Part shown: positions 1 to 64,000 of the stretch, in pieces
Numbering within the stretch: position 1 is the stretch's first letter
How the letters are laid out: the number at the start of each line of letters is the position of its first letter
Origin: Emiliania huxleyi CCMP1516
Lineage: Eukaryota
Assembly: GCF_000372725.1 (NCBI RefSeq)
Contig: NW_005201403.1
Span: 325,246-389,245, forward strand
DNA length: 64,000 nt
Direction of reading: 5' to 3'
Made by a program: the position numbers and the translations under genes
Notes under the pieces: model-generated
Databases searched by the model: none
What the model was told of the DNA's origin: nothing
The model's input: only the letters and a program-made list of their open reading frames with translations

Positions 1-2286
1 ACGCCCGGCCCGTCGTTCTCGGTAAACTTGAGGAAGCGGTCGGCCGACCGCTCGCCGTAGATGGCCAGGAACGAGAGCCACACGCGTATCTCCGGGTCGA
101 GGAGCTCAAGCAGCAGCTCGCGCCGCGCGGCGTCCTTGATCGAGCTCACCTTCTCGAGCAGCGTGGCGCCAGTCAGCGCCAGCTTCTCACCGAACTCGTC
201 GGTCTGCTCGGCGTCGGCAAAGAGCCCCTCGTCGCCCTGCGCGCAGAGCCACTCGTGCAAGAGACAGCACACGATCAGCTCGAGGCGCCGCGTCGTGGGC
301 GCCAGCCACATGCACGTGTACACCCAGTAGAGCCACCGGGTGTCCACGCCTCCCGGCATGTCGCCGAGACGCGCCAGCCCCTCCGAGACGCGGACATAGT
401 TTTTGCAGCCCTTCGACTCCTTGACGGCGAGCACGACGTCGGCCAGCAGCTGCGTCAGAGGGAGCGTGGGGAAGCGTTGGAGGGGTGTGTGAGCGCCTCT
501 TACGTCGGGCGTGGCGCGCCTCCGGGATGCGATGCCGTCCGCTTTTGGTGGAGCCCGAGTGCGCGAGCAGGTGCTCGCGGCGGCAGGCACCAGCCGCCTC
601 GCAGACATTCTTCACCTCGTTGTTGATCACGTGGGACAAGCAGAGGATAAAGAAGCACAGCACGTGCTTTGCCGCACGCATCGAGGTCCAGATGTGCGCA
701 AAGGCGCCGCCCTTGTGCCGCTCCGACGCAATGGTCAAGCTGGCATTGGAGGCGGTGCCGTCGGAGACGCAGAAGTCGATCCGATCGATCGGCAGGCCGA
801 GCTCGTTGACCGCGCGCACGTTGCTCGCGCCGACGTTCACGCCCGTCTTCTTGTGGCCATCGGCGTCTGGCCGGAGCTTAAAGGTGGCGATCACCTCGCG
901 CTCACGCAGCGCCGGCAGCCTCTCGCACGACAGCGTGACGACGACCCAGGCCACCTTGTTGATCGTCACCTCGTCCCACTGCAGCACGTTTCGCCGCTTC
1001 GAGAAGGAGTTCTCCACAGCTCTCTGGCGCTGCACGAACCAGAACTGCATGTCGTGCAAGCGGACCGTCTCGTGGCTCTCGTGCTGCGGCCGCTCCGCCT
1101 CCGGGAGCGACTTCAGGTACCGCTTCGAGCAGGCCGTGGCGACGCCCTGCGCGCCACGCAGCGAGAGGGTCTTACCCGCCGCCGAATGGTAGAGCACGTT
1201 CGTCTCCTCTCGCCATTCTGGGAGGTAGATACCCCCCGCTCGGCTCGCGGGCAGCGCCAGGGTCGACGCCGCCGCGCCGGGTCTGCCGGGAGGCCGCCAC
1301 GAGAGCATGGCCACGTGAGTGCGCCGCATAAGCTCGAGGATCGTCTCGCCGGGCAGGACCTCGAGCGTGCGAAAGCGTCCGGCGCCGCGCAGCAACGAGC
1401 AGTATTGTCGCTTAAAGCGCTCGAGCTGGACCCGCAGCTCGCGCTGGAGGCTGGGGCTGCGCTGCAGCACCGCGTGGAGGGCGTGCAGCTCGTACAGCCC
1501 GCGGAGGCGCGGGATCTCGTCGGGGTGCCGCGCCTGCTCGGCAAGCGCGCGAAAGCACATTCCTAGCCGGCGAGGCTTGAGTGCGACGGCGTTCTCGTCC
1601 ATGGTCTCCAAGGCAAACTCGGCCATGGACAGCTGCCAGACGGCATCTGTGCCCCACGCAGCCTGCGGGTTGGAGAGCAGGCGCAGCATGTCGCGCTCCT
1701 TCTCCTGCCAGAGCTCGCGCAGATTGGCGAGCGCAGTCTCAATCTCCGCCCGCTGCGCTCGCAGCAGCTGCGACCTCGCCAACGCAGATTGCCTAGTCTG
1801 CACACCGGTCTCGAGGGCCTCGAGTGCGTCTGCGGCCGCAGCCTCCGCCAGCTGCACGCTGAGGCTACCCGTCGCGACGCCAGCGGCGCTAGTCAGCTGC
1901 GAGTCCTCAAGGCGAGGCCGCTGCGCCGTCCTGGCGCCTGTGGCGGTCGCGGGTGACCGACCTTTGCCGTAGCCGGGTTGGCGAACGCAAGCGGAGGCGG
2001 TCTGCCCAGCCTTGGAGGCGGCGGCTGCGGCGGGCTGCCGCGCCTTTTGGACGGTAGACGCGCGAGAGGCCTTTTGGGCGGCTTCAGCTCGCTGACTGCG
2101 CGCCTGCTTTTGGCACACCACCCACTCGCCGCCGACAGCCTCGTATTGTGGTGCTTCCGATCGTGACGAGGGCTCAGACGGACCGCGCGAGCCGGCTGCA
2201 CCAGAGACCTCCTTTGGAGGACGATGAGCGCCTTGCATGACGCCCTTGGCCTTGCGGCCGTGTGCAGGCTTCTTCTTCGGCGCCAT
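1..2286 (-). CDS. hAT-superfamily DDE transposase (3' end runs off the window)
   Basis: The ORF carries LQWDEVT (first Asp), CVSDGTASN (second Asp) and CLSHVINNEVK (CxxH). Removing a 70-nt GC-AG intron (519-450) continues the frame as LLADVVLAVKES...GVDTRWLYW (hAT TRW motif) to the window edge. Confidence 0.85.
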
Positions 2287-2813
2287 TGCGACCTGCTTTG
2301 AAGGCGCCTCGAAGCTAGCTCGATGGGTGCGGGTTCATCGCGTGTCTTTTCCTGCGGCCCACTGTGAAATCGGGACCTTAGCTCTCGTTTTAACACAGCC
2401 CGTAAGGTGCCCCGCCGGGGTGCCGGTTCGTTTTCCGCCCACGATCATGACCTCGGAGAACGCATTAGCCGCTACAGCGGAAGCTGTGATTTCGGCTACC
2501 TCGGCAATTTCGATGTAGCGGCTAATGCGTTTCGCGACATAATCGCTAAAACTCGAGCCAGAGCTATGGGCGCCGAGTTCGCCACCCAATTTGTGTTAAA
2601 ACGGAAGCAGGGCTCGTGGTTCGTTAACTGTAGACCACACGGACGCGCGGCCGGCGGCTGAGAAGGCCACGCAGCCCCTCTTCCTGGTCACTGACGGGAG
2701 CACTGGTCGGCGTGTAGACCCCAAGATGGCGCTGTTCGCGCCTCCCGTCCACCACTACCGATCAGGTGGCCGGCCTGGGTGCCCCCCCGGCGGGTGGGAA
2801 AGGGCGCAAAGCT

Positions 2814-2834
2814 CCGTTTCATTGCCTACCCCTG
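2814..2834 (-). mobile_element. Putative 5' terminal inverted repeat of the hAT element
   Basis: The minus strand reads CAGGGGTAGGCAATGAAACGG, a typical hAT CAGGGGT-type terminus, about 550 nt upstream of the transposase ATG. The partner TIR would lie outside the window. Confidence 0.65.
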
Positions 2835-3166
2835 TAGTTTTGACATAGTGGGGGTGCGGAGGTCCTCGCGGAGCCGGAGGGCGGCCGCGCTCGCTCTCCG
2901 GCTCTGCTCTATTTCGGGCGTGGACCACACCAGGAGGTCCAGGACGTACGCACGCCCCGCGGTCTCTTCTGAGATCTGACTTCTCTTGTGACTCTGTCGT
3001 TACACAAGAGGCGATTGCTTACACGTACACGTGGCTCTCTCTAAAGGCTCAGTACAGACGTAAAGGGGAGAGTGAGATATCTGCCGGGACGCACACAAAT
3101 GCGATGTGGCCATCCATACGTACGTCAAGTGAGAGCGCGCCGTGACGCCGTCAGAGGGTGGGTCAG

Positions 3167-4213
3167 TCACCCGACCCTCCGCTTCTTGCCTCGCCCGTCG
3201 GCCTCGCTGGGCGCAGCCGCCGCGGCGGGGGGCGAGCAGGCTGCGCAATACCAATCGCTCTCCGGGATGGCGGCGAGCGGCGGCGAGAGGCAGCCGAGGT
3301 GGAAGCCCTTGTTGCAGCCGTCGCAGAGAAGCATCCTCTCGGCGTCGCGCGGACTGCCGCACACCTCACACTCCTTGCCCACGATGGTGAGCACGTCCGC
3401 AGCGCTCACCGTCGACGTCCCGCCGGCCCCGTTTGCCGTCGGCCAGCAAGCAGCCCCGCGCCGGACTCCGTGGAGGGGGCAGTGCCGCTCGTGCCGCGGG
3501 CGCGAGCAGCGGGCGCACGGAGAGGCGGCGGCGGCGTCGGGCGAGGAGAGCACGAGGCAGTCACGCACATCCTCCGGGTGCAGCAGGTTGTGCTGCCTGA
3601 GGACCTCGAGGTGGGAGCGAAAGGGGGCGGCGAGGCCGCGGAGCTCGGCGGCGTGCTGGACCGCGAAGGCGCGGCAGAGGGCGGGCAGGCACCGGTCGCT
3701 CACCAGCCGGCTGCGCTCCGACCGCTGCACCGCCCCGTTCCACAGATCCATAAAGGCAGCCTCCGCCTCACCGACGCCGCGGCGGCTGCGGATGCGGTCA
3801 GCCGCCTGCTCGAGCTGCCACGCGCCCGCCTCGTGCCGCCACGACGGCGGCACGGGGTCCGCCTCCACCGGCCCCTCGCGCAGCGGCACGCCCCACTCGA
3901 GCGGGTGGTAGAAGCGCGCGAGGCCGCTCGGCAAGCGCTGCTGCGGCGGCGGCGGCGAGACTGGCCGCTCAGCGGCGACGGGCCGCTGCTGCTTCTTGCG
4001 CTCGCGTTGCTCCCGCTTCGATGCCTTGATGGCCGCCGCCTCGCCCCGCAGCAGCTGCTGCGCCGCCTTTTCATTGTACGGCAGCTTGATGTTGTGCTCG
4101 CGGCGGCGTCCGAGCGAGGCCGCGTTGGAGCAGGGCCCGGCGTGGAAGTCGGGCAGCGTGCAGCCCGGAGTGCCGCACAGCCGGACGCCGTCGCCGCTGC
4201 AGCGCTTCGCCAT
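3167..4213 (-). CDS. VEFS-box (SUZ12-like) protein with C-terminal PHD finger
   Basis: RFYHPL...VGEAEAAFMDLWN...SDRCLPALCRAFAVQH...FRSHLEVLRQHNLLHPEDVRDCL follows the VEFS-box pattern. CEVC...LLCDGCNKGFHLGCLSPPL...WYCAAC is a C4HC3 PHD finger. The basic tail GKKRRV is NLS-like. Confidence 0.8.
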   Translation of the reverse strand: MAKRCSGDGVRLCGTPGCTLPDFHAGPCSNAASLGRRREHNIKLPYNEKAAQQLLRGEAAAIKASKREQRERKKQQRPVAAERPVSPPPPQQRLPSGLARFYHPLEWGVPLREGPVEADPVPPSWRHEAGAWQLEQAADRIRSRRGVGEAEAAFMDLWNGAVQRSERSRLVSDRCLPALCRAFAVQHAAELRGLAAPFRSHLEVLRQHNLLHPEDVRDCLVLSSPDAAAASPCARCSRPRHERHCPLHGVRRGAACWPTANGAGGTSTVSAADVLTIVGKECEVCGSPRDAERMLLCDGCNKGFHLGCLSPPLAAIPESDWYCAACSPPAAAAAPSEADGRGKKRRVG

Positions 4214-5219
4214 GAAGGGAGGGGTGTGATGCGCTAGCCGTCGCCCACCCTTGGGCGTCCGCCTCCTCCTATCTCTCTTCGCAGACGCAGTCTCGCGGAG
4301 GCCCTAAAGGCGCTAAAGGGTGTCCATGCGCTCACCAACTCGACGCCGCCCTCTTCGGGCGGCAGGGCGATCCCCGCCGCCCTGTCGGCCTCCTCCCGCT
4401 GCTCGCGCTCGTCGCGCTGCCGCTCCTGGTGCGCCTTTCGCCGCGCCACCCCGTCTCCCGTGTGCCGCGCCCGCTCCGACATGCGGGCCTCTTCCAGTTT
4501 CCCGACCCTCGCGAACTGCGATTGCGTTCCGATCGGACGTCCATCTCGTTCCTACAGTTGTATATTCGACGTTCTTGCTTATATGCGTTTCCGGGTTCCG
4601 ATTCGTTTCCGATTCGTTTCCAGTTCCCCGTCCCTGACGAAATCTTTGCGCTCTCCTTTTTACATACATAATTTGGCGATTATATCCATAAGGGATTTCA
4701 TCCCTTTTTGGTTTGGAGATCCGTGGATTGCGATTGGTTTCGGTTTTGGGTAAAACGTATACAGCTGACGCGATGCGGCCTCTGCCTAGCTTCCTACTCT
4801 AAAGGGTGTGGATGCTGGGTTGAACAAAATCGAGGGACGCGACCCACTTCGCCCCTGGGGTGTCGACGGGCCCCCGGGGGCGACGGGGGTGCTCTCCGGC
4901 CGCGGCGGCCGAAAACGGGGACCTCTAGTACGGTCTAGTAATGAAGTGATGCACTTGATGCAAGGGTGCCATTGTGCTCTACTACAAAAGTTGTGTAAGA
5001 TGCCCAAGTCTCAGACGCTGGATCCTTAGCGGAGCTGAGTTCTGACGGTGTGAACACGAGCAACCGGAGTGACGACCGGGACCGGGCCGTACGCCGGGAG
5101 TGCCCCGACTAGCAGTGACGGGCGCGGACGAGCGAATGAGAGGTCGCTATCTGTGGAAGATGTGTTGTTAGGGACTAGGACTGCCTATCTCTAGACGAGA
5201 ACTCAGGTCAAGGCTGCGC

Positions 5220-5319
5220 NNNNNNNNNNNNNNNNNNNNNNNNNNNNNNNNNNNNNNNNNNNNNNNNNNNNNNNNNNNNNNNNNNNNNNNNNNNNNNNNN
5301 NNNNNNNNNNNNNNNNNNN
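5220..5319. other. Assembly gap
   Basis: Run of N. Confidence 1.
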
Positions 5320-5460
5320 GGCGGAGAAGGCGACGGCAGAGGGGGCGACGGCGGCGGCGGGCTCGGCGGTGGCGGCGACGGTGGCGGCGTCGAGGGCGGC
5401 GGCGGCGAGGGCGGCGGCGGGCTCGGCGGCGGCGGCGGCGAGGGCGAGGGACGCGCCTGA
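5320..5460 (-). repeat. Low-complexity tract encoding (SPPP)n on the minus strand; possible fragment of a Pro-rich gene
   Basis: GGC/GGCGA repeats translate as PSPSPPPPPSPPPP... and run into the gap. Confidence 0.45.
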
Positions 5461-5863
5461 GGTGCAGGGAGGGCGTCAATACTCACAGCACTGGTGGTTC
5501 GGCCTCTAGGAGGCGGGCGGCACCCGAGCGGCTGGCGTATTTTCCGGCCAGGCCGACGAGGGTGAAGGCGTCGATGAGCATAAAGCCGCCCGTGGGCCGC
5601 GCCAGGGCCGCGGCGGGTCCTGGCGACCCCTCGAGGGAGGCCAGGGTGGCCAAGGCAGCAGCCACAGCCTGGGAGGAAAAGTGCGCCGCCGACGCGCACT
5701 TCTCGTGCGGGTCATTCTCGGAGTTGTCGGGGACGTGCGAAGCTACCGCCTGCGAACGGCCGGTTGGAAGACGTCATGGCGGGCATGTACGACCCTTAAG
5801 AACCCGCGTACGACCAGAAGGTCGGCTGTGAGGCGAGGCTGAAGGCAGCCCAAAAACTGCTGG

Positions 5864-7684
5864 TTCTCGGGTCCGAGGGCAGCCTCAACTGGAGTAGGGA
5901 AATTTGGATCTTGGTCAAACGCCTGCTGGGGGCAGCTTCGCGGAAGTATTCCGGAAGCCAGATGATCCCCCAGCAGGCACACACACACGGAGGTGACAGG
6001 GGATGGTGGTGGGTTCAAGCAAAGAAGGGGAGGGAGAGAGCGACGCGGCGAGCGCAGGCGGCGAGCGTGCACGTCGCGTGTGCGGCGTCTTGTTCACTCC
6101 CCTTTGAGCTACCTTTGTGCCCCCTTAGGGGCACCCCTCCTGCGCTGCGCGTATGGTCACCCCTCCCTTCCGCCCTGTTGTTTTGGATGCCCCGCTCCGA
6201 GAAAGCATGTCTCGCAGCTGCGAGAAAAGACCTTCTCGGGTCCGAGGGCAGCCTCAACTGGAGTAGGGAAATTTGGATCTTGGTCAAACGCCTGCTGGGG
6301 GCAGCTTCGCGGAAGTATTCCGGAAGCCAGATGATCCCACTTGTCAACAGCAGGCGCCAGCGCCAATCAAATCTCCCTAGTGATGTTGACAACGGGCAGT
6401 CGAGATGGGCAATCTGACCATGAGTCGTTCATCAGGGGATGAACTCCATGTAGTAGTTAATGGATTCCGATCGGCCAACCGTCTCGCGACAGTGCCACCG
6501 AAGAACAGTGGGAGGACTTTACCGACCCGACTCGGCTGAGCCGTCGGTGCCCGCCGCCCTCGCACGCCCATAGGACGACGATGACGACAGCAGGAGCTCG
6601 GCGCGAGCCGATTTAACTCCTGCCCCATTGTTGTAAGGTGCGTATGGCTCGGAACGTGAAGCGATGCGATGTAGTAGCTCGAATTGGCGTGAACACCGGC
6701 TTGCTGCGCGGCGGGTCAACCCCATTATGCGCAGTCATCCGGAATTCACCCAATCGTTGAAGGCAGGGGCCGAGCATGCCGGAGAGGTAGGCGATCACGG
6801 TCCACGGCGCGTCCCCCTCGACCTCTAGGGTGGAGAGCGGGGTGCAGGCCAGCGGGGCGAGGCATGGCGCGAGGGCCGCGCGTGCAGCCGCCGCCGGCCT
6901 CGCCGCAGACGCCGCGGCGCTGGCTCGGCGAGGCGCCCCGCGCTGCGCATGAGCAGCATCTCCCGCCAGCGCGGCCGCGGCGGCGAGGCCCCCCACCGGG
7001 AGGAGATCGGGCTCTTTCACCTCCAGCGCCGCTGGCGACACATCGAGGCGGTCGATCGCCAGCTGTAGTGCAGCCGAAGAGGAGAAGGGGGCTGCGTCGA
7101 GGAGCCCGCACGTGAGCAGCTCGTTCAGAAAGCGAGCCCACGCGGTTCCGGTGAGAGCGAGGTCCAGCGGGCAGACCATCGGGGCGGGAGTACCGGCGGG
7201 GGGCGCCGCGAGGCGCAGCCGCCGGCCAAAGACGCGCAGCATCGCGTGGTGCGGAAGCTGCACGCGCGCTGCTCCGCTCGGCGCAGCCGCAACCGGCCCC
7301 CAGCGGAGGACGGCAGTAGCCACCACCAGCGGGTGGGCAGCGGGGCCCTGGACGGGGGCGTCGGGCCCCGCGTGAACGCAGTGCACATCGATCGGCGGTA
7401 CTGCCGCGGCCATCGCGCCCGACAGGGGCCGAGCGCGGCTCGCAGAAGCTCTCTTTATTCCCTAGTTCAAGCAAAGAAGGGGAGGGAGAGAACGACGCGG
7501 CGAGCGCAGGCGGCGAGCGTGCACGTCGCCTGTGCGGCGTCTTGTTCACTCCCCTTTGAGCTACCTTTGTGCCCCCTTAGGGGCACCCCTCCTGCGCTGC
7601 GCGTATGGTCACCCCTCCCTTCCGCCCTGTTGTTTTGGATGCCCCGCTCCGAGAAAGCATGTCTCGCAGCTGCGAGAAAAGACC
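5864..7684 (-). mobile_element. Non-autonomous Ngaro/PAT-type (tyrosine-recombinase class) retroelement with split direct repeats A1-ORF-B1-A2-B2
   Basis: Repeat A (220 nt) lies at 7465-7684 and 6013-6232 with 2 mismatches seen. Repeat B (106 nt) lies at 6233-6338 and 5864-5969. B1 directly abuts A2. No RT or recombinase ORF is visible. Confidence 0.75.
6613..7413 (-). CDS. ORF1 (gag-position) remnant of the split-repeat element
   Basis: 266-aa ORF starting just inside A1. No recognisable motif; call is based on position only. Confidence 0.4.
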   Translation of the reverse strand: MAAAVPPIDVHCVHAGPDAPVQGPAAHPLVVATAVLRWGPVAAAPSGAARVQLPHHAMLRVFGRRLRLAAPPAGTPAPMVCPLDLALTGTAWARFLNELLTCGLLDAAPFSSSAALQLAIDRLDVSPAALEVKEPDLLPVGGLAAAAALAGDAAHAQRGAPRRASAAASAARPAAAARAALAPCLAPLACTPLSTLEVEGDAPWTVIAYLSGMLGPCLQRLGEFRMTAHNGVDPPRSKPVFTPIRATTSHRFTFRAIRTLQQWGRS

Positions 7685-8685
7685 ATTTCTGTTGCTGACA
7701 GTTGTGGGCGATCGCGCGCGAACTGACGGCAGGCAAGCCGGCAGGTGGGAGGCGGGGATGTGCCGGGTGGATCCCCAAGCGGGCGAGCCGGGCCCGTGCA
7801 TAGTTCGGGCGCGGGGGGCGCGGGAGCATGAGAAAGACGCACCGACATGCTGGTGGCTACCGGTCTCTTGATTGCCTGATTTTGACGATTCTCGTTGGAC
7901 CGTCGCTCGGAGCGAAATCCCAAAAGCTCTCAGCTCAAAGGGGGAATTTATTTGTTTGGGCAGTGTTCGACCGGGCTACGCCATCTCGTCCCTTTTTCGT
8001 GGATTTTTGCGGGTCAACTACGAAAGAAAGGATATAAGGAAGGCGTAGTGTGAGCAGCGCTTTTTCTCTATTCGTCCGTGCCGATGTGTGTGCTAGTATG
8101 CGCCAGTCCACGCCCTTGTAGTGTCAGCGTGACAGTGTGTGCTGTGAGACACCAAAACGCGAATTCTCACGATACACGAATTCTCACATCTCCGCCGCTT
8201 TGACCTTTGTTTGAGGCTCCTTTACCACCATCGGGAGGCGGCGGCGAGAAAATCAGACTCGGTCGAAAGACCCCATCCCGGGCTGGATACGACTTGTCGA
8301 TCCAACTCCCAGGCTCTGGACAGGACGGCCGCACTGATAACTGCCATTGGCGGTTTGTGACAGGGGCGGCAAGCGACGGGCGGGTGCGCGACCTTTTGAG
8401 CGGCCGTGAGCTCGCCGGGACGTCGCCGACCACCGATCACCGATGGCTCGGATGGCTCGGCGTGCCTCTTCCCGCCAGGGCCAGCGCGGGACGGCCTGCA
8501 GACAGGGAGGGAGGGGGAGGGTGGCCCGCCACAACGACCCCTGGAATTGCGACTCGCCGCTTTCCTCCCACTGTGAATTAAATAAATAAATGAGCATCAT
8601 CTCCCGTAGAGATGGCCACTGTGAATTGCGAAGCGAATTCTCTATTCGGTCGGCAAAGCGCGGGTGGGGGGCGAGGCGCCGAGCG

Positions 8686-9578
8686 ATGCAATCTCGCCCC
8701 CTGGCTGCATTGCTGCGGCGATCGCACGCGCGCAGTGGCAGCGTGGCTGGGAGGGAGTCGCGCTGGATGTCGACGTCGAGCTTCTACGATTCGCAGTCTG
8801 GTCGGCACATCACTCTGGACGAGTGGGTGCGCCTGTACGACCTCACGGCGCCCGCCACCGAGCTTGCTAGCGTTGACAGCGCGGACGACCTTCCTGCTAG
8901 TGGCGGCGTTCTGCTCACGCTAGCTGCTCGGGGCACCGAGGTAGAGGGCCGGGCGGAGGCAGTGGTGATCGCGCAGGCGGCCAAGGCCAGAGACATGCCG
9001 GTTCGGGCGCTGATCAGCAACGCCTTTGGCTGCGAGGAGCACGGCTCGACGGACCCAAATGTCCTGCAGCTCGTTGCGGCCGAGCTGGCGGACGTAGGTG
9101 TCGACGTCATCACCCTCGGCGACCAAGAGGTGCGCGAAGGCACCACAGTCGCCGCCGCCGCTCGACTGCGTAGTCACAGCCCCGCGACGCGAGTCTGTGC
9201 GCACCCGCCGCCACCGCTCTCCTGCCGTTCGCAGGGGTTCGGCAACGAGGATGCGCTCGAGGAGGCGGTGGAGGCGATCTGCTGGAACGACGTCGTCGGC
9301 GTGCCTCTCAGCCACCGGCTCGGCCTCCGTGCCGCACCCACCGAGGAGGGGATCCTCCTGTGCGGCACTGCGGTGGGCGCGCCACCGCCCCGCGCCGCCG
9401 CCGCCCCGCCGCGCTGGCAGGCCCGCCCCGCGCCTCGCCGTAGGCGGGCCCCCAGTTCGCGATCAAGCACATCGACGTGTGCTCGCGTGGCGAGCAGGCG
9501 CCGCAGGCGGGCGAGGTGGCGGCGCTGCTCAAGGAGAACGGGATCGAGCACGGCGTGGACGGCGGCAAACTGCCGTGA
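8686..9578 (+). CDS. Degenerate HMG-CoA lyase-like (DRE-TIM) protein, likely mitochondrial
   Basis: VRALISNAFGCEEHG...VAAELADVGVDVITLGD and LLKENGIEHGVDGGKL resemble the C-terminal half of HMG-CoA lyase. Introns at 9130-9234 and about 9373-9443. Arg/Ser-rich N-terminus. Confidence 0.65.
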
Positions 9579-11110
9579 GGGTTGGCGCGTGTGGCTTTCG
9601 AAAGGGCGGGGTAGCTGAGGGCGGGGTAGCTGGGAGAAACAGAAAGAGAATAGTGAAAGAGGGGGAGGCGAGGCGTGTGGTCTCTCTCTATGTGTGTATT
9701 CCCCCTAATCTCCCCTAAAAAGTTAATAATAAATAAAACGAGCAGCCCGCCGTAGCCGGCATCATCGCACCAACGCCCAACGCCCACCCCTCCAGAGAGG
9801 ACCGCACCTTTCCGAGTGAACCACGTACACTTCAGGAGTGGCCGCGGCGCTCGGTCGGGTCGTAAACGGGAGTAGAATAAAGGAGGGAAGACATGCATGG
9901 CTCAGCGCATCCCTTGTGCGCCCGACCCCGAACTGTTCAGTTGAACTGAACCGGCGACAAACGCAGCCTAATATTCTAGCGTGTCCCGCCCAATACCACC
10001 GATCGAGCAGTCCCGTGACTGTGGCCGCCTAGCTCCCATAGCTCTGGGCATGCGCGAAACCCACGATTGCGCGCGACGCGCATTCAATCTCCTAGCCACG
10101 CACGGTCAGCAGCAGCGGGCGTGAGTCGGAGAATCTGCAAAACCCTTGCCCTCCTTCCTCCAGCATGTGCCGTGATGGGCTCCAGCGCTGGTTCATCTGC
10201 CGCTCAAAAATCTCACGCAAGCGAACGGTGTCAATCCTCAGCCGCGAGGATTGGGACCTTGAAATCCACGATCACAAGCAAACGCGCAGAGCATTGAGCA
10301 ACACACCTCGGGTTGAACCTCTCAAGGTGCATGCTGTCACCGGCAGTCTGCATGTGGATCGTAGACGATGACTATGGCTGGAATAAGCTCAAGTTCGTCA
10401 CGAGAAGAGCTCCAATGCCAGCCAGCTGGCTATCCCACACGCTCGGCCGTCGGCGGATCAGCCCACTTTCTTCGTGTCAAAAGAGCGGCGACATGAAAGC
10501 TCCGAGCACACGCATGGTGCGCATGAGGCAAGCAGGTCAGGGCCTCTCGCCGGCTCCAATTGGCACCAAGTGGCACCAAGTTCCAAGTTCCAGCACACCA
10601 AGTGGGGCCGACGCAGGCGGAAAGATCACAAGCGCCCGTCGACTCTCTGAAAAAAATTCTACGGTCTAGCGCTATTCAAGGTAGACATATTGACCACGTC
10701 GTTGCTGATAGTTTGAGGTGAGCAATGGCATGCACATGCGCGCGTGTGGGCTGGAGGAAGGCACGGCGCGCGTGGCTGGCGTTCACTGTGCGAGTCAAAG
10801 CGCACCGGCCACGGTGGCCATTGCCGAGCCACAAGTGGCGTTGATCAGGAACTCTCATGTAGAGAGCTCTGCTCTGCTACAAGAAAGCAGGCTCACCCTA
10901 CACAGAGAAATTCTGAGGCAGAGGAGCAGGAGTTTTGCAAAATGTGTGAGACGTACAAACGCTGCTGTGCATCAGGCGTTGAGAGCTACATCCACGCGCA
11001 CCGGTGTCTTATTTTAGTCCATGGGGTGTACTGCACAGATGGGTGGGTGGGCGGTTGGGCCCGTTCACGAGGGCTATGGCTGCCTCACGGCTGTGCCTGT
11101 GGCGCTGCCT

Positions 11111-11112
11111 CG

Positions 11113-11163
<51 letters not shown>

Positions 11164-11360
11164 TCACTCGCGGGGCCCCGCGCTGACATTGTCACCGCCT
11201 GTCGTTGGCATTCACTGGCTTCACTGTCACTGTCACTATGGCTGTCACTGTTCCTGGTGCCTTTCACTCCTCCTTGGCAGCTGGCTGTCACCAGCTGTCA
11301 CCAGCTGTCACCAGCTGTCACCAGCTGTCACCAGCTGTCGTTGCTGCCGTCGTTGCTGCT
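11111..11360. repeat. Microsatellites (GCTGTC)n and (CCAGCTGTCA)n
   Basis: Directly visible tandem arrays. Confidence 0.95.
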
Positions 11361-11477
11361 GTCGTTTCGCAGCCGCTGTCATGACATATTGACCACGTCA
11401 TGACGGTTAACAGCCGTTTTAACCGTCATGACGTGAACTTTCCATAGTCTCTAAGCTCAAAAAAAGAAAGTGGGATT

Positions 11478-11860
11478 TCAAAATCGTCGGGAATTCGGAT
11501 ACAACTTCTTCTCGGTAGCTGCGATCGAGTAGTAGTTGCCCTCGCTGTCGCTCAGCAGCGCGTCGCGGACCAAGCGCTTGATGAGCGCGTGACGCGACGA
11601 AGGCGTGTTGGATATCAGCTGTCGCGTTATTACTTCGGCGATCCGACGCGTGTTCTCCTTACCAGTCCGCCAGGTCTGGATGGCGTCGAGGAGCTCCGCA
11701 CAGCACAACACGCCCTTCAAGAAGAAGTGAAGGCTGCGCTCGGTCGGCACGCGCCAGGCCGGAGGTAGTAACAGGCCGCGCTTGATGCGAAGCTCGCGCT
11801 GCTTGCGGCTGAAAGTACCAGCCGGGGCGCGAGGCACGCGCGCCTCGAGCGGCGGCGCCA
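11478..11860 (-). CDS. Small intronless ORF of unknown function next to a dispersed repeat
   Basis: MAPPLEARV...KKLYPNSRRF has coding-like composition but no motif. Confidence 0.35.
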
Positions 11861-12019
11861 TACAAATCGTGGCCGGAGCGGCCCCAAGGGGGACGCTAGC
11901 AGCACGCCCGCACACCTGAGACAGCCTCGATGTGCTCTAGCAAAAGAATTTGAGCGCGTTTGTTCGGTCTGGGTCTCGATCCGTAAGACTTTTTTTTATC
12001 TTCAGTCTATGTCAGGTGT

Positions 12020-12580
12020 GTGTTCTTTTTGCTTGGGGCGGCACTCATGCCGGGTAGGTAGGGTAGGTCTGCGCCCTCCCGTCGGGTTTTCCCCCTCTCT
12101 TCAAGCTGCTGGAATTTCAAAAAAGAATTTTTTCGCGGAAATCACGATGTCAACCCTCCCCAAATGGGTGATCTGATGCTTGTAGGGCTTGAGAGTGGCC
12201 TGCCATGTGCATGTCACAAGAAGGACTGTGGTTGCAGGAGAGTACCACCAACAATCATAGTTGGTATTGTACCCCACCTTCACCCATCGAGTGATTTCTT
12301 TTTTAGTTTCCCATAAGTAAGGTAGGTAGGTAGGTAGGTAGGTAGGTAGGGGCAGGGCAGGGGCACTTGGAGCACTTGAGGCCGGCCAGGTTTTTGCAGA
12401 ATTTCAGCACGAGTGCCGAATTTCAGCATGAGTGCCGCCCCGAGCAAAAAGAATTTTACAACAAAACTCCCTCGCACAACACTGGGCACGGGCGCACTGG
12501 CACAGCAAAAAGTATTTTTCAACAAAACTCCCACAACAGTCAACACTGCTCACTGGGCACGGGACTGGCGCGCACTGGTT
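12020..12580. mobile_element. Dispersed repeat, copy 1 (putative DNA-transposon terminal region)
   Basis: 12023-12400 is a diverged reverse complement of about 40059-40412. The motif CACTGGGCACGGGACTGGCGCGCACTG at about 12551-12577 recurs at about 41890-41915. Confidence 0.7.
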
Positions 12581-12914
12581 GAGCAAAAAGGACACATGCC
12601 TTGTGCTTACGTTTTTGAGCTTAGCCTTCGATGTTATGAAACAAACGCAAGGGGGACATGGCATATCGCTCTCGGGCCCACAGACATCCCGCACACCCGC
12701 CGCCCCTGCGCGCGCCCCCCGGCCGGGAGAAAGGGGAGTGACAGTTTGGGATGGCAACAGTCGAGTACCTCGCACTCCATGTGCGAGAACGCAGAGAGAA
12801 AATGAAAGCCGTCCGGCGCCCAAGTCCGGCTCACGCGCCCCGAGCTGACCCTCTACCGCACTGGTCACTTCCGCCCCCTCGCTCCCAACCCATCCACCTC
12901 GCCGACCGCAGAAC

Positions 12915-13020
12915 CGCGCGATCTCGGGCGATCTCGGGCCGCGCCGCGCGATCTCGGGCGATCTCGCGCTATCTCGGGCGATCTCGGGGCCGCGCCGCGC
13001 TATCTCGGGCGATCTCGGAG
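12915..13020. repeat. (GCGATCTCGG)n-type satellite
   Basis: Tandem 10-11-mers. Confidence 0.9.
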
Positions 13021-13252
13021 CGTCGCTCGCGCGGCGGCACACACACCTGCTCAAAAAAGGAAGCCGGTTGGAGCCACGGGGCTCACGTGCTCGCTCGGTT
13101 CTCGCCGCCTCACTCTGCGCCACGAGGGCCGGTGAGGCGGCGCCCCGCGCGGCGCGTTCATCGCCCTCCAGCCGACCCCCGCGCCAACCGCTCATCTGCC
13201 TCATCGGGTATTCGGGTTCCTCTCGGGCTCACGCAGGTTTGAAGTCAAGCCG

Positions 13253-15746
13253 ATGTCGTCGGTCCTCTCTCAGGCGGACGTCGACCGGCTGCGGCGCTAC
13301 GCGACGCGCCGGCCCGCGCAGTCGCGTGAGGCCGCTGAGGCCGAGGTCCAGGCCGAGACGGAGAGGATCTGGCGCGAGCGCGAGGCCGCCGAGCTGCGTC
13401 GAGACCCGACCTTTGCGCAGATCCCGCGCTTCCACCTCAAGCGCTCTCACGCCCCGCGCACGAGCGCCCACCGGGGCGGCGGCGGCGGTGGCGCGCGCGC
13501 GAGTGCCGCCAGCTCTGCCGACGACCAGCGGCGCGCGCTCGAGGAGGGCGTCGGCAAGCTCGCTCGCCGGCGGCTGCGCGAGCACATGCTGTCGCTCATG
13601 CTTGAGCCGGCGGAGCTGGACGAGTGCTGGCGGCTGCTGCGCGCGCACGCGTCGCCGCCCGCGTCGCCGCTCGACGAGCGCATCGACTACGCCGGCTTCT
13701 GCCGCGTTGCGGACGCCATGCCCGCGCGGCTCGGCCGGCACTTTTTCGGCGCCGAGCACTTTTTGCGCTTCCCGAATGACCCGTGGGGGCGGGTGTCGAT
13801 CGTGCACTACTTTTGCTGGCTGCGCAGCAAGACCGCGATCCTGCGCACGCGGATCGAGTTCTCGATCTACGACCACTCCACCGATGGCACGCTTGGCGAG
13901 CGGGAGCGGGAGCCGCGGCGAGTGCGCAGATTTCTTGTTGCGGCTGATGCAGCTCCTTGTTGACAGGCGAGCGAGAGCTGGAGCAGTGGGTGTCGGACCT
14001 GCTGCCGCAGCTGCCGGCGCTGCGCGAGCTACGCGAGGAGTTCTTCCCCTTCTACAAGGCGACGAGAGACAGCCGAGAGACAGCCGAGAGACAGCCGAGA
14101 GACAGCCGAGAGACAGCCGAGAGACAGCCGAGAGACAGCCGAGAGACAGCCGAGCTGCGCGAGGAGCTCTCCTCACCTGTGTGCAAGGTGACTGCCGTGC
14201 GAAAGTTCTTCTTCTTCCTCGACCCGCGCCGGCGCGGCCGCATGTCGCCACCACCCCCAATGCTCTCCTCTGCGAGATCACCCGAGATTGCCCGAGACTA
14301 GGCGAGGCCGCATCTCGCTGCAAAAGATGCTGTCCTCGCCGATCATGCACGAACTGCTCGAGCTGCGCAGAGGCGAGGCTTGCCGAGATGGGCCGAGATG
14401 GGTCGGCCGAGGGGGAGGGTGGCCGAGGGTGGCCGAGGGTGGCCGAGGGTGGCCGGGGTTGCTTCTCACGAGTCTGGTGGCTGTGCAGGCGACTTGGGCC
14501 AGGAGGAGCTGCGCCAGAACTGGTTCTCGCTCGAGTACGAGACGCTGCACTGCAGGGCTGCATCGGCCAGAGGACGTGTCGAGGTGATGCCGATGCCGTG
14601 TGTTTCGTAGGTACGCAGAGATGCTCTACTCGGACTACCTCGAGCTCGACGCGGACCAGAACGGCATGCTCTCTGTCGGCGAGCTCATGCGCTTCCGCGG
14701 CGGCGCGCCGCCAGGAGGAGGGCTGACAGCGCCATTCGTGCAGCGGGTCTTCCAGGATTGCCACCACGCACCACAGACCGCACTTGCACCTCGGAGTCAC
14801 TCGGAGTCACCTCGGAGTCACCTCGGAGTCCTCGTGGGTGATCTCGACCTGATCTCGACCTGATCTCGACCTGATCTCGACCTGCAGGAGTGCCACACGT
14901 ACCGCACCAAGAGCGACGACGGCGACACCAGAGCAAGCTCGACCGCAAGCCGTGGGCGGCGCCTCTTCACAGCGCCGGCCGTGAACAGGCGTCGCGCAGA
15001 GCGAGCTCGACTACAAGTCGTACCTCGACTTTGTGCTCGCGCACTCGTACAAGGGCACGCCCGAGGCGCTCACCTACTTCTTCAAGCTGCTCGACCTGCG
15101 CCGTGCAGGCCGGCCGCTCGGGCTGGACGCCGCCTGCACTCCTTCCGCGCTGCATGGCGTGAGACTGTGTGTGTACTAGGCCGGCTGCTCGGGCTGGACC
15201 TCGCCTACTTCTTCCGCGCGGTCCTCGAGAAGTTTGACGAGCTGGGTGAGGAGCCGAACTGCCTGGTGGCGGACGTGCAGGCGTCGACCCGGACCACGAC
15301 CATCACCCATGACCCTGACCATGACCCTCACCCCCCCTCACCCCCACCCCCACCCCCACCCCCACCCCCACCCTCACCCTCACCTGCCTTTGACCTTCAG
15401 GACGAGATCTTCGACATGGTGAAGCCGGCAGACCCGCGCTACATCACCCTGCAGGACCTCATCAACTGCAGGCCGCACCCGATGCGTTTCTCCTCCGCTC
15501 CGCAAATCTCGCCCTCAGGCGCCCCTCCCCCCTCGCAGGGTCGGGGATACCATCGTCGGCATGCTCACCGACGCGCACGCCTTTTACCAGCACGACCGGC
15601 GCGAGGAGCTCATGCCACACGACGGGGAGGGGGCGGGGGAGGGGATGGCGGGGGAGGGCGAGGCGGAGAGCAGCGGCGATACCAGTGCTGGCCAGCCGCA
15701 GCGGGAGGCGGGGGGGCCTGCGCCGGCGGCGGTAGCATTCGGTTGA
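13253..15746 (+). CDS. PPP2R3C: PP2A regulatory subunit B'' gamma (PPP2R3C / TON2-FASS-like), multi-exon
   Basis: Spliced product contains QIPRF, TAVRKFFFFLDPRRRGRI, NWFS, the EF-hand YLELDADQNGMLS, LDYKSYLDFVLA and DEIFDMVKPADPRYITLQDLINC. About 10 introns. Confidence 0.9.
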
Positions 15747-16270
15747 TGCGCGCATTGCGTCGCGAGTCGCGTGGCGTGCCAAGTGCATATATTTTGCTTC
15801 TCTCGCTCCCCGCACTCTGGAGTCAGAGACCCACGGCTCACGGGACTCACTCGGCAGTCACTCGGGAGCTCGGCGGCTCTCTCGCTCTCAAGAGTCAAGT
15901 CGTGTCAAGAGAGAAGAGACATCAGACAAAGTCAAACAAAGACCACAGCGTCTCACGGCCGGGCCGGGGGCCGCGCGGGACGGGGAGGGGGGAGGGAGGG
16001 GGGTGGATCCGTAAATCCGTAATTCCGTAAACAAAAGCCAGCAGCGAGTCCCCCCGCACCGCACCCAGCTACCAGGCAGACAGAGACACAGCACTCGCGC
16101 GACATGCTAAGAAGCCGGGGGCTGGCCTCTCTCTTGGGCCAGGTACCAATTTTGTCGAATTTATTTCAAAATCTGCAGGCGCGGAGCGCCTGCGAAAATT
16201 TTGAAGAAATTTGCAGTCGGGCCTGATTTTCATCAAGATCTTTCAAATTTGCGGTGTGGAGGTGGGGGGT

Positions 16271-16478
16271 GGGTTAGGTTAGGGTTATTAGGGTTAGAGG
16301 GTTAGGGTTAGGGTTAGGGTTGTCAGGGTTGTCTGGTTGTGTCTGTATATGCCAGCGTTGCAGGGTTCTGCGCTGGTATCTGGCCCCACAGCGCCGACGA
16401 CTAAGACTCAGCCCCACACGCTGACCTAGGGTTAGGGTTAGGGTTAGGGTTAGGGTTAGGGTTAGGGTTAGGGTTAGT
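16271..16478 (+). repeat. Interstitial telomeric (TTAGGG)n tracts
   Basis: Degenerate tract at 16271-16322 and perfect tract at about 16427-16477, each followed by a related ~90-nt unit. Confidence 0.95.
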
Positions 16479-16571
16479 CTTCTTGTGTTTGTATGCCAGC
16501 GTTGCAGAGTTCTGCGCTGGGATCTGGCCCCAGCGCCGACGAGTAAGACTCAGCACCGCACGCTGACCCCA

Positions 16572-17237
16572 CCAAATGCCGCCTCAGGGCGCCAGGCCGC
16601 CAGCCACTTCTTACACGCGGCCGGCGCCCTCTCGCGGCAAAAGGGTCGAGCGAGCGGGCAGAGTCGCGATGTCTGCGCACCCGCGTGCCGATGGGCGGCA
16701 CACGCAACCGAGAGAGGCCCTGTCACGCCGCCAGTAGCGTTCTCCGCACTCCCCACGCCACCAATTGCCGCCTCAGGGCGCCAGCCACCTCCTTACACGA
16801 TTACACGCGGCCGGCGCCCTCTCGCGGCAAAAGGGTCGAGCGAGCGGGCAGAGTCGCGCGATGTCTGCGCACCCGCGTGCCGATGGGCGGCACACGCAAC
16901 CGAGAGAGGCCCTGTCACGCCGCCAGTAGCGTTCCGCACTCCCCACGCCACCAATTGCCGCCTCAGGGCGCCAGCCACCTCTTATACACGCGGCCGGCGC
17001 CCTCTCGCGGCAAAAGGGTCGAGCGAGCGGGCAGAGTCGCGCGTTGTCTGCGCACCCGCGTGCCGATGGGCGGCACACGCAACCGAGAGAGGCCCCGTCA
17101 CGCCGCCAGTAGCGTTCTCCGCACTCCCCACGCCACCAATTGCCGCCTCAGGGCGCCAGCCACCTCTTACACGCGGCCGGCGCCCTCTCGCGGCAAAAGG
17201 GTCGAGCGAGCGGGCAGAGTCGCGATGTCCCTGCGCA
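16572..17237 (+). repeat. Tandem repeat, ~185-190 bp unit, about 3.5 copies
   Basis: Units start near 16572, 16761, 16951 and 17136 (CCAA(A/T)TGCCGCCTCAGGGCGCCAG...). Confidence 0.95.
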
Positions 17238-17766
17238 CATGGGTGTTCGCCGCCTATATGCTCTATCCTGTGCCAAGACGGACACATTTTGACAATCAAA
17301 ATCTACCTCAAAATTTGCGGCCGCCCCTCGAAATTTGCTGATCAAATTTGCGGTGGCCCGGATCGAAACCAAACACCTCTCCGACGCGCTCGACTATAGT
17401 CTGTACTTTGGCCAACCTCTCTCTCCCGTCCCCAATGCGCCGCTCGCGCTTCGCGCAACCGGCTGTCAGTCTGCACGCGCAGCAGCTCTCCGGGGTCATG
17501 CTCCATGGCCCAGGGCTATCGGCTGCTACACTGCTGTGTGCTGTGTGGCTGCTGTGTGCTCACCTCTAGAATTGTAAGAATCACAAAACTTTGACAACGG
17601 ATCACGGTCACACGCGCCATTCCCGCGAACTCCCTCAATCGCTCTCCCCTGCATACCCGCCAAGCAAGCGGCTTTGTCGCCACTTTTCGTCTGGTGCCTC
17701 TCGCGCCTCTCGTGGAGCTGCACACAGCCCTGCGAGCTGCACAGCCCGGGCGCACTTCTGCAGCGC

Positions 17767-19689
17767 TCACGGAAGGGCAAACAGCCCGTACGCCTCCTCC
17801 TCGCTGTCGTCCCCCTCGCTCTCCCCAAAGGCCAGTCCGCCCACGCCGATCGCCCCCAGCCCGCCAACCGCCCCCAGCCCGCCCCCGCCCGCCGCCCCGC
17901 CCCCGACGCGCAAGCGGGAGATGAGGGCAGAGAGCGTCGTCGCAAGGCGCTGCCTGCCCCGGCAGGTGTCCCGGACGGAGCCCAGCGCGCGCAGCTCGTG
18001 CTCGCGCCGCCGCGCCTAATCTCGGGCGATCTCGATCTCGAGCGATCTCGACGTCCTCTCGGCGTGCTCTCGGGGCCTCACGCGCCGCGTGCTGGTCACA
18101 AAAGGTTTGCAGGTGCGCAGTCAGCTCGGGCGGAGGCATCCTCTCGCCCTGCAGCGGCGAGCGCCTCGCCATGCAGGAGAGCATCGCCCCGCCCGCGAGC
18201 CGCCTGCGGTGAGGCGAGGGTGAAAGGTCGGGCAGCCTCCTCGCCACACACACAAGGCGGCGGGGCAGGGGCCAGGCTGCGACCAGCTGGGCTGCGACTC
18301 CCGACTCCACGTCTAAAGAAAGGAGCTGGGCATGAAAAGTGCAAGGCCCGGAACACGCGGGAGACTCACTCTCGACAGATGAGAATGAGACCCCTTCCCC
18401 GCCAGTCGCCACAGGAAGGAGCTCGCTCATCTCGCCTCCATCTCGGCTCATCTCGGCTGCATCTCGCCTCGTCTGCCCGACCGCAGGAAGGAGCTCGGCC
18501 GCCAACTCGGGAAAGTCGAGGGGCGGCTCCGGAGTCGAGAGGCTCTGCAGCACCAGCACGGTGCCTGCGAGAGGGCCTCGAGGGTGATTGCTACACCGAT
18601 GCATTCGCGAATACGGCGCGCGGCGCAACCGGCACGCGGCCTTCGGAGAGAGGCCGCGTCAGCACGCTGTATCTCGGCTGTATCTCGGCGATCTCTCGGC
18701 GATCTCTCGGCGGCCTTCGGAGTGAGGCCTCATCAGCACGCCCACCCGCCCGTTGTGTGACCAGGTGCCTGCAGGAGCCGGTCCGAGAAGGCTTCACGGA
18801 CGCCCGCCCGCCTCCTCCCCTCCCCCCCCCCCGTGTGGCGGGGCCAGGCGCCGTCAATGTCGGTGTAGAGCAGGCGATCCTCCACCACGTCGCTGCTACC
18901 GGCCGAGGGAAGCGGCCTGCACTGTCATCCACCGTCGATGAGTTCATCATCAATGAATGAGGTGAGCGCGCCGAGGGAAGCGGGCCTGCACTGGCACACC
19001 CACCCTCGCGACTCGGACGCGCGGGAGAACTGGAAGGCGCCGTCCGCATAGTAGGTGTGCTCCTGTGATGCATCATCGACGAGATCACCAGTCACTCATG
19101 AGTCGCGCCGCCCGCGTAGTAGGCTGTGCTCCTCTCCCCACGGCGTGAGGAAGGTGCCGTCCATCCACTCTGGCTGCCTCCGGAGCAGCCGCAGCCTCGG
19201 GCAGCGCCGCATCGCCTCGAGGACGACGACGTAGCCCACGCACTCGCAAAAGGTCAGGTGCAGCTCCTAGACAGGCCGGGACACGTCGGGGACAGATCGT
19301 GGTCGCCGCTCGCAAACGGCGAGGTGCTCCTCGATCGCGGGGCAGCCGGCCACAACGAGTCTGACGCCGTTGTTCGTGACTCGCGCCGCGCCCGTGAGGT
19401 CGAGCAGCGACAGCTGCGGCAGCCCCGCCACCGCGGAGAGGTGCGCGTCGCCGATCGGCACCCGGCGCAGCCGCAGCTCGCGCAGGCTGCTCAGTTGCCG
19501 GAGCGAGGGGCAGAGGAGGAGCGGCAGCTTACCCAAGGATAGCTCGGTGGCGGAGAGGCAGCGCTCCCGCTGGTCGCCGACTGCGGAACGCAGGGCGGCG
19601 CACGAGCAAGCGCAGTGCGCCCAGTCGGAGTGCGTGCAGTGCGCGAGCAGGAGGGCGAGCAGGTCCGGCGACAGGTCGAGCAGTTCCAT
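17767..19689 (-). CDS. F-box/LRR-like protein, multi-exon (3' exons uncertain)
   Basis: MELLDLSPDLLALLL is F-box-like. LRELRLRR, LSLLDLTG..VTNNGV and LHLTFC..V are Cys-containing LRRs. Acidic tail before the stop at 17767. Confidence 0.65.
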
Positions 19690-19933
19690 GAATGTGCTGG
19701 CCCCCCGGGGGCGGAGACGAGTTCGGCTGACCGGCCGGCTGCGGCTGTGCTGTTCTCGACTGTTAAATGGCCGCGTCCGCCCGGCGTCAGCTCAAAGAAG
19801 AAAAAGATCGCCGCCGCCTGCTTTCTTTCGACTTTTCCGTTCCGTCGAATAAAATTGGAGAAAATAAAGAAATTAACCCGCGGGTCTTCCCAGAACTATC
19901 CCTGGGGTCTCGCTCTCTCGCGCGCCCAAGTAT

Positions 19934-20155
19934 ATGCGGCCCACGTCTCGCCGCCTCTGCGACTTCCACGACCCCACGCGCCCTCCGCTGACGGCGGGCG
20001 AGCGGCTGGGAAACTTTGTCCACCGCGTCGCGGCGGGCGGGCTCATCGCGCTCTCCCTCGCCGGCCTCGGCTACATTGGGCTCGCGTGCGTCGAGGTCTT
20101 TGGCAAGCACAGGCGGAGAAAGCTCGAGGCGTCGGCGGCGGCGCAGCCGCGATGA
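19934..20155 (+). CDS. Small single-pass membrane protein (COX14-like architecture)
   Basis: 73 aa: GERLGNFVHR, then a hydrophobic helix and a basic tail. Divergently oriented from the F-box gene. Confidence 0.45.
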   Translation: MRPTSRRLCDFHDPTRPPLTAGERLGNFVHRVAAGGLIALSLAGLGYIGLACVEVFGKHRRRKLEASAAAQPR

Positions 20156-20493
20156 TCGCTCTTCGGAACGGTCGAGAGCAAGATCGTCGCAGATAAACGT
20201 GTTCTGGAGTTTGCCAACATGTCGGTGCTGTGGGGTGTGATGGCGGGGTGCGAGGCGAGCTGGGATTCGCCGTATGCCCCTGGGATCATTGACGTGCATG
20301 AAGGGTCGCACTTCGGTTGTGTGCTGTGCGCCTGTGCGCTTTGTGCGGGGTTGGTGCATGTCGGAGGCGCGCAGTCTGCGGACAGCACGCGGGCTGGGAC
20401 GGCCTCTAAGTGCGTTGTGGGTGGATGCGCAGACAATTTGCCTCCGAGCGAGTGTCGAAAGAGTGAGGTTTTGAAACGGGAGGACACAGAACT

Positions 20494-23685
<3,192 letters not shown>

Positions 23686-23934
23686 GCCGCGTGTTGTGAG
23701 AGCGGTTGCACACACACACACGTGTGTCGCCCCGGCCACACAGGACCGCAGCCGCTGTCTGCTATAGCCGCAGCCACTCCCAGCTGCTCGGTGTGAACAG
23801 AGTTCGTACCGAGCAGCAAGACCGAGGCCCTCGGTGTTCACAGCGGAGTGGCTGGGGCTATACCAGACAGCCGCAGCCGCGCTTAAAGAATTTACGCTGC
23901 GCGGGTTTCCGTTTGTGCCGCATCCTGTGCCCCC

Positions 23935-26900
23935 CTGCTCGTTCTCAGGACAAGAATGTCCATGCACACCCGACGCATCCCACGCGCCTGTGAATAACGT
24001 CTGGGAACGCTCCAGAAGATTTTTATCTACCCTATGAACCGCCAATGGCGATTCGAACCCAGGTCCTCAGATTCGAACCCAGGTCCGCCGACCATAGGTC
24101 GAGCGGCTGACATCGAAGTGAGCCGCCGATCATATGTCGAGCGGCGGTCTTCGGTTCGAGCGGCCAATCCTGGGTTGGCGGCTGTGGGGAGTGAAAAATC
24201 GTGTGTCGGAGTGATGCCACAAGCGGACTGGCGTCGTGGCGGTGTAAAAACATTTTTGTGTGCGTATTTTATTAAACTTCTTTTCTGGGCTAACGAACCC
24301 CTGCCACATTGTGAAGTGGGCAGAAAGAAGGTGTGAACAGACAGGCGGATCGAGTGTGAAGAGACGCCATGTCATCGGACCCCAAACCCGTCGGCGGCCA
24401 GTGGCACAAGGCCGCGCGCGGGGAGTTGTCCCCCCCCAAGGGCGCGAGCGAGGAAACGCTCGTGCCTCAGCTGTTCACGGCATCAGTGCCGGACCCGCGT
24501 ACCGTGCAGATTGGTAGCGGCGGGCCTGACAGCAACAAGCGCGCACAGCCCGGCGCGCAGCACTGCTTCTTCGATGAGGAGCAATTTGCACCCCGGGATT
24601 GGACCATTCTCGGGGACGGGCCGGAGAGGCGCAATACTCTCACCATCCCGCTCGGCTCGAGCACCATTCGCGAACGCCTGGACCACTTCTGCCCGATCGT
24701 CAAGGAGGATGCGACGGCGGCGGTCGCCGCGATTGAGTCGACGTGGACGGCCTTCCGATTTTACTGCCCATGCGAGTGCGCACCCGAGAGAGACATCTCG
24801 AAGGTCAAGATCCGACCAGTGCGCGACCCACGATCCGTACCGGTGTCACAGCCGGTCATGCCAATGCTATCCACTGCGCCTACAACGCTACCCTATGCAG
24901 CCGACCTGTGGCATCGACGCTACGGGCATATGCCCGCGTCGACTATGATGATGTTGCCACATGTCACGACGGGGTGTGAATTTAAGCTTACCCCGCAACA
25001 AGCTAAGCGCCATCGGGACTCATGCAGTATATGCATACAATCCCGAATGCGAAGGGCGCCCGAGACAAAGAAGGCGCCCCGTTTTGAGAAGTCGCGCGCC
25101 CCCGGCGAGCTTGTCCACTCGGACCTACTCGGACCGCTCCCCACGAGTCTAGATGGGGGGTATCGGTACCTCGCTGTTTTTGTCGACGACTTCTCGCGCT
25201 ACATCATGGTATATCCGATGCGAGAAAAGGGTGAACTCGAAGTCCAGTACGCCCGATTCGAGCAAGACATGTCGGAATACTTCATCAGCCAGCGTCGCCA
25301 ACTACACACTGATAATGGTGGGGAGTTCATGAGCAAGTCGCTGGCCGAATACCTCACCACGAACGAGATTAAACACACCACCAGCTCTCCATACTCGCCG
25401 AACCAAAACGCCATCGCCGAACAGGCGATGTGGCGGCTCTGTTCGGTGGCGAGGGCGATGCTGCTTGAATGCGGACTCCCTACCTGCCACTGGGCAATGG
25501 CGCTCACGCAAGCAGCGCTACGACTCAACATCACGCCTCGACGCACGATCCGAGCCGGATCCAAAATTAAAGGCGCGAGCCCCGACCCAAGCGATGTGGC
25601 CTGGACCACCCCTTATGAACGTCTAAAAGGGCGCAAGCCAAACGTGCGCTTCCTGCGTGTGTTTGGATGCCGGGCCTGGGTACTCAACGAGCCTATCCAA
25701 GGACGTGCCAAGCTCGAGTCAATCGCGACAGAGGGATGGTGCATCGGGCCAGCGCGATACTCGCGTGGAATGGTCATTTACATCCCCGACAGCGAATCGC
25801 CCAACGACTTAACAAAAGGCAAGTACAAGATCACCCGGAACATCCGGGTAGACGAGTCGTTCACGCCTAAGGGACGCGTCGACAGCGGGCCATCACTAGC
25901 GCCTCCGATCGTCGCGGGGAGTGAACGCCCCCAGGCAAAGGACGTGATACTCTTCCGAGTCCCTGCCAAAGCAAAGCCTGGTGACGTGCTCGATGTCACC
26001 TCGCCCAAGACGGGAAGAAGCGTGCAAATACGTGTCGCCGAGAGGATGTACCCAGAAACATACTGGACGGCGTACGACACGACCATCCCGAACGCCGACG
26101 ACGCTGTCTTTGGCACAGCGCAATCAATAATCGACGCGAGCGCTGATGGAGCCGACGCTGGGAGCACCACTGCACCCTCGCGGGGCCTTCCCACAGAGGG
26201 GGTGCTAGTCGGCGGCAAAAGCAAGCAGCTCAAGAAGATATCCAAGCGCGCTCGCGACAACGCCATCAAGGGTGGCCCCGTCAACAGCCCGTCGTCTGAC
26301 CCGACACTTCCACCAACCTGGGTGACAGCTGTTCCAGGGGGTGGCGCCCCCGGGGACGATGTCACCTGGGCAACTCCGGTCCCACCGCCCAGGGTGACCG
26401 CTGTGCCCGGAGGGCCCAAAGGTACTGACGTGACTTGGGCGAGCGTCGCTGGGCGCCATGACAGCCAGCAGCCTACAGCCCAAGCCTCGGCTGAGGGGGT
26501 GGACGGCGCGCAGCTCGTGACTGCGAACATGACGCATACAATGCGCATGCACAGGACAGACTTCGAGGAGCTCAGCGAGGCTCTCGAAGACGGTGACGAG
26601 GAAGCGATCGAGCAGTTCATCACCAAGCAGAAGATGTTACGAGGCGATGACCCCGACATCACATACACGGTCGGCATCCCCCCAAGCTGCAAGTCTGCCC
26701 TAACGGGCCCTGACAAAGAGAAATGGATACCGTCATACACTGAGGAGCTAACGGCACTCCAACAAAATAAGACGTTCTCCGTAGAGGACATCCCCGCCGG
26801 CGTCCATGTCATCGACCCAACAGTTGTGCGAGATGTCAAACGTGATGAGAACGGCCGCCCAGACCGCTGGAAGACGCGCGTCTGCGCTCGAGGCTTCATG

Positions 26901-29097
26901 CAGCGGCTGGGCGAACATTACTTCAACACGTTCAGCAACACGGTTCGATATGAGACGCTGCGACTACTTATGGCGATAGCCGCAGGCAACGACCTCGCCC
27001 TTACGAGTCTTGACATCAAGACGGCTTACCTCAACGGCTACATCGAAGGGGGCGTCCAGATTTACATGCGCTTTCCTGCCGGATGGCACTTTGAGGGTGA
27101 CGGATTCGACTACACCTTCAAATACACTGGTGATCACACGCGCAAGAGGGGGCGTCCCGAGCGTGGACTACGACTGGTCAAGGCCATCTACGGTCTGAAG
27201 CAGAGCGGAGCACTCTGGGAAGAGACGCTCCGATCGTTCCTACTCTCCATCAACGCCGTCCAGTGCGTCGTTGACCCATGCCTGTGGCGGTACTCCAAAG
27301 GCGGCAACACCCTGCTCTTCGTCGTGTACGTTGACGACATCGTGATCGCCTGCTCCAACCAAGACTTTCGCGATGCGTTTGTGAGCATGCTCCAAGAGCG
27401 ATTCACATTGCGCGACAATGGCCCACTCACCTGGGTGTTCGGTTCTGCCGTCGAGCAGGACCTAGAGCAAGGCACCGTTAGCTTTCACCAAAAGCTCTTC
27501 ATTCAAGATACCGTCAAGGAGTTCCTGGGCGACGACCCCCGCCCTAGTAAGCGCGCCGTACCGTGCAACGACGACATCACCAATCTCACCCACCTCGAAG
27601 AGGGAGAAATGATGCACCCACGATACGCCGAAATTGTTGGCAAGATAGGGTGGTTGGCCAACATCTCCCGACCAGACATTGGCTACGCCTACTCGACGCT
27701 CTCAAAGTTCCTAAAGGGGGGCGGGGAGCGCCATTTCAACATTGCCCTTGGCGTCCTCGCTTACCTGGACAAGACAAGGGACAAGACGATCACCTATCGC
27801 CGCGAGGCAGATGGCAACCTCGCCGATCACATCGTAGAGCATGCCGACTTAGCCAGCTTCGACTACGACAGGTTCGTGCCGATCATCTTCTCGGACACCT
27901 CTCATGGCGGGGAAAAGCCTCAGGCGGGATACGTGATTTTTGTGTGCAATGGGCCTGTCTCTGCACACGCTGGGCGCCTTAAGTCCACGCCCACCTCATC
28001 GTCCGAAGGCGAGTACGCCATTGCGACCAAGGCCACACAAGCGGCCATCGCGGTCTCGGACACCATCAAGTTCATGGCCGAGGACCTACCCGACTACAAG
28101 GGCAACAAGTCGGACCTCGGATGCACAATGCCGCTCTTCTGCGACAATAGGGCGGCCGTGCTCCTTAGCGAGGGCAACACCTCCTCGAAGCGTATGCGAC
28201 ACGTTGCAACGCAGATCGCCTTCCTACGCGAGCAGGTGAAAGACGCGAAGCGTGTCAAGCTCATCCACATCCGAACGCAAGGGCAGATAGCTGACCTCTT
28301 CACGAAGCCGCTGGCCGCGGCTGTCTTTCACCCTCTCCGCGCCTTTGTTGTGGCGTGACACCACAGAAGGCTACGACGCCCACCCACTACAGAGGTGGTG
28401 AGCAGACGGAGGTTGCGTCACCGTGCCGTAAGAGCGTGACGACCCCATGCAGGTTAGGGACGAGCTGTGTGGGTCCAGCGACTAGGATGCGATGCGCATC
28501 GGCTAGTCACTGAGGGGGTGATCTGCTCGTTCTCAGGACAAGAATGTCCATGCACACCCGACGCATCCCACGCGCCTGTGAATAACGTCTGGGAACGCTC
28601 CAGAAGATTTTTATCTACCCTATGAACCGCCAACGGCGATTCGAACCCAGGTCCTCAGATTCGAACCCAGGTCCGCCGACCATAGGTCGAGCGGCTGACA
28701 TCGAAGTGAGCCGCCGATCATATGTCGGGCGGCGGTCTTCGGTTCGAGCGGCCAATCCTGGGTTGGCGGCTGTGGGGAGTGAAAAATCGTGTGTCGGAGT
28801 GATGCCACAAGCGGACTGGCGTCGTGGCGGTGTAAAAACATTTTTGTGTGCGTATTTTATTAAACTTCTTTTCTGGGCTAACGAACCCCTGCCACATTGT
28901 GAAGTGGGCAGAAAGAAGGTGTGAACAGACAGGCGGATCGAGTGTGAAGAGACGCCATGTCATCGGACCCCAAACCCGTCGGCGGCCAGTGGCACAAGGC
29001 CGCGCGCGGGGAGTTGTCCCCCCCCAAGGGCGCGAGCGAGGAAACGCTCGTGCCTCAGCTGTTCACGGCATCAGTGCCGGACCCGCGTACCGTGCAG
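23935..29097 (+). mobile_element. Ty1/Copia LTR retrotransposon, recent, internally deleted
   Basis: 575-bp LTRs at 23935-24509 and 28523-29097 with 2 mismatches seen. CCCCC on both flanks. PBS-like TGGTAGCGG at 24512 and PPT-like GAGGGGG at about 28512. Domain order IN-RT-RH. Confidence 0.97.
24369..28358 (+). CDS. Copia pol (integrase, reverse transcriptase, RNase H)
   Basis: LWHRRYGH...CSIC (HHCC), VHSDLLGP, HTDNGGEF, QNAIAE, WKTRVCARGF, LDIKTAYLNG, KAIYGLKQSG, VYVDDI, FCDNRAA, QIADLFTKPL. Confidence 0.95.
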   Translation: MSSDPKPVGGQWHKAARGELSPPKGASEETLVPQLFTASVPDPRTVQIGSGGPDSNKRAQPGAQHCFFDEEQFAPRDWTILGDGPERRNTLTIPLGSSTIRERLDHFCPIVKEDATAAVAAIESTWTAFRFYCPCECAPERDISKVKIRPVRDPRSVPVSQPVMPMLSTAPTTLPYAADLWHRRYGHMPASTMMMLPHVTTGCEFKLTPQQAKRHRDSCSICIQSRMRRAPETKKAPRFEKSRAPGELVHSDLLGPLPTSLDGGYRYLAVFVDDFSRYIMVYPMREKGELEVQYARFEQDMSEYFISQRRQLHTDNGGEFMSKSLAEYLTTNEIKHTTSSPYSPNQNAIAEQAMWRLCSVARAMLLECGLPTCHWAMALTQAALRLNITPRRTIRAGSKIKGASPDPSDVAWTTPYERLKGRKPNVRFLRVFGCRAWVLNEPIQGRAKLESIATEGWCIGPARYSRGMVIYIPDSESPNDLTKGKYKITRNIRVDESFTPKGRVDSGPSLAPPIVAGSERPQAKDVILFRVPAKAKPGDVLDVTSPKTGRSVQIRVAERMYPETYWTAYDTTIPNADDAVFGTAQSIIDASADGADAGSTTAPSRGLPTEGVLVGGKSKQLKKISKRARDNAIKGGPVNSPSSDPTLPPTWVTAVPGGGAPGDDVTWATPVPPPRVTAVPGGPKGTDVTWASVAGRHDSQQPTAQASAEGVDGAQLVTANMTHTMRMHRTDFEELSEALEDGDEEAIEQFITKQKMLRGDDPDITYTVGIPPSCKSALTGPDKEKWIPSYTEELTALQQNKTFSVEDIPAGVHVIDPTVVRDVKRDENGRPDRWKTRVCARGFMQRLGEHYFNTFSNTVRYETLRLLMAIAAGNDLALTSLDIKTAYLNGYIEGGVQIYMRFPAGWHFEGDGFDYTFKYTGDHTRKRGRPERGLRLVKAIYGLKQSGALWEETLRSFLLSINAVQCVVDPCLWRYSKGGNTLLFVVYVDDIVIACSNQDFRDAFVSMLQERFTLRDNGPLTWVFGSAVEQDLEQGTVSFHQKLFIQDTVKEFLGDDPRPSKRAVPCNDDITNLTHLEEGEMMHPRYAEIVGKIGWLANISRPDIGYAYSTLSKFLKGGGERHFNIALGVLAYLDKTRDKTITYRREADGNLADHIVEHADLASFDYDRFVPIIFSDTSHGGEKPQAGYVIFVCNGPVSAHAGRLKSTPTSSSEGEYAIATKATQAAIAVSDTIKFMAEDLPDYKGNKSDLGCTMPLFCDNRAAVLLSEGNTSSKRMRHVATQIAFLREQVKDAKRVKLIHIRTQGQIADLFTKPLAAAVFHPLRAFVVA

Positions 29098-29237
29098 CCC
29101 CCGAGGCGAAGAAGCAAGAACAGGGATGAAAACAATCACCGTAAACTTCCATGTGGTAAAATGAATTAACTTCCTAAACTTCCAAAACGAGTTTTCCCCG
29201 CTGCCGGGATCTCGCACGACCGTCCATTTCTCTGCAT

Positions 29238-30635
29238 GTGTATGATTCACGCAAAAAAAGAAAAGGGACGCGTGCCAACAACCCGACTCGCACCCACGGG
29301 GGGCACCAAGATCTCAATGATGCGCGATGGCTCCATCCGTGCAGTCCGTGGACGCCAACGTGGACGACGGCGTGGGTGAACTTGGACAAGTTTGCCGCAG
29401 TTTGTGCGTTTCACAGTTCCCACGCGCAGCTGGGACTCACCTTTGACCCGACGACGAACCGGACCAAGTCTCCGGAGCATGTGCAGGTGAGGGTTGCCGA
29501 GGGTTGGGCTGGCTTGACGGTTTTCGGATATGAGGTGTACGGCAACCTAACCCAACGGCTGGAATCCGAAGGGTTTGTCAGAGACGTCGATATCCTCCCG
29601 ATGGGCCATGACTGGCGGTTGAGCGTTGCCGACTGGGAGCAAGAAGCCTTCCCTCGCTTCTTCAGGACAATCTCAGACGCGGTGTCGAAGAATGGTCAGC
29701 CGGTTGTGCTGACTGGCCTATCGATGGCGGCTCCGTTCACGCACGCGTTCCTGAGATGGGCAAACGCAAAGCGCGGGGGCAAGAGTTGGGTGCAAAAGAA
29801 CGTGCACGCCTTCGTGCCGGTCGGAGGCCCCTTCAATGGCGCAGTTAATGCGCTATCAGCACTCGTCGGCGGAATGGCCTTTGCCTACACGCCCCCGGGC
29901 CAGCCAGGCGCTGCCAAGTTCACGTGCGACCCACCTATGGCCGAGCAGGTGAGCGAGGAACACTTTGTGATAAAAGCCGTGGACGGGTTTGGGGCTGTAC
30001 TGAAGGAGCTCCTCATGGATTGGCTCCTCACGGATTTCACGCGGCTGGCCCGAGAGTTTCCATCCTCGTACTGGATGTCGCCGGGCGTGGACGACTCCAT
30101 ACCCGACAGAAGCTACGTCACGCTCCAAGGGCCATGGGCGCAGCCAGAAGAGATCAAGGCTTCCGGCCTGCCATCTCTGTTCAGGAGGCTGCTCATGCAC
30201 GACGAGGCGGAGCACATGAAATATGCCTTGTCTGTCGGGACGATCGAAGATCCTGGTGTCCCGACGCACTGCATTTACAGTCATAACGTGCGCACCTTTT
30301 CCCACCTCACTTTCCCCGGGGCCTTCGCAGAGATCGGAGCTTCGGTCGAAATCGGAGATGGCGACGGGACGGTCCATTCTGACAGCTTGTCCGTGTGCGA
30401 GCGTTGGAAGAGCACGGTCAAGGTCTACAAACTGCCAGGTGTGCCTCACGAAGGCATGATGACCGTCGGGCAAGTCCATGATGTCATTGTGGGGGTAGCC
30501 AAGGATGACGCAGCGCTCGACGCGTGGACGTCACCAGCTTTTGTGGACTTGGATGTGCCGCGAGACGGAATGACCAATGCGACTATCCTGGATGATTGGC
30601 AGGCCAGGCTGCTCGTGGCGAAAGAGGACGCCTAG
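29238..30635 (+). CDS. LCAT / group XV phospholipase A2-like acyltransferase, intronless, probably 5'-truncated
   Basis: HDWRLS, PVVLTGLSMA (nucleophile Ser), VGGPFNGA, PGVPTHCIY, GDGDGTV (Asp) and VPHEG (His). Confidence 0.85.
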   Translation: MYDSRKKRKGTRANNPTRTHGGHQDLNDARWLHPCSPWTPTWTTAWVNLDKFAAVCAFHSSHAQLGLTFDPTTNRTKSPEHVQVRVAEGWAGLTVFGYEVYGNLTQRLESEGFVRDVDILPMGHDWRLSVADWEQEAFPRFFRTISDAVSKNGQPVVLTGLSMAAPFTHAFLRWANAKRGGKSWVQKNVHAFVPVGGPFNGAVNALSALVGGMAFAYTPPGQPGAAKFTCDPPMAEQVSEEHFVIKAVDGFGAVLKELLMDWLLTDFTRLAREFPSSYWMSPGVDDSIPDRSYVTLQGPWAQPEEIKASGLPSLFRRLLMHDEAEHMKYALSVGTIEDPGVPTHCIYSHNVRTFSHLTFPGAFAEIGASVEIGDGDGTVHSDSLSVCERWKSTVKVYKLPGVPHEGMMTVGQVHDVIVGVAKDDAALDAWTSPAFVDLDVPRDGMTNATILDDWQARLLVAKEDA

Positions 30636-30760
30636 CAGTCTCACCCCGGATAACCCAAGACCAATCCGCCGCCCCGCCGGTGCCGCCGCGGTCGATGCCG
30701 GCGCTCCTCCGAGATCTCGCCTTCGTCGCCGTGACATCCGCATGCTGCGGACACCGCCGC

Positions 30761-31003
30761 CCGTACTCTCTTCTCCTTCCTACCCTTTGGCCGGGGGCGT
30801 GCATTCGCTCTCCACTAGTTGGCCGCGGAGGTGGCCGCGCGTGCTCTCTTCTCTCTCCTACCCTTTGGCCGGGGGCATGCATTCGCTCTCCACTAGTTGG
30901 CCGCGGAGGTGGCCGCGCGTGCTCTCTTCTCTCTCCTACCCTTTGGCCGGGGGCGTGCATTCGCTCTCCACTAGTTGGCCGCGGCGGTGGCCGCGCGTAC
31001 TCT
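30761..31003 (+). repeat. 78-bp tandem repeat, 3 copies
   Basis: ...CTACCCTTTGGCCGGGGGCRTGCATTCGCTCTCCACTAGTTGGCCGCGG... repeated. Confidence 0.95.
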
Positions 31004-31546
31004 CGCGTTCTCGGCTCCCACGCTCTGGTCGCGCCGTGGACTCTCGGCCTGTCTGGCCTGGTCTCTCTCCGGGCACTGGGCTCTGCGTGGTCTGCGGGGC
31101 GGCAAGACATGGCTAGATATCATGTGGCGGGCAGCCTACGGTAGGCCCCACGTGATCGGAGGTAGAAAAAAACTGGTCATGTTCCACAAAATCAAAAACA
31201 AACACGATCGGGAGTAACCGGAAACCGCTGGACTCCACGGGAGCCCCACCGCCCCATTATAAGTGCCGCAACCACCCCTGCTCTGCGCGCCGTCGCCGAC
31301 TCTCGCGGAAGAGCCCTGCGCGCGCGAGCCTGCAAGAAACGTGCTCGGGACAGAGCTCAGTTGCTGCTGCGCTGACGTCCACGGCAGCGGCATCGGCACC
31401 GGCTTCTACCGGGACGGCTAAGCGCGGTACGGGTGCCAAAAAAATGGCATAGCAACCGCCGACTTTGATTGAGGAGGAGTGCCCCTTGGGTGCCTTAGAG
31501 GCCCGCGCTCTTCTCGGCAGAGGCGTTCAGCGGCTCGATCTCCAGA

Positions 31547-32885
31547 ATGTTCTCCCTCCTCTCGCTCGCCCCGTTCAGCCACGGACACCCATTCGGCGAA
31601 CCGTGCAACCTCACGGACTTCCCCTACATCCACCTCTCGTGGGATCCATTCGCCGGCGACGTGGGCCTGTACAAGGCAGCGCCCAAAGCCGAGCTGCCAA
31701 CCTTCTCCACCGCCAGACTTCGCCACCTCGTCGCCTCAGGTCGCGGGCTCCACGTCGACCGACGCAAAAAACATCTCCAAGGAGTGCCACGGCGTCTCGC
31801 CCGAGGTTCACCTGAACTACGGACAGAAATACTACTTCGTGCAGAGCGACGAGTCGAACTGGTGGGCTTCTCGCAGAGCTCTGTCGCCCTCGGGGCACGC
31901 AAGCGGCTCAAGCGTCCACCCCCGCCCGCCTCTCCTCTTCGCAGGTACCACCCTGTCGGGTTCGCATACGAGGTGGGAGGGGCGCACAACACCTGCGCGT
32001 GCCCCGCTGACGCACCGGACTGCCCCAACATTGCCGTCGAGGGAGAGTGCCCCGAGCTCGGCGGCGAGGGGGTGGACGGGACGATGTCCACCATCCAGTA
32101 CATCACCAAGACCGTCGCGGAAACGAAAGACGAGAGTGGCTTCGGCCTCGACGCATACGAGCCCTTCTTCTTCTACCCTTTCGGCGACTGGTATGAGGGC
32201 TGCGGCGGCGCCGACGCACCCTGCCACGTCGAGTTTGAGGTGACTCAGAGAGCCCACTCCCGAGAGCTCAATACGATAAGGCATGTATGATCGGTGTTCG
32301 TGTCGTGTCGTGTCGTGTAGGTCTCGGACCCCTCGCAGTTCCCGGAGGGGAAGCTCCGCAAATACGTCTACTACTTCTGCCACATCCACCCGGGCATGTC
32401 GGCAAAGATCGTGCTCGAGAATCTGCCGAACCCGGACGGGGCCATCGTCCCGTACTGCGCGGATGGCTCAATCCCCGGCTGCCCCGAGCCGACGGCCCCC
32501 GACCCGTCCGACTTCGACGAGAAGTGCGGCACGTGGAACACAGGCGAGCACGCGAGGGAGATCGCGCCTCTCCCCAGGGGAGGCGGCCTGGATCCGTCCT
32601 CGACCCGTCCTTTAGGTCCCTACGCCCCGGGGGCACCGCAGTACCCGCACTGCAAGGGCAAGAAGTTCCTCTGCAGCAACGAGCCGAACAGCGAGGCGCC
32701 GGAGAACGACTTCAACGAGTGCCTCGAGGCGATCGACTGCCAGATGCACCAGGAGATGGCCGTCTCTGCGGAGGGCGCGACGATGGCGGCCACCTTCCTC
32801 CGCCAGATGATCCCGCACCACGCCAACGCCGTCGCGATGGCCAAGACCCTGCTCAAGATGGACCCCGGAACCGTCGACACGGAGG
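31547..32885 (+). CDS. Secreted cupredoxin-like + DUF305 (CopM/ferritin-like) protein, multi-exon; 3' end lost in the gap
   Basis: Hydrophobic N-terminus; YYFVQSDESNW/YHPVGFAY; YYFCHIHPGMSAKI; TFLRQMIPHHANAVAMAK. Confidence 0.75.
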
Positions 32886-33078
32886 CGACATCCCCATCGC
32901 CCCCCTGGAACCCCCCCCCCCCCCCCTGAACCGTGTCTCCCCCCCCACCCCAAACAGTTTTGACGGCGTAAAACACCCTCAAGGGTCCTGCCTGAATGGA
33001 CATTCATCACCGTGCCAAACTTCTCCAATCTCCCACCTTTGAAAGGGCCTGCTTCCGAGAAGCCTCTCCCCCCCCCCT

Positions 33079-33379
33079 NNNNNNNNNNNNNNNNNNNNNN
33101 NNNNNNNNNNNNNNNNNNNNNNNNNNNNNNNNNNNNNNNNNNNNNNNNNNNNNNNNNNNNNNNNNNNNNNNNNNNNNNNNNNNNNNNNNNNNNNNNNNNN
33201 NNNNNNNNNNNNNNNNNNNNNNNNNNNNNNNNNNNNNNNNNNNNNNNNNNNNNNNNNNNNNNNNNNNNNNNNNNNNNNNNNNNNNNNNNNNNNNNNNNNN
33301 NNNNNNNNNNNNNNNNNNNNNNNNNNNNNNNNNNNNNNNNNNNNNNNNNNNNNNNNNNNNNNNNNNNNNNNNNNNNNNN
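33079..33379. other. Assembly gap
   Basis: Run of N. Confidence 1.
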
Positions 33380-33621
33380 ACGCGCCGAAAAAGGTGGAAG
33401 GACACCCCTCTCAGCACGCGGCTCGGCTGCCCGACGCGCCCTTGCCCGCGTCCGCAGCGGCGTCGAGCCGGCGGCGGCGCTTCTCGCGCCAGTCCGCCTA
33501 AAGCACGGGTAGATCTCGGGTAGATCTCGGGTAGATCTCGGGTAGATCTCGGCGAATCTCAGCTACATCTCACGCCAGTCCACCAACAGCGCGCCCGCGG
33601 CCGATGCCCCCTCCCGCCCTC

Positions 33622-36464
33622 TCACACCAACCGGCAAGCCTCGGTCGCTCGACTCGGCTCCTCGCCGCATCCACCCCCCCCCCCACTACCGCCCGTCGAC
33701 CCGCCTCTGCGGACCCATCTCTCCGTCTCTCTACCTGCCGCCTCGTCGTCGTCGTCCTGGCGGCGGCGTGGAGGCCGCGACGGCGAGCGGCTGCGGCGGC
33801 CGGCCTGCGTTGTGAGCAGGCCAGACTCGGGGTGTGAATACGAGTGGTGTGAATACGAGTGGTGTGAATACGAGTGGTGTGAATACGAGTGGTGTGAATG
33901 CGAGTGGTGTGAATGCGAGTGGTGTGAATGCGAGTGGTGTGAATGCGAGTGTCTGGCCGTGCACTCAGCGAGCCTCGCGTGTGTTACCGGAGCTGCGGAG
34001 ACAGTGCGATACAGCCGAGCACGTGACCTCTCGAGCGCTGGCCCGATCCCCGCATCTACAGCCCCCGCGACTGGCGAGCGGCTGCGGCGGTGGCTCGCCG
34101 GCGCGCGGCGGCGGTCCTGCCGTGAGCGCGAGCGTGATCGCCGGTCTCTGCGAGGGCGGCTCCTCCGCCCCGAGTCTGAGTCGGAGTCCGACGACGAGGA
34201 GGAGGAGGAGGAGGAGGAGGAGGAGGAGTCGCCGCCCTTCTCCTCGGGCGGCAGCTTGGCGAGCTCGACTGTGCGCTGGTGGAGGAGCGGCTCGTCCACG
34301 GCGAGCCTGCAGGAGAGGACCCGAGAGGACCCGAGGTGACCAGAGGTGACCCGAGGGGACCCGAGGGGACCCGAGAGGACCCGAGGATACGGCTCCTCCA
34401 CGGCGCGCCTCTCCGCGAGGCGCTTGGACATCTTCGGTCGCGACTTGACGACGCGCCGCCAGACAGAGTCGAAGGAGGAGCGAGGGCACAAGTTCTGCGT
34501 GACGGCGACGGTCACCTGTCGATCATTGGCGGCGGGTGCTTCGCTCGCTCGCGAGGGACCAGGCTCTGCGTGAGTTGCGGCGGCGTCACGTCGAGGTTGA
34601 GCACGCAGTGCCACCAGCCGCCCGGCACATACACCGTCTCGCCTGCAGGAGAGTACCCGAGAGTACCCGAGAGTACCCGAGAGTACCCTAGAGTACCCGA
34701 GAGGACCCGAGAGGACCCGAGAGGACCCGGCACGTACACCGTCTCTGCAGGCACGTCTCTCCCCGTCTCTCCCCGTCTCTCTCAATCTCTCCCCGTCTCT
34801 CCCCGTCTCTCTCCCCGTCTCTCTCCCCGTCTCTCCGTCTCTCCCCCCCCCCCGGCACGCACGCCGAGGGCTCCTCGGGGGGGGAGGGGCTCCTTCCAGT
34901 CCCGTGTGTACCACCGCCCGCACACAGTGGTGCGCGAAAGTGAGGGGCCCCGGTCCCTCTCGGCTGCCTCTCGGCTGCCTCTCGGCTACCTCTCTCGCCC
35001 GCGGTCTGCACGAGGGTGAGTGGGCGGTGGTCTGGGTCGGTCGCGGCGGCGAGCTTCGGGTAGACATTCGCCCACCACGCAACCGCCTCCCTGCCTAATG
35101 TTCAGTCTCCGACGGCCACTCCCTCGTCAACTCCCAGCCCCTCGCCCGCACACGCGACCGCCTCCCCGCCTCCGTGCAGCTTCGGCGTCGGCTGGACGAC
35201 CTCCTTCGGCACGTGGGGCGGGAGGAGCGCCTGGAAAAGAAAGCCGCCGGCTCACGAGACAGGAAGCGGGTCCGGAGCGGCGCGGTGGAGCGGCAGGAGA
35301 GGACCCAAAGCTTGCGGCCCTGCAGCAGAGCGTTCCACGCCGACGTGCCGAGCGGGTCGATGTGGACGTACGAGCCGGAGCGAGCCGGGCCGAGCACAAA
35401 CCAGCGATACGGAGGCCGCCGCCTCTCGCCCGCGTACCTAATCTCGGCTCCTCTCGCCTCCTCTCTCTCGCCCGCAGCCCTGCCAATGCAGCCCCCCGGC
35501 TCTGGCTCATGCCGGCCGCAGTCTTCCGCACATGGAGGGGCGCTTCTCGCCCGCGATACACCGGAGCAGGTCGCCGCAGGAGCACTGCGGCGGCTATATC
35601 TCCGCTGCCTCTCCGCTGCCTCTCCGCTGCCTCTCGGCTGCCTCTCCGCTGCCTCTCCGCTGCCTCTCCGCTGCCTCTCGGCTGCCTCTCCGCTGCCTCT
35701 CCGCTGCCTCTCGGCTGCCTCTCGGCTGCCTCTCCGCTGCCTCTCCGCTGCCTCTCGGCTGCCTCTCCGCTGCCTCTCCGCTGCCTCTCTGCGGCGCGTA
35801 CCGGAAGAGGTCGTCTGCAAAGTAGTGCGGCGGCGCGTAGTCGCGACCGAGCCGTGAGGTGCCGCTCCGCTCGGCAAAGGAGGAGTCGAAGACGTAGAGG
35901 GGAGAGTCATCGCGGCTCGTCGCGAGGTAGCGCAGGTAGTACCTACTCTCGACACCACCTCATCGCCTCGCCCGCAGACCGACCCGGCGAGAGGCGCGGC
36001 GCGGGGCGGCGCTTGAGCTTGAGCCACACCGCGTACGAGTCGTCGTCCTCTCCGACCTTGAAGCGCTCGCCGCCATACTGCCGCAGCAGCTCGCCCAGCG
36101 ACCACGCCCCGCCGCGGCCCTGCCTGTCGCCCGCCGCGCCCGCCGCCCAGCTTTCGGTCGCGCCGCGGATCACCACCGGCCGCCGCGGCTGCTCCCAGTC
36201 GCGCACGAACTCCTCGCGGCTGACCTCGCGCGTGTCGATGCGCGGCCCGTTGTCCGGGATCGCCTCGAGCTGCGCGGCGAGCGCCGTGTCGGAGGCGAAC
36301 GAGGCCTTGCGCCAGTCCTCGGCGGTGCGGCGTGGGTAGATGAGCCGCTTCGCCTTCCCGATGCGGCGCTCGAAGCGCTCGGCCGGCTCCGCTAGCAGCT
36401 CGCGCCAGGCGGGGTCCTCCGTGGGGACCGAAGGGTCGACCGTTGCGTCGGATGGCGTTGGCAT
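33622..36464 (-). CDS. JMJD6: JMJD6-like JmjC hydroxylase/demethylase, multi-exon
   Basis: [62 protein letters not shown] (HxD), [23 protein letters not shown], poly-Ser and RS-rich tail. Confidence 0.92.
33830..33952. repeat. 15-mer satellite (GGTGTGAATRCGAGT)n, about 8 copies
   Basis: Directly visible. Confidence 0.95.
35600..35790. repeat. Intronic 11-mer satellite (CTGCCTCTCSG)n
   Basis: About 17 copies. Confidence 0.95.
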
Positions 36465-36529
36465 TGCGCAGTCTCCTCTCGGGCACGTCGGCGTGGCAGG
36501 ACAGCTCAGGTGTATTCTTTTTCGATGTA

Positions 36530-39500
36530 CTAGAGTGAGGCCCTCGACGGGCCCCGCCCCCAATGGGGCGGGGTTGAATGGGCTACAGGCTAGCCTGTAG
36601 CGCTGGCGTGGCGTTGACATGAGCACGAAGTTGCTAATGTGCGTAGACGAACAAAAAGTAGGTAGGGTTGAATTCGTCCACGTAAGGCTTGGGGAGTGCT
36701 TGGGGTGGCCTCAGGCATCCCCAAGGGAGTCGCAGCGGTGCCCCAAAAGCAGCTTTTAGCGATTGTCGAACCTCGAAGCGCGTTCGTTTGAAGAAAGGCA
36801 CACGGTACTATCGCCTATCGGGCCACGGGCGTCGGGTCACCGGGAAACGAAAATTCGACACTTTGAGGGGTGAGAGCATAGCTAGAGTTAAGCCCTTGAA
36901 GGGCCCCGCCCCCAATGGGGGCGGGGTTGAATGGGCTGGCGCTGGCGTGGCGTTGACATGAGCACGAAGTTGCTAATGTGGGTAGACGAACAAAAAGTAG
37001 GGTTGAATTCGTCCACGTAAGGCTTGGCCTTGGGGACTGGTTGGGGTGGCCTCAGGCATCTCCAAGGGAGTCGCAGCGGTGCCCCATAAGCATCTTAGCG
37101 ATTGTCGAACCTCGAAGTGCGTTCGTTTGAAGAAAGGCACACGGTACTATCGCCTATCGGGCCACCGGTGTCGGGTCACCAGTACTAAACAAAAATTCGA
37201 CACTTTGAGGGGTGAGAGCATACAGTATTGTGGCATATCATGTCACATAAGGTCAAGCTTGACCGCAGAAGCATCAAGAAGCGGATACTCCAGCTCGACT
37301 GTGCCGGCAACGCTGCCTCCTCACGCCGGCTGGCTGCCAGCAGCCGTCGCGGCCCGTGGCGTGCACCCGAGAGGGAGAGAGGTCGAGTCCGCGTGGCTCA
37401 GGCCGGCCAGAAGGTGTGTGGCGACGGCACCGTGGCAGGAGTGCGGAGAAGAGCTCGCCGAACGCGAGCAGCGGAAGGCCGAAGTGTGCCAGCGCGAGAG
37501 CCTCGCGAACGGGTGCAGAAAAAGCTCGCCGTGACACGATGCCGGGCGGTGGTGGTGCTCTGGCGGCTGTGCACAGTGGGAAACGTCAGGCTGCAACAGG
37601 GCAGCACGATGGTCGTGCCCCGCTGCAGCCTGGCCTGACATGCACAGGGCGAACAGAGACGGTACTATCGCCTGGCGCTCGTCTGGGCCAACTTCGACCG
37701 CCGCCACAGCTCGCCACGAGCACGCAGCGACAAAATGATGACCGTGTCGAAGTTGAGGCTGGTCGAGAGAAAGAGGCTGCCATGCGAGCCGGCAACTGGC
37801 TGGCTCGGCGTGGACAGCCGGCGGCGACTTTTTGCCGAAGAGCGTGCCTGCCGAAGAGCGAGTCTGACTCAAAGTGCACGGAGTGGGCGCCGCCGACCGT
37901 CGGGAGGAGTCCGATGGGTGCCAGGACGATCCAGAGAGCGATGAAGGCGCAAATTGCGCCGCCGAAAGTGGCGGTAGAGGCCAGGCCGTGCGCGTGGGCC
38001 GGTCGGGCCACGTCCCGGGGCGAGCGATCGAGGGCCGCGGGGCTCGCCCCGTCGGCCGAGCGGTGCGAACGGCCGGTCGCCCGCTTCGGGTTGGACCCGC
38101 CGGGTGGTCCGGCGGCGGATTGCATGGCCGGGCGGGCCTCCGGGAGGCAGCCGGGGCTGCGACAGGGGCAGGGCAGAAAATCCCATTCGGAGAGCGTGTG
38201 GCGCGACCCGGTTGCTACTTTCAATGATAGGGACTAGAGTGAGGCCCTTGACGGGCCCCGCCCCCAATGGGGCGGGGTTGAATGGGCTAGCGCTGGCGTG
38301 GCGTTGACATGAGCACAAAGTTGCTAATGTGCGTAAGACGAACAAACACAGAGTAGGGTTGAAATCGTCCACGTAAGGCTTAGGGAGTGCTTGGGGTGGC
38401 CTCAGGCATCCCCAAGGGAGTCGCAGCGGTGCCCCGCCATAAGCAGCTTAGCGATTGTCGAACCTCGAAGCGCGTTCGTTTGAAGAAAGGCACACGGTAC
38501 TATCGGGCCACCGGAGAGTCACCGGTAAACTTCGACACTTAGAGGGGTGAGAGCATGCATTATTGTGGCATATCATGTCACATAAGGTCGAGCTTGACCG
38601 CAGAAGCATCAAGAAGCGGATACTCCAACTCGACTGTGCCGGCAAACTGCCTCCTCACGCCGGCCGGCTGCCAGCAGCCGTCGCGGCCCGTGGCGTGCAC
38701 CAGAGAGGGAGAGAGGTCGAGTCCGCATGGCTCAGGCCGGCCAGAAGGTGTGTGGCGACATCACCGTGGCAGGAGTGCGGAGAAGATCTCGCCGAACGCG
38801 AGCAGCGGAAGGCCGAAGTGTGCCAGCGCAAGAGCCTCGCGAACGGGTGCAGAAGGAGCTCGCCGTGACACGATGCCGGGCGGTGGCATATCATGTCACA
38901 TAAGGTCGAGCTTGACCGCAGAAGCATCAAGAAGCGGATACTCCAGCTCGACTGTGCCGGCAAACTGCCTCCTCACGCCGGCCGGCTGCCAGCAGCCGTC
39001 GCGGCCCGTGGCGTGCTCCAGAGAGGGAGAGAGGTCGAGTCCGCATGGCTCAGGCCGGCCAGAAGGTGTGTGGCGACGGCACCGTGGCAGGAGTGCGGAG
39101 AAGAGCTCGCCGAACGCGAGCAGCGGAAGGCCGAAGTGTGCCAGCGCGAGAGCCTCGCGAACGGGTGCAGAAGGAGCTCGCCGTGACACGATGCCGGGCG
39201 GTGGTGGTGCTCTGGCGGCTGTGCACAGTGGGAAAGGTCAGGCTGCAACAGCGTAGCACGATGGTAGTGCCCCGCTGCAGCCTGGCCTGACATGCACAGG
39301 GCGAACAGAGACCTTGCTATCGCCTGGCGCTCGTCTGGGCAAACTTTGACCGCCGCCCGGCTCGCCACGAGCACGCAGCGACAAAATGATGACCGTGTCG
39401 AAGTTGAGGCTGGTCGAGAGGAAGAGGCTGCCGTGCGAGCCGGCAACTGGCTGGCTCGGCGTGAACGGCCGGCGGCGACTTTTTGCCGAAGAGCGTGCCT

Positions 39501-39883
39501 GCCGAAGAGCGAGTCTGACTCAAAGTGCACGGAGTGGGTGCCGCCGACCGTCGGGAAGAGTCCGATGGGTGCCAGGAGGATCCAGAGAGCGATGAAGGCG
39601 CAAATTGCGCCGCCGAAAGCGGCGGTAGAGGCCAGGACGTGCGCGTGGGCCGGTCGGGCCACGTCCCGGGGCGAGCGATCGAGGGCCGCGGGGCTCGCCC
39701 CGCCGGCCGAGCGGTGCGAACGGCCGGTCGCCCGCTTCGGGTTGGACCCGCCGGGCGGTCCGGCGGCGGATGGCACGGCCGGGCGGGCCCCGGGAGGCAG
39801 GCGGGGCCGCGACAGGCGGCAGGGCAGAAAATCCCATTCGCAGAGTGGTTGGACAGACCCGGTTGCTACTTTCAATATAGGGA
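36530..39883 (-). mobile_element. Head-to-tail array of non-autonomous Helitrons
   Basis: On the minus strand, 5' ends TCCCTAT(C)ATTGAAAGTAGC lie at 39883 and 38233. 3' ends (GC hairpin CCCCGCCCC-ATTG-GGGGCGGGG then CTAG) lie at 38234, 36882 and 36530. The array sits between host A and T with no TSD. Confidence 0.85.
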
Positions 39884-40058
39884 TTTTATATAGCTATGTA
39901 GCTCTTACGAACATACCCGTAGGTGAACTGCTGACAGGGTTTGCGATGAGGAGCGATCCGAACGTGGTATTCGGGTGATTAGATCACTACCGCCGAAGCG
40001 CAAGCGCTTGGAGCAAGGGAACTTTTTGCTACAGTTGTAGGGCGGGGGGCACTTCAAC

Positions 40059-41915
40059 CTGCAAAAACCTGGCCGGTCCCTGCGGTGCCCCTACCTCCTA
40101 CCTACCTACCTACCCTACTTATGGGAACTAAAAAAGAAATCAGAGGCTGGGTGAAGGTGGGGATACCAACTTAAAGTGATGGGTGGTGGTACTCTCCTGC
40201 AACCACAGTCCTTCCTGTCACCTGTGACATGGCAGGCCACTCTCAGGCCCTACAAGCATCAGACCACCCATTTGGGGACGTTTGACATCGTGATTTGGCC
40301 GGAAATTTTCTTTTTCTGCTGTGAAAATTCCGCGTGAAGAGAGGGAAAGCCCGACGGGAGGGCCCAGACCTACCCTACCTACCCCGTCATGAGTGCCGCC
40401 CACGCAAAAAGGAATACACCGGGACGAACCAAGAATTTTCGATGCCTGAGAGGCTGAGAGATTAGCACGCCCTTGGCGCGCCTGGTTTGGAGCACTTGGA
40501 GTGCAGTCATTAACCGCACATCCAGGGCCGGGGAGCTAAGAAGCCCACCCAGCGGGCCGGATGATTGGCATCGGGTTGCGGGCAAGAGAGCCCTAGCCCT
40601 GGGGGTGCGCGTTCGCAGGGAAAGGGCCGTAAAGTAAACACGGGTCTCCGAGGGTTAGTCCGCGCTCCGGGTTTCCCCTAGCAGCGGAGCGCCCCCTCTA
40701 CTCGGACGGAGCTAGTAAACACCAGACAGACATGCACACGACGTACAGCACACGAACGACGTACCTCCCCACTCGACGTCTCCCCTCTGGGCTTCTCCGT
40801 TCGGCCTCCCCACCCTCGGTCCGGAGGGGGGGCCCTATCCTCTCGGTCCTCCCCCCCACTCGCTTTCCGCTGGTTGGGCAACGGATGCGGGGCCCGGCTC
40901 CCCCTCCCTCCTAGCCTTCTTCGGCCGCGGCCCCGCCGCCGTTTCGTCCCCCTGCCTCTGCCCCTGCCCCTGCCCCCGCAGCAGCTGCCCCTGCCCCCAT
41001 GTCTTCCGAGGAAAAACAAGCCTATGCCTGGGGGATGCTGGGCACCGTTCTGACAGAGGTGGCGAAGGCGCATGGACTGGGACCCGAGGCATGGGAGTCG
41101 TGGGCCGAAAAAGCCTTTGCGGAGTATGAAGCCGGGAAACTCAGGGACTACGTGATGCAGGAAGCGGCAAAACTCGTAGAGGAGATGAAGAAAACTGCGG
41201 CGCCACCCGCCGAATGCTACACCTTGATTGAATCGGCAATTAAACACAAGATGTTCGACGCCGCGAAAGCAAGCGACTTGGACGCGTTCGACAGGGCCGT
41301 TGCAGCGGTCCGGGCCGACGATAAAGTATCGGACAAGATCAAACCTATCATTGCCGCTTGGAAGGACAAACAGCTTGGCAAGGGACTTTAGATGATTCGA
41401 CCCCTGAAGAGGGCGGTAAGCCCAATTAATCTCAACTCACGTCCCTGACGGTTGCACGGGCTGCTGGCGGTGGTGGGTGCTGGCACAGCCGGCGTCGCGA
41501 TCGGTGGCGCCGCCTTGGCGCAATTGGATCGCGGTCCAAACCAGGTGTCATGACCTGTTCTGTCTTTTGCATTTCGGAATCGACTAATGAGCCCCGCTCT
41601 CCCTGGTCGACGAGTCGCGCCCGCACCCGCGGCCTCTCTATCGTCCTCGGCTCGCCCCCCCCCCCTCCGCCGGCTCCTCTTCAGGCTCGGGGAGGCGTGG
41701 CCCTCCCTGTCGAAGATCACGGTGGTCCCCCACCGGCCCTGCCACTTCGCTGTTTTCGCACTTGGTTTGTCTTTCTTTCCAAAACTCCAAGTACTCCAAG
41801 TCACCAAGTGCTCGCACGACACTGGGCAGGCAGGGGAGGGCCGCAGGGCAGGGCGAGCACCCAGCACAAAGAATTTTGCGGTATACAGCACTAGGCACGG
41901 GCCTGGCGCGCACTG
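40059..41915. mobile_element. Dispersed repeat, copy 2, carrying a small ORF
   Basis: Left end is homologous (inverted) to 12023-12400. Right end shares the GCACGGGNCTGGCGCGCACTG motif with about 12551-12577. Confidence 0.6.
40999..41391 (+). CDS. 130-aa alpha-helical protein of unknown function, intronless
   Basis: Clean ATG-TAG ORF with a natural Lys/Glu/Ala-rich composition, unlike the GC shadow ORFs. Confidence 0.6.
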   Translation: MSSEEKQAYAWGMLGTVLTEVAKAHGLGPEAWESWAEKAFAEYEAGKLRDYVMQEAAKLVEEMKKTAAPPAECYTLIESAIKHKMFDAAKASDLDAFDRAVAAVRADDKVSDKIKPIIAAWKDKQLGKGL

Positions 41916-42347
41916 TAACAATAAAACGGCCGGTCGCACGTCCACGCCTCGAGAGCAAGAAGCTCCGCGCCGCCCCGCCCGGCGCTGCCCACCTGCCAAC
42001 CGGCTGCACCCGCCGACAGCAGGCGCTCGCGCCGGGTGTGGCTGCTCGGCCCTGCGCCGCAGAGACCGCGCATGCGCACAAACACTGCTCACGCTCACTG
42101 GGGGAAGCGCTGCGGTCCCGGCTCCCTCGTACCGTACACGGGCTCCCCTAACGCGTCGAGCTAGCTCTCCGCCCCTCTTACTGTGCGTGTGCCGCTCCTC
42201 TACTTCGTCTGCCTATCGCACGCGTGGGGTGTGCTGCACAACGGTCCCGAGCGGACCTCCGTTCCTCTGTCGGTTGCACGTCCCCCAGAGCGCTCGCCCC
42301 GCCTCTTTCGCGCCGCCTCCCCTTGAGAGACATCGAATCACCGCCCT

Positions 42348-43305
42348 TCACGCACCCGCGGCCCATCCGAGGACATAGACCTGCGTCCGCGGAGGCGACA
42401 CATCAAGTGAAGCGGACCGCCAGCTCGTGAGCGGCCACGGCTTAGCCATGCAAAACATGTCAGGGAAGGTGCGGTGGCGGCGGAGGCTGGGGCGGGGCGA
42501 CACCTGCACGGGCACGAGGAGCAGCAACGCGCAGATCATCTGCGCTGCGCTCGACCTGGCGAGACGCTTCGCGCCCTGCCAGAACCACGTGCGCCACGGC
42601 CCCGCGTGCCGCCGCGCCGCCCTCCACGCCGCCGAGATCTCCCGCCACATCTCCCGGCTGGCGGCCACTGTGCCCGACGCGAGCCGCTGAGTTGCGCGCC
42701 AGGCGTGCCTCGCGAGCGGGGTCGGCTCGCCCCCGATGGCGGTGGAGTAGTCTCGCCGGCTTGAAATGGCGGGCTGCACCCCATGCGGCGTATGCTCCAG
42801 GTACGGCATCAGCACGAGCATCGTGTCCCGGGCCCGCCGCGCCGCGAGAGATGCGAGCCGCGCCGCCTCGAGGCAGCCCAGATTCAGGGTCGGCGCCAGC
42901 GCCTTGACTGCGGCGGAATAAGCCGCCCGCACCTCCGCTACGGAGGCTGCGGCGGACACGTTGAGGATGACCCACGGCAGGAGCTCCGTCCGGTCTGCAG
43001 CCTCGCAACTGCACGACAAGAGGCCGCAACCAGAGGCGACGCAGGCTCCGGCGACCACCTCGCGGTTGGCGCTGCACCGGCCGCTCCGCCAGTGGCAGTC
43101 AATGCTGTCCTGGAGCGTGGCGCACTGCGCCGCTCCGCTGGGCAGCGAGTCGCCCAGCTCAGAAAAGCTGAAACGATGGTCTCCCGACTCGGCCCACATC
43201 CTCGCCGCCGCGTCTGCATGCCGCCAGGAGGTGGTTTTGCCAGGGAAGCGGGTGGCGCCACCCTTGGCCCCGGCGGCGGGCGTGCAGGCCAGCAGCAGCA
43301 GCATG
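42348..43305 (-). CDS. Hypothetical protein with Cys-rich segment and degenerate J-domain
   Basis: Signal-like MLLLLAC, then a Cys cluster, then PWVILNVSAAASVAEVRAAYSAAVKALAPTLN (J-domain helices I-II, HPD absent). Confidence 0.45.
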
Positions 43306-44584
43306 TCGATCCGGCGCGTCAACCGCGTCAACGGTGGCGTCCCCGGTCAGTGTCACCTGCTGTTCACATAAACGCACAACTCCGGACCCAAGACGCACAA
43401 GCACAGACAGTCGAGAAGGGGGAGAGACAGCAACGACAGTCAGAAGTCAGCGCTGGGTCCCAGGAAGGCGAATGCGATGACGGCCTCTAGTGTGAGCTCT
43501 AGCTAGTGAGCTCATACGCACGCCGGCAGATCGCGACTATATACAGCTAGTTAAGAGCCGACCGACCCTCGCGTCCGGTGCTCACCGACGGCCGGGCGGG
43601 CCGCCCGCCCACGCGCCGCCTACGCGCAGCGCGTGCGCCGCAAACTCGCCCGCCGACAGCGCTGGCCAGTCTCCATCGGCCGTCGCGAGAGGGACGACCG
43701 AAGAGGAAAAATGGTTACCGGCCCTGGATGTGAAGACGAAACACCAGTGGTAATCCCGTCGTCAGCTGTCACGATGCACCCGAAGGGGACCCCAGCGCCA
43801 GCGTCATCTGTGGAGGTACAAGTGTTCGAAGAGAGAGTGGACCTGAGCAACGACATGACTTGGCGGCAAATGATCGCAGTGAGTGGGCGTCAGAAGAGTC
43901 GTCCTTGCGCGAGGAGAGCTCGATAAACTCGAGGGGCCGAAATATGCCGCGAGGAGGGCAGAGTTGCGACGAAAGGCGAGAGAAGAAGCGAGAGCAAGGG
44001 ATCGGCAGGCGGCGACGGCGTCGCAGAACGAGGCAGAGGAGAGCGACGCGACAGAGGATGAAGCGACAGGAGAGATAACGACGAGAGTGGGACGACCGCG
44101 AGGTGATTGCGAAGAGAGATAGGAAGAAGCAGACGCCCAAGGGTGGGCGACGGCTAGCGCACCACACCCCTCTCCTTAAAATCCAAGTGTGGTGGCGGCG
44201 TGCCGTCCGGCGACGGCGGCGAGCTGCTCCAACTTATGGAGAAACAAAAGCGCTTGCTCGAGCAGCCCCTTCTGCGACGGGTAAAACATGCGGTACTTGT
44301 CCAGCTGCGTCTGCAGGAAATCCTTGACGCCCGAGTTCATTTTGTAAATACTCCTATGGCGTTATTGAGAAGAAAGTTGCATCCAATGACCCCTGGACGT
44401 ATCTTGAACACTCTGGCCTGGGCATCCAATGACCCCTGGACGTCCCCTGTAACTATTGATATTGATTATTGACAGCATCCCCTCTAACTATTGACAATAT
44501 ATTGACATATTGATCGCTGATTTGTCCCAGACATTGCTTAGATGTGGGCTGAAATCGAAAAAATCGCGAGTTCAAGGATGTCTG

Positions 44585-44800
44585 CAGTGATCTGTCGGCG
44601 GTCAGTACGACCGATCAGGTCGGAGTTTTCTGATGGTTTAGAGGGTCTATCTGTATGTACTCCTCGAGATCTCTCCAAATCTGCCCTCTAATCAACCGTA
44701 ATCATTCGGGAAGTCGGTGCTCTGAGCGACTCTGAGCGCCGGAGCCCCGTTTCCGCACTGCGGCGCGGCGCACGGTGCCTCCGGGGGCCCCCGCCTCCCC
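44585..44800. repeat. Dispersed repeat, inverted copy of about 57145-57355
   Basis: GTGATCTGTCGGCGGTCAGTACGACCGATCAGG...CACGGTGCCTCCGGGGG matches the reverse complement with few substitutions. Flanked by AT-rich TATTGA repeats (44445-44515, 44840-44890). Confidence 0.9.
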
Positions 44801-45126
44801 CCAGAGTCCTGACCAGCCCAGGCCCAGCCTCTCCTCTATACATTGATATTGATCGCATCTCTAACTATTGGAGCAATATATTCAATATTTTGCGGGTGCC
44901 TTATCGAGGTAAGTGCAGGCCCCGGCGCCAGCAGCAGCGTTTACACACGTTAGTACTGTTGTGGAGCCCTCGCGCTGACGTACACAGGGCGAATGCGCGA
45001 GCGAACGGCGCCCTGTACAAGATAGTGCAAGTACACAAAATTTGCTACGAGGGGCAGGCTATACAATACTCGGACGAAGCGCGCCAGTCGCGCCACACCA
45101 CGGCCCTAGTCTTTCGCAGCCTCGCG

Positions 45127-47953
45127 TCACACCGCCTTTTTGAAGGTGGGTGCGCTCGAGGGGAGGGCGTCCATTGCGCGCAGCCCCGCCCGTGAGGTTG
45201 CGTACGAGCGCACGCGGCCCTTCTTGAGGTCGTGCACCTCCGAGCGGTTGCCCTCGCCCAGCATGGAGAAGGCGCTCATCTTGACGGCAAAGCACTCCCC
45301 CGCATCGAAGCCCGCGACCGCCTGCATCTCCCCCATCAGCTCGACGCCGAAGAGAAAGTCGCGAAACTCGCCCGCAAAGTAGAGGGGCAGGCTGGGGACG
45401 GCCTTGAAGTCCGAGGGCGCGCCTCCCGCCGCGGCGCACGCCTCCTCGATGAGCGGCACGAGGCACTTAGTGTTGAGGTTGCCGAGCCTGCAGCACGGGG
45501 GCGGAGGAGGAAGGGGCGGAGGAGGGGTGGGGAGGGGTGGGGAGGGGCTGCAGCACCGCCGAAGACAGCTGACTCCGGCCGAACACGTGTCCTCTCAAGA
45601 CCTGCTGGAGTACGAGGCGGTCCGTGGGCAGCATCTAGGCTACCGCGCCACAGGTATGCGAGCGACTTGTGCAGGGCCACGTCCATCAGGAACGGGTCGA
45701 GCCCGAGCTTGGGCGGCCGCAGCGGGTTTGGGCTAAAGGCCTTGACGGCGTCGAGCTTGGCTCGGGCAGCGTCCGTGTCGCGGATGTAGAAGAGCATCAT
45801 GCACCAGTTGCCCGCCTGCAGGTCCCCCACCGCTCTCATCGCCATGAGCACGAGACTCGTGCATTCTCCCTGCACCCGCTGCGCGCCCAGTAGCGGTGGG
45901 AGATGTAGTAGCCGAGTCGGTCGGGCAGCACATTGCCCGCGGCGCAGGTGAGGCACTCGGCGCCCAGGTACACGAGTAGCAGCGGGCTCGCCTGGGGGTG
46001 AAGAGGATGTGAGCGTCTGCCCACACACATACAGCGGCGGGAGGCCCACTCAAAAGTGGGACTCTTTGACTGTGGCTCCCTCAAAGCGTGGCTCCTCAAG
46101 CGGTCGCCTGCGAGTAACCTCGGGTGATCTCGGGTAATCAAGCGTGGCTCCTCAAGCGGTCGCCTGCGAGAGGCCCGCCCAGTCGAAGCCGAGGGTCTCG
46201 ATGCGCCAGAAGAGGAGCGGCACGCACAAGCCGAAGCAGAGGTTCCAAGAGTACACGTCGAACGGCGCCTTATCGCAGAGGGAGGCGTGCAGAGGCCGAC
46301 GCAGGGTGCGAGGAGAGTAGACGCATCGAGCGGCGCCGGCATCGCCAGGATGTAGGCGTGCATCGCGCCGAGAGAAGCCATCCCGAAGGCGACCGCACCT
46401 ACTCGCGGCTCATCATATCTCGCGGCTCATCTCGCATCTCGGCGCATCTCGGCGCATCTCGGCGCATCTCGGATCATCTTTGCCGTCCGAGGGCAGCAGC
46501 AGCGCGAGCGGAGCCAAGTACCTACGAGAAGCGGGCAGAGACCGCTCAGAGAAGCGTCCATTTTGGCCAGACCCCGGCCCTGCTCCACGCGCTCGACGGC
46601 CGCTGCAGCGTGCGCCACGGCCTGCCCGAACCTGGTCGGGGAGATTACCCGAGATTGCCCGAGATCACCCGAGATCACCCGAGATTACGTGCACGACGGC
46701 CAGCCCTAACCTGGTCGGGGAGAGGTGGAAAGGAGAGCGGACGAGCAAGCCGGCGAGCCAGCGCCGCGCGGGCGCGAGGAGCATCGACTGCAGCATGAAG
46801 GGGCCTACTCTCTGCTCAGCTCTCGGAGACTCTCTGCGACTCTCGCGAAAGGCATCGACCGCCGCAGGGAGGGGCGGCCGTTGACGTACTCGAACCAGGG
46901 CCCGATCTGAGGCGAGGCAAGGTACGGGTGGTGCACAGGTCTCCTCGAGCACAGGAGTGGGTTTGTCCGTGGCCCACGCCTTGCCCACGCCAGAGAAGAA
47001 CCACTGCAGCAGCAGCGCGGTCTGCATGCCCGCGAGGCGGCCTAAGGTCACGCCAGCCCAGGTCACGCCAGCCCAGGTCATGCCAGCCCAGGTCACGCCA
47101 GGCCCAGGTCAGGCGTGCTCTCTCTCGCTGTTGAGGTCTCGGCCCGGCAGCCCGACGAGGCGACTCGGCGTCTGGAGTGCAAGGCCCGGGTGCGAGTGCG
47201 GGTGCGCGGGCGCGCCTCGCTCGGCGGGAAAGCATGCAGACAGCAGCACGGAGTAGTATGTGTGGCCGTTTGCGGCGTAGAACTGGGTCGAGTCGGAAAG
47301 GAAGTGGAACGCGTCGCAGCCGCAGATGAGCCAGAGGGCCTGGCGGGAGGGGTGCTGCTTGCTTCTGTGCAGCTCTGACTACTACCGCTAGCCGGAACGC
47401 GTCGCAGCCGCAGATGAGCCAGAGGGCCTGGTGGGAGGGGTGCTGCTTGCTTCTGTGCAGCTCTGACTACTACCGCTAGCCGGAGGGCCTCGGTGCGGTA
47501 CTCGCGAGAGGCGAGAAAGGCAAAGATGCCCACGTAGAACAGGAGGTGCGAGAGCAGGTCGACAGCCGTGCGCCGCGTACCGAGGACGGCCACCTTAGCC
47601 AGCTTGACGGTGCCGAGGCTGAGCCGGTACATCAGATTGCATGGCGGTCCGAGATGCCCGTAAATTGGACCTTGGCGGCAGCCGAGCGACTCGGCAAAGT
47701 GCTGCCAGACGATCAGCTTTACAAAGCCGTGCAACAGTGGCTGTTTGTGCGTGCTCGGGCCCACTGCGAGCAGAGTCAGCGCAAAGCAGCCGTAGTTAAT
47801 CAGGAGGAGGGTGAAGTGCCAAATGTAGACGACTGCCGGACGCCTGAGTCCGTGGAGCATGATGTCGATGGCGCAGCGGTCGAGCCGCTCGGCAAGCGGC
47901 ATCGCGCTCCACTGAGTGCTCGTCACCCCTTCCATGTCGCGAGGAGTCGCCAT
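45127..47953 (-). CDS. DUF3556-like multi-pass membrane protein, multi-exon
   Basis: QWSAMPLAERLD, LGCRQGPIYGHLGPP...YRLSLGTVKL...RTAVDL, WFFSGVGK, AGNWCMMLF and MQAVAGFDAGECFAV match my recollection of the DUF3556 motif order. Confidence 0.65.
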
Positions 47954-48169
47954 TTGGCGTTGTCGTGAGAGCACGTGGGCTCTATTTCGATGGCGTGGAC
48001 CGGCACAAGGCGTTGTTGTCCGTACAACTGTACCAAAAAAGGATTTTGCTGAGGTGAATTCTGTCAAGGTTTTTGCTCGCCTTCCTGGGACCCCGTGTTG
48101 CATGTCACTATTTCGGGGCCCGGGGTTGTGCGTTTACGTGAATTCCGGCCGTGCGCCCACGTTTCTGCG

Positions 48170-48530
48170 CACAACAAGAAGCTGTTGCAGAAGAAGCTGC
48201 TACAGCAGGGCGTGGGCAATGTGGCGGAGCTGCTCGTCGCGATCCAGGGCGGCACGAGCGCGACGGCCCTCGGCTTCTCGCCCGCCGCGCTCGCGCTGTG
48301 CGAGCGCGTGCTGCCCGACGAGACGCTGCGCAGCGCAGAGGCCGCAACAGCAGCTCTCGCAGCTGCCTTTGCCGCGCTCTCCGTCGCCGGCCCGCCTGGG
48401 CCTGCGGCTGGCGCGCAGGCGGGCGGCGCGGCCGCCGCTGGCGGGCGCGGCCTCGGCGCCGCGCGCGGCGGCGGGGCCTACAGCTCCGACGAAGAGGAGG
48501 CAGCAGCTGCTGCTGCTTCCCTCTCTCTAG
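48170..48530 (+). other. Coding-like gene fragment without a clear ATG
   Basis: NKKLLQKKLLQQGVGNVAELLVAIQGG... shows host codon bias and ends at a TAGG repeat. Confidence 0.35.
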
Positions 48531-48916
48531 GTAGGTAGGTAGAAAGGTGAAGAACAGCCAGGCTCGGACTGGACACCAACGTCTCTCTGCGGGCGGCGGC
48601 CTTTGCGCGTGAAGAATTCTTCTGAAAAACGGCGTTTTGGCCGAGGGGGGGGGCCTACATTCATTGAGAAGTCTCGTCATTCGGTGCCTCTCGAAGACTC
48701 ACCTTTGATTGTCACCACCTAACAGGCGTCGCCTTTGCTGTGTCGCGTCCTCCGCGTAGCCAGCCAACCATCCACATCCACCAGCACTCACCCTCCTCAC
48801 CTCGCGTCGGTGTTACTTGACCCCACTCTCTCGCCGCGCATCGTTTTCCTAGAGACGATGCGGAGGCGACGCTCAACTCACGCCTACATTTGCCCTGCTG
48901 CAGACTCGTGCGTCGA

Positions 48917-51900
48917 ATGGCGTGCAACGAACGCCTTGCGAACGGCGCGGAAGGATACGTCGGACTCCCCAACGTCCCGTACTCCCAGTGCGAGGAGTGG
49001 TGCAAAGCCGGCACCGCCCTGGTGCGAGCGATTGCGACTCTACCAGACCCTCCCCACGCTCGCCGGGCCGAATCGCCCTCGCCGCAGCCACCCGATCTCG
49101 CCGCTCCGTCCCCCTCAGGGCATCACCGACCTCGACGTCTGCTCCATCGCGTGGAACAACCCGGTCCCGTGGCGCAAGATCGCGGGCGACTTCGGCGAGG
49201 GCGCCATCATGGACGAGTGGGCGGGGTACGTGCTCGTGCTCGGCTTCGGCGTCTTCTTCTCCATCGTCACCACCATCATGGTCAAGCTCGAGCAGATCTA
49301 CGGCGGCCTCGTCATCTCGTCCGAGCACTTCAACACGGCCGGTCGTAATATCAAGACCGGTCTGACCGCCGCGGTGCGCCACCCCAACCCCACCACCCTT
49401 TAGGGCACGAGCGGTCGGGCTGACGTCCCCTACCCCCTTCCCTCAGGTCATCGTCTCCCAGTGGACGTGGGCCGCCACCCTCCTCCAGTCGTCGAACGTC
49501 GCCTCCAAGTACGGCCTCTCCGGCCCCTTCTGGTACGCGGCGGGCGCCACCGTGCAGATCCTCCTCTTCGGGATCCTCGCCATCGAGATCAAGAAGAAGG
49601 CGCCCAACATGCACACCTTCCTGGAGATGATCGACGTGCGCTGGGGCAAGCTGGCACACCTGACCTTCCTCTTCTTTGCCATCTGCACCAACCTCATCGT
49701 CACGGGCATGCTGCTCCAGGGCGGCGCCGCCGTCGTCAACGCCGCCTCGGGCATGCACATCGTCGCGGCCAACTTCCTCATTCCCGTCGGCGTGATCCTC
49801 TACACGTGGTTCGGCGGCCTCAAGGCCACCTTCCTCGCCTCCTACATCCACACCTCGGTCATCATGATCTGCCTCGTCGTCTTCATCACGTGCGCCACCC
49901 CCCCCCCCCACACACACACACCACCACCACACACCACCACCACCACTCCCCGCCCGAATTCCCCCCTCCCCCAGCCGCCCCGCCCCGCCCCGGCGCCGCC
50001 CACGCCCAACCCCCTCGCCATCCCCACCCGCAGGTACGTCTACGCCGTGCCGGGCGACATCGAGTGCACGTCCGCAACGGAGAAGCAGTGCAACGCGCTC
50101 GGCTCGGCGGCGCTGCTGTGGGAGCGGCTCCGCTTCCTCAACTACCTCCCTGCCAAGACCGCGGGGATGACGTTCCCAGATGGCGCCTACGTGCCGACCG
50201 CGGACGATCCGGGACCGGGCAACTTTGAGAAACTCACGTACACCGAGAAGGACTACCACCACGGCCCCGTCAACGGCAACCGCGGCGGCTCGTACCTCAC
50301 CATGCTCTCCGAGGACGGCCTCAGCTTCGGCGTCGTCAACATCGTCGGCAACTTCGGCACCGTCTTCGTCGACCAGTCCTACTGGCAGTCCGCCATCGCC
50401 GCGCGCCCCTCGTCTGCGCACCGTGGCTACCTGCTCGGAGGCCTCGTCTGGTTCACCATCCCCATGTCGCTCGCCACCGCGCTCGGCCTCTCGTCGCTCG
50501 CGCTCAACGTCAAGATGCCCGCCGACGAGGCCGCCGACGGCCTCGCGCCGCCCGCCGCCGCCATCGTCCTGCTCGGCCAGGGCGGCGGCATCATGATCAT
50601 CATCATGCTCTTCATGGCGCGCGCTTCGACCCATCCACGTCCCCCCTTCCCCCTTCGCCCTTCCCCACACCGCCCCCCCTCGCCGCGCAGGCCATCACCT
50701 CGACCGGCTCCGCCGAGTGCATCGCCGTCGCCTCCCTCTTCGCGTACGACATCTACCGCAAGTACATCAACCCCGAGTGCACCGGCGCCCAGCTGCTCAA
50801 GGTGTCGCGCCTTGTCGTCGTCGGCTACGGCATCGTCTGCGGCCTCTTCGGCTACTTCCTCTACGGCGTGGGCGTCGGCCTCGGCTGGGTCTACAACTTT
50901 ATGGGCAACCCCGCCGCCCCCACCGCTATCCAGTCAGACAGCCCACCCTGCATCCCGCGCCCTCTCGCCCGCTCACCCGTCGCTCACCCGGGCTGTGCCG
51001 CACGGACACGCGCTCAGGCACCATGATCGGCTCCGCCGTCATCCCCGTCTCGTGCTGCATCTGCACGCGCTACATGACCAAGAACGGCGCCATCGCGGGC
51101 GCGTGGGGCGGCATGATCCTCGCCCTCGTCTCGTGGATGTCGGTCGCCGCCTCGCGCTGCACCAACGGCGACGACCCCGACGACCTCGCAGAGGGAGTGG
51201 ACTGCGATACGGGTGCGACGCGACCACTCCCCACCGCCACGCGGCCGCCACGCCGCCACGCCGCCAGCTTGTCGAGCTCACTCCCCTCTGTGCGTCGTCC
51301 GCAGGCAAGCTCAACGTCGACACCCTCGGCAACATCAACGCGCAGACCGCCGGCTCCGTCGTCGCGCTCTGCGTCTCGGGCATCATCGCCTTCCTCGTCG
51401 CGAGCATCGAGTACAAGATGGGCACGGAGCAGCCCTTCGAGTGGGAGAAAATGCGCGAGGGCATCAAGCGCGTCGAGCAGGCGAAACCGCACCCTCCCCC
51501 CCCCCCCTTCCCGCCTCCCCAAAACTTCGCCTCCCGCGCGGCGCCCATTCATCCCCGCCCCGCCCCGGGCAGAACGTGGCAGAGGCCCCTCAGTAGGGCC
51601 CCCCCTCACACGACACCCCTCCTCCCGCCGCGCCTTCCCCTCCGCAGGAGGCGGACGACGTCCCCGAGTACGAGATGACCTCCGAGTACCTCGACCCGGC
51701 CGCAAAGTACGTCTTCAAGTATGGCGTCGGCTACTCGGTCTTCCTCATCTTCGTCTGGCCGCTCGCCGTCATCGCGTGGGGCGTCTTCGACAAGGCCAAC
51801 TACACGCTCTGGGCCTCGGTCGCCTTCTGCTGGGGCTACATCGCCTCGGGCTTCATTGTCGTGCTTCCCATCTACGAGTCGTGGGGCTCGATCTCCAACG

Positions 51901-51947
51901 TGCTGACGTGCAAGAAGGCCACGCCGGCGACGAAGGAGCAGGCTTGA
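48917..51947 (+). CDS. DUR3: Urea active transporter (sodium:solute symporter family), multi-exon
   Basis: [116 protein letters not shown]. Confidence 0.97.
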
Positions 51948-52972
51948 GCCGCGCCCGGCGGCTCGAGAGCCTCCCCCCACTTCCCCCTACCCTCCGTTCC
52001 CCCGCGCCCGACGACCCCGGCGAGAATGGCGGCGCGAGGGCAAGCGCGCGCACCCACAAGCCGCCTCCTCGAGGGCTCGAGTAGAGGCGGCACGTGGGTG
52101 TGCGAGGCGCGCTGGCCTCTGGCCGGAGTGACAGGAGAGCGCGGGGCGTGCACATGCCATGAGGGGGAGGGAGGCGCGGAGGCTCGTGTGTACACTTGTG
52201 GACTGAGTAGTTGCTCGGGGCTTGCCTGTCGCGGGAAGCCGGGGTCAAGGGCGTGGCGCACCCGCACCGGGACTGGACTGTCACGTGTCAGTGCGGAGGT
52301 GGGGGTGTCCGCTGTCTGGCGTCTGCGCGCCGCAGGCGCAACCTCTGAGCGGGGGAAATATAATAGTCGCGACCGAAATAAAAAGCGACCCAAAAAGAAA
52401 ACAGAAACCCCAATCCCCAAACGAGGGATGCACCGGGATAGGAGGAGGACAGGCACAGGGTCCCCACCTGCACGAGCAGGATTTTCATTTTGCTTTTTGG
52501 AAGGACGATCAGGGGCACAGGGACAGGCGCTCACAGGCACATACAGTAGCCATAGCGGGTCAGGCTCAGGGCTGTGGGCTCAGGGGGCTCTCCTCACTCC
52601 TGCACCTACCTGGTACCTGCTCCTGGCAAGACGGACAGCGACAGGCTCGCAGCGCGGTGCTCGGTCGTCGGTGGACTCCTAACTCCACTGGGGTCTCATC
52701 TCAGTCGAGCGACCTGCCTCCAGCTTTCTCGCTGGCAGTCTCTCACTACCACAGGTAGGTAGGACGGCACGCTATGAGCGACACACAGACACACAAACTC
52801 ACAAGACACTCAGCCAGCTGGGCTGCCACACATCCCGAGTGAGCGTACGGCACTACGCCACTCAGGCCACGTCCCCCCTCCCTCGCCCCCCCCCAGCAAC
52901 CACCCACGGTACCACAGGCACACTGACAGGGGCTAGGTTAGGTTAGGTTAGGTAGGAAGGTGAAGAACAGCC

Positions 52973-54732
52973 AATCGTCCGCGCTGCGTTCGCATCGGGT
53001 GCGGCGCCGCCTCCCGGCAGGTTGCGCGCGTGCTCGCGGTGCCACGGCGAGGGCGGGCTGTACACGCGGGGAAAGCGGCGCTCAGGTGGCGCCGCGGCCG
53101 TGATCCGCCGGCCGTGCGCGAACTGCGGCGGCATCGGGCTCGTCGATGGAATGCTGCCTCCGCCGCGACATGAACCGGGGCCCCGGGACCGTGCGTTTGT
53201 CGGCACCGTAGCCATTGCTGGCGGCGGCATCGGCGGCGCCGCAGCGGCGCTGGCGCTGCAGCAGCGCGGTCGTGTATGAGCGCGACTCAAACTTTGACCA
53301 GCGCGCGCAGGGTTACGGCCTCACGATGCAGCAGGGGGCGACTGCGCTGGCGCAACTCGGCCTGCCCAATGAGGGCGTCTTCTCGTATGCCCACTCCTCC
53401 TTCCTACCGGACGGAACGCTCCTCGGGGAGTATGGGCGGGGCGTGCACGAGAGCACGCGCGAGCGGATGGGCAACGGGAGAGGGAAGGCTCAGCGGCGCA
53501 ACGCCCACATCCCGCGGCAGGCTCTGCGGGCGGCGCTTCTCGACCCGCTCCTGCCGGGGACGGTGCGGTGGGGCAAGGCAATCGCTCGCTTTGACGCCGG
53601 CGACTCGGGCGTCATCCTGCACTTTGAGGACGGCTCGCCACCCGAGCGCGCCGCGCTCCTCGTCGGCGCCGACGGGATCCGGTCGCGAGTGCGCGAGCAG
53701 CTGCTCGGCGCGTCACCGCTCGAGTACCTCGGCGTCGTCGTTGTGCTCGGGCGCTCGCGCACGTCTCACGCTGCGGCGAGCGAGCGAGTCTTTCAGACCC
53801 TCGACGGCGACACGCGCCTGTACGTGATGCCGTTCGAGGCCGGCGTTGCGATGTGGCAGCTCTCCTTCCGACTGGGCGAGGCGGAGGCGCGGGCGATTCA
53901 GACCCTAGACGGCGCATCGCTCCGCGCCCTCGCCCTACGCCGGTGCGGAAGCTGGCACGAGCCGAGTCTGCACCCGCGCGGCACTCCCTGCGCCCTTCAA
54001 CGAGCCTCCCAGGGGCCTCTCCGTAGGCACGAGCCGATCCCGCAGCTGCTGCAAGACACCGCGGCCGCGGACATCACCGGCTATCCAGCCTACGACCGGC
54101 CTTGCCCCGCCGCCCTCCGACAGCCCACCTCTGCCGGCGAGGCGCTCGGAGGGCTGGGTGGTGAGGCGGGTGGCGAGGTGCCGCCACCGACGCTTGCCAC
54201 GGAGACACGGGTGCGCGCGCCGGTCGCGGGCGGCGGTGGCGGTCTCACCCTCATCCCCGGTCCCTCGACGCTCCGCTGCCAGGTCACCCTACTCGGAGAC
54301 GCAGCGCACCCGATGTCGCCGTTCAAGGGGCAAGGGGCTAACCAGGCCCCACGTGCCGGGCGTCGCCGACATCGAACGGCGTCGATGCACCCCTCCCTTG
54401 TGCGAACAGGCCCTCCTCGACGGGATCGCCCTCGCCCGCGCCCTTCGCTCCCACGAGCTTCGCGGTGTCGTGCGGCGTTGCGGCCGCGCCAGCGGAGGTT
54501 CCCACTCAGGTCACGCGCTCTCTCTCTCAAGCGACGCGCGGCGCTTTCCATGTTCGAGGCAGACATGCTCGAGCGGGCGCGCCGCAAAGTGCGTGCGTCG
54601 CGCGACGCGGCGGAGCTGCTGCACTCGCCCGAGGCGATGGCAAAGTCGAATTCGACGCGCGCGCGGTCGGCGAGGGACAAGCGGCAGCTCGAATCCACTA
54701 CAGCAGCAGGAGAGGGGCGGGGGGCGGTATAG
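52973..54732 (+). pseudogene. FAD-dependent monooxygenase with N-terminal CxxCxGxG zinc finger; frameshifted and without a start codon
   Basis: CSRCHGEG...CANCGGIG, VAIAGGGIGG, YERD, QGYGLTMQQG, LVGADGIRS, LLGDAAHPMSPFKGQGANQA. The frame breaks at about 53270. Confidence 0.75.
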
Positions 54733-54994
54733 CTTGATTGCTTTTGGCCCCCCCGCTACCCGGTTGCACTCGTGCGACGTAGCTCGTAGGGGGGGGCACA
54801 ACTACGTTCACGAAAACATAAAAAGAAAGAAAGGCGCCGTAAAAGAGGCGGAAAACAGACACTAGAGACAACCCAAGCGGCAAGGGGCACCGCGGGCAAG
54901 CCCCCAGAACGCAGCTCTAAACGCGAGAGGTCGGAGCACGGCACGATGAGAGAAGCTGATTGGCGATTTGATAGAGCTCTAACTGCACTCCAAG

Positions 54995-56710
54995 ATGGCC
55001 GCTTCTCAAGCTTCAGTTCCTCCATCGCCGAGGCTGGAGGACTATGAGATTGGACCGCTCCTCGGACGAGGCGCTTGCGGCGAGGTCCGGCTCGCCTCGC
55101 GGCGGCCGGACGCGGCAGCGAGTTGCGGCGCGGTGCAGCGGTGCGCCGTCAAGGTGATACCGCAAGGCAAGCCTTCATCTGCACGGGACGTCATGTGTGA
55201 GGTGGAGATGCTTCGGCGGTGCTCGCACCCTCACATCCTGCGGCTTCTCTCTGTCTGCGAGGACGGGCCCAACCTTTGCCTGCTCCTCGAGTTTTGCGCG
55301 GGTCCGGACCTGCAGCGGCTGCTCGACCTGCGTGGTGCGCTCCTTGAGGATGAGGCGAAGCGGATCTTTTCGCAGGTCTGCGCCGCACTCTGCCACCTCC
55401 GCGAGCGGCGCATCGTCCATCGCGACGTCAAGCCGGCCAACGTAGCGCTCAAAGCTGCACTGCCCGACGACCGCAGCTCGTCGCTCTCGCGCTGCATCAC
55501 AAAACTGCTCGACTTTGGCTTCGCTCGCGTGATCGATGTCGCGGTGGCCTCCCCCAGGGCGAGGAGGTGGGGCAAGCGGCGCGGCGACCGCTCCGTGCAC
55601 GGAATCGATTCCGGGTCAAAGCACGGCGGCTCCAACTACGGCGGCTCGAAGCACGGCGGCTCCAACTATGGCGGCTCGAAGCACGGCGGATCCGAGTGCG
55701 GATCCACGCACGGCGGCGAGACGACGGTGGAGCTCGAGATGGACGGCTCGCTCGTGTTTGACGGCAGCACGCACTCGGCCGCGTGGCGGGGAGATTCCCC
55801 GAGATTACCCGAGATTACCCGAGATTGCCCGAGATTAGGCAGCACGCACTCGGCCGCGTGGCGGGGAGATTCCCCGAGATTCCCCGAGATTACCCGAGAT
55901 TGCCCGAGATTAGGCAGCACGCACTCGGCCGCGTGGCGGCGCACAACCTACTTGCCGAGGAGCGCGCCGAGCAGCCCGACGGGGCACCGCACCGTCGGCG
56001 AGGTGAGGATGACGCCGCTCGGGACGCGCCACTGGGCGGAGCCGCGGCTGCAGGCGGCGGGCCTGGGCGGCGGCGTCGGCGCGGACGGGCGGCTCGTCAT
56101 GAGCCTCGACGAGGTGGGCCGTCTCCCTCCCCGAGATCATATCTCCCCCATATCTCCCTCATATCTCGTCCTACACGCGAGGAGGCACAGGCCGAGATCA
56201 TATCTCCCCCATATCTCCCTCATATCTCGATGAGGTGGGCCGTTTCCCTCCCCGCCTGGCCCAGCTGCCCTGGCGCGAGGCGGGACCCGCACCGTGCGGG
56301 CTGTAGGCGCTCCAGCTCGACACCTTCTCCCTCTCGCGGCTGCTGCGCTACATGCTCACAGGCGCGGTGGGGAGGCGAGGCGGACCGGAGATCAAGGGAG
56401 CCGGAGCTGCGCCGCGCCCCCGCTGGTAGGCGCGCCGCCCAACCAGACCATCATGGAGGCGCTCGAGGCGCAGGGCATGGCGGGCTGCGGCTGTGCGGCC
56501 GCCCTGGTCGGCAGGCGGCCGCCGGCGAGGCGCGTGGTGCGCGAGCTGAGCGAGGTGAGCCCCGAGGCGCGGGAGGTGCTCGGCGCCCTGTCCCGCGGGG
56601 CGGCCGAGCGCGCCTCCGTCTTCGAGGCGTGCCGACACCGCTGGATTGCGGACGAGAGCGTGCACGGGCGCGCGCGGGGGTATACGAGCGACGAAGGAGC
56701 GGAGAAGTAG
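54995..56710 (+). CDS. Ser/Thr protein kinase with a long insert after DFG, multi-exon
   Basis: LGRGACGEV, AVKVI, HPHILRL, HRDVKPAN, LLDFGFAR, GTRHWAEP, LDTFSL, HRWI. Confidence 0.88.
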
Positions 56711-56999
56711 CAGAGCTTGGGTGCGATGGCGGTGGCTCCTACTCCCGTCCGTGCCCAGTGCTCTGAAGCGCCAGAGAGACTTGATCGACACATCGCCGCC
56801 GCCGTCACCGGGCTCATCGGCTTCCGAGTCGCTTCCTCAAGCGACTGTGCGAATGGCCTGCGAATGGCAATCGATCCGGGTGCTGGACGCCCCTCCATGA
56901 GCAACTCAGTTAGAGATACTGCAACTCAGTTAGAGATACTAATAGAGACACTAATTTATTCACAGCTGCGGCGAGCATGTGCGGTGTGACCCTCGAGCC

Positions 57000-58030
57000 A
57001 ACCCGACCGACCCCCCCCTCGGTCTGCGCTCCGACCGACCGGACCGCCCCTCCGGTCTGCGGTCTTCCGCGGCCGCCGACCGGACCCCCCCTGTGGTCGG
57101 TCGGTCTGCGCTGGGCGCTCAAACCGCGAAGTCGGCTCTGGGCCGGCGCGGGGCCCCCCGGAGGCACCGTGCGCCGCGCCGCAGTGCGGAAACGGGGCTC
57201 CGGCTCTCAGAGTCTCTCAGAGCACCGACTTCCCGAATGATCACGGTTGATCAGAGGGCAGATTTGGAGAGATCTCGAGGAGTACATACAGATAGACCCT
57301 CCAATCATCAGAAAACTCCAACCTGATCGGTCGTACTGACCGCCGACAGATCACTCCAGACAGCAGACAGGCCGACGTCTGCACGCGGCCGGCCGGGCGA
57401 GAGGCTTGACACGATCCGACCCTGCGACCCTGACGCTGCTGCTCTAGCCATCAGCCATGCACTGCTGACTGCTGCCACAATGTGCGACCTGTGCTGGCCC
57501 ACTTGGCGGCCTTCCCGGTCAGTGGTGAGGCGCAGTTCAGAGCTGTCGATGGCGCGATGCCGCACTGGTCCCACATTGGTGACACGAGACCACCAAGTTT
57601 GCCGGTCCAAGAGAGAGGCACCGGCGCTGTCCTGAGAAGGTGCGTGGTCCCTCTTGACTGCCCATGCGCGCGAGGCTGTGTAGGCATAGCCTCGAGAGTG
57701 CCAGCAGCCAATCCGAGGTGACGCGCATTGCGCCAGAAGCGTGCACACGATGGAAGGACACCTTCCTACTGGCCGTACGATCAGGTCGTCACTGAATGCT
57801 TGATACTAAGGCCGCGAGCTATGCAGGTGATCAATTGTGCATCATGGCACGGTCAGCTGCGCCGACAGGCTGTCGCAAGGCGTGATAGCATGGCCGCCGA
57901 ATTCCCATGAAAACAAGTAAAAAATCGCGAAAAAATCGCGAAAAAAGAAAAAATCCCGAAAAAATCGGCGCCTGCGGCGGGCCGTGGGACCCCATCTCCC
58001 CCCCGCATGGACACCCTCTGGGGCCCCCGC
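57000..58030. mobile_element. Putative non-coding repeat element (boundaries uncertain)
   Basis: Contains the copy of 44585-44800, CCGACCGA/TCGGTCGG motifs and A-tract repeats (AAAAAATCGCG) at 57919-57968. Confidence 0.45.
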
Positions 58031-58416
58031 GCCGGCCCAGAGGAAGTCGGCCTGTTCACTACAAGATGACGCTCATATTAAGGAGGCTGCCCTCGCTCGT
58101 CTCAGGAATGTGGCGGTGTCTTTTGAGTCCGGCGCCTCCCGTTCAACTCTTGCTGTCGCCCTCGCTGTGTGTTTGTCGAGCTTCCGCATGAAGTGACGCG
58201 CCTCTTCCTTATTTCCAGCGCAGCTGCCGCTCAGTATGTGCGCCAACGACGCCTGTGGTGGCTCACTGTCTTCTTGTTTCCAGTCGTCCCAGTCTCTCAG
58301 TTCCCCGCGTCTCCTCCTTGCCTCGCGCGCCTCTTTTCTGGCATGTCCGAAGGCACATGCCAGTTGAATTCTTCATTTTAGCGCCAGTGCCGCTCGAAAC
58401 TCGCTCCCGTCCCTAG

Positions 58417-59721
58417 TGTCTATCTGTAGGAGTGACTTCAAGAAGTCACTTAGTGACTTCTCGAAGTCACTCGCCCCCGCGCGCACAGTACGTGCTCTAG
58501 CGGCCGGCCCGTGCACCGTGCGAGCCCCCGCGGACTCGGCCCCAGTCGGGCCGCGACGGGAGAGGCTCTTAGAGCAGCTTGGCGGCGTTCACTTGGAGCA
58601 CTTGCAATGAAATTGTTTTCTCCTTCCTCGAGACGATTGCTGTGTACGCTGGAGCGCTCGTCCCCGCGGGCAAGAGGCGATATACGGCGCTGCCTCCGCA
58701 CCGCTACGCGATGACACAAGCGACGCAATCCCGGCGACATGCAGGCACCCAATGCTGTGCCGGAGGCTGACTGGTCGAGGCAAGCGACCTCGTCGTGGCT
58801 CTTCCACGCGCCGCCGCTTCTCGTGTGGACAGCTGGTTCGGCTCGGACGCAGTGGACAAGAGGACCACCACATTCGCTGGCACACCGCGGCCGACGCTGT
58901 CTGCGCTCCCACGCAAGCGCCGGTATCCAAATCGAATGCATGCGTTACTGCGCTTACTGCGCGCCGCCGCCTACCTCAGACTCTCAATACCAATGCGCAC
59001 GCTCCGGCATCGACTACATTGGTCTGCGCGAATTCGAGGCGCCGTGCGACGTTTGAGGCGGACAGCCCTAGGCGACACGGCGTCTGTGCTCGTGTTGATT
59101 GTGCTCGTGTTCAAGCAAGAAGCATCAGTGCGGGTACATGCGGTCCTACCACTGCACACAGTGCTTCCCGGACCCGAGCCAGGTTGGCTACGCGATCTGC
59201 AGCCCTGTCGGGACAAAAGCTGGCGACCCTCACCGGCTTTGCCAAGCACCTGCTCGAAGAGGAGCCGTCGCATCGGGCACAGCAGCGCCCCCCCGCCGCG
59301 ACGCGGCGATCGTCCATCGCCGTACCGGCGACCTGAGCCTGCGCCTGCGCCGGCAGCGGCGGCGCCGGCCGCCGCGGCGCCGGCAGCCGCAGTGCCCCGT
59401 GCGCGCCGCCGCATCATCTAGAGGTGAGACGGGGTGAGTGGCGAGTGTGCGGCGGCCGGAGGGCGCGTCAGACGACCGCGAGGGCGGCCCACATGCGGAG
59501 TGACTTTTAGAAGTCACCCCGTTTCGGGCGTCTCACCGGCGTACTTGAGGTGCTTCAGACGGACGCAGGGCTGTCGGCAAGGTGGGTGAGTGTCTAGGGG
59601 TCATCTCTAGGCTGGTTAGCCTTGATTTTGATCAAAGATCGGCGCAAGAAACGGTCGCGATGCCTCGTGTGAACGCTTGGAAGAGTGACTTCTCGAAGTC
59701 ACTCGGTCCTACGGAGAGACA
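58417..59721 (+). mobile_element. TIR DNA transposon (piggyBac-like, degenerate) with CTAG target-site duplication
   Basis: TIRs TGTCTATCTGTAGGA and TCCTACGGAGAGACA match at 13/15. CTAG lies on both sides (58413-16, 59722-25). Four subterminal GTGACTTYnnGAAGTCAC palindromes. Broken Cys-rich coding remnant inside. Confidence 0.8.
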
Positions 59722-59759
59722 CTAGCTGCGCAACCCTGAGCCGAGCTCCAGTTTGCTCA

Positions 59760-62446
59760 ATGCCGCAGCACACCCTCTTCATCGCCGGCCCACGCCGCGC
59801 GCCCGCGGTGAGCGAGGCTGTCCGCGGATTGGCCGGCGCGCGCTCGGCAGACGACTGGCGCGTCGCCTTTGCGTGCGGCGAGGCCAGCGCTGCAGCGTGG
59901 CAGCCGGCGAGCGAGTGGCCGGCCGAGGCTGCGTCGTCGGCGGGGGTGGATGCGCGGGGTATGATCGCGAGGATCGCGCGCCTCCTCCAGCTCGTCCCCG
60001 CCGGCTCCTCGCTCGTGGTGAGGTGGGCCTTCGAGGGCGACGCGCCGACCGACGAGGCGCTCGGGTTGGGCGTGCACGCGGCGGTCAGCTTCTCCGAGGG
60101 CCTGGGCATCAAGGACTGCCGCACGCTGGTAGTCGAGTGGCTCGACGACGGCCGCGCCGCGGACTCGGCCGCGCTCGACGTGTGGGCCGACGTGCTGCGC
60201 GCGCGGAGGGTGGCAGTCGCTGCAGACGCACCCGAAGAGGAGGCGCCGGCGCAGTGTCACGCACCCGGCCGCCGCCCGCGTCGCACGGTCTCTGACGCGG
60301 CTCCCGCTCCCCCCTCTCCTCCTCGCCGCAGGCCGCCCGGCTGATCTCGGGCGCGCCTCCGGACGGCTCCGCCCTGGGCGAGGGTTGCGTAGAGGCGCCA
60401 GGGCGAGGGCCAGGGAGAGGGTCGCGCAGAGGCGGAGGAGGCGCGGCCGCGCAGAGCCCGGTCGCGCCGCGGGCTGGTTCGGTTGCCGCCGCCGCCGCTT
60501 CAACGAGCAGCTCGTCCGGCGCACCAGGGCAGGCGCCAGGGCAGGCATCAGGGCTCGCCCTCGCTGCCGGTAGCGAGGGCGGCTTGCAGCACGGCGGAGG
60601 GAGCAGCGACGGGCGAGGGGCAAGCCCTCGCTCCCGGCTGCGCCGCGCCGGCAGCAAGGAGCGGCCGCAGGAGCGGCAGGCGGCGGCGGGCGCCTCGCAG
60701 CCGCAAGCCGCCGCCGCCGCCGCCGCCGCCGCGCCCGCGCCGGGCGGGCGCACGGGCGCGGGGCCGTGCTTGCAGCGGGGGCAGAGCCTGGTCCGCGGCC
60801 AGAGCCTCGTGCAGGGCTGCGGCGGGACGAGGGGCGAGGCATGCCCAGGACACGTCCAGGACACGTCCGAGACACGCCCCTTCGGCGGCGGCGGGACGAG
60901 GGGCCAGGCGGCGGCGCGGAGAGGCGGGGAAGGGGGAGGGGTGGGTTGGATCAAATTCCAATACTTGTTTCTGGTAGGCCTTCTATTTTTCTATTTTTTT
61001 ATTCTAATCTCTCTTTTCTACTCCTTTTCGTAGCNNNNNNNNNNNNNNNNNNNNNNNNNNNNNNNNNNNNNNNNNNNNNNNNNNNNNNNNNNNNNNNNNN
61101 NNNNNNNNNNNNNNNNNNNNNNNNNNNNNNNNNNGGCGCTCTCGGAGGCACAGTCGTCGCCGCAGTAGGACTGGTAGTTGTAGTGGCTGTACGAGCTGGT
61201 GCTCGCCCCCCCCTTGGATACGAGCAGATCAGTCCGTGGTCGCTGGCCCTGTGAGACAGGTGGGTCGAGGAGGGGGTCGAGGAGGCGGGGGGGAGGCGAG
61301 GCCAGCGGCGAGTCGGCGCGGCGCGGTTGTCTCGCGCGAGAGGCTGGCGGGGCTGCTGCGCGACGCGGTGGAGGAGGAGGCGCGGCGGAGCGGGCAGGCG
61401 GGCGGCGTGGACGGCGCGGACGGCGGCGGCGGGGCTGGCGCCGCGGCAGCGGGCGGGTGGGCGACGCTGCCCCCGCCGCAAGACGTGCCGCGTGTGGGCG
61501 GTGCGCATGTGGCGTACGAGAACGAGGCCCAGGCAAAGGCGGTGGAGGCGCGGCTCCTCGTCGTCCTGCTCGCACCTCCCTCCCTCTCCTCTCCTCTCCT
61601 CCCTCTCCTCTCCTCTCCTCCCCCTCCCCCTCCTCGTCTCGCCAAACAGCGAGCGAGCGCAGCTTCTCGGCACTTTCCCGGCAGTTTCCCGGCACCTTCG
61701 CGGCACCTTTGCGGCACCTTCGACCGCAGGCGCGACTCAAGGCGCACACCCTCAAGCCAAAGGCTGAGCACGGCTCCATCCTCGCCCTGCTGCTGCCGGC
61801 GCTGTCCAGGACACGTCCATGACATGCCCGAGACTTGTCCACAGGCTCCATCCTCGCCCTGCTGCTGCCGGCGCTGCCGTGCGCACGCGCCGGAGGGATG
61901 CCGCCCGAGCAAATCAGCCTGCAGCAGCCGCGCCGGACCGAGGCGCCGCCCGAGCAAGCGCCGCTTGGGCGGGGCGGTGCAAGCAGCAGCACGGGCGGTG
62001 CAAGCAGCAGCACGGGCGGTGCAAGCAGCAGCACGTGCGGCGCAGGCAGCGGCGTCGGCGCGGGCAGCGGCAGCGGCGTCAGCGCGGGCAGCGGCAGCGG
62101 CGTCGGCGGGTCATCGCCGCGCAACGACAGCTCCGAGCCGTCGGCAGCCCAGCCGGCCGTCCACGCCGACTTCGCCACGCACACCCTCGGCTTGGCGAGG
62201 AGGCTGGTGGCGGAGAAGGTGTGCGGCGGTCCCGCCGGAAGCGAGGAGCAGGGCGAGGCGGCGAGGTTGGCCGCCAGGCTGCAGAGCGCGCTTCACGCTC
62301 GCATGCGGCAGCGGCACACGCTGGGGGGGCAACGCCCGCCGCTTCGGAGCGCATACGATGCGGCCGAGGAGAGCCTCGCTGCCGTGTTTCGCGACGTGGT
62401 GCGAAAGGGGCTCGCAGCGCTCGAGTCGGAGCAGCACGCCCCGTGA
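59760..62446 (+). CDS. Hypothetical multi-exon protein(s) spanning a gap
   Basis: Coding-like exons (MPQHTLFIAG...; ...RKGLAALESEQHAP*) and short GC-AG introns. No domain recognised, and linkage across the gap is unproven. Confidence 0.45.
61035..61134. other. Assembly gap
   Basis: Run of N. Confidence 1.
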
Positions 62447-62824
62447 GCCTTGGAGTGTGGAGATATCACTTTTGAGTATTGAGAGAGTAGAGTGGGTCTC
62501 GTACTCTCGTCCAAACATAATATTAATATATAACAAAAGGTGATCGGCGTGTGTGTCAAGACGGGGCCCACCAATATCGCAGCGAACCGGAACGAGACAC
62601 ATCGGCGAGAGTTTCGGACTCGGGACTGCAGCGCGTGTACATCTTGCGTACTACTCTCACGGAGAGCGGGAGAGGGGAGTGGGCGCGGAGAGAGCAGCAG
62701 TGAGAGAGCTGTGGAGTCGCTGGAGGGAGGTGTCAGGTTAAAGAGAGAGAGCATGGGCAACAGAGCCGGGCTATGGACCTAGGCTTAGTCCTCAGAGCTA
62801 CATGGGGACGGCCGCGCGAGACGG

Positions 62825-64000
62825 TCACTCCTCGGACTTGCCCGCCTGCTGCTCTTTCCACTTCTTGACCATCAGCTCGGTCTTGTCGCGCGGCGCGGGC
62901 ACGTGCGCCTTGTACTCCATAGTGTACTCCCCCTTGCCCTGCGTCACGCCTCGCAGGTCGGACGAGAAGCCAAACATGCTCTCGAGCGGCACGTCCGCGT
63001 CGATTGTGACGAACTCGGCGCCCTCCATGCTGTTGACCGTGCCCTTGCGCTGCGAGACGAGCGCCACCGCGGTGCCCTGGAACTCGGCCGGCACCGCCAC
63101 CTCCGTCGACATGAGCGGCTCCAGCAGCACCGGCTTCGCCGTCGCCATCGCCTGCTTGAAGGCGCCCTGCGCGGAGGGAAAGGAAGGGACGGGACGGGAC
63201 GGGAAAGTGCGGCACACTTCTCCACTCACACGCTGCTAGTGCCAGGGCCGGGCAACCCTCGCGTCTCCACACCTGCGCGGCGGCGCGGAAGGCCAGCTCG
63301 TTCGAGTCGACTGCGTGTGCAAGCCCGTCCTGCAGCACCACCCGCATCCCCATCACCTGCGGGAGGCGCCAGCGACGTGTCGGGGACGTGTCGGGGCCAT
63401 GCGCGCAGGACTACTCGCAGGCCGTGTCACCGGCGAGCCCGTGAGAGTCCCCTTGAGCATCGCCTCGCGGAAGCCCTGTTCGCAGCTGCAGCCGTGAAGA
63501 GACGGTGCGCTGCTTCCTCGCGATTCGGATGGAGGGTGAAGGTGGCGGTGTGGTGCGGTGGCGTGTAGACGAGGGAACGGCAGCTGACAGCGGCGCCTTG
63601 TCGATCGCGGTGACGAACTCGGGCGGGATCATGTTGCCCACGAGCTGGTTGTCGAACTCGTACGCGCCCTGGCCGAGCGCGTCGGAGGAGATCGGCTCCA
63701 GGTAGCCCTCCACCTGCTCTCGGTCAATCTCGGGTCATCTCGGGTAGCCCCGGGTATCTCGACACCGCCTCGGGGTCCATCTGCACCCGCCCAAACTGGC
63801 CCGAGCCGCCGCTCTGCTTCTTGTGCGTGTAGGCAAACTTGGAGCGCGTCGACGCCGTCTCGCGGAAGGCAACCTTCGGGTTGCCCGTCGAGCACTCCAC
63901 CCCGTACTCGCGCTTGAGCCGCTCCACGTAGATCTCGAGGTGGAGCTCGCCCATGCCCGAGATGATGGTCTGGCCCGACTCGTCGTCGGTGTGCACGCGG
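62825..64000 (-). CDS. GFM1: Elongation factor G, mitochondrial type; C-terminal exons only
   Basis: [83 protein letters not shown]. Confidence 0.93.

Follow-up and report, generated by a model that had tools for sequence, protein, structure and literature searches.

An intronless open reading frame of Emiliania huxleyi was found to encode a SUZ12-like VEFS protein that carries a C-terminal PHD finger. With moderate confidence, we read this protein as the likely working SUZ12 subunit of E. huxleyi PRC2, to which the PHD finger was probably added recently and in which it is predicted to bind the unmodified H3 N-terminus. The frame lies on the minus strand (3167..4213) of a 64,000-nucleotide stretch of strain CCMP1516 (contig NW_005201403.1; hereafter the window) and runs uninterrupted from ATG to stop, in agreement with the 348-aa intronless ORF of a preliminary description of this DNA. 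Its product (the window protein) is 98–99% identical to E. huxleyi EMIHUDRAFT_200399, also 348 aa long, and EMIHUDRAFT_102271.

The pairing of the two domains is not new, contrary to what the preliminary description implied. Both E. huxleyi genes were catalogued with PHD and VEFS-Box in Table S8 of a published survey (Sharaf et al. 2022, PMC9018016), where an automatic domain scan listed EMIHUDRAFT_200399, the same gene as ours with few substitutions; neither the Cys/His motifs nor the acidic loop nor the PHD junction is analysed there. In Table S8, the only entries recorded with PHD are Neurospora crassa and these two genes; from the survey's table of canonical Su(z)12 proteins PHD is absent. 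According to the survey, a PHD is part of the Su(z)12-like PRC2 subunit of N. crassa, and the layout is known in four fungal classes (PMC9018016), so the fusion has a fungal precedent. Our additions are the haptophyte layout, a likely sequence of events in which loop loss preceded PHD gain, and a predicted PHD ligand. Our literature search found no paper discussing a haptophyte VEFS-PHD protein and no printed account of H3K27me3 in E. huxleyi. The supplements of PMC10638273 gave no match for six haptophyte names, and the PMC11798906 supplement contained no expression table for the VEFS-PHD gene.

The VEFS box spans residues 95–223 (3545..3931, minus). Pfam VEFS-Box matched its core at residues 131–219 (window 3557–3823); the score of 31.3 bits (E 2e-7) exceeds the cut-off of 23. 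When the VEFS part alone was compared with the PDB, all ten matches were SUZ12 chains, at weak scores (best E 0.024); with a profile built from 24 relatives, all ten were again SUZ12 chains, with a best E of 2e-15. Foldseek with an AlphaFold model returned eight matches at E≤0.001, every one in a PRC2 entry, with TM by target reaching 0.66. In that model the VEFS helices were confident and the PHD, which was present in a single alignment row, had low confidence; single-sequence folding of residues 218–335 gave a pLDDT of 33. In the ESM Atlas, the VEFS part matched unnamed clusters only, at 0.89–0.90. The VEFS-like block that the preliminary description had placed at about 3550–3915 was thereby recovered. 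HMM searching matched both VEFS-Box and PHD, and when we looked for a lack of any profile or structural match to VEFS, we found SUZ12 profile and PRC2 fold matches.

In an alignment with human SUZ12 (6c23), W132 corresponds to W591 and N159 to N618, two residues required for the activity and assembly of human PRC2 (PMC4853478). W132 was present in all 24 aligned rows and N159 in 23. The window protein therefore has the features of a VEFS protein, namely a profile score above the curated cut-off, the VEFS helical fold and equivalents of W591 and N618, and in sequence, fold and these two residues it resembles SUZ12/EMF2/VRN2/FIS2 of animals and plants.

It differs from the animal and plant proteins in lacking the docking part made up of ZnB, WDB1, C2, Zn and WDB2. 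Only 94 residues precede the VEFS box, and the Zn_SUZ12 Pfam model, which matches the outgroup proteins P0090 and P0095, found no match in the window protein. Two short Cys/His motifs instead flank the VEFS box, and the PHD sits in the same chain, whereas in animals and plants it belongs to accessory PCL-type proteins. In solved PRC2, VEFS lies between EZH2 and EED and seals the EZH2 active site, while the SUZ12 N-terminus together with RBBP4 docks accessory readers (PMC7000746, PMC4853478). A minimal EZH2-EED-VEFS complex is active (PMC7000746). The survey of Sharaf et al. lists for E. huxleyi two E(z) models, one ESC and no canonical Su(z)12 (PMC9018016, Tables S4, S5, S6), with EMIHUDRAFT_200399 and EMIHUDRAFT_102271 as its only VEFS proteins (Table S8). 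A SUZ12 role is suggested by the Pfam VEFS-Box score above cut-off, the profile of relatives that matched SUZ12 chains only, the fold matches among PRC2 entries, the retained W132 and N159, the presence of E(z), ESC and only these two VEFS proteins, and the activity of the minimal complex. By analogy with solved PRC2, the VEFS box would pack between E(z) and ESC and activate H3K27 methylation. The window protein would fill this role while being unable to build the RBBP4/accessory docking lobe. Since haptophyte SUZ12 lacks the N-terminal part that docks RBBP4 and accessory readers in animals, the appended PHD might act as the complex's own nucleosome tether, favouring H3 tails without H3K4me3.

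The PHD finger occupies residues 282–326 (3236..3370, minus) and was matched by Pfam with 48.5 bits (E 9e-13). All eight Cys4-His-Cys3 ligands are present (C282, C285, C297, C300, H305, C308, C323 and C326), confirming the canonical finger described earlier at about 3240–3375. The Trp of H3K4me3 readers is missing; G303 stands there, two places ahead of H305, at what we take to be the second-strand Trp site of H3K4me3-reading PHDs. Of the aspartate pair xCDxCDx that defines the nW-DD subtype, D298 is kept and the second is replaced by N301. The best PDB matches were fingers of KMT2D, MLL3, KDM5B, WSTF, BAZ2B, ATXR5 and UHRF1, the top two being tandem KMT2D/MLL3 fingers, and no ING or BPTF finger was among the best 60 of 87 matches. 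With the PHDs of KDM5B, WSTF, BAZ2A/B, UHRF1 and ATXR5, most of which bind unmodified H3, the window PHD shares the spacing, the Asp after the third Cys and the absence of Trp before the His. It differs from such Trp-less fingers in having Asn for the second Asp (as WSTF does) and in having no acidic residue at the position two ahead of the first Cys. PHDs that lack the second-strand Trp are typically readers of unmodified H3, often with the Asp pair anchoring H3R2; in one PHD tested, the two aspartates had separate roles, the first being important for H3 and the second for H4 (PMC10570056). Because the Trp is absent and the first R2-binding Asp, D298, is kept, we predict from these residues that the finger likely reads the unmodified H3 N-terminus.

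To place the fusion, we used residues 1–228 as a HMMER query. Two of the 66 matches were near-identical proteins (P0003 and P0004), and we ran Pfam on the remaining 64 in two batches (49 and then 15). VEFS was found at E≤0.01 in 35 of these relatives (34 at or above the cut-off) and PHD in none of the 64, many of which are partial gene calls. Nine further cluster members likewise had VEFS and no PHD by Pfam, and neither an alignment-based search nor an N-terminal word search yielded additional relatives. Relatives that could be named came from Chrysochromulina parva (P0120) and Prymnesium sp. (P0045); these and other short haptophyte VEFS proteins share VEFS and both Cys/His motifs with the window protein at about 35–55% identity, but have no PHD, and most keep the acidic loop. 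Of the 14 haptophytes in Table S8, six others have one PHD-less VEFS protein each and seven have none (PMC9018016). The fusion, for which a survey of haptophytes had been proposed, is therefore not haptophyte-wide.

Among the relatives, P0032 (a record derived from a transcript) and P0133 are the closest; they match the window protein through D[VL]LxI[VI] and then continue for 10–20 unrelated residues, although in P0048 and P0133, which come from long contigs, the letters past the motif could hide a splice donor and thus a PHD exon. This motif, DVLTIV in the window protein (residues 273–278; 3380..3397, minus), is the last stretch common to the closest PHD-less relatives and marks the putative PHD junction. 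On the simplest reading of these alignments, the PHD was added on near residue 279. As the most closely related proteins end just past the motif and none of the 64 carries a PHD, the domain looks like a recent, independent addition. A foreign donor was considered on composition and is not indicated, GC3 being alike across the domains (0.87–0.95). N. crassa XP_963451 and related fungal proteins also combine VEFS and PHD in one chain (compared by description) but belong to another supergroup; this difference and the PHD-less haptophyte relatives suggest that the PHD was likely gained independently of fungi.

The region equivalent to the acidic, phosphorylation-dependent stimulation loop (residues 116–132; 3818..3868, minus) has lost most of its acidic residues. 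Anchoring on W132 puts S124 at the S583 position, followed by WRH, so that the Ser of the canonical D-S-E loop is kept and its acidic surroundings are degenerate. We scored loop acidity as the number of acidic residues in the eight positions preceding W132. The window protein has one and the reference allele two (G130/D130 differs among copies), whereas 19 of 21 relatives that have the Trp and lie outside the subgroup described below have four to six. The preliminary description had the acidic patch reduced to EAD; the reduction holds, and EAD itself is one of two possible registers.

In a VEFS tree built from 27 of 29 aligned regions (two short rows were left out), the window protein and the reference allele share a branch with P0032, P0116, P0133 and P0054 (support 88/99, not starred), and the window protein is a long branch inside its group. 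All six members have one to three acidic residues, and the four branch-mates have no PHD. Because these four share the loop loss without a PHD, loop decay likely preceded the arrival of the PHD; the branching thus points to a likely order, with the acidic loop disappearing first, within a small set of relatives, and the PHD being gained later. In human PRC2, the D582-pS583-E584 motif boosts activity and is dispensable for assembly (PMC9645763). By analogy, a complex containing the window protein would assemble but would lack the CK2 switch.

The N-terminal Cys/His motif noted in the preliminary description (C-x4-C-x5-H-x3-C, residues 13–28; 4130..4177, minus) was confirmed. It belongs to no Pfam family, is likely a small zinc-binding module, and had no match in the ESM Atlas. 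It is followed by a basic, proline-rich linker (residues 41–94; 3932..4093, minus) with a predicted helix at 48–76, which is little conserved except for a PYNE motif common to the closest relatives. Downstream of VEFS, we found a second, conserved motif that had gone unmentioned, C-x2-C-x2-P-x-H-x3-C (C233–C245) with G-A-A-x-W (residues 233–258; 3440..3517, minus). Among the 33 VEFS relatives of the first batch, the N-terminal motif occurred in 17 and the second (C-x2-C-x2-P-x-H-x2/3-C) in 17, many of the others being fragments. A Cys/His motif, VEFS and a second Cys/His motif, without the animal and plant docking region, thus look like the layout of haptophyte SUZ12. In one VEFS relative (P0050), a Cys/His motif lies at the C-terminal end, replacing or additional to the N-terminal one. 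Another, P0042, resembles the BAH protein P0065 at its start and the window protein thereafter, the two being joined within the N-terminal motif; it is either an assembly chimera or a recombinant.

Near-identical proteins fell into two clusters, which include EMIHUDRAFT_200399, EMIHUDRAFT_102271, one UniRef entry and one MMETSP ORF marked complete (P0023). Both domains were present in 24 of the 26 near-identical proteins listed (15 of 17 and 11 of 11 cluster members), the other two being single-domain fragments. The PHD was intact in 25 of these 26, with a single Tyr/Phe difference, and the remaining one was an N-terminal fragment. The MMETSP ORF carries both VEFS and PHD, and single contigs of runs X1, X2, X4 and X13, which we guessed to be RNA, span the two domains without a splice. 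These observations make a joined transcript likely, where transcripts not joining the domains had been named as evidence against the fusion. In the runs guessed to be RNA, no splice joint was listed at the intron of the neighbouring gene, and one X13 contig departs from the reference at the intron start. Depth in run X15 was 74 over the gene body and 39 over the 3' flank, a difference of about two-fold, and its contigs fork just past the PHD; both observations fit two gene copies. The C-terminal tail (3170..3235, minus) is variable. Four different tails (P0001, P0002, P0003 and P0019) begin no more than one residue from the last PHD cysteine in copies that are otherwise 99% identical and among which there are also at least two kinds of upstream sequence.

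An independent contig, L001, matches window 2851–4319, its ORF differing by two silent and two amino-acid changes. Downstream of the VEFS-PHD gene, L001 carries an intact TPR protein gene (2397–4060, with one apparent intron near 3675–3790), which we take to be BBS8/TTC8-like. From 2850 downwards, the window has multi-copy DNA in its place, and since this DNA replaces the L001 flank, insertion of a mobile element about 315 bases past the stop codon is likely in this assembly. On the other side, a short high-copy repeat (4219..4284) ends six bases upstream of the ATG, and some gene copies carry a different upstream sequence. The gene therefore sits in a repeat-rich, shifting setting, and nothing marks it as element cargo.

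Several observations bear on alternatives to our main reading. The best PHD matches are KMT2D/MLL3 fingers, and one MLL3 PHD cluster binds no histone tails (PMC10570056); this and the Asn at the second Asp count against a histone-targeting role. The relatives manage without a PHD, so the domain is not needed for the ancestral role. It is possible, if somewhat doubtful, that the protein is an ordinary haptophyte SUZ12-like PRC2 subunit whose PHD is a recent passenger or a non-H3 binder with no targeting role. The repeats and variable ends around the gene would make an accidental domain gain easy. Yet the finger is intact in all but one of the near-identical proteins listed, a weak sign of selection among such close copies, and a fungal PRC2 subunit also has one.

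The loss of the acidic loop also weighs against a working SUZ12. It would suit a divergent regulator or a PRC2-independent VEFS protein, such as a weak or competing subunit, with the SUZ12 job done by another, undetected protein. The low Pfam score (31 bits, against up to 75 among relatives) and the long branch point the same way, and the survey itself cautions that PRC2 membership of VEFS proteins needs experimental proof and that proteins unrelated to Su(z)12 can take its place (PMC9018016). However, the loop loss is common to PHD-less relatives, the S583 contacts are dispensable for human PRC2 assembly, the interface residues are retained, and the survey holds no further E. huxleyi VEFS protein. 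We consider this explanation unlikely, and the divergent regulatory paralogue offered in the preliminary description is likewise disfavoured, as the survey found no VEFS protein in this species beyond the two near-identical copies. An assembly chimera, or else a dead copy carried by a transposon, might further be suggested by the repeats on both sides, the insertion that runs downwards from 2850, the N gap at 5220 and the several alternative 5' and 3' ends. That idea is very improbable and largely refuted: both domains recur in 24 of 26 near-identical proteins listed from several sources, L001 has the same ORF beside an intact TPR gene, and the transcript-derived ORF is complete. The likely working SUZ12 with a recently added PHD is thus our preferred reading, and the PRC2 subunit with a built-in reader that was first proposed fits this evidence, its domain calls having been confirmed.

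A broader and more tentative reading joins these results. Haptophyte SUZ12 may have swapped the RBBP4/accessory docking lobe for two small, undescribed zinc motifs, and the Emiliania line may then have lost the phospho-stimulated acidic loop and gained the PHD. Such a PRC2 would target itself, reading unmethylated H3K4 directly in a way convergent with fungi, and might steer silencing as cells switch between haploid and diploid phases. If the PHD targets the complex, this would be a natural three-protein PRC2 with a built-in reader and a compact test of how PRC2 finds chromatin without RBBP4-docked accessory factors, for which the PHD-less haptophyte relatives are ready controls. Polycomb transcripts differ between life phases of E. 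huxleyi (PMC11798906), the main bloom-forming coccolithophore, so the protein could matter for a life cycle of global importance.

The motif C-x4-C-x5-H-x3-[C/H] was also found in 15 proteins without VEFS, often two or three times over (P0065, P0067, P0070, P0071, P0075, P0077, P0078, P0080, P0083–P0087, P0091 and P0094). Eight of them matched chromatin domains (CW twice, chromo twice, SRA, and more weakly BAH, Tudor and ELM2), one matched a glycosyltransferase and six matched nothing. It may represent a mobile zinc module, so far undescribed, in the chromatin proteins of haptophytes. The viral contigs searched contained no relative of the window protein or of the motif protein P0086.

Other features of the window were also recorded. 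Positions 1–2850 are missing from L001 and the X15 contig at this place, are multi-copy, and begin with CACTA (minus) at the break. They include a hairpin at 2459–2531 and a 699-aa ORF (187–2286, minus) whose motifs are reminiscent of a DDE transposase; the reading frame seems to shift near 500, and neither Pfam nor the PDB gave a meaningful match for this ORF. The repeat next to the ATG has a second core copy at 44134–44160; over 4219–4284 and 44108–44211, X15 contig depth was thousands of times that of single-copy sequence, and depth was also high in the runs guessed to be RNA. An Rfam scan over 2300–5200 gave three matches only, far under the cut-offs, and left the 4219–4284 repeat unmatched. 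At 24360–28358, an open frame of 1332 aa with integrase, RVT_2 and GAG-pre-integrase matches corresponds to the pol of a copia-type retrotransposon.

What the first reader, a model, noticed from the sequence alone, without database searches (positions are those of the whole stretch)
13896..61876. Introns across the window begin with a copy of the next exon's start: apparent ongoing intron birth by local duplication
Seen: in many unrelated genes the intron 5' end repeats the first bases of the downstream exon. Near-exact cases: 61772-61804 = 61844-61876 (33 nt exact; GC-AG intron 61773-61844); 46140-46170 = 46084-46114 (31 nt exact; minus-strand intron 46163-46108); 23084-23118 vs 23012-23045 (one inserted base; intron 23117-23045); 53955 vs 54027 (11 nt exact); three 27-nt copies at 55763, 55838 and 55913. 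Decayed cases: 15109-15150 vs 15180-15219; most other PP2A introns (about 13896, 14237, 14535, 14756, 14932); F-box introns 19329-19267 and 19131-19063; several JMJD6 introns. Many of these introns are 56-75 nt: duplicate + filler (often a CCGAGA-type satellite) + AG. Established: tandem duplication of a proto-splice site is a proposed but rarely documented route to intron gain. Inference: the range from exact to decayed copies points to a continuously active mechanism (staggered break or slippage with satellite fill-in, helped by permissive donor recognition). It would also explain the GC/GA donors, since the donor is simply whatever the exon began with. An alternative is later gene conversion or slippage into pre-existing introns.
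Basis: partly seen in the sequence, partly recalled or inferred. Interest (0 to 1): 0.9.

Follow-up and report, generated by a model that had tools for sequence, protein, structure and literature searches.

The report
Introns born from duplication plus repeats
In this marine alga many introns start with a copy of the next exon's first 12-36 bases followed by short repeats, and related algae carry such introns at different places (one relative has one, filled with chromosome-end repeats, where its near twin has none), so new introns are likely being made continually when repeat DNA is patched into broken genes.

Summary
In 28 window introns defined by RNA or homology, the intron start resembles the next exon's start (score 5.1 vs 0.8 in shuffled pairs, p=1e-4; no 3'-side excess). 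All 28 downstream exons begin with G (controls 12 of 27), and the donor tends to match the exon's first two bases (p=0.009). The excess comes from PP2A, JMJD6 and 61773; the other 11 RNA-defined introns show none.

Birth is favoured over rewriting of old introns. PP2A-B'' intron positions are shared with seven other haptophyte loci in only 2 of 60 comparisons, and two orthologues 91% identical share none of nine positions. Relative L035 has a 29-35-nt duplicate plus (CCCTAA)n fill where its 98%-identical relative L025 has one plain copy.

Best reading: insertion of short repeats at a staggered break; the duplicate gives the donor, the insert end the acceptor. A telomerase-like enzyme is inferred, not shown. 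Against: three window positions recur elsewhere, and a second allele shares all seven introns covered.

The scan noted single telomere-repeat introns in other genomes before. Ten paper searches found no description of this architecture.

The parts
61773..61844 (+). 72-nt GC-AG intron: 32-nt exact copy of the next exon's start, 11-nt-periodic filler, AG
   Evidence: RNA joint in 4 of 4 runs; borders; in-frame stop if retained
13896..13966 (+). PP2A B'' gamma-like intron, codon 134 phase 1, GC donor, decayed 5' copy (score 11)
14059..14187 (+). PP2A intron 165/0; the duplicate lies on the 3' side (copy of the upstream exon end); 11-nt satellite filler; position also occupied in L057
14232..14301 (+). 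PP2A intron 179/2, 5' copy (score 10), CCCGAGATTA-type filler ending at the acceptor
14373..14488 (+). PP2A intron 203/1, weak 5' copy (score 2), 10-nt satellite filler
14535..14610 (+). PP2A intron 218/2, gapped 5' copy; the L055 allele is further decayed
14756..14887 (+). PP2A intron 262/0, GA donor matching the exon start, 11-nt satellite filler; position also occupied in L054 (GT donor) and L060
14913..14988 (+). PP2A intron about 270/1 (donor less certain), gapped 5' copy; left out of the 28-intron statistic
15109..15179 (+). PP2A intron 310/1, strong 5' copy (score 20)
15281..15400 (+). PP2A intron 344/0, no detectable copy; C-rich filler with 6-nt period resembling decayed telomeric repeats; position also occupied in distant L046
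15472..15538 (+). PP2A intron 367/2, no detectable copy
35438..35801 (-). JMJD6-like intron, 364 nt, 5' copy (score 9), satellite, and an internal decayed copy near 35541-35555
   Evidence: spliced alignment to P0082, 100% identical over the first exon
35095..35169 (-). JMJD6-like intron, 5' copy (score 14.5)
34643..34998 (-). JMJD6-like intron, 356 nt, short 5' copy, two satellites, internal copy of the exon start near 34726-34745
34516..34589 (-). JMJD6-like intron, 5' copy (score 7.5); P0082 reads into it (retained form)
34307..34408 (-). JMJD6-like intron, 5' copy (score 12.5), 10-nt satellite in reverse orientation
46108..46163 (-). candidate 56-nt intron; 31-nt exact duplicate spanning the junction (7 nt upstream, 24 nt downstream), CCCGAGATTA-type filler
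   Evidence: splicing not observed
46632..46710 (-). candidate 79-nt intron; 36-nt duplicate spanning the junction (13 + 23 nt); filler is the reverse complement of the 55764 filler
   Evidence: splicing not observed
23045..23117 (-). candidate 73-nt GT-AG intron, 34-35-nt near-exact copy
   Evidence: splicing not observed
53955..54026 (+). candidate 72-nt GC-AG intron, 11-12-nt exact copy
   Evidence: a contig piece ends at 53953 and goes on
55764..55913 (+). two tandem 75-nt units (27-nt duplicate + CCCGAGATTA array) in a kinase gene; likely one insertion doubled by unequal exchange between its direct repeats
   Evidence: a contig piece ends at 55762 and goes on; same multiplication in L025/L035
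56114..56234 (+). candidate 121-nt intron, 29-nt duplicate spanning the junction
   Evidence: splicing not observed
19063..19329 (-). two candidate GA-donor introns (19131-19063, 19329-19267) with gapped 5' copies
   Evidence: splicing not observed
20749..22358 (-). further candidate introns with 5' copies near 20821, 21866, 22125 and 22358
   Evidence: splicing not observed
49022..51647 (+). seven RNA-defined introns of a urea-transporter-like gene (name recalled): no detectable copy, but all seven next exons begin with G
63167..63786 (-). four RNA-defined introns of an EF-G-like gene (name recalled): little copy; 63714-63786 carries the CCCGAGATTA-type filler

Best explanation
These introns are likely new insertions: a short run of simple repeats sits between two copies of a 12-36-base stretch of the gene, as would result from repair of a staggered break, and the upstream copy supplies the 5' splice site while the end of the insert supplies the acceptor, so splicing restores the original message exactly. 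Shown: the duplicate-filler-duplicate anatomy, its excess over chance, removal from RNA contigs in one near-exact case, mostly lineage-specific positions, and one filled/empty pair in a related lineage. Inferred: a first nick next to G|G[C/T] and a second nick 12-36 nt away on the other strand; survival in exons only of inserts that are spliceable and long enough (14 of 28 introns are 67-76 nt); later decay of the intronic copy; occasional doubling of the unit between its direct repeats. Least certain (about 0.45): the filler is added by nick-primed reverse transcription by telomerase or a telomerase-/LINE-like enzyme. In related loci it is (CCCTAA)n ending in phase with CCAG; in the window it is mostly 10-11-nt CCGAG-core repeats of unknown template. 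Where the duplicate itself holds AG|G, both splice sites come from it.
For: 5' excess p=1e-4, no 3' excess, no anchored-score excess in non-haptophyte controls. Next exon starts with G in 28 of 28 vs 12 of 27 (p=1.5e-6); donor follows exon start (p=0.009). PP2A positions shared with 7 other genomic haptophyte loci in 2 of 60 comparisons (searches corrected). L035 and L057 (91% aa identity) share 0 of 9 positions in their common region. L035 carries a 29-35-nt duplicate plus telomeric fill at 188/0; L025 (98.3% coding identity; genomic, as it holds other such introns) has one copy, and L057, L010, L054, L019, L004 and the window have no intron there. Telomeric arrays are C-strand sense (22:1, 24:0, 10:0) and end in phase with CCAG at 6 of 7 independent sites, GCAG at the seventh. 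The repeat contains CTAAC, a branch-point consensus (recalled). One window filler family links 7 introns in 5 genes, in both orientations; the fills of 46632 and 55764 match over 51 nt at 90% in reverse. It ends in GAG[AG][TC]TA also at two sites away from the acceptor. Precedents: telomerase-linked repeat insertion at breaks, with target duplications in 6 of 130 rodent and 4 of 25 primate loci and template-adjacent extra bases (PMC2246262); staggered-break introns in Daphnia (PMC4202315).
Against: Three of 10 window PP2A positions recur elsewhere: 165/0 in L057, 262/0 in the sister locus L054 (GT donor) and in L060, 344/0 in L046. The 262/0 intron has a copy and a GA donor, which needs either parallel gain or rewriting. 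The only other allele of this species (L055) has all 7 introns covered, so no presence/absence difference is shown here. 11 of 12 RNA-defined introns show no significant copy. The comparison rests on one gene. The filled/empty pair is one site in metagenome contigs. k-mer contigs could drop a loop between 33-nt repeats, and runs of other strains could lack the segment in DNA, so the RNA joint at 61773 is not proof of splicing. Only 1 of 28 window introns has a 6-nt-periodic filler. No enzyme or template RNA was identified.
Confidence: 0.72

Rival explanations
1. Old introns have their 5' ends rewritten: a break near the donor is repaired on spliced RNA or cDNA (or by local conversion), which copies the start of the next exon into the existing intron.
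For: Explains why copies begin exactly at the junction. Position 262/0 is shared with sister locus L054 yet carries a copy and a GA donor in the window. Exon copies lie inside long introns (near 35555 and 34745), and one in L057 223/0 spans the junction.
Against: 7 of 10 window positions occur in no other species' locus aligned; 0 of 9 shared between L035 and L057; the youngest case has an empty site with no intron in any outgroup. All three shared sites are phase-0 (C/A)AG|G sites, where parallel gain is expected (PMC3443670).
Confidence: 0.13
2. Plain tandem duplication of an exon segment containing AG|G makes the intron, and the middle is later replaced by satellites that expand by slippage.
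For: Some duplicates span the junction with AG|G in both copies (46108, 46632, 56114). An 88-nt exact tandem without filler exists at 47306-47484. The route is established (PMC3443670).
Against: The model predicts the intron 3' end copies the upstream exon; no such excess. The youngest introns already have a perfect duplicate next to unrelated filler. The same filler recurs in unrelated genes in both orientations.
Confidence: 0.07
3. The fillers are very short mobile elements (Introner-like DNA elements, truncated LINE tails, or reverse-transcribed intron ends) with unusually long target-site duplications; no break repair or telomerase is involved.
For: Shared filler family with a fixed end. 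Introners that carry the 3' site and take the 5' site from the TSD are known (PMC9860276).
Against: No end-to-end intron family among 40 introns (22 of 780 pairs match, mainly over repeat tracts), no terminal inverted repeats (2.9 vs 2.8 nt control). Duplicate length varies 12-36 nt against 3-9 bp for Introners. The filler differs by lineage (telomeric, AT-rich, CCGAG-type). This is still intron birth; only the source differs.
Confidence: 0.06
4. The repeats are assembly artefacts, or coding duplications kept in the mRNA.
For: Draft assembly with gaps; 53955 and 55764 units are in frame without stops; intron retention is common in E. huxleyi (PMC4028052).
Against: An independent contig (L055) has the same introns; homologues lack the inserted residues; RNA contigs skip 61773.
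Confidence: 0.02

Closest known systems
Intron gain by staggered double-strand-break repair in Daphnia pulex (Li et al. 2014, PMC4202315; passages seen)
   Same: New intron flanked by a direct repeat of adjacent exon sequence; repeated events at one site; presence/absence between close relatives.
   Different: Daphnia intron-exon repeats are 4-12 bp (33 cases among 90 introns); here 12-36 nt, in about half the introns tested, starting at the acceptor, with a recurring repeat filler that gives the acceptor.
Interstitial telomeric insertions at breaks attributed to telomerase (Nergadze et al. 2007, PMC2246262; outline and passages seen)
   Same: Telomeric repeats inserted at an empty site, sometimes with target duplication and extra bases next to the repeat tract.
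   Different: There duplications are a minority (10 of 155 loci) and the passages seen do not link them to introns; here, in L025/L035/L057, they sit in coding sequence as GC/GT-AG introns. The window's young fillers are not telomeric.
Introners, e.g. Symbiodinium microadriaticum type (Gozashti et al. 2022, PMC9860276; passages seen)
   Same: [quoted passage not shown]
   Different: Introners are end-to-end similar families with 3-9-bp TSDs and often TIRs; here long variable duplications, repeat-only inserts, no TIR excess. The main text does not mention Emiliania.
Tandem genomic duplication of an AGGT segment (review Yenerall and Zhou 2012, PMC3443670; passages seen)
   Same: Donor equals the exon's own sequence; duplicate straddles or abuts the splice site.
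   Different: The intron is not wholly duplicate; usually only the donor comes from it, and GC or GA is accepted in place of GT.
GC-AG majority introns of Emiliania huxleyi (Feldmesser et al. 2014, PMC4028052; passages seen)
   Same: About 60-65% GC donors; the window has 16 GC, 11 GT, 1 GA of 28.
   Different: That paper attributes GC donors to high genomic GC; the passages seen do not mention similarity to the next exon.

Membership tests
Tandem genomic duplication (AGGT model) | Whole intron is a duplicate, so its 3' end copies the upstream exon | tested here: not met
   No 3' excess in 28 introns (p=0.06-0.20); unrelated filler in the youngest cases
Tandem genomic duplication (AGGT model) | Both splice sites come from a duplicated AG|G | tested here: inconclusive
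   True for candidates 46108, 46632, 56114 and L035 188/0; not for 61773, 55764, 53955, 14232, 23045
Staggered-break repair introns | Direct repeat of adjacent exon at the far end of the intron | tested here: met
Staggered-break repair introns | Empty site in close relatives with absence in outgroups | tested here: inconclusive
   Met once in a related lineage (L035 vs L025); not met in the window's species (L055 shares 7 of 7)
Staggered-break repair introns | Dependence on a break-repair pathway | not testable with these tools
   needs experiment
Introner elements | Families of introns similar end to end at many loci | tested here: not met
   22 of 780 pairs among 40 introns match, mainly over repeat tracts; one window only
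Introner elements | Short TSD of 3-9 bp and/or terminal inverted repeats | tested here: not met
   duplicates 12-36 nt; inverted match 2.9 vs 2.8 nt
Introner elements | Insert gives one splice site, target duplication the other | tested here: met
Telomerase-made interstitial telomeric insertion | Insert consists of the organism's telomeric repeat | tested here: inconclusive
   Met in L025, L035, L057 (TTAGGG is the haptophyte repeat); in the window 1 of 28 introns has a decayed 6-nt period and the young fillers are not telomeric
Telomerase-made interstitial telomeric insertion | Extra bases match telomerase RNA next to its template | not testable with these tools
   Fixed CCAG end at 6 of 7 sites; no haptophyte telomerase RNA in the main text of PMC8287931 (supplements not read)

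The most novel reading that the evidence does not exclude
Telomerase, or a telomerase-like reverse transcriptase, is a main intron-making machine in prymnesiophyte haptophytes: it primes at a nick inside a gene and copies a C-rich template whose repeat carries the branch point and whose fixed end carries the acceptor, while the long target-site duplication gives the donor. The window's lineage runs the same process with a 10-11-nt repeat template, which would account for its majority of GC donors and rapid intron turnover.
Probability: 0.35. Interest if true: 0.93.

Novelty: new variant of a known kind. Interest (0 to 1): 0.8.

Why it matters
The source of most new spliceosomal introns is still unexplained (PMC3443670). 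Here one route appears to leave a readable trace in about half the introns tested, with a series from exact to decayed copies and a filled/empty pair in a relative. That makes intron birth rate, target preference and the enzyme testable in culturable algae with many sequenced strains. It also gives a mechanical reason for the GC and GA donors of this lineage, and a possible link to the pervasive interstitial telomeric tracts reported in another coccolithophore (PMC13518057).

Tried and rejected
No whole genome is held, so nothing genome-wide was computed. Four repeat-pattern scans of viral contigs found nothing. The genome-contig scan gave 25 single matches in records titled as prokaryotes, not used. 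RNA joints for 45050-48100 were not obtained, which leaves splicing of 46108 and 46632 open; 65 of 80 joints were not displayed. The representative-protein search never ran. An annotation-free register test was weak: of 45 genic repeat pairs, 15 had a splice register at the start on the gene strand vs 5 on the other strand; the set includes satellite and coding repeats; codon-shuffled genes gave 0-6 pairs. The idea that the C-rich urea-transporter introns are decayed telomeric arrays was not supported (no 6-nt period in 7 of 7). Terminal inverted repeats were not found. Aligner calls dropped by hand as in-frame protein insertions: L019 61/0, L010 331/2, L035 326/2, L007 336/0. L006 and other short intronless contigs were left out because they may be transcripts; L018 as a near-duplicate of L019. 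The E. huxleyi genome paper was not held; that it reports 10-11-bp intronic repeats is recalled only. One guessed DOI fetched an unrelated paper. PMC2784329 and PMC13685798 passages held nothing relevant.

Full report
Setting. The window is 64.5% GC. Its PP2A B'' gamma-like protein falls in a 41-row clade with Diacronema lutheri (support 97, quick tree), and 16 of 28 donors are GC, close to the 60-65% reported for Emiliania huxleyi (PMC4028052, passages). I infer an Emiliania/Gephyrocapsa-type haptophyte; no tool named the species and no genome is held.

Observation. Every repeat pair listed with both coordinates is present. To avoid circularity I defined introns without using the repeats. Twelve come from RNA-type contigs of four studies (11 of the 15 joints displayed plus one from the piece table; 65 joints were not displayed; borders). 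Nine in PP2A and seven in a JmjC (JMJD6-like) gene come from spliced alignment to homologues, five of the latter to a protein 100% identical over the first exon. On these 28, the anchored score of intron start against next exon start, skipping the first two bases, is 5.11 against 0.82+-0.34 in permuted pairs (p=1e-4); 13 of 28 exceed the 95th percentile. The 3' side shows no excess. In 27 GT introns from non-haptophyte loci the anchored score shows none (p=0.18). The signal is uneven: it is strong in the 16 homology-defined introns and in 61773, and absent in the other 11 RNA-defined introns. All 28 next exons begin with G (controls 12 of 27), and the donor follows the exon start (GC to GC 10 of 12, GT to GT 7 of 9, p=0.009).

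Splicing. The 72 nt at 61773-61844 are skipped in 4 of 4 runs and contain an in-frame stop. Contigs built from 31-mers could drop a loop between 33-nt repeats, and other strains could lack the segment, so this is support, not proof. For 53955 and 55764 contig pieces end at the predicted donors and continue. The other near-exact cases are candidates from sequence alone.

Anatomy. The unit is duplicate, filler, duplicate, with duplicates of 12-36 nt. In most cases the splice register lies at the first bases of the duplicate, so the donor is the exon's own start and the acceptor comes from the filler end. In some (46108, 46632, 56114) the duplicate holds AG|G and gives both sites; in 14059 it lies mainly upstream. 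Fourteen of 28 introns are 67-76 nt, although duplicate lengths vary widely. Fillers are often 10-11-nt arrays with a CCGAG core. One family links seven introns in five genes and occurs in both orientations; the fills of 46632 and 55764 match over 51 nt at 90% in reverse. It ends at the same phase even in two cases where that end is not the acceptor. So the filler has an outside source and a defined end. There is no end-to-end intron family and no terminal inverted repeat.

Birth or rewriting. A metagenome scan with a haptophyte PP2A alignment gave 64 loci; I spliced-aligned 44, leaving out 17 short single-segment matches and 3 near-duplicate loci. L055 is an allele of the window's species (97.6% DNA identity) with all 7 introns it covers. 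Seven other genomic haptophyte loci (L004, L010, L019, L025, L035, L054, L057) cover 60 window positions in total and share two: 262/0 in the sister locus L054 and 165/0 in L057 (I mis-entered this position in the script, whose sequence output shows it is shared). Among non-haptophytes 262/0 recurs in L060 and 344/0 in L046. Seven of ten window positions were seen in no other species' locus. The three shared ones are phase-0 (C/A)AG|G sites and are patchy within haptophytes. L035 and L057 are 91% identical in protein and share none of nine positions.

The youngest cases are in relatives. L035's three real introns begin with exact 29-, 14- and 13-nt copies of the next exon, followed by (CCCTAA)n and CCAG or GCAG; L057's 350/0 intron has a 12-nt copy and the same fill. 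L025, 98.3% identical to L035 in coding sequence and genomic because it holds other such introns, has a single plain copy at 188/0 where L035 has duplicate plus fill; no outgroup has an intron there. At 236/1 both have the unit repeated, as the window has at 55764. The arrays are C-strand sense and end in phase with CCAG at 6 of 7 independent sites; at two of four sites with a known upstream exon the AG cannot come from the duplicate. The repeat contains CTAAC, a branch-point consensus (recalled). L054 shows exon copies with AT-rich microsatellite fill, so the filler is lineage-specific while the architecture is shared.

Mechanism. The geometry is that of a staggered-break insertion: insert end abutting the start of the downstream copy, long variable duplication. 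In mammals telomeric repeats are inserted at breaks, sometimes with target duplication, and in 8 of 14 telomerase-RNA loci are preceded by bases next to the template (PMC2246262, passages). That offers a reading of the fixed CCAG, but I could not find a haptophyte telomerase RNA. For the window's CCGAG-type fill no template is known. I put birth by insertion at 0.72, with the reverse-transcription step at about 0.45; rewriting of old introns at 0.13, chiefly because of 262/0 and exon copies inside long introns.

Novelty. The parts are known: duplication (PMC3443670), staggered-break introns with 4-12-bp repeats (PMC4202315), Introners that take a donor from the TSD (PMC9860276), telomeric insertions. 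Ten full-text searches returned no listing that describes this architecture in haptophytes. Calcidiscus and Phaeocystis genome papers mention telomeric repeats without linking them to introns in the passages seen. The library lacks most subscription papers, including the E. huxleyi genome paper, and I read no supplements. Earlier notes of this scan describe single telomere-repeat introns with target duplications in other genomes; I reached my reading before seeing them and did not check them.

Noticed in passing
window 23930-29100: LTR-retrotransposon-like element with direct terminal repeats of roughly 570 bp and lower GC, seen by eye in the sequence.
   Followed up: no
window 16271-17224: Intergenic TTAGGG tracts inside a 142-nt duplicated unit, next to a 183-nt tandem array.
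   Followed up: no
window 47306-47484: 88-nt near-exact tandem duplication without filler inside a DUF3556-like gene; whether it is spliced or coding is unknown.
   Followed up: partly
window 52974-53953: RNA contigs differ from the window by 11 gap letters in this stretch and the window frame has stops upstream of 53290; the FAD-binding-like gene (weak Pfam match) may be frameshifted in this assembly.
   Followed up: partly
window 34589 and protein P0082: The protein that matches the window's JmjC gene reads into the 34589-34516 intron, consistent with a retained-intron transcript.
   Followed up: partly
L054 4129-6172: Sister-lineage PP2A gene with very long AT-microsatellite introns that contain several decayed copies of whole exons with their splice sites.
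   Followed up: partly
L057 255-421: GT intron containing a roughly 55-nt copy that spans the exon-exon junction, i.e. upstream exon end joined to downstream exon start.
   Followed up: partly
L035 3405-3495 (minus strand): Candidate intron in a neighbouring gene with a short junction duplicate and a decayed C-rich repeat, possibly an older telomeric-type intron (seen by eye).
   Followed up: no
window 36530-39900: Three related copies of a repeat element with internal 318-nt duplication.
   Followed up: no
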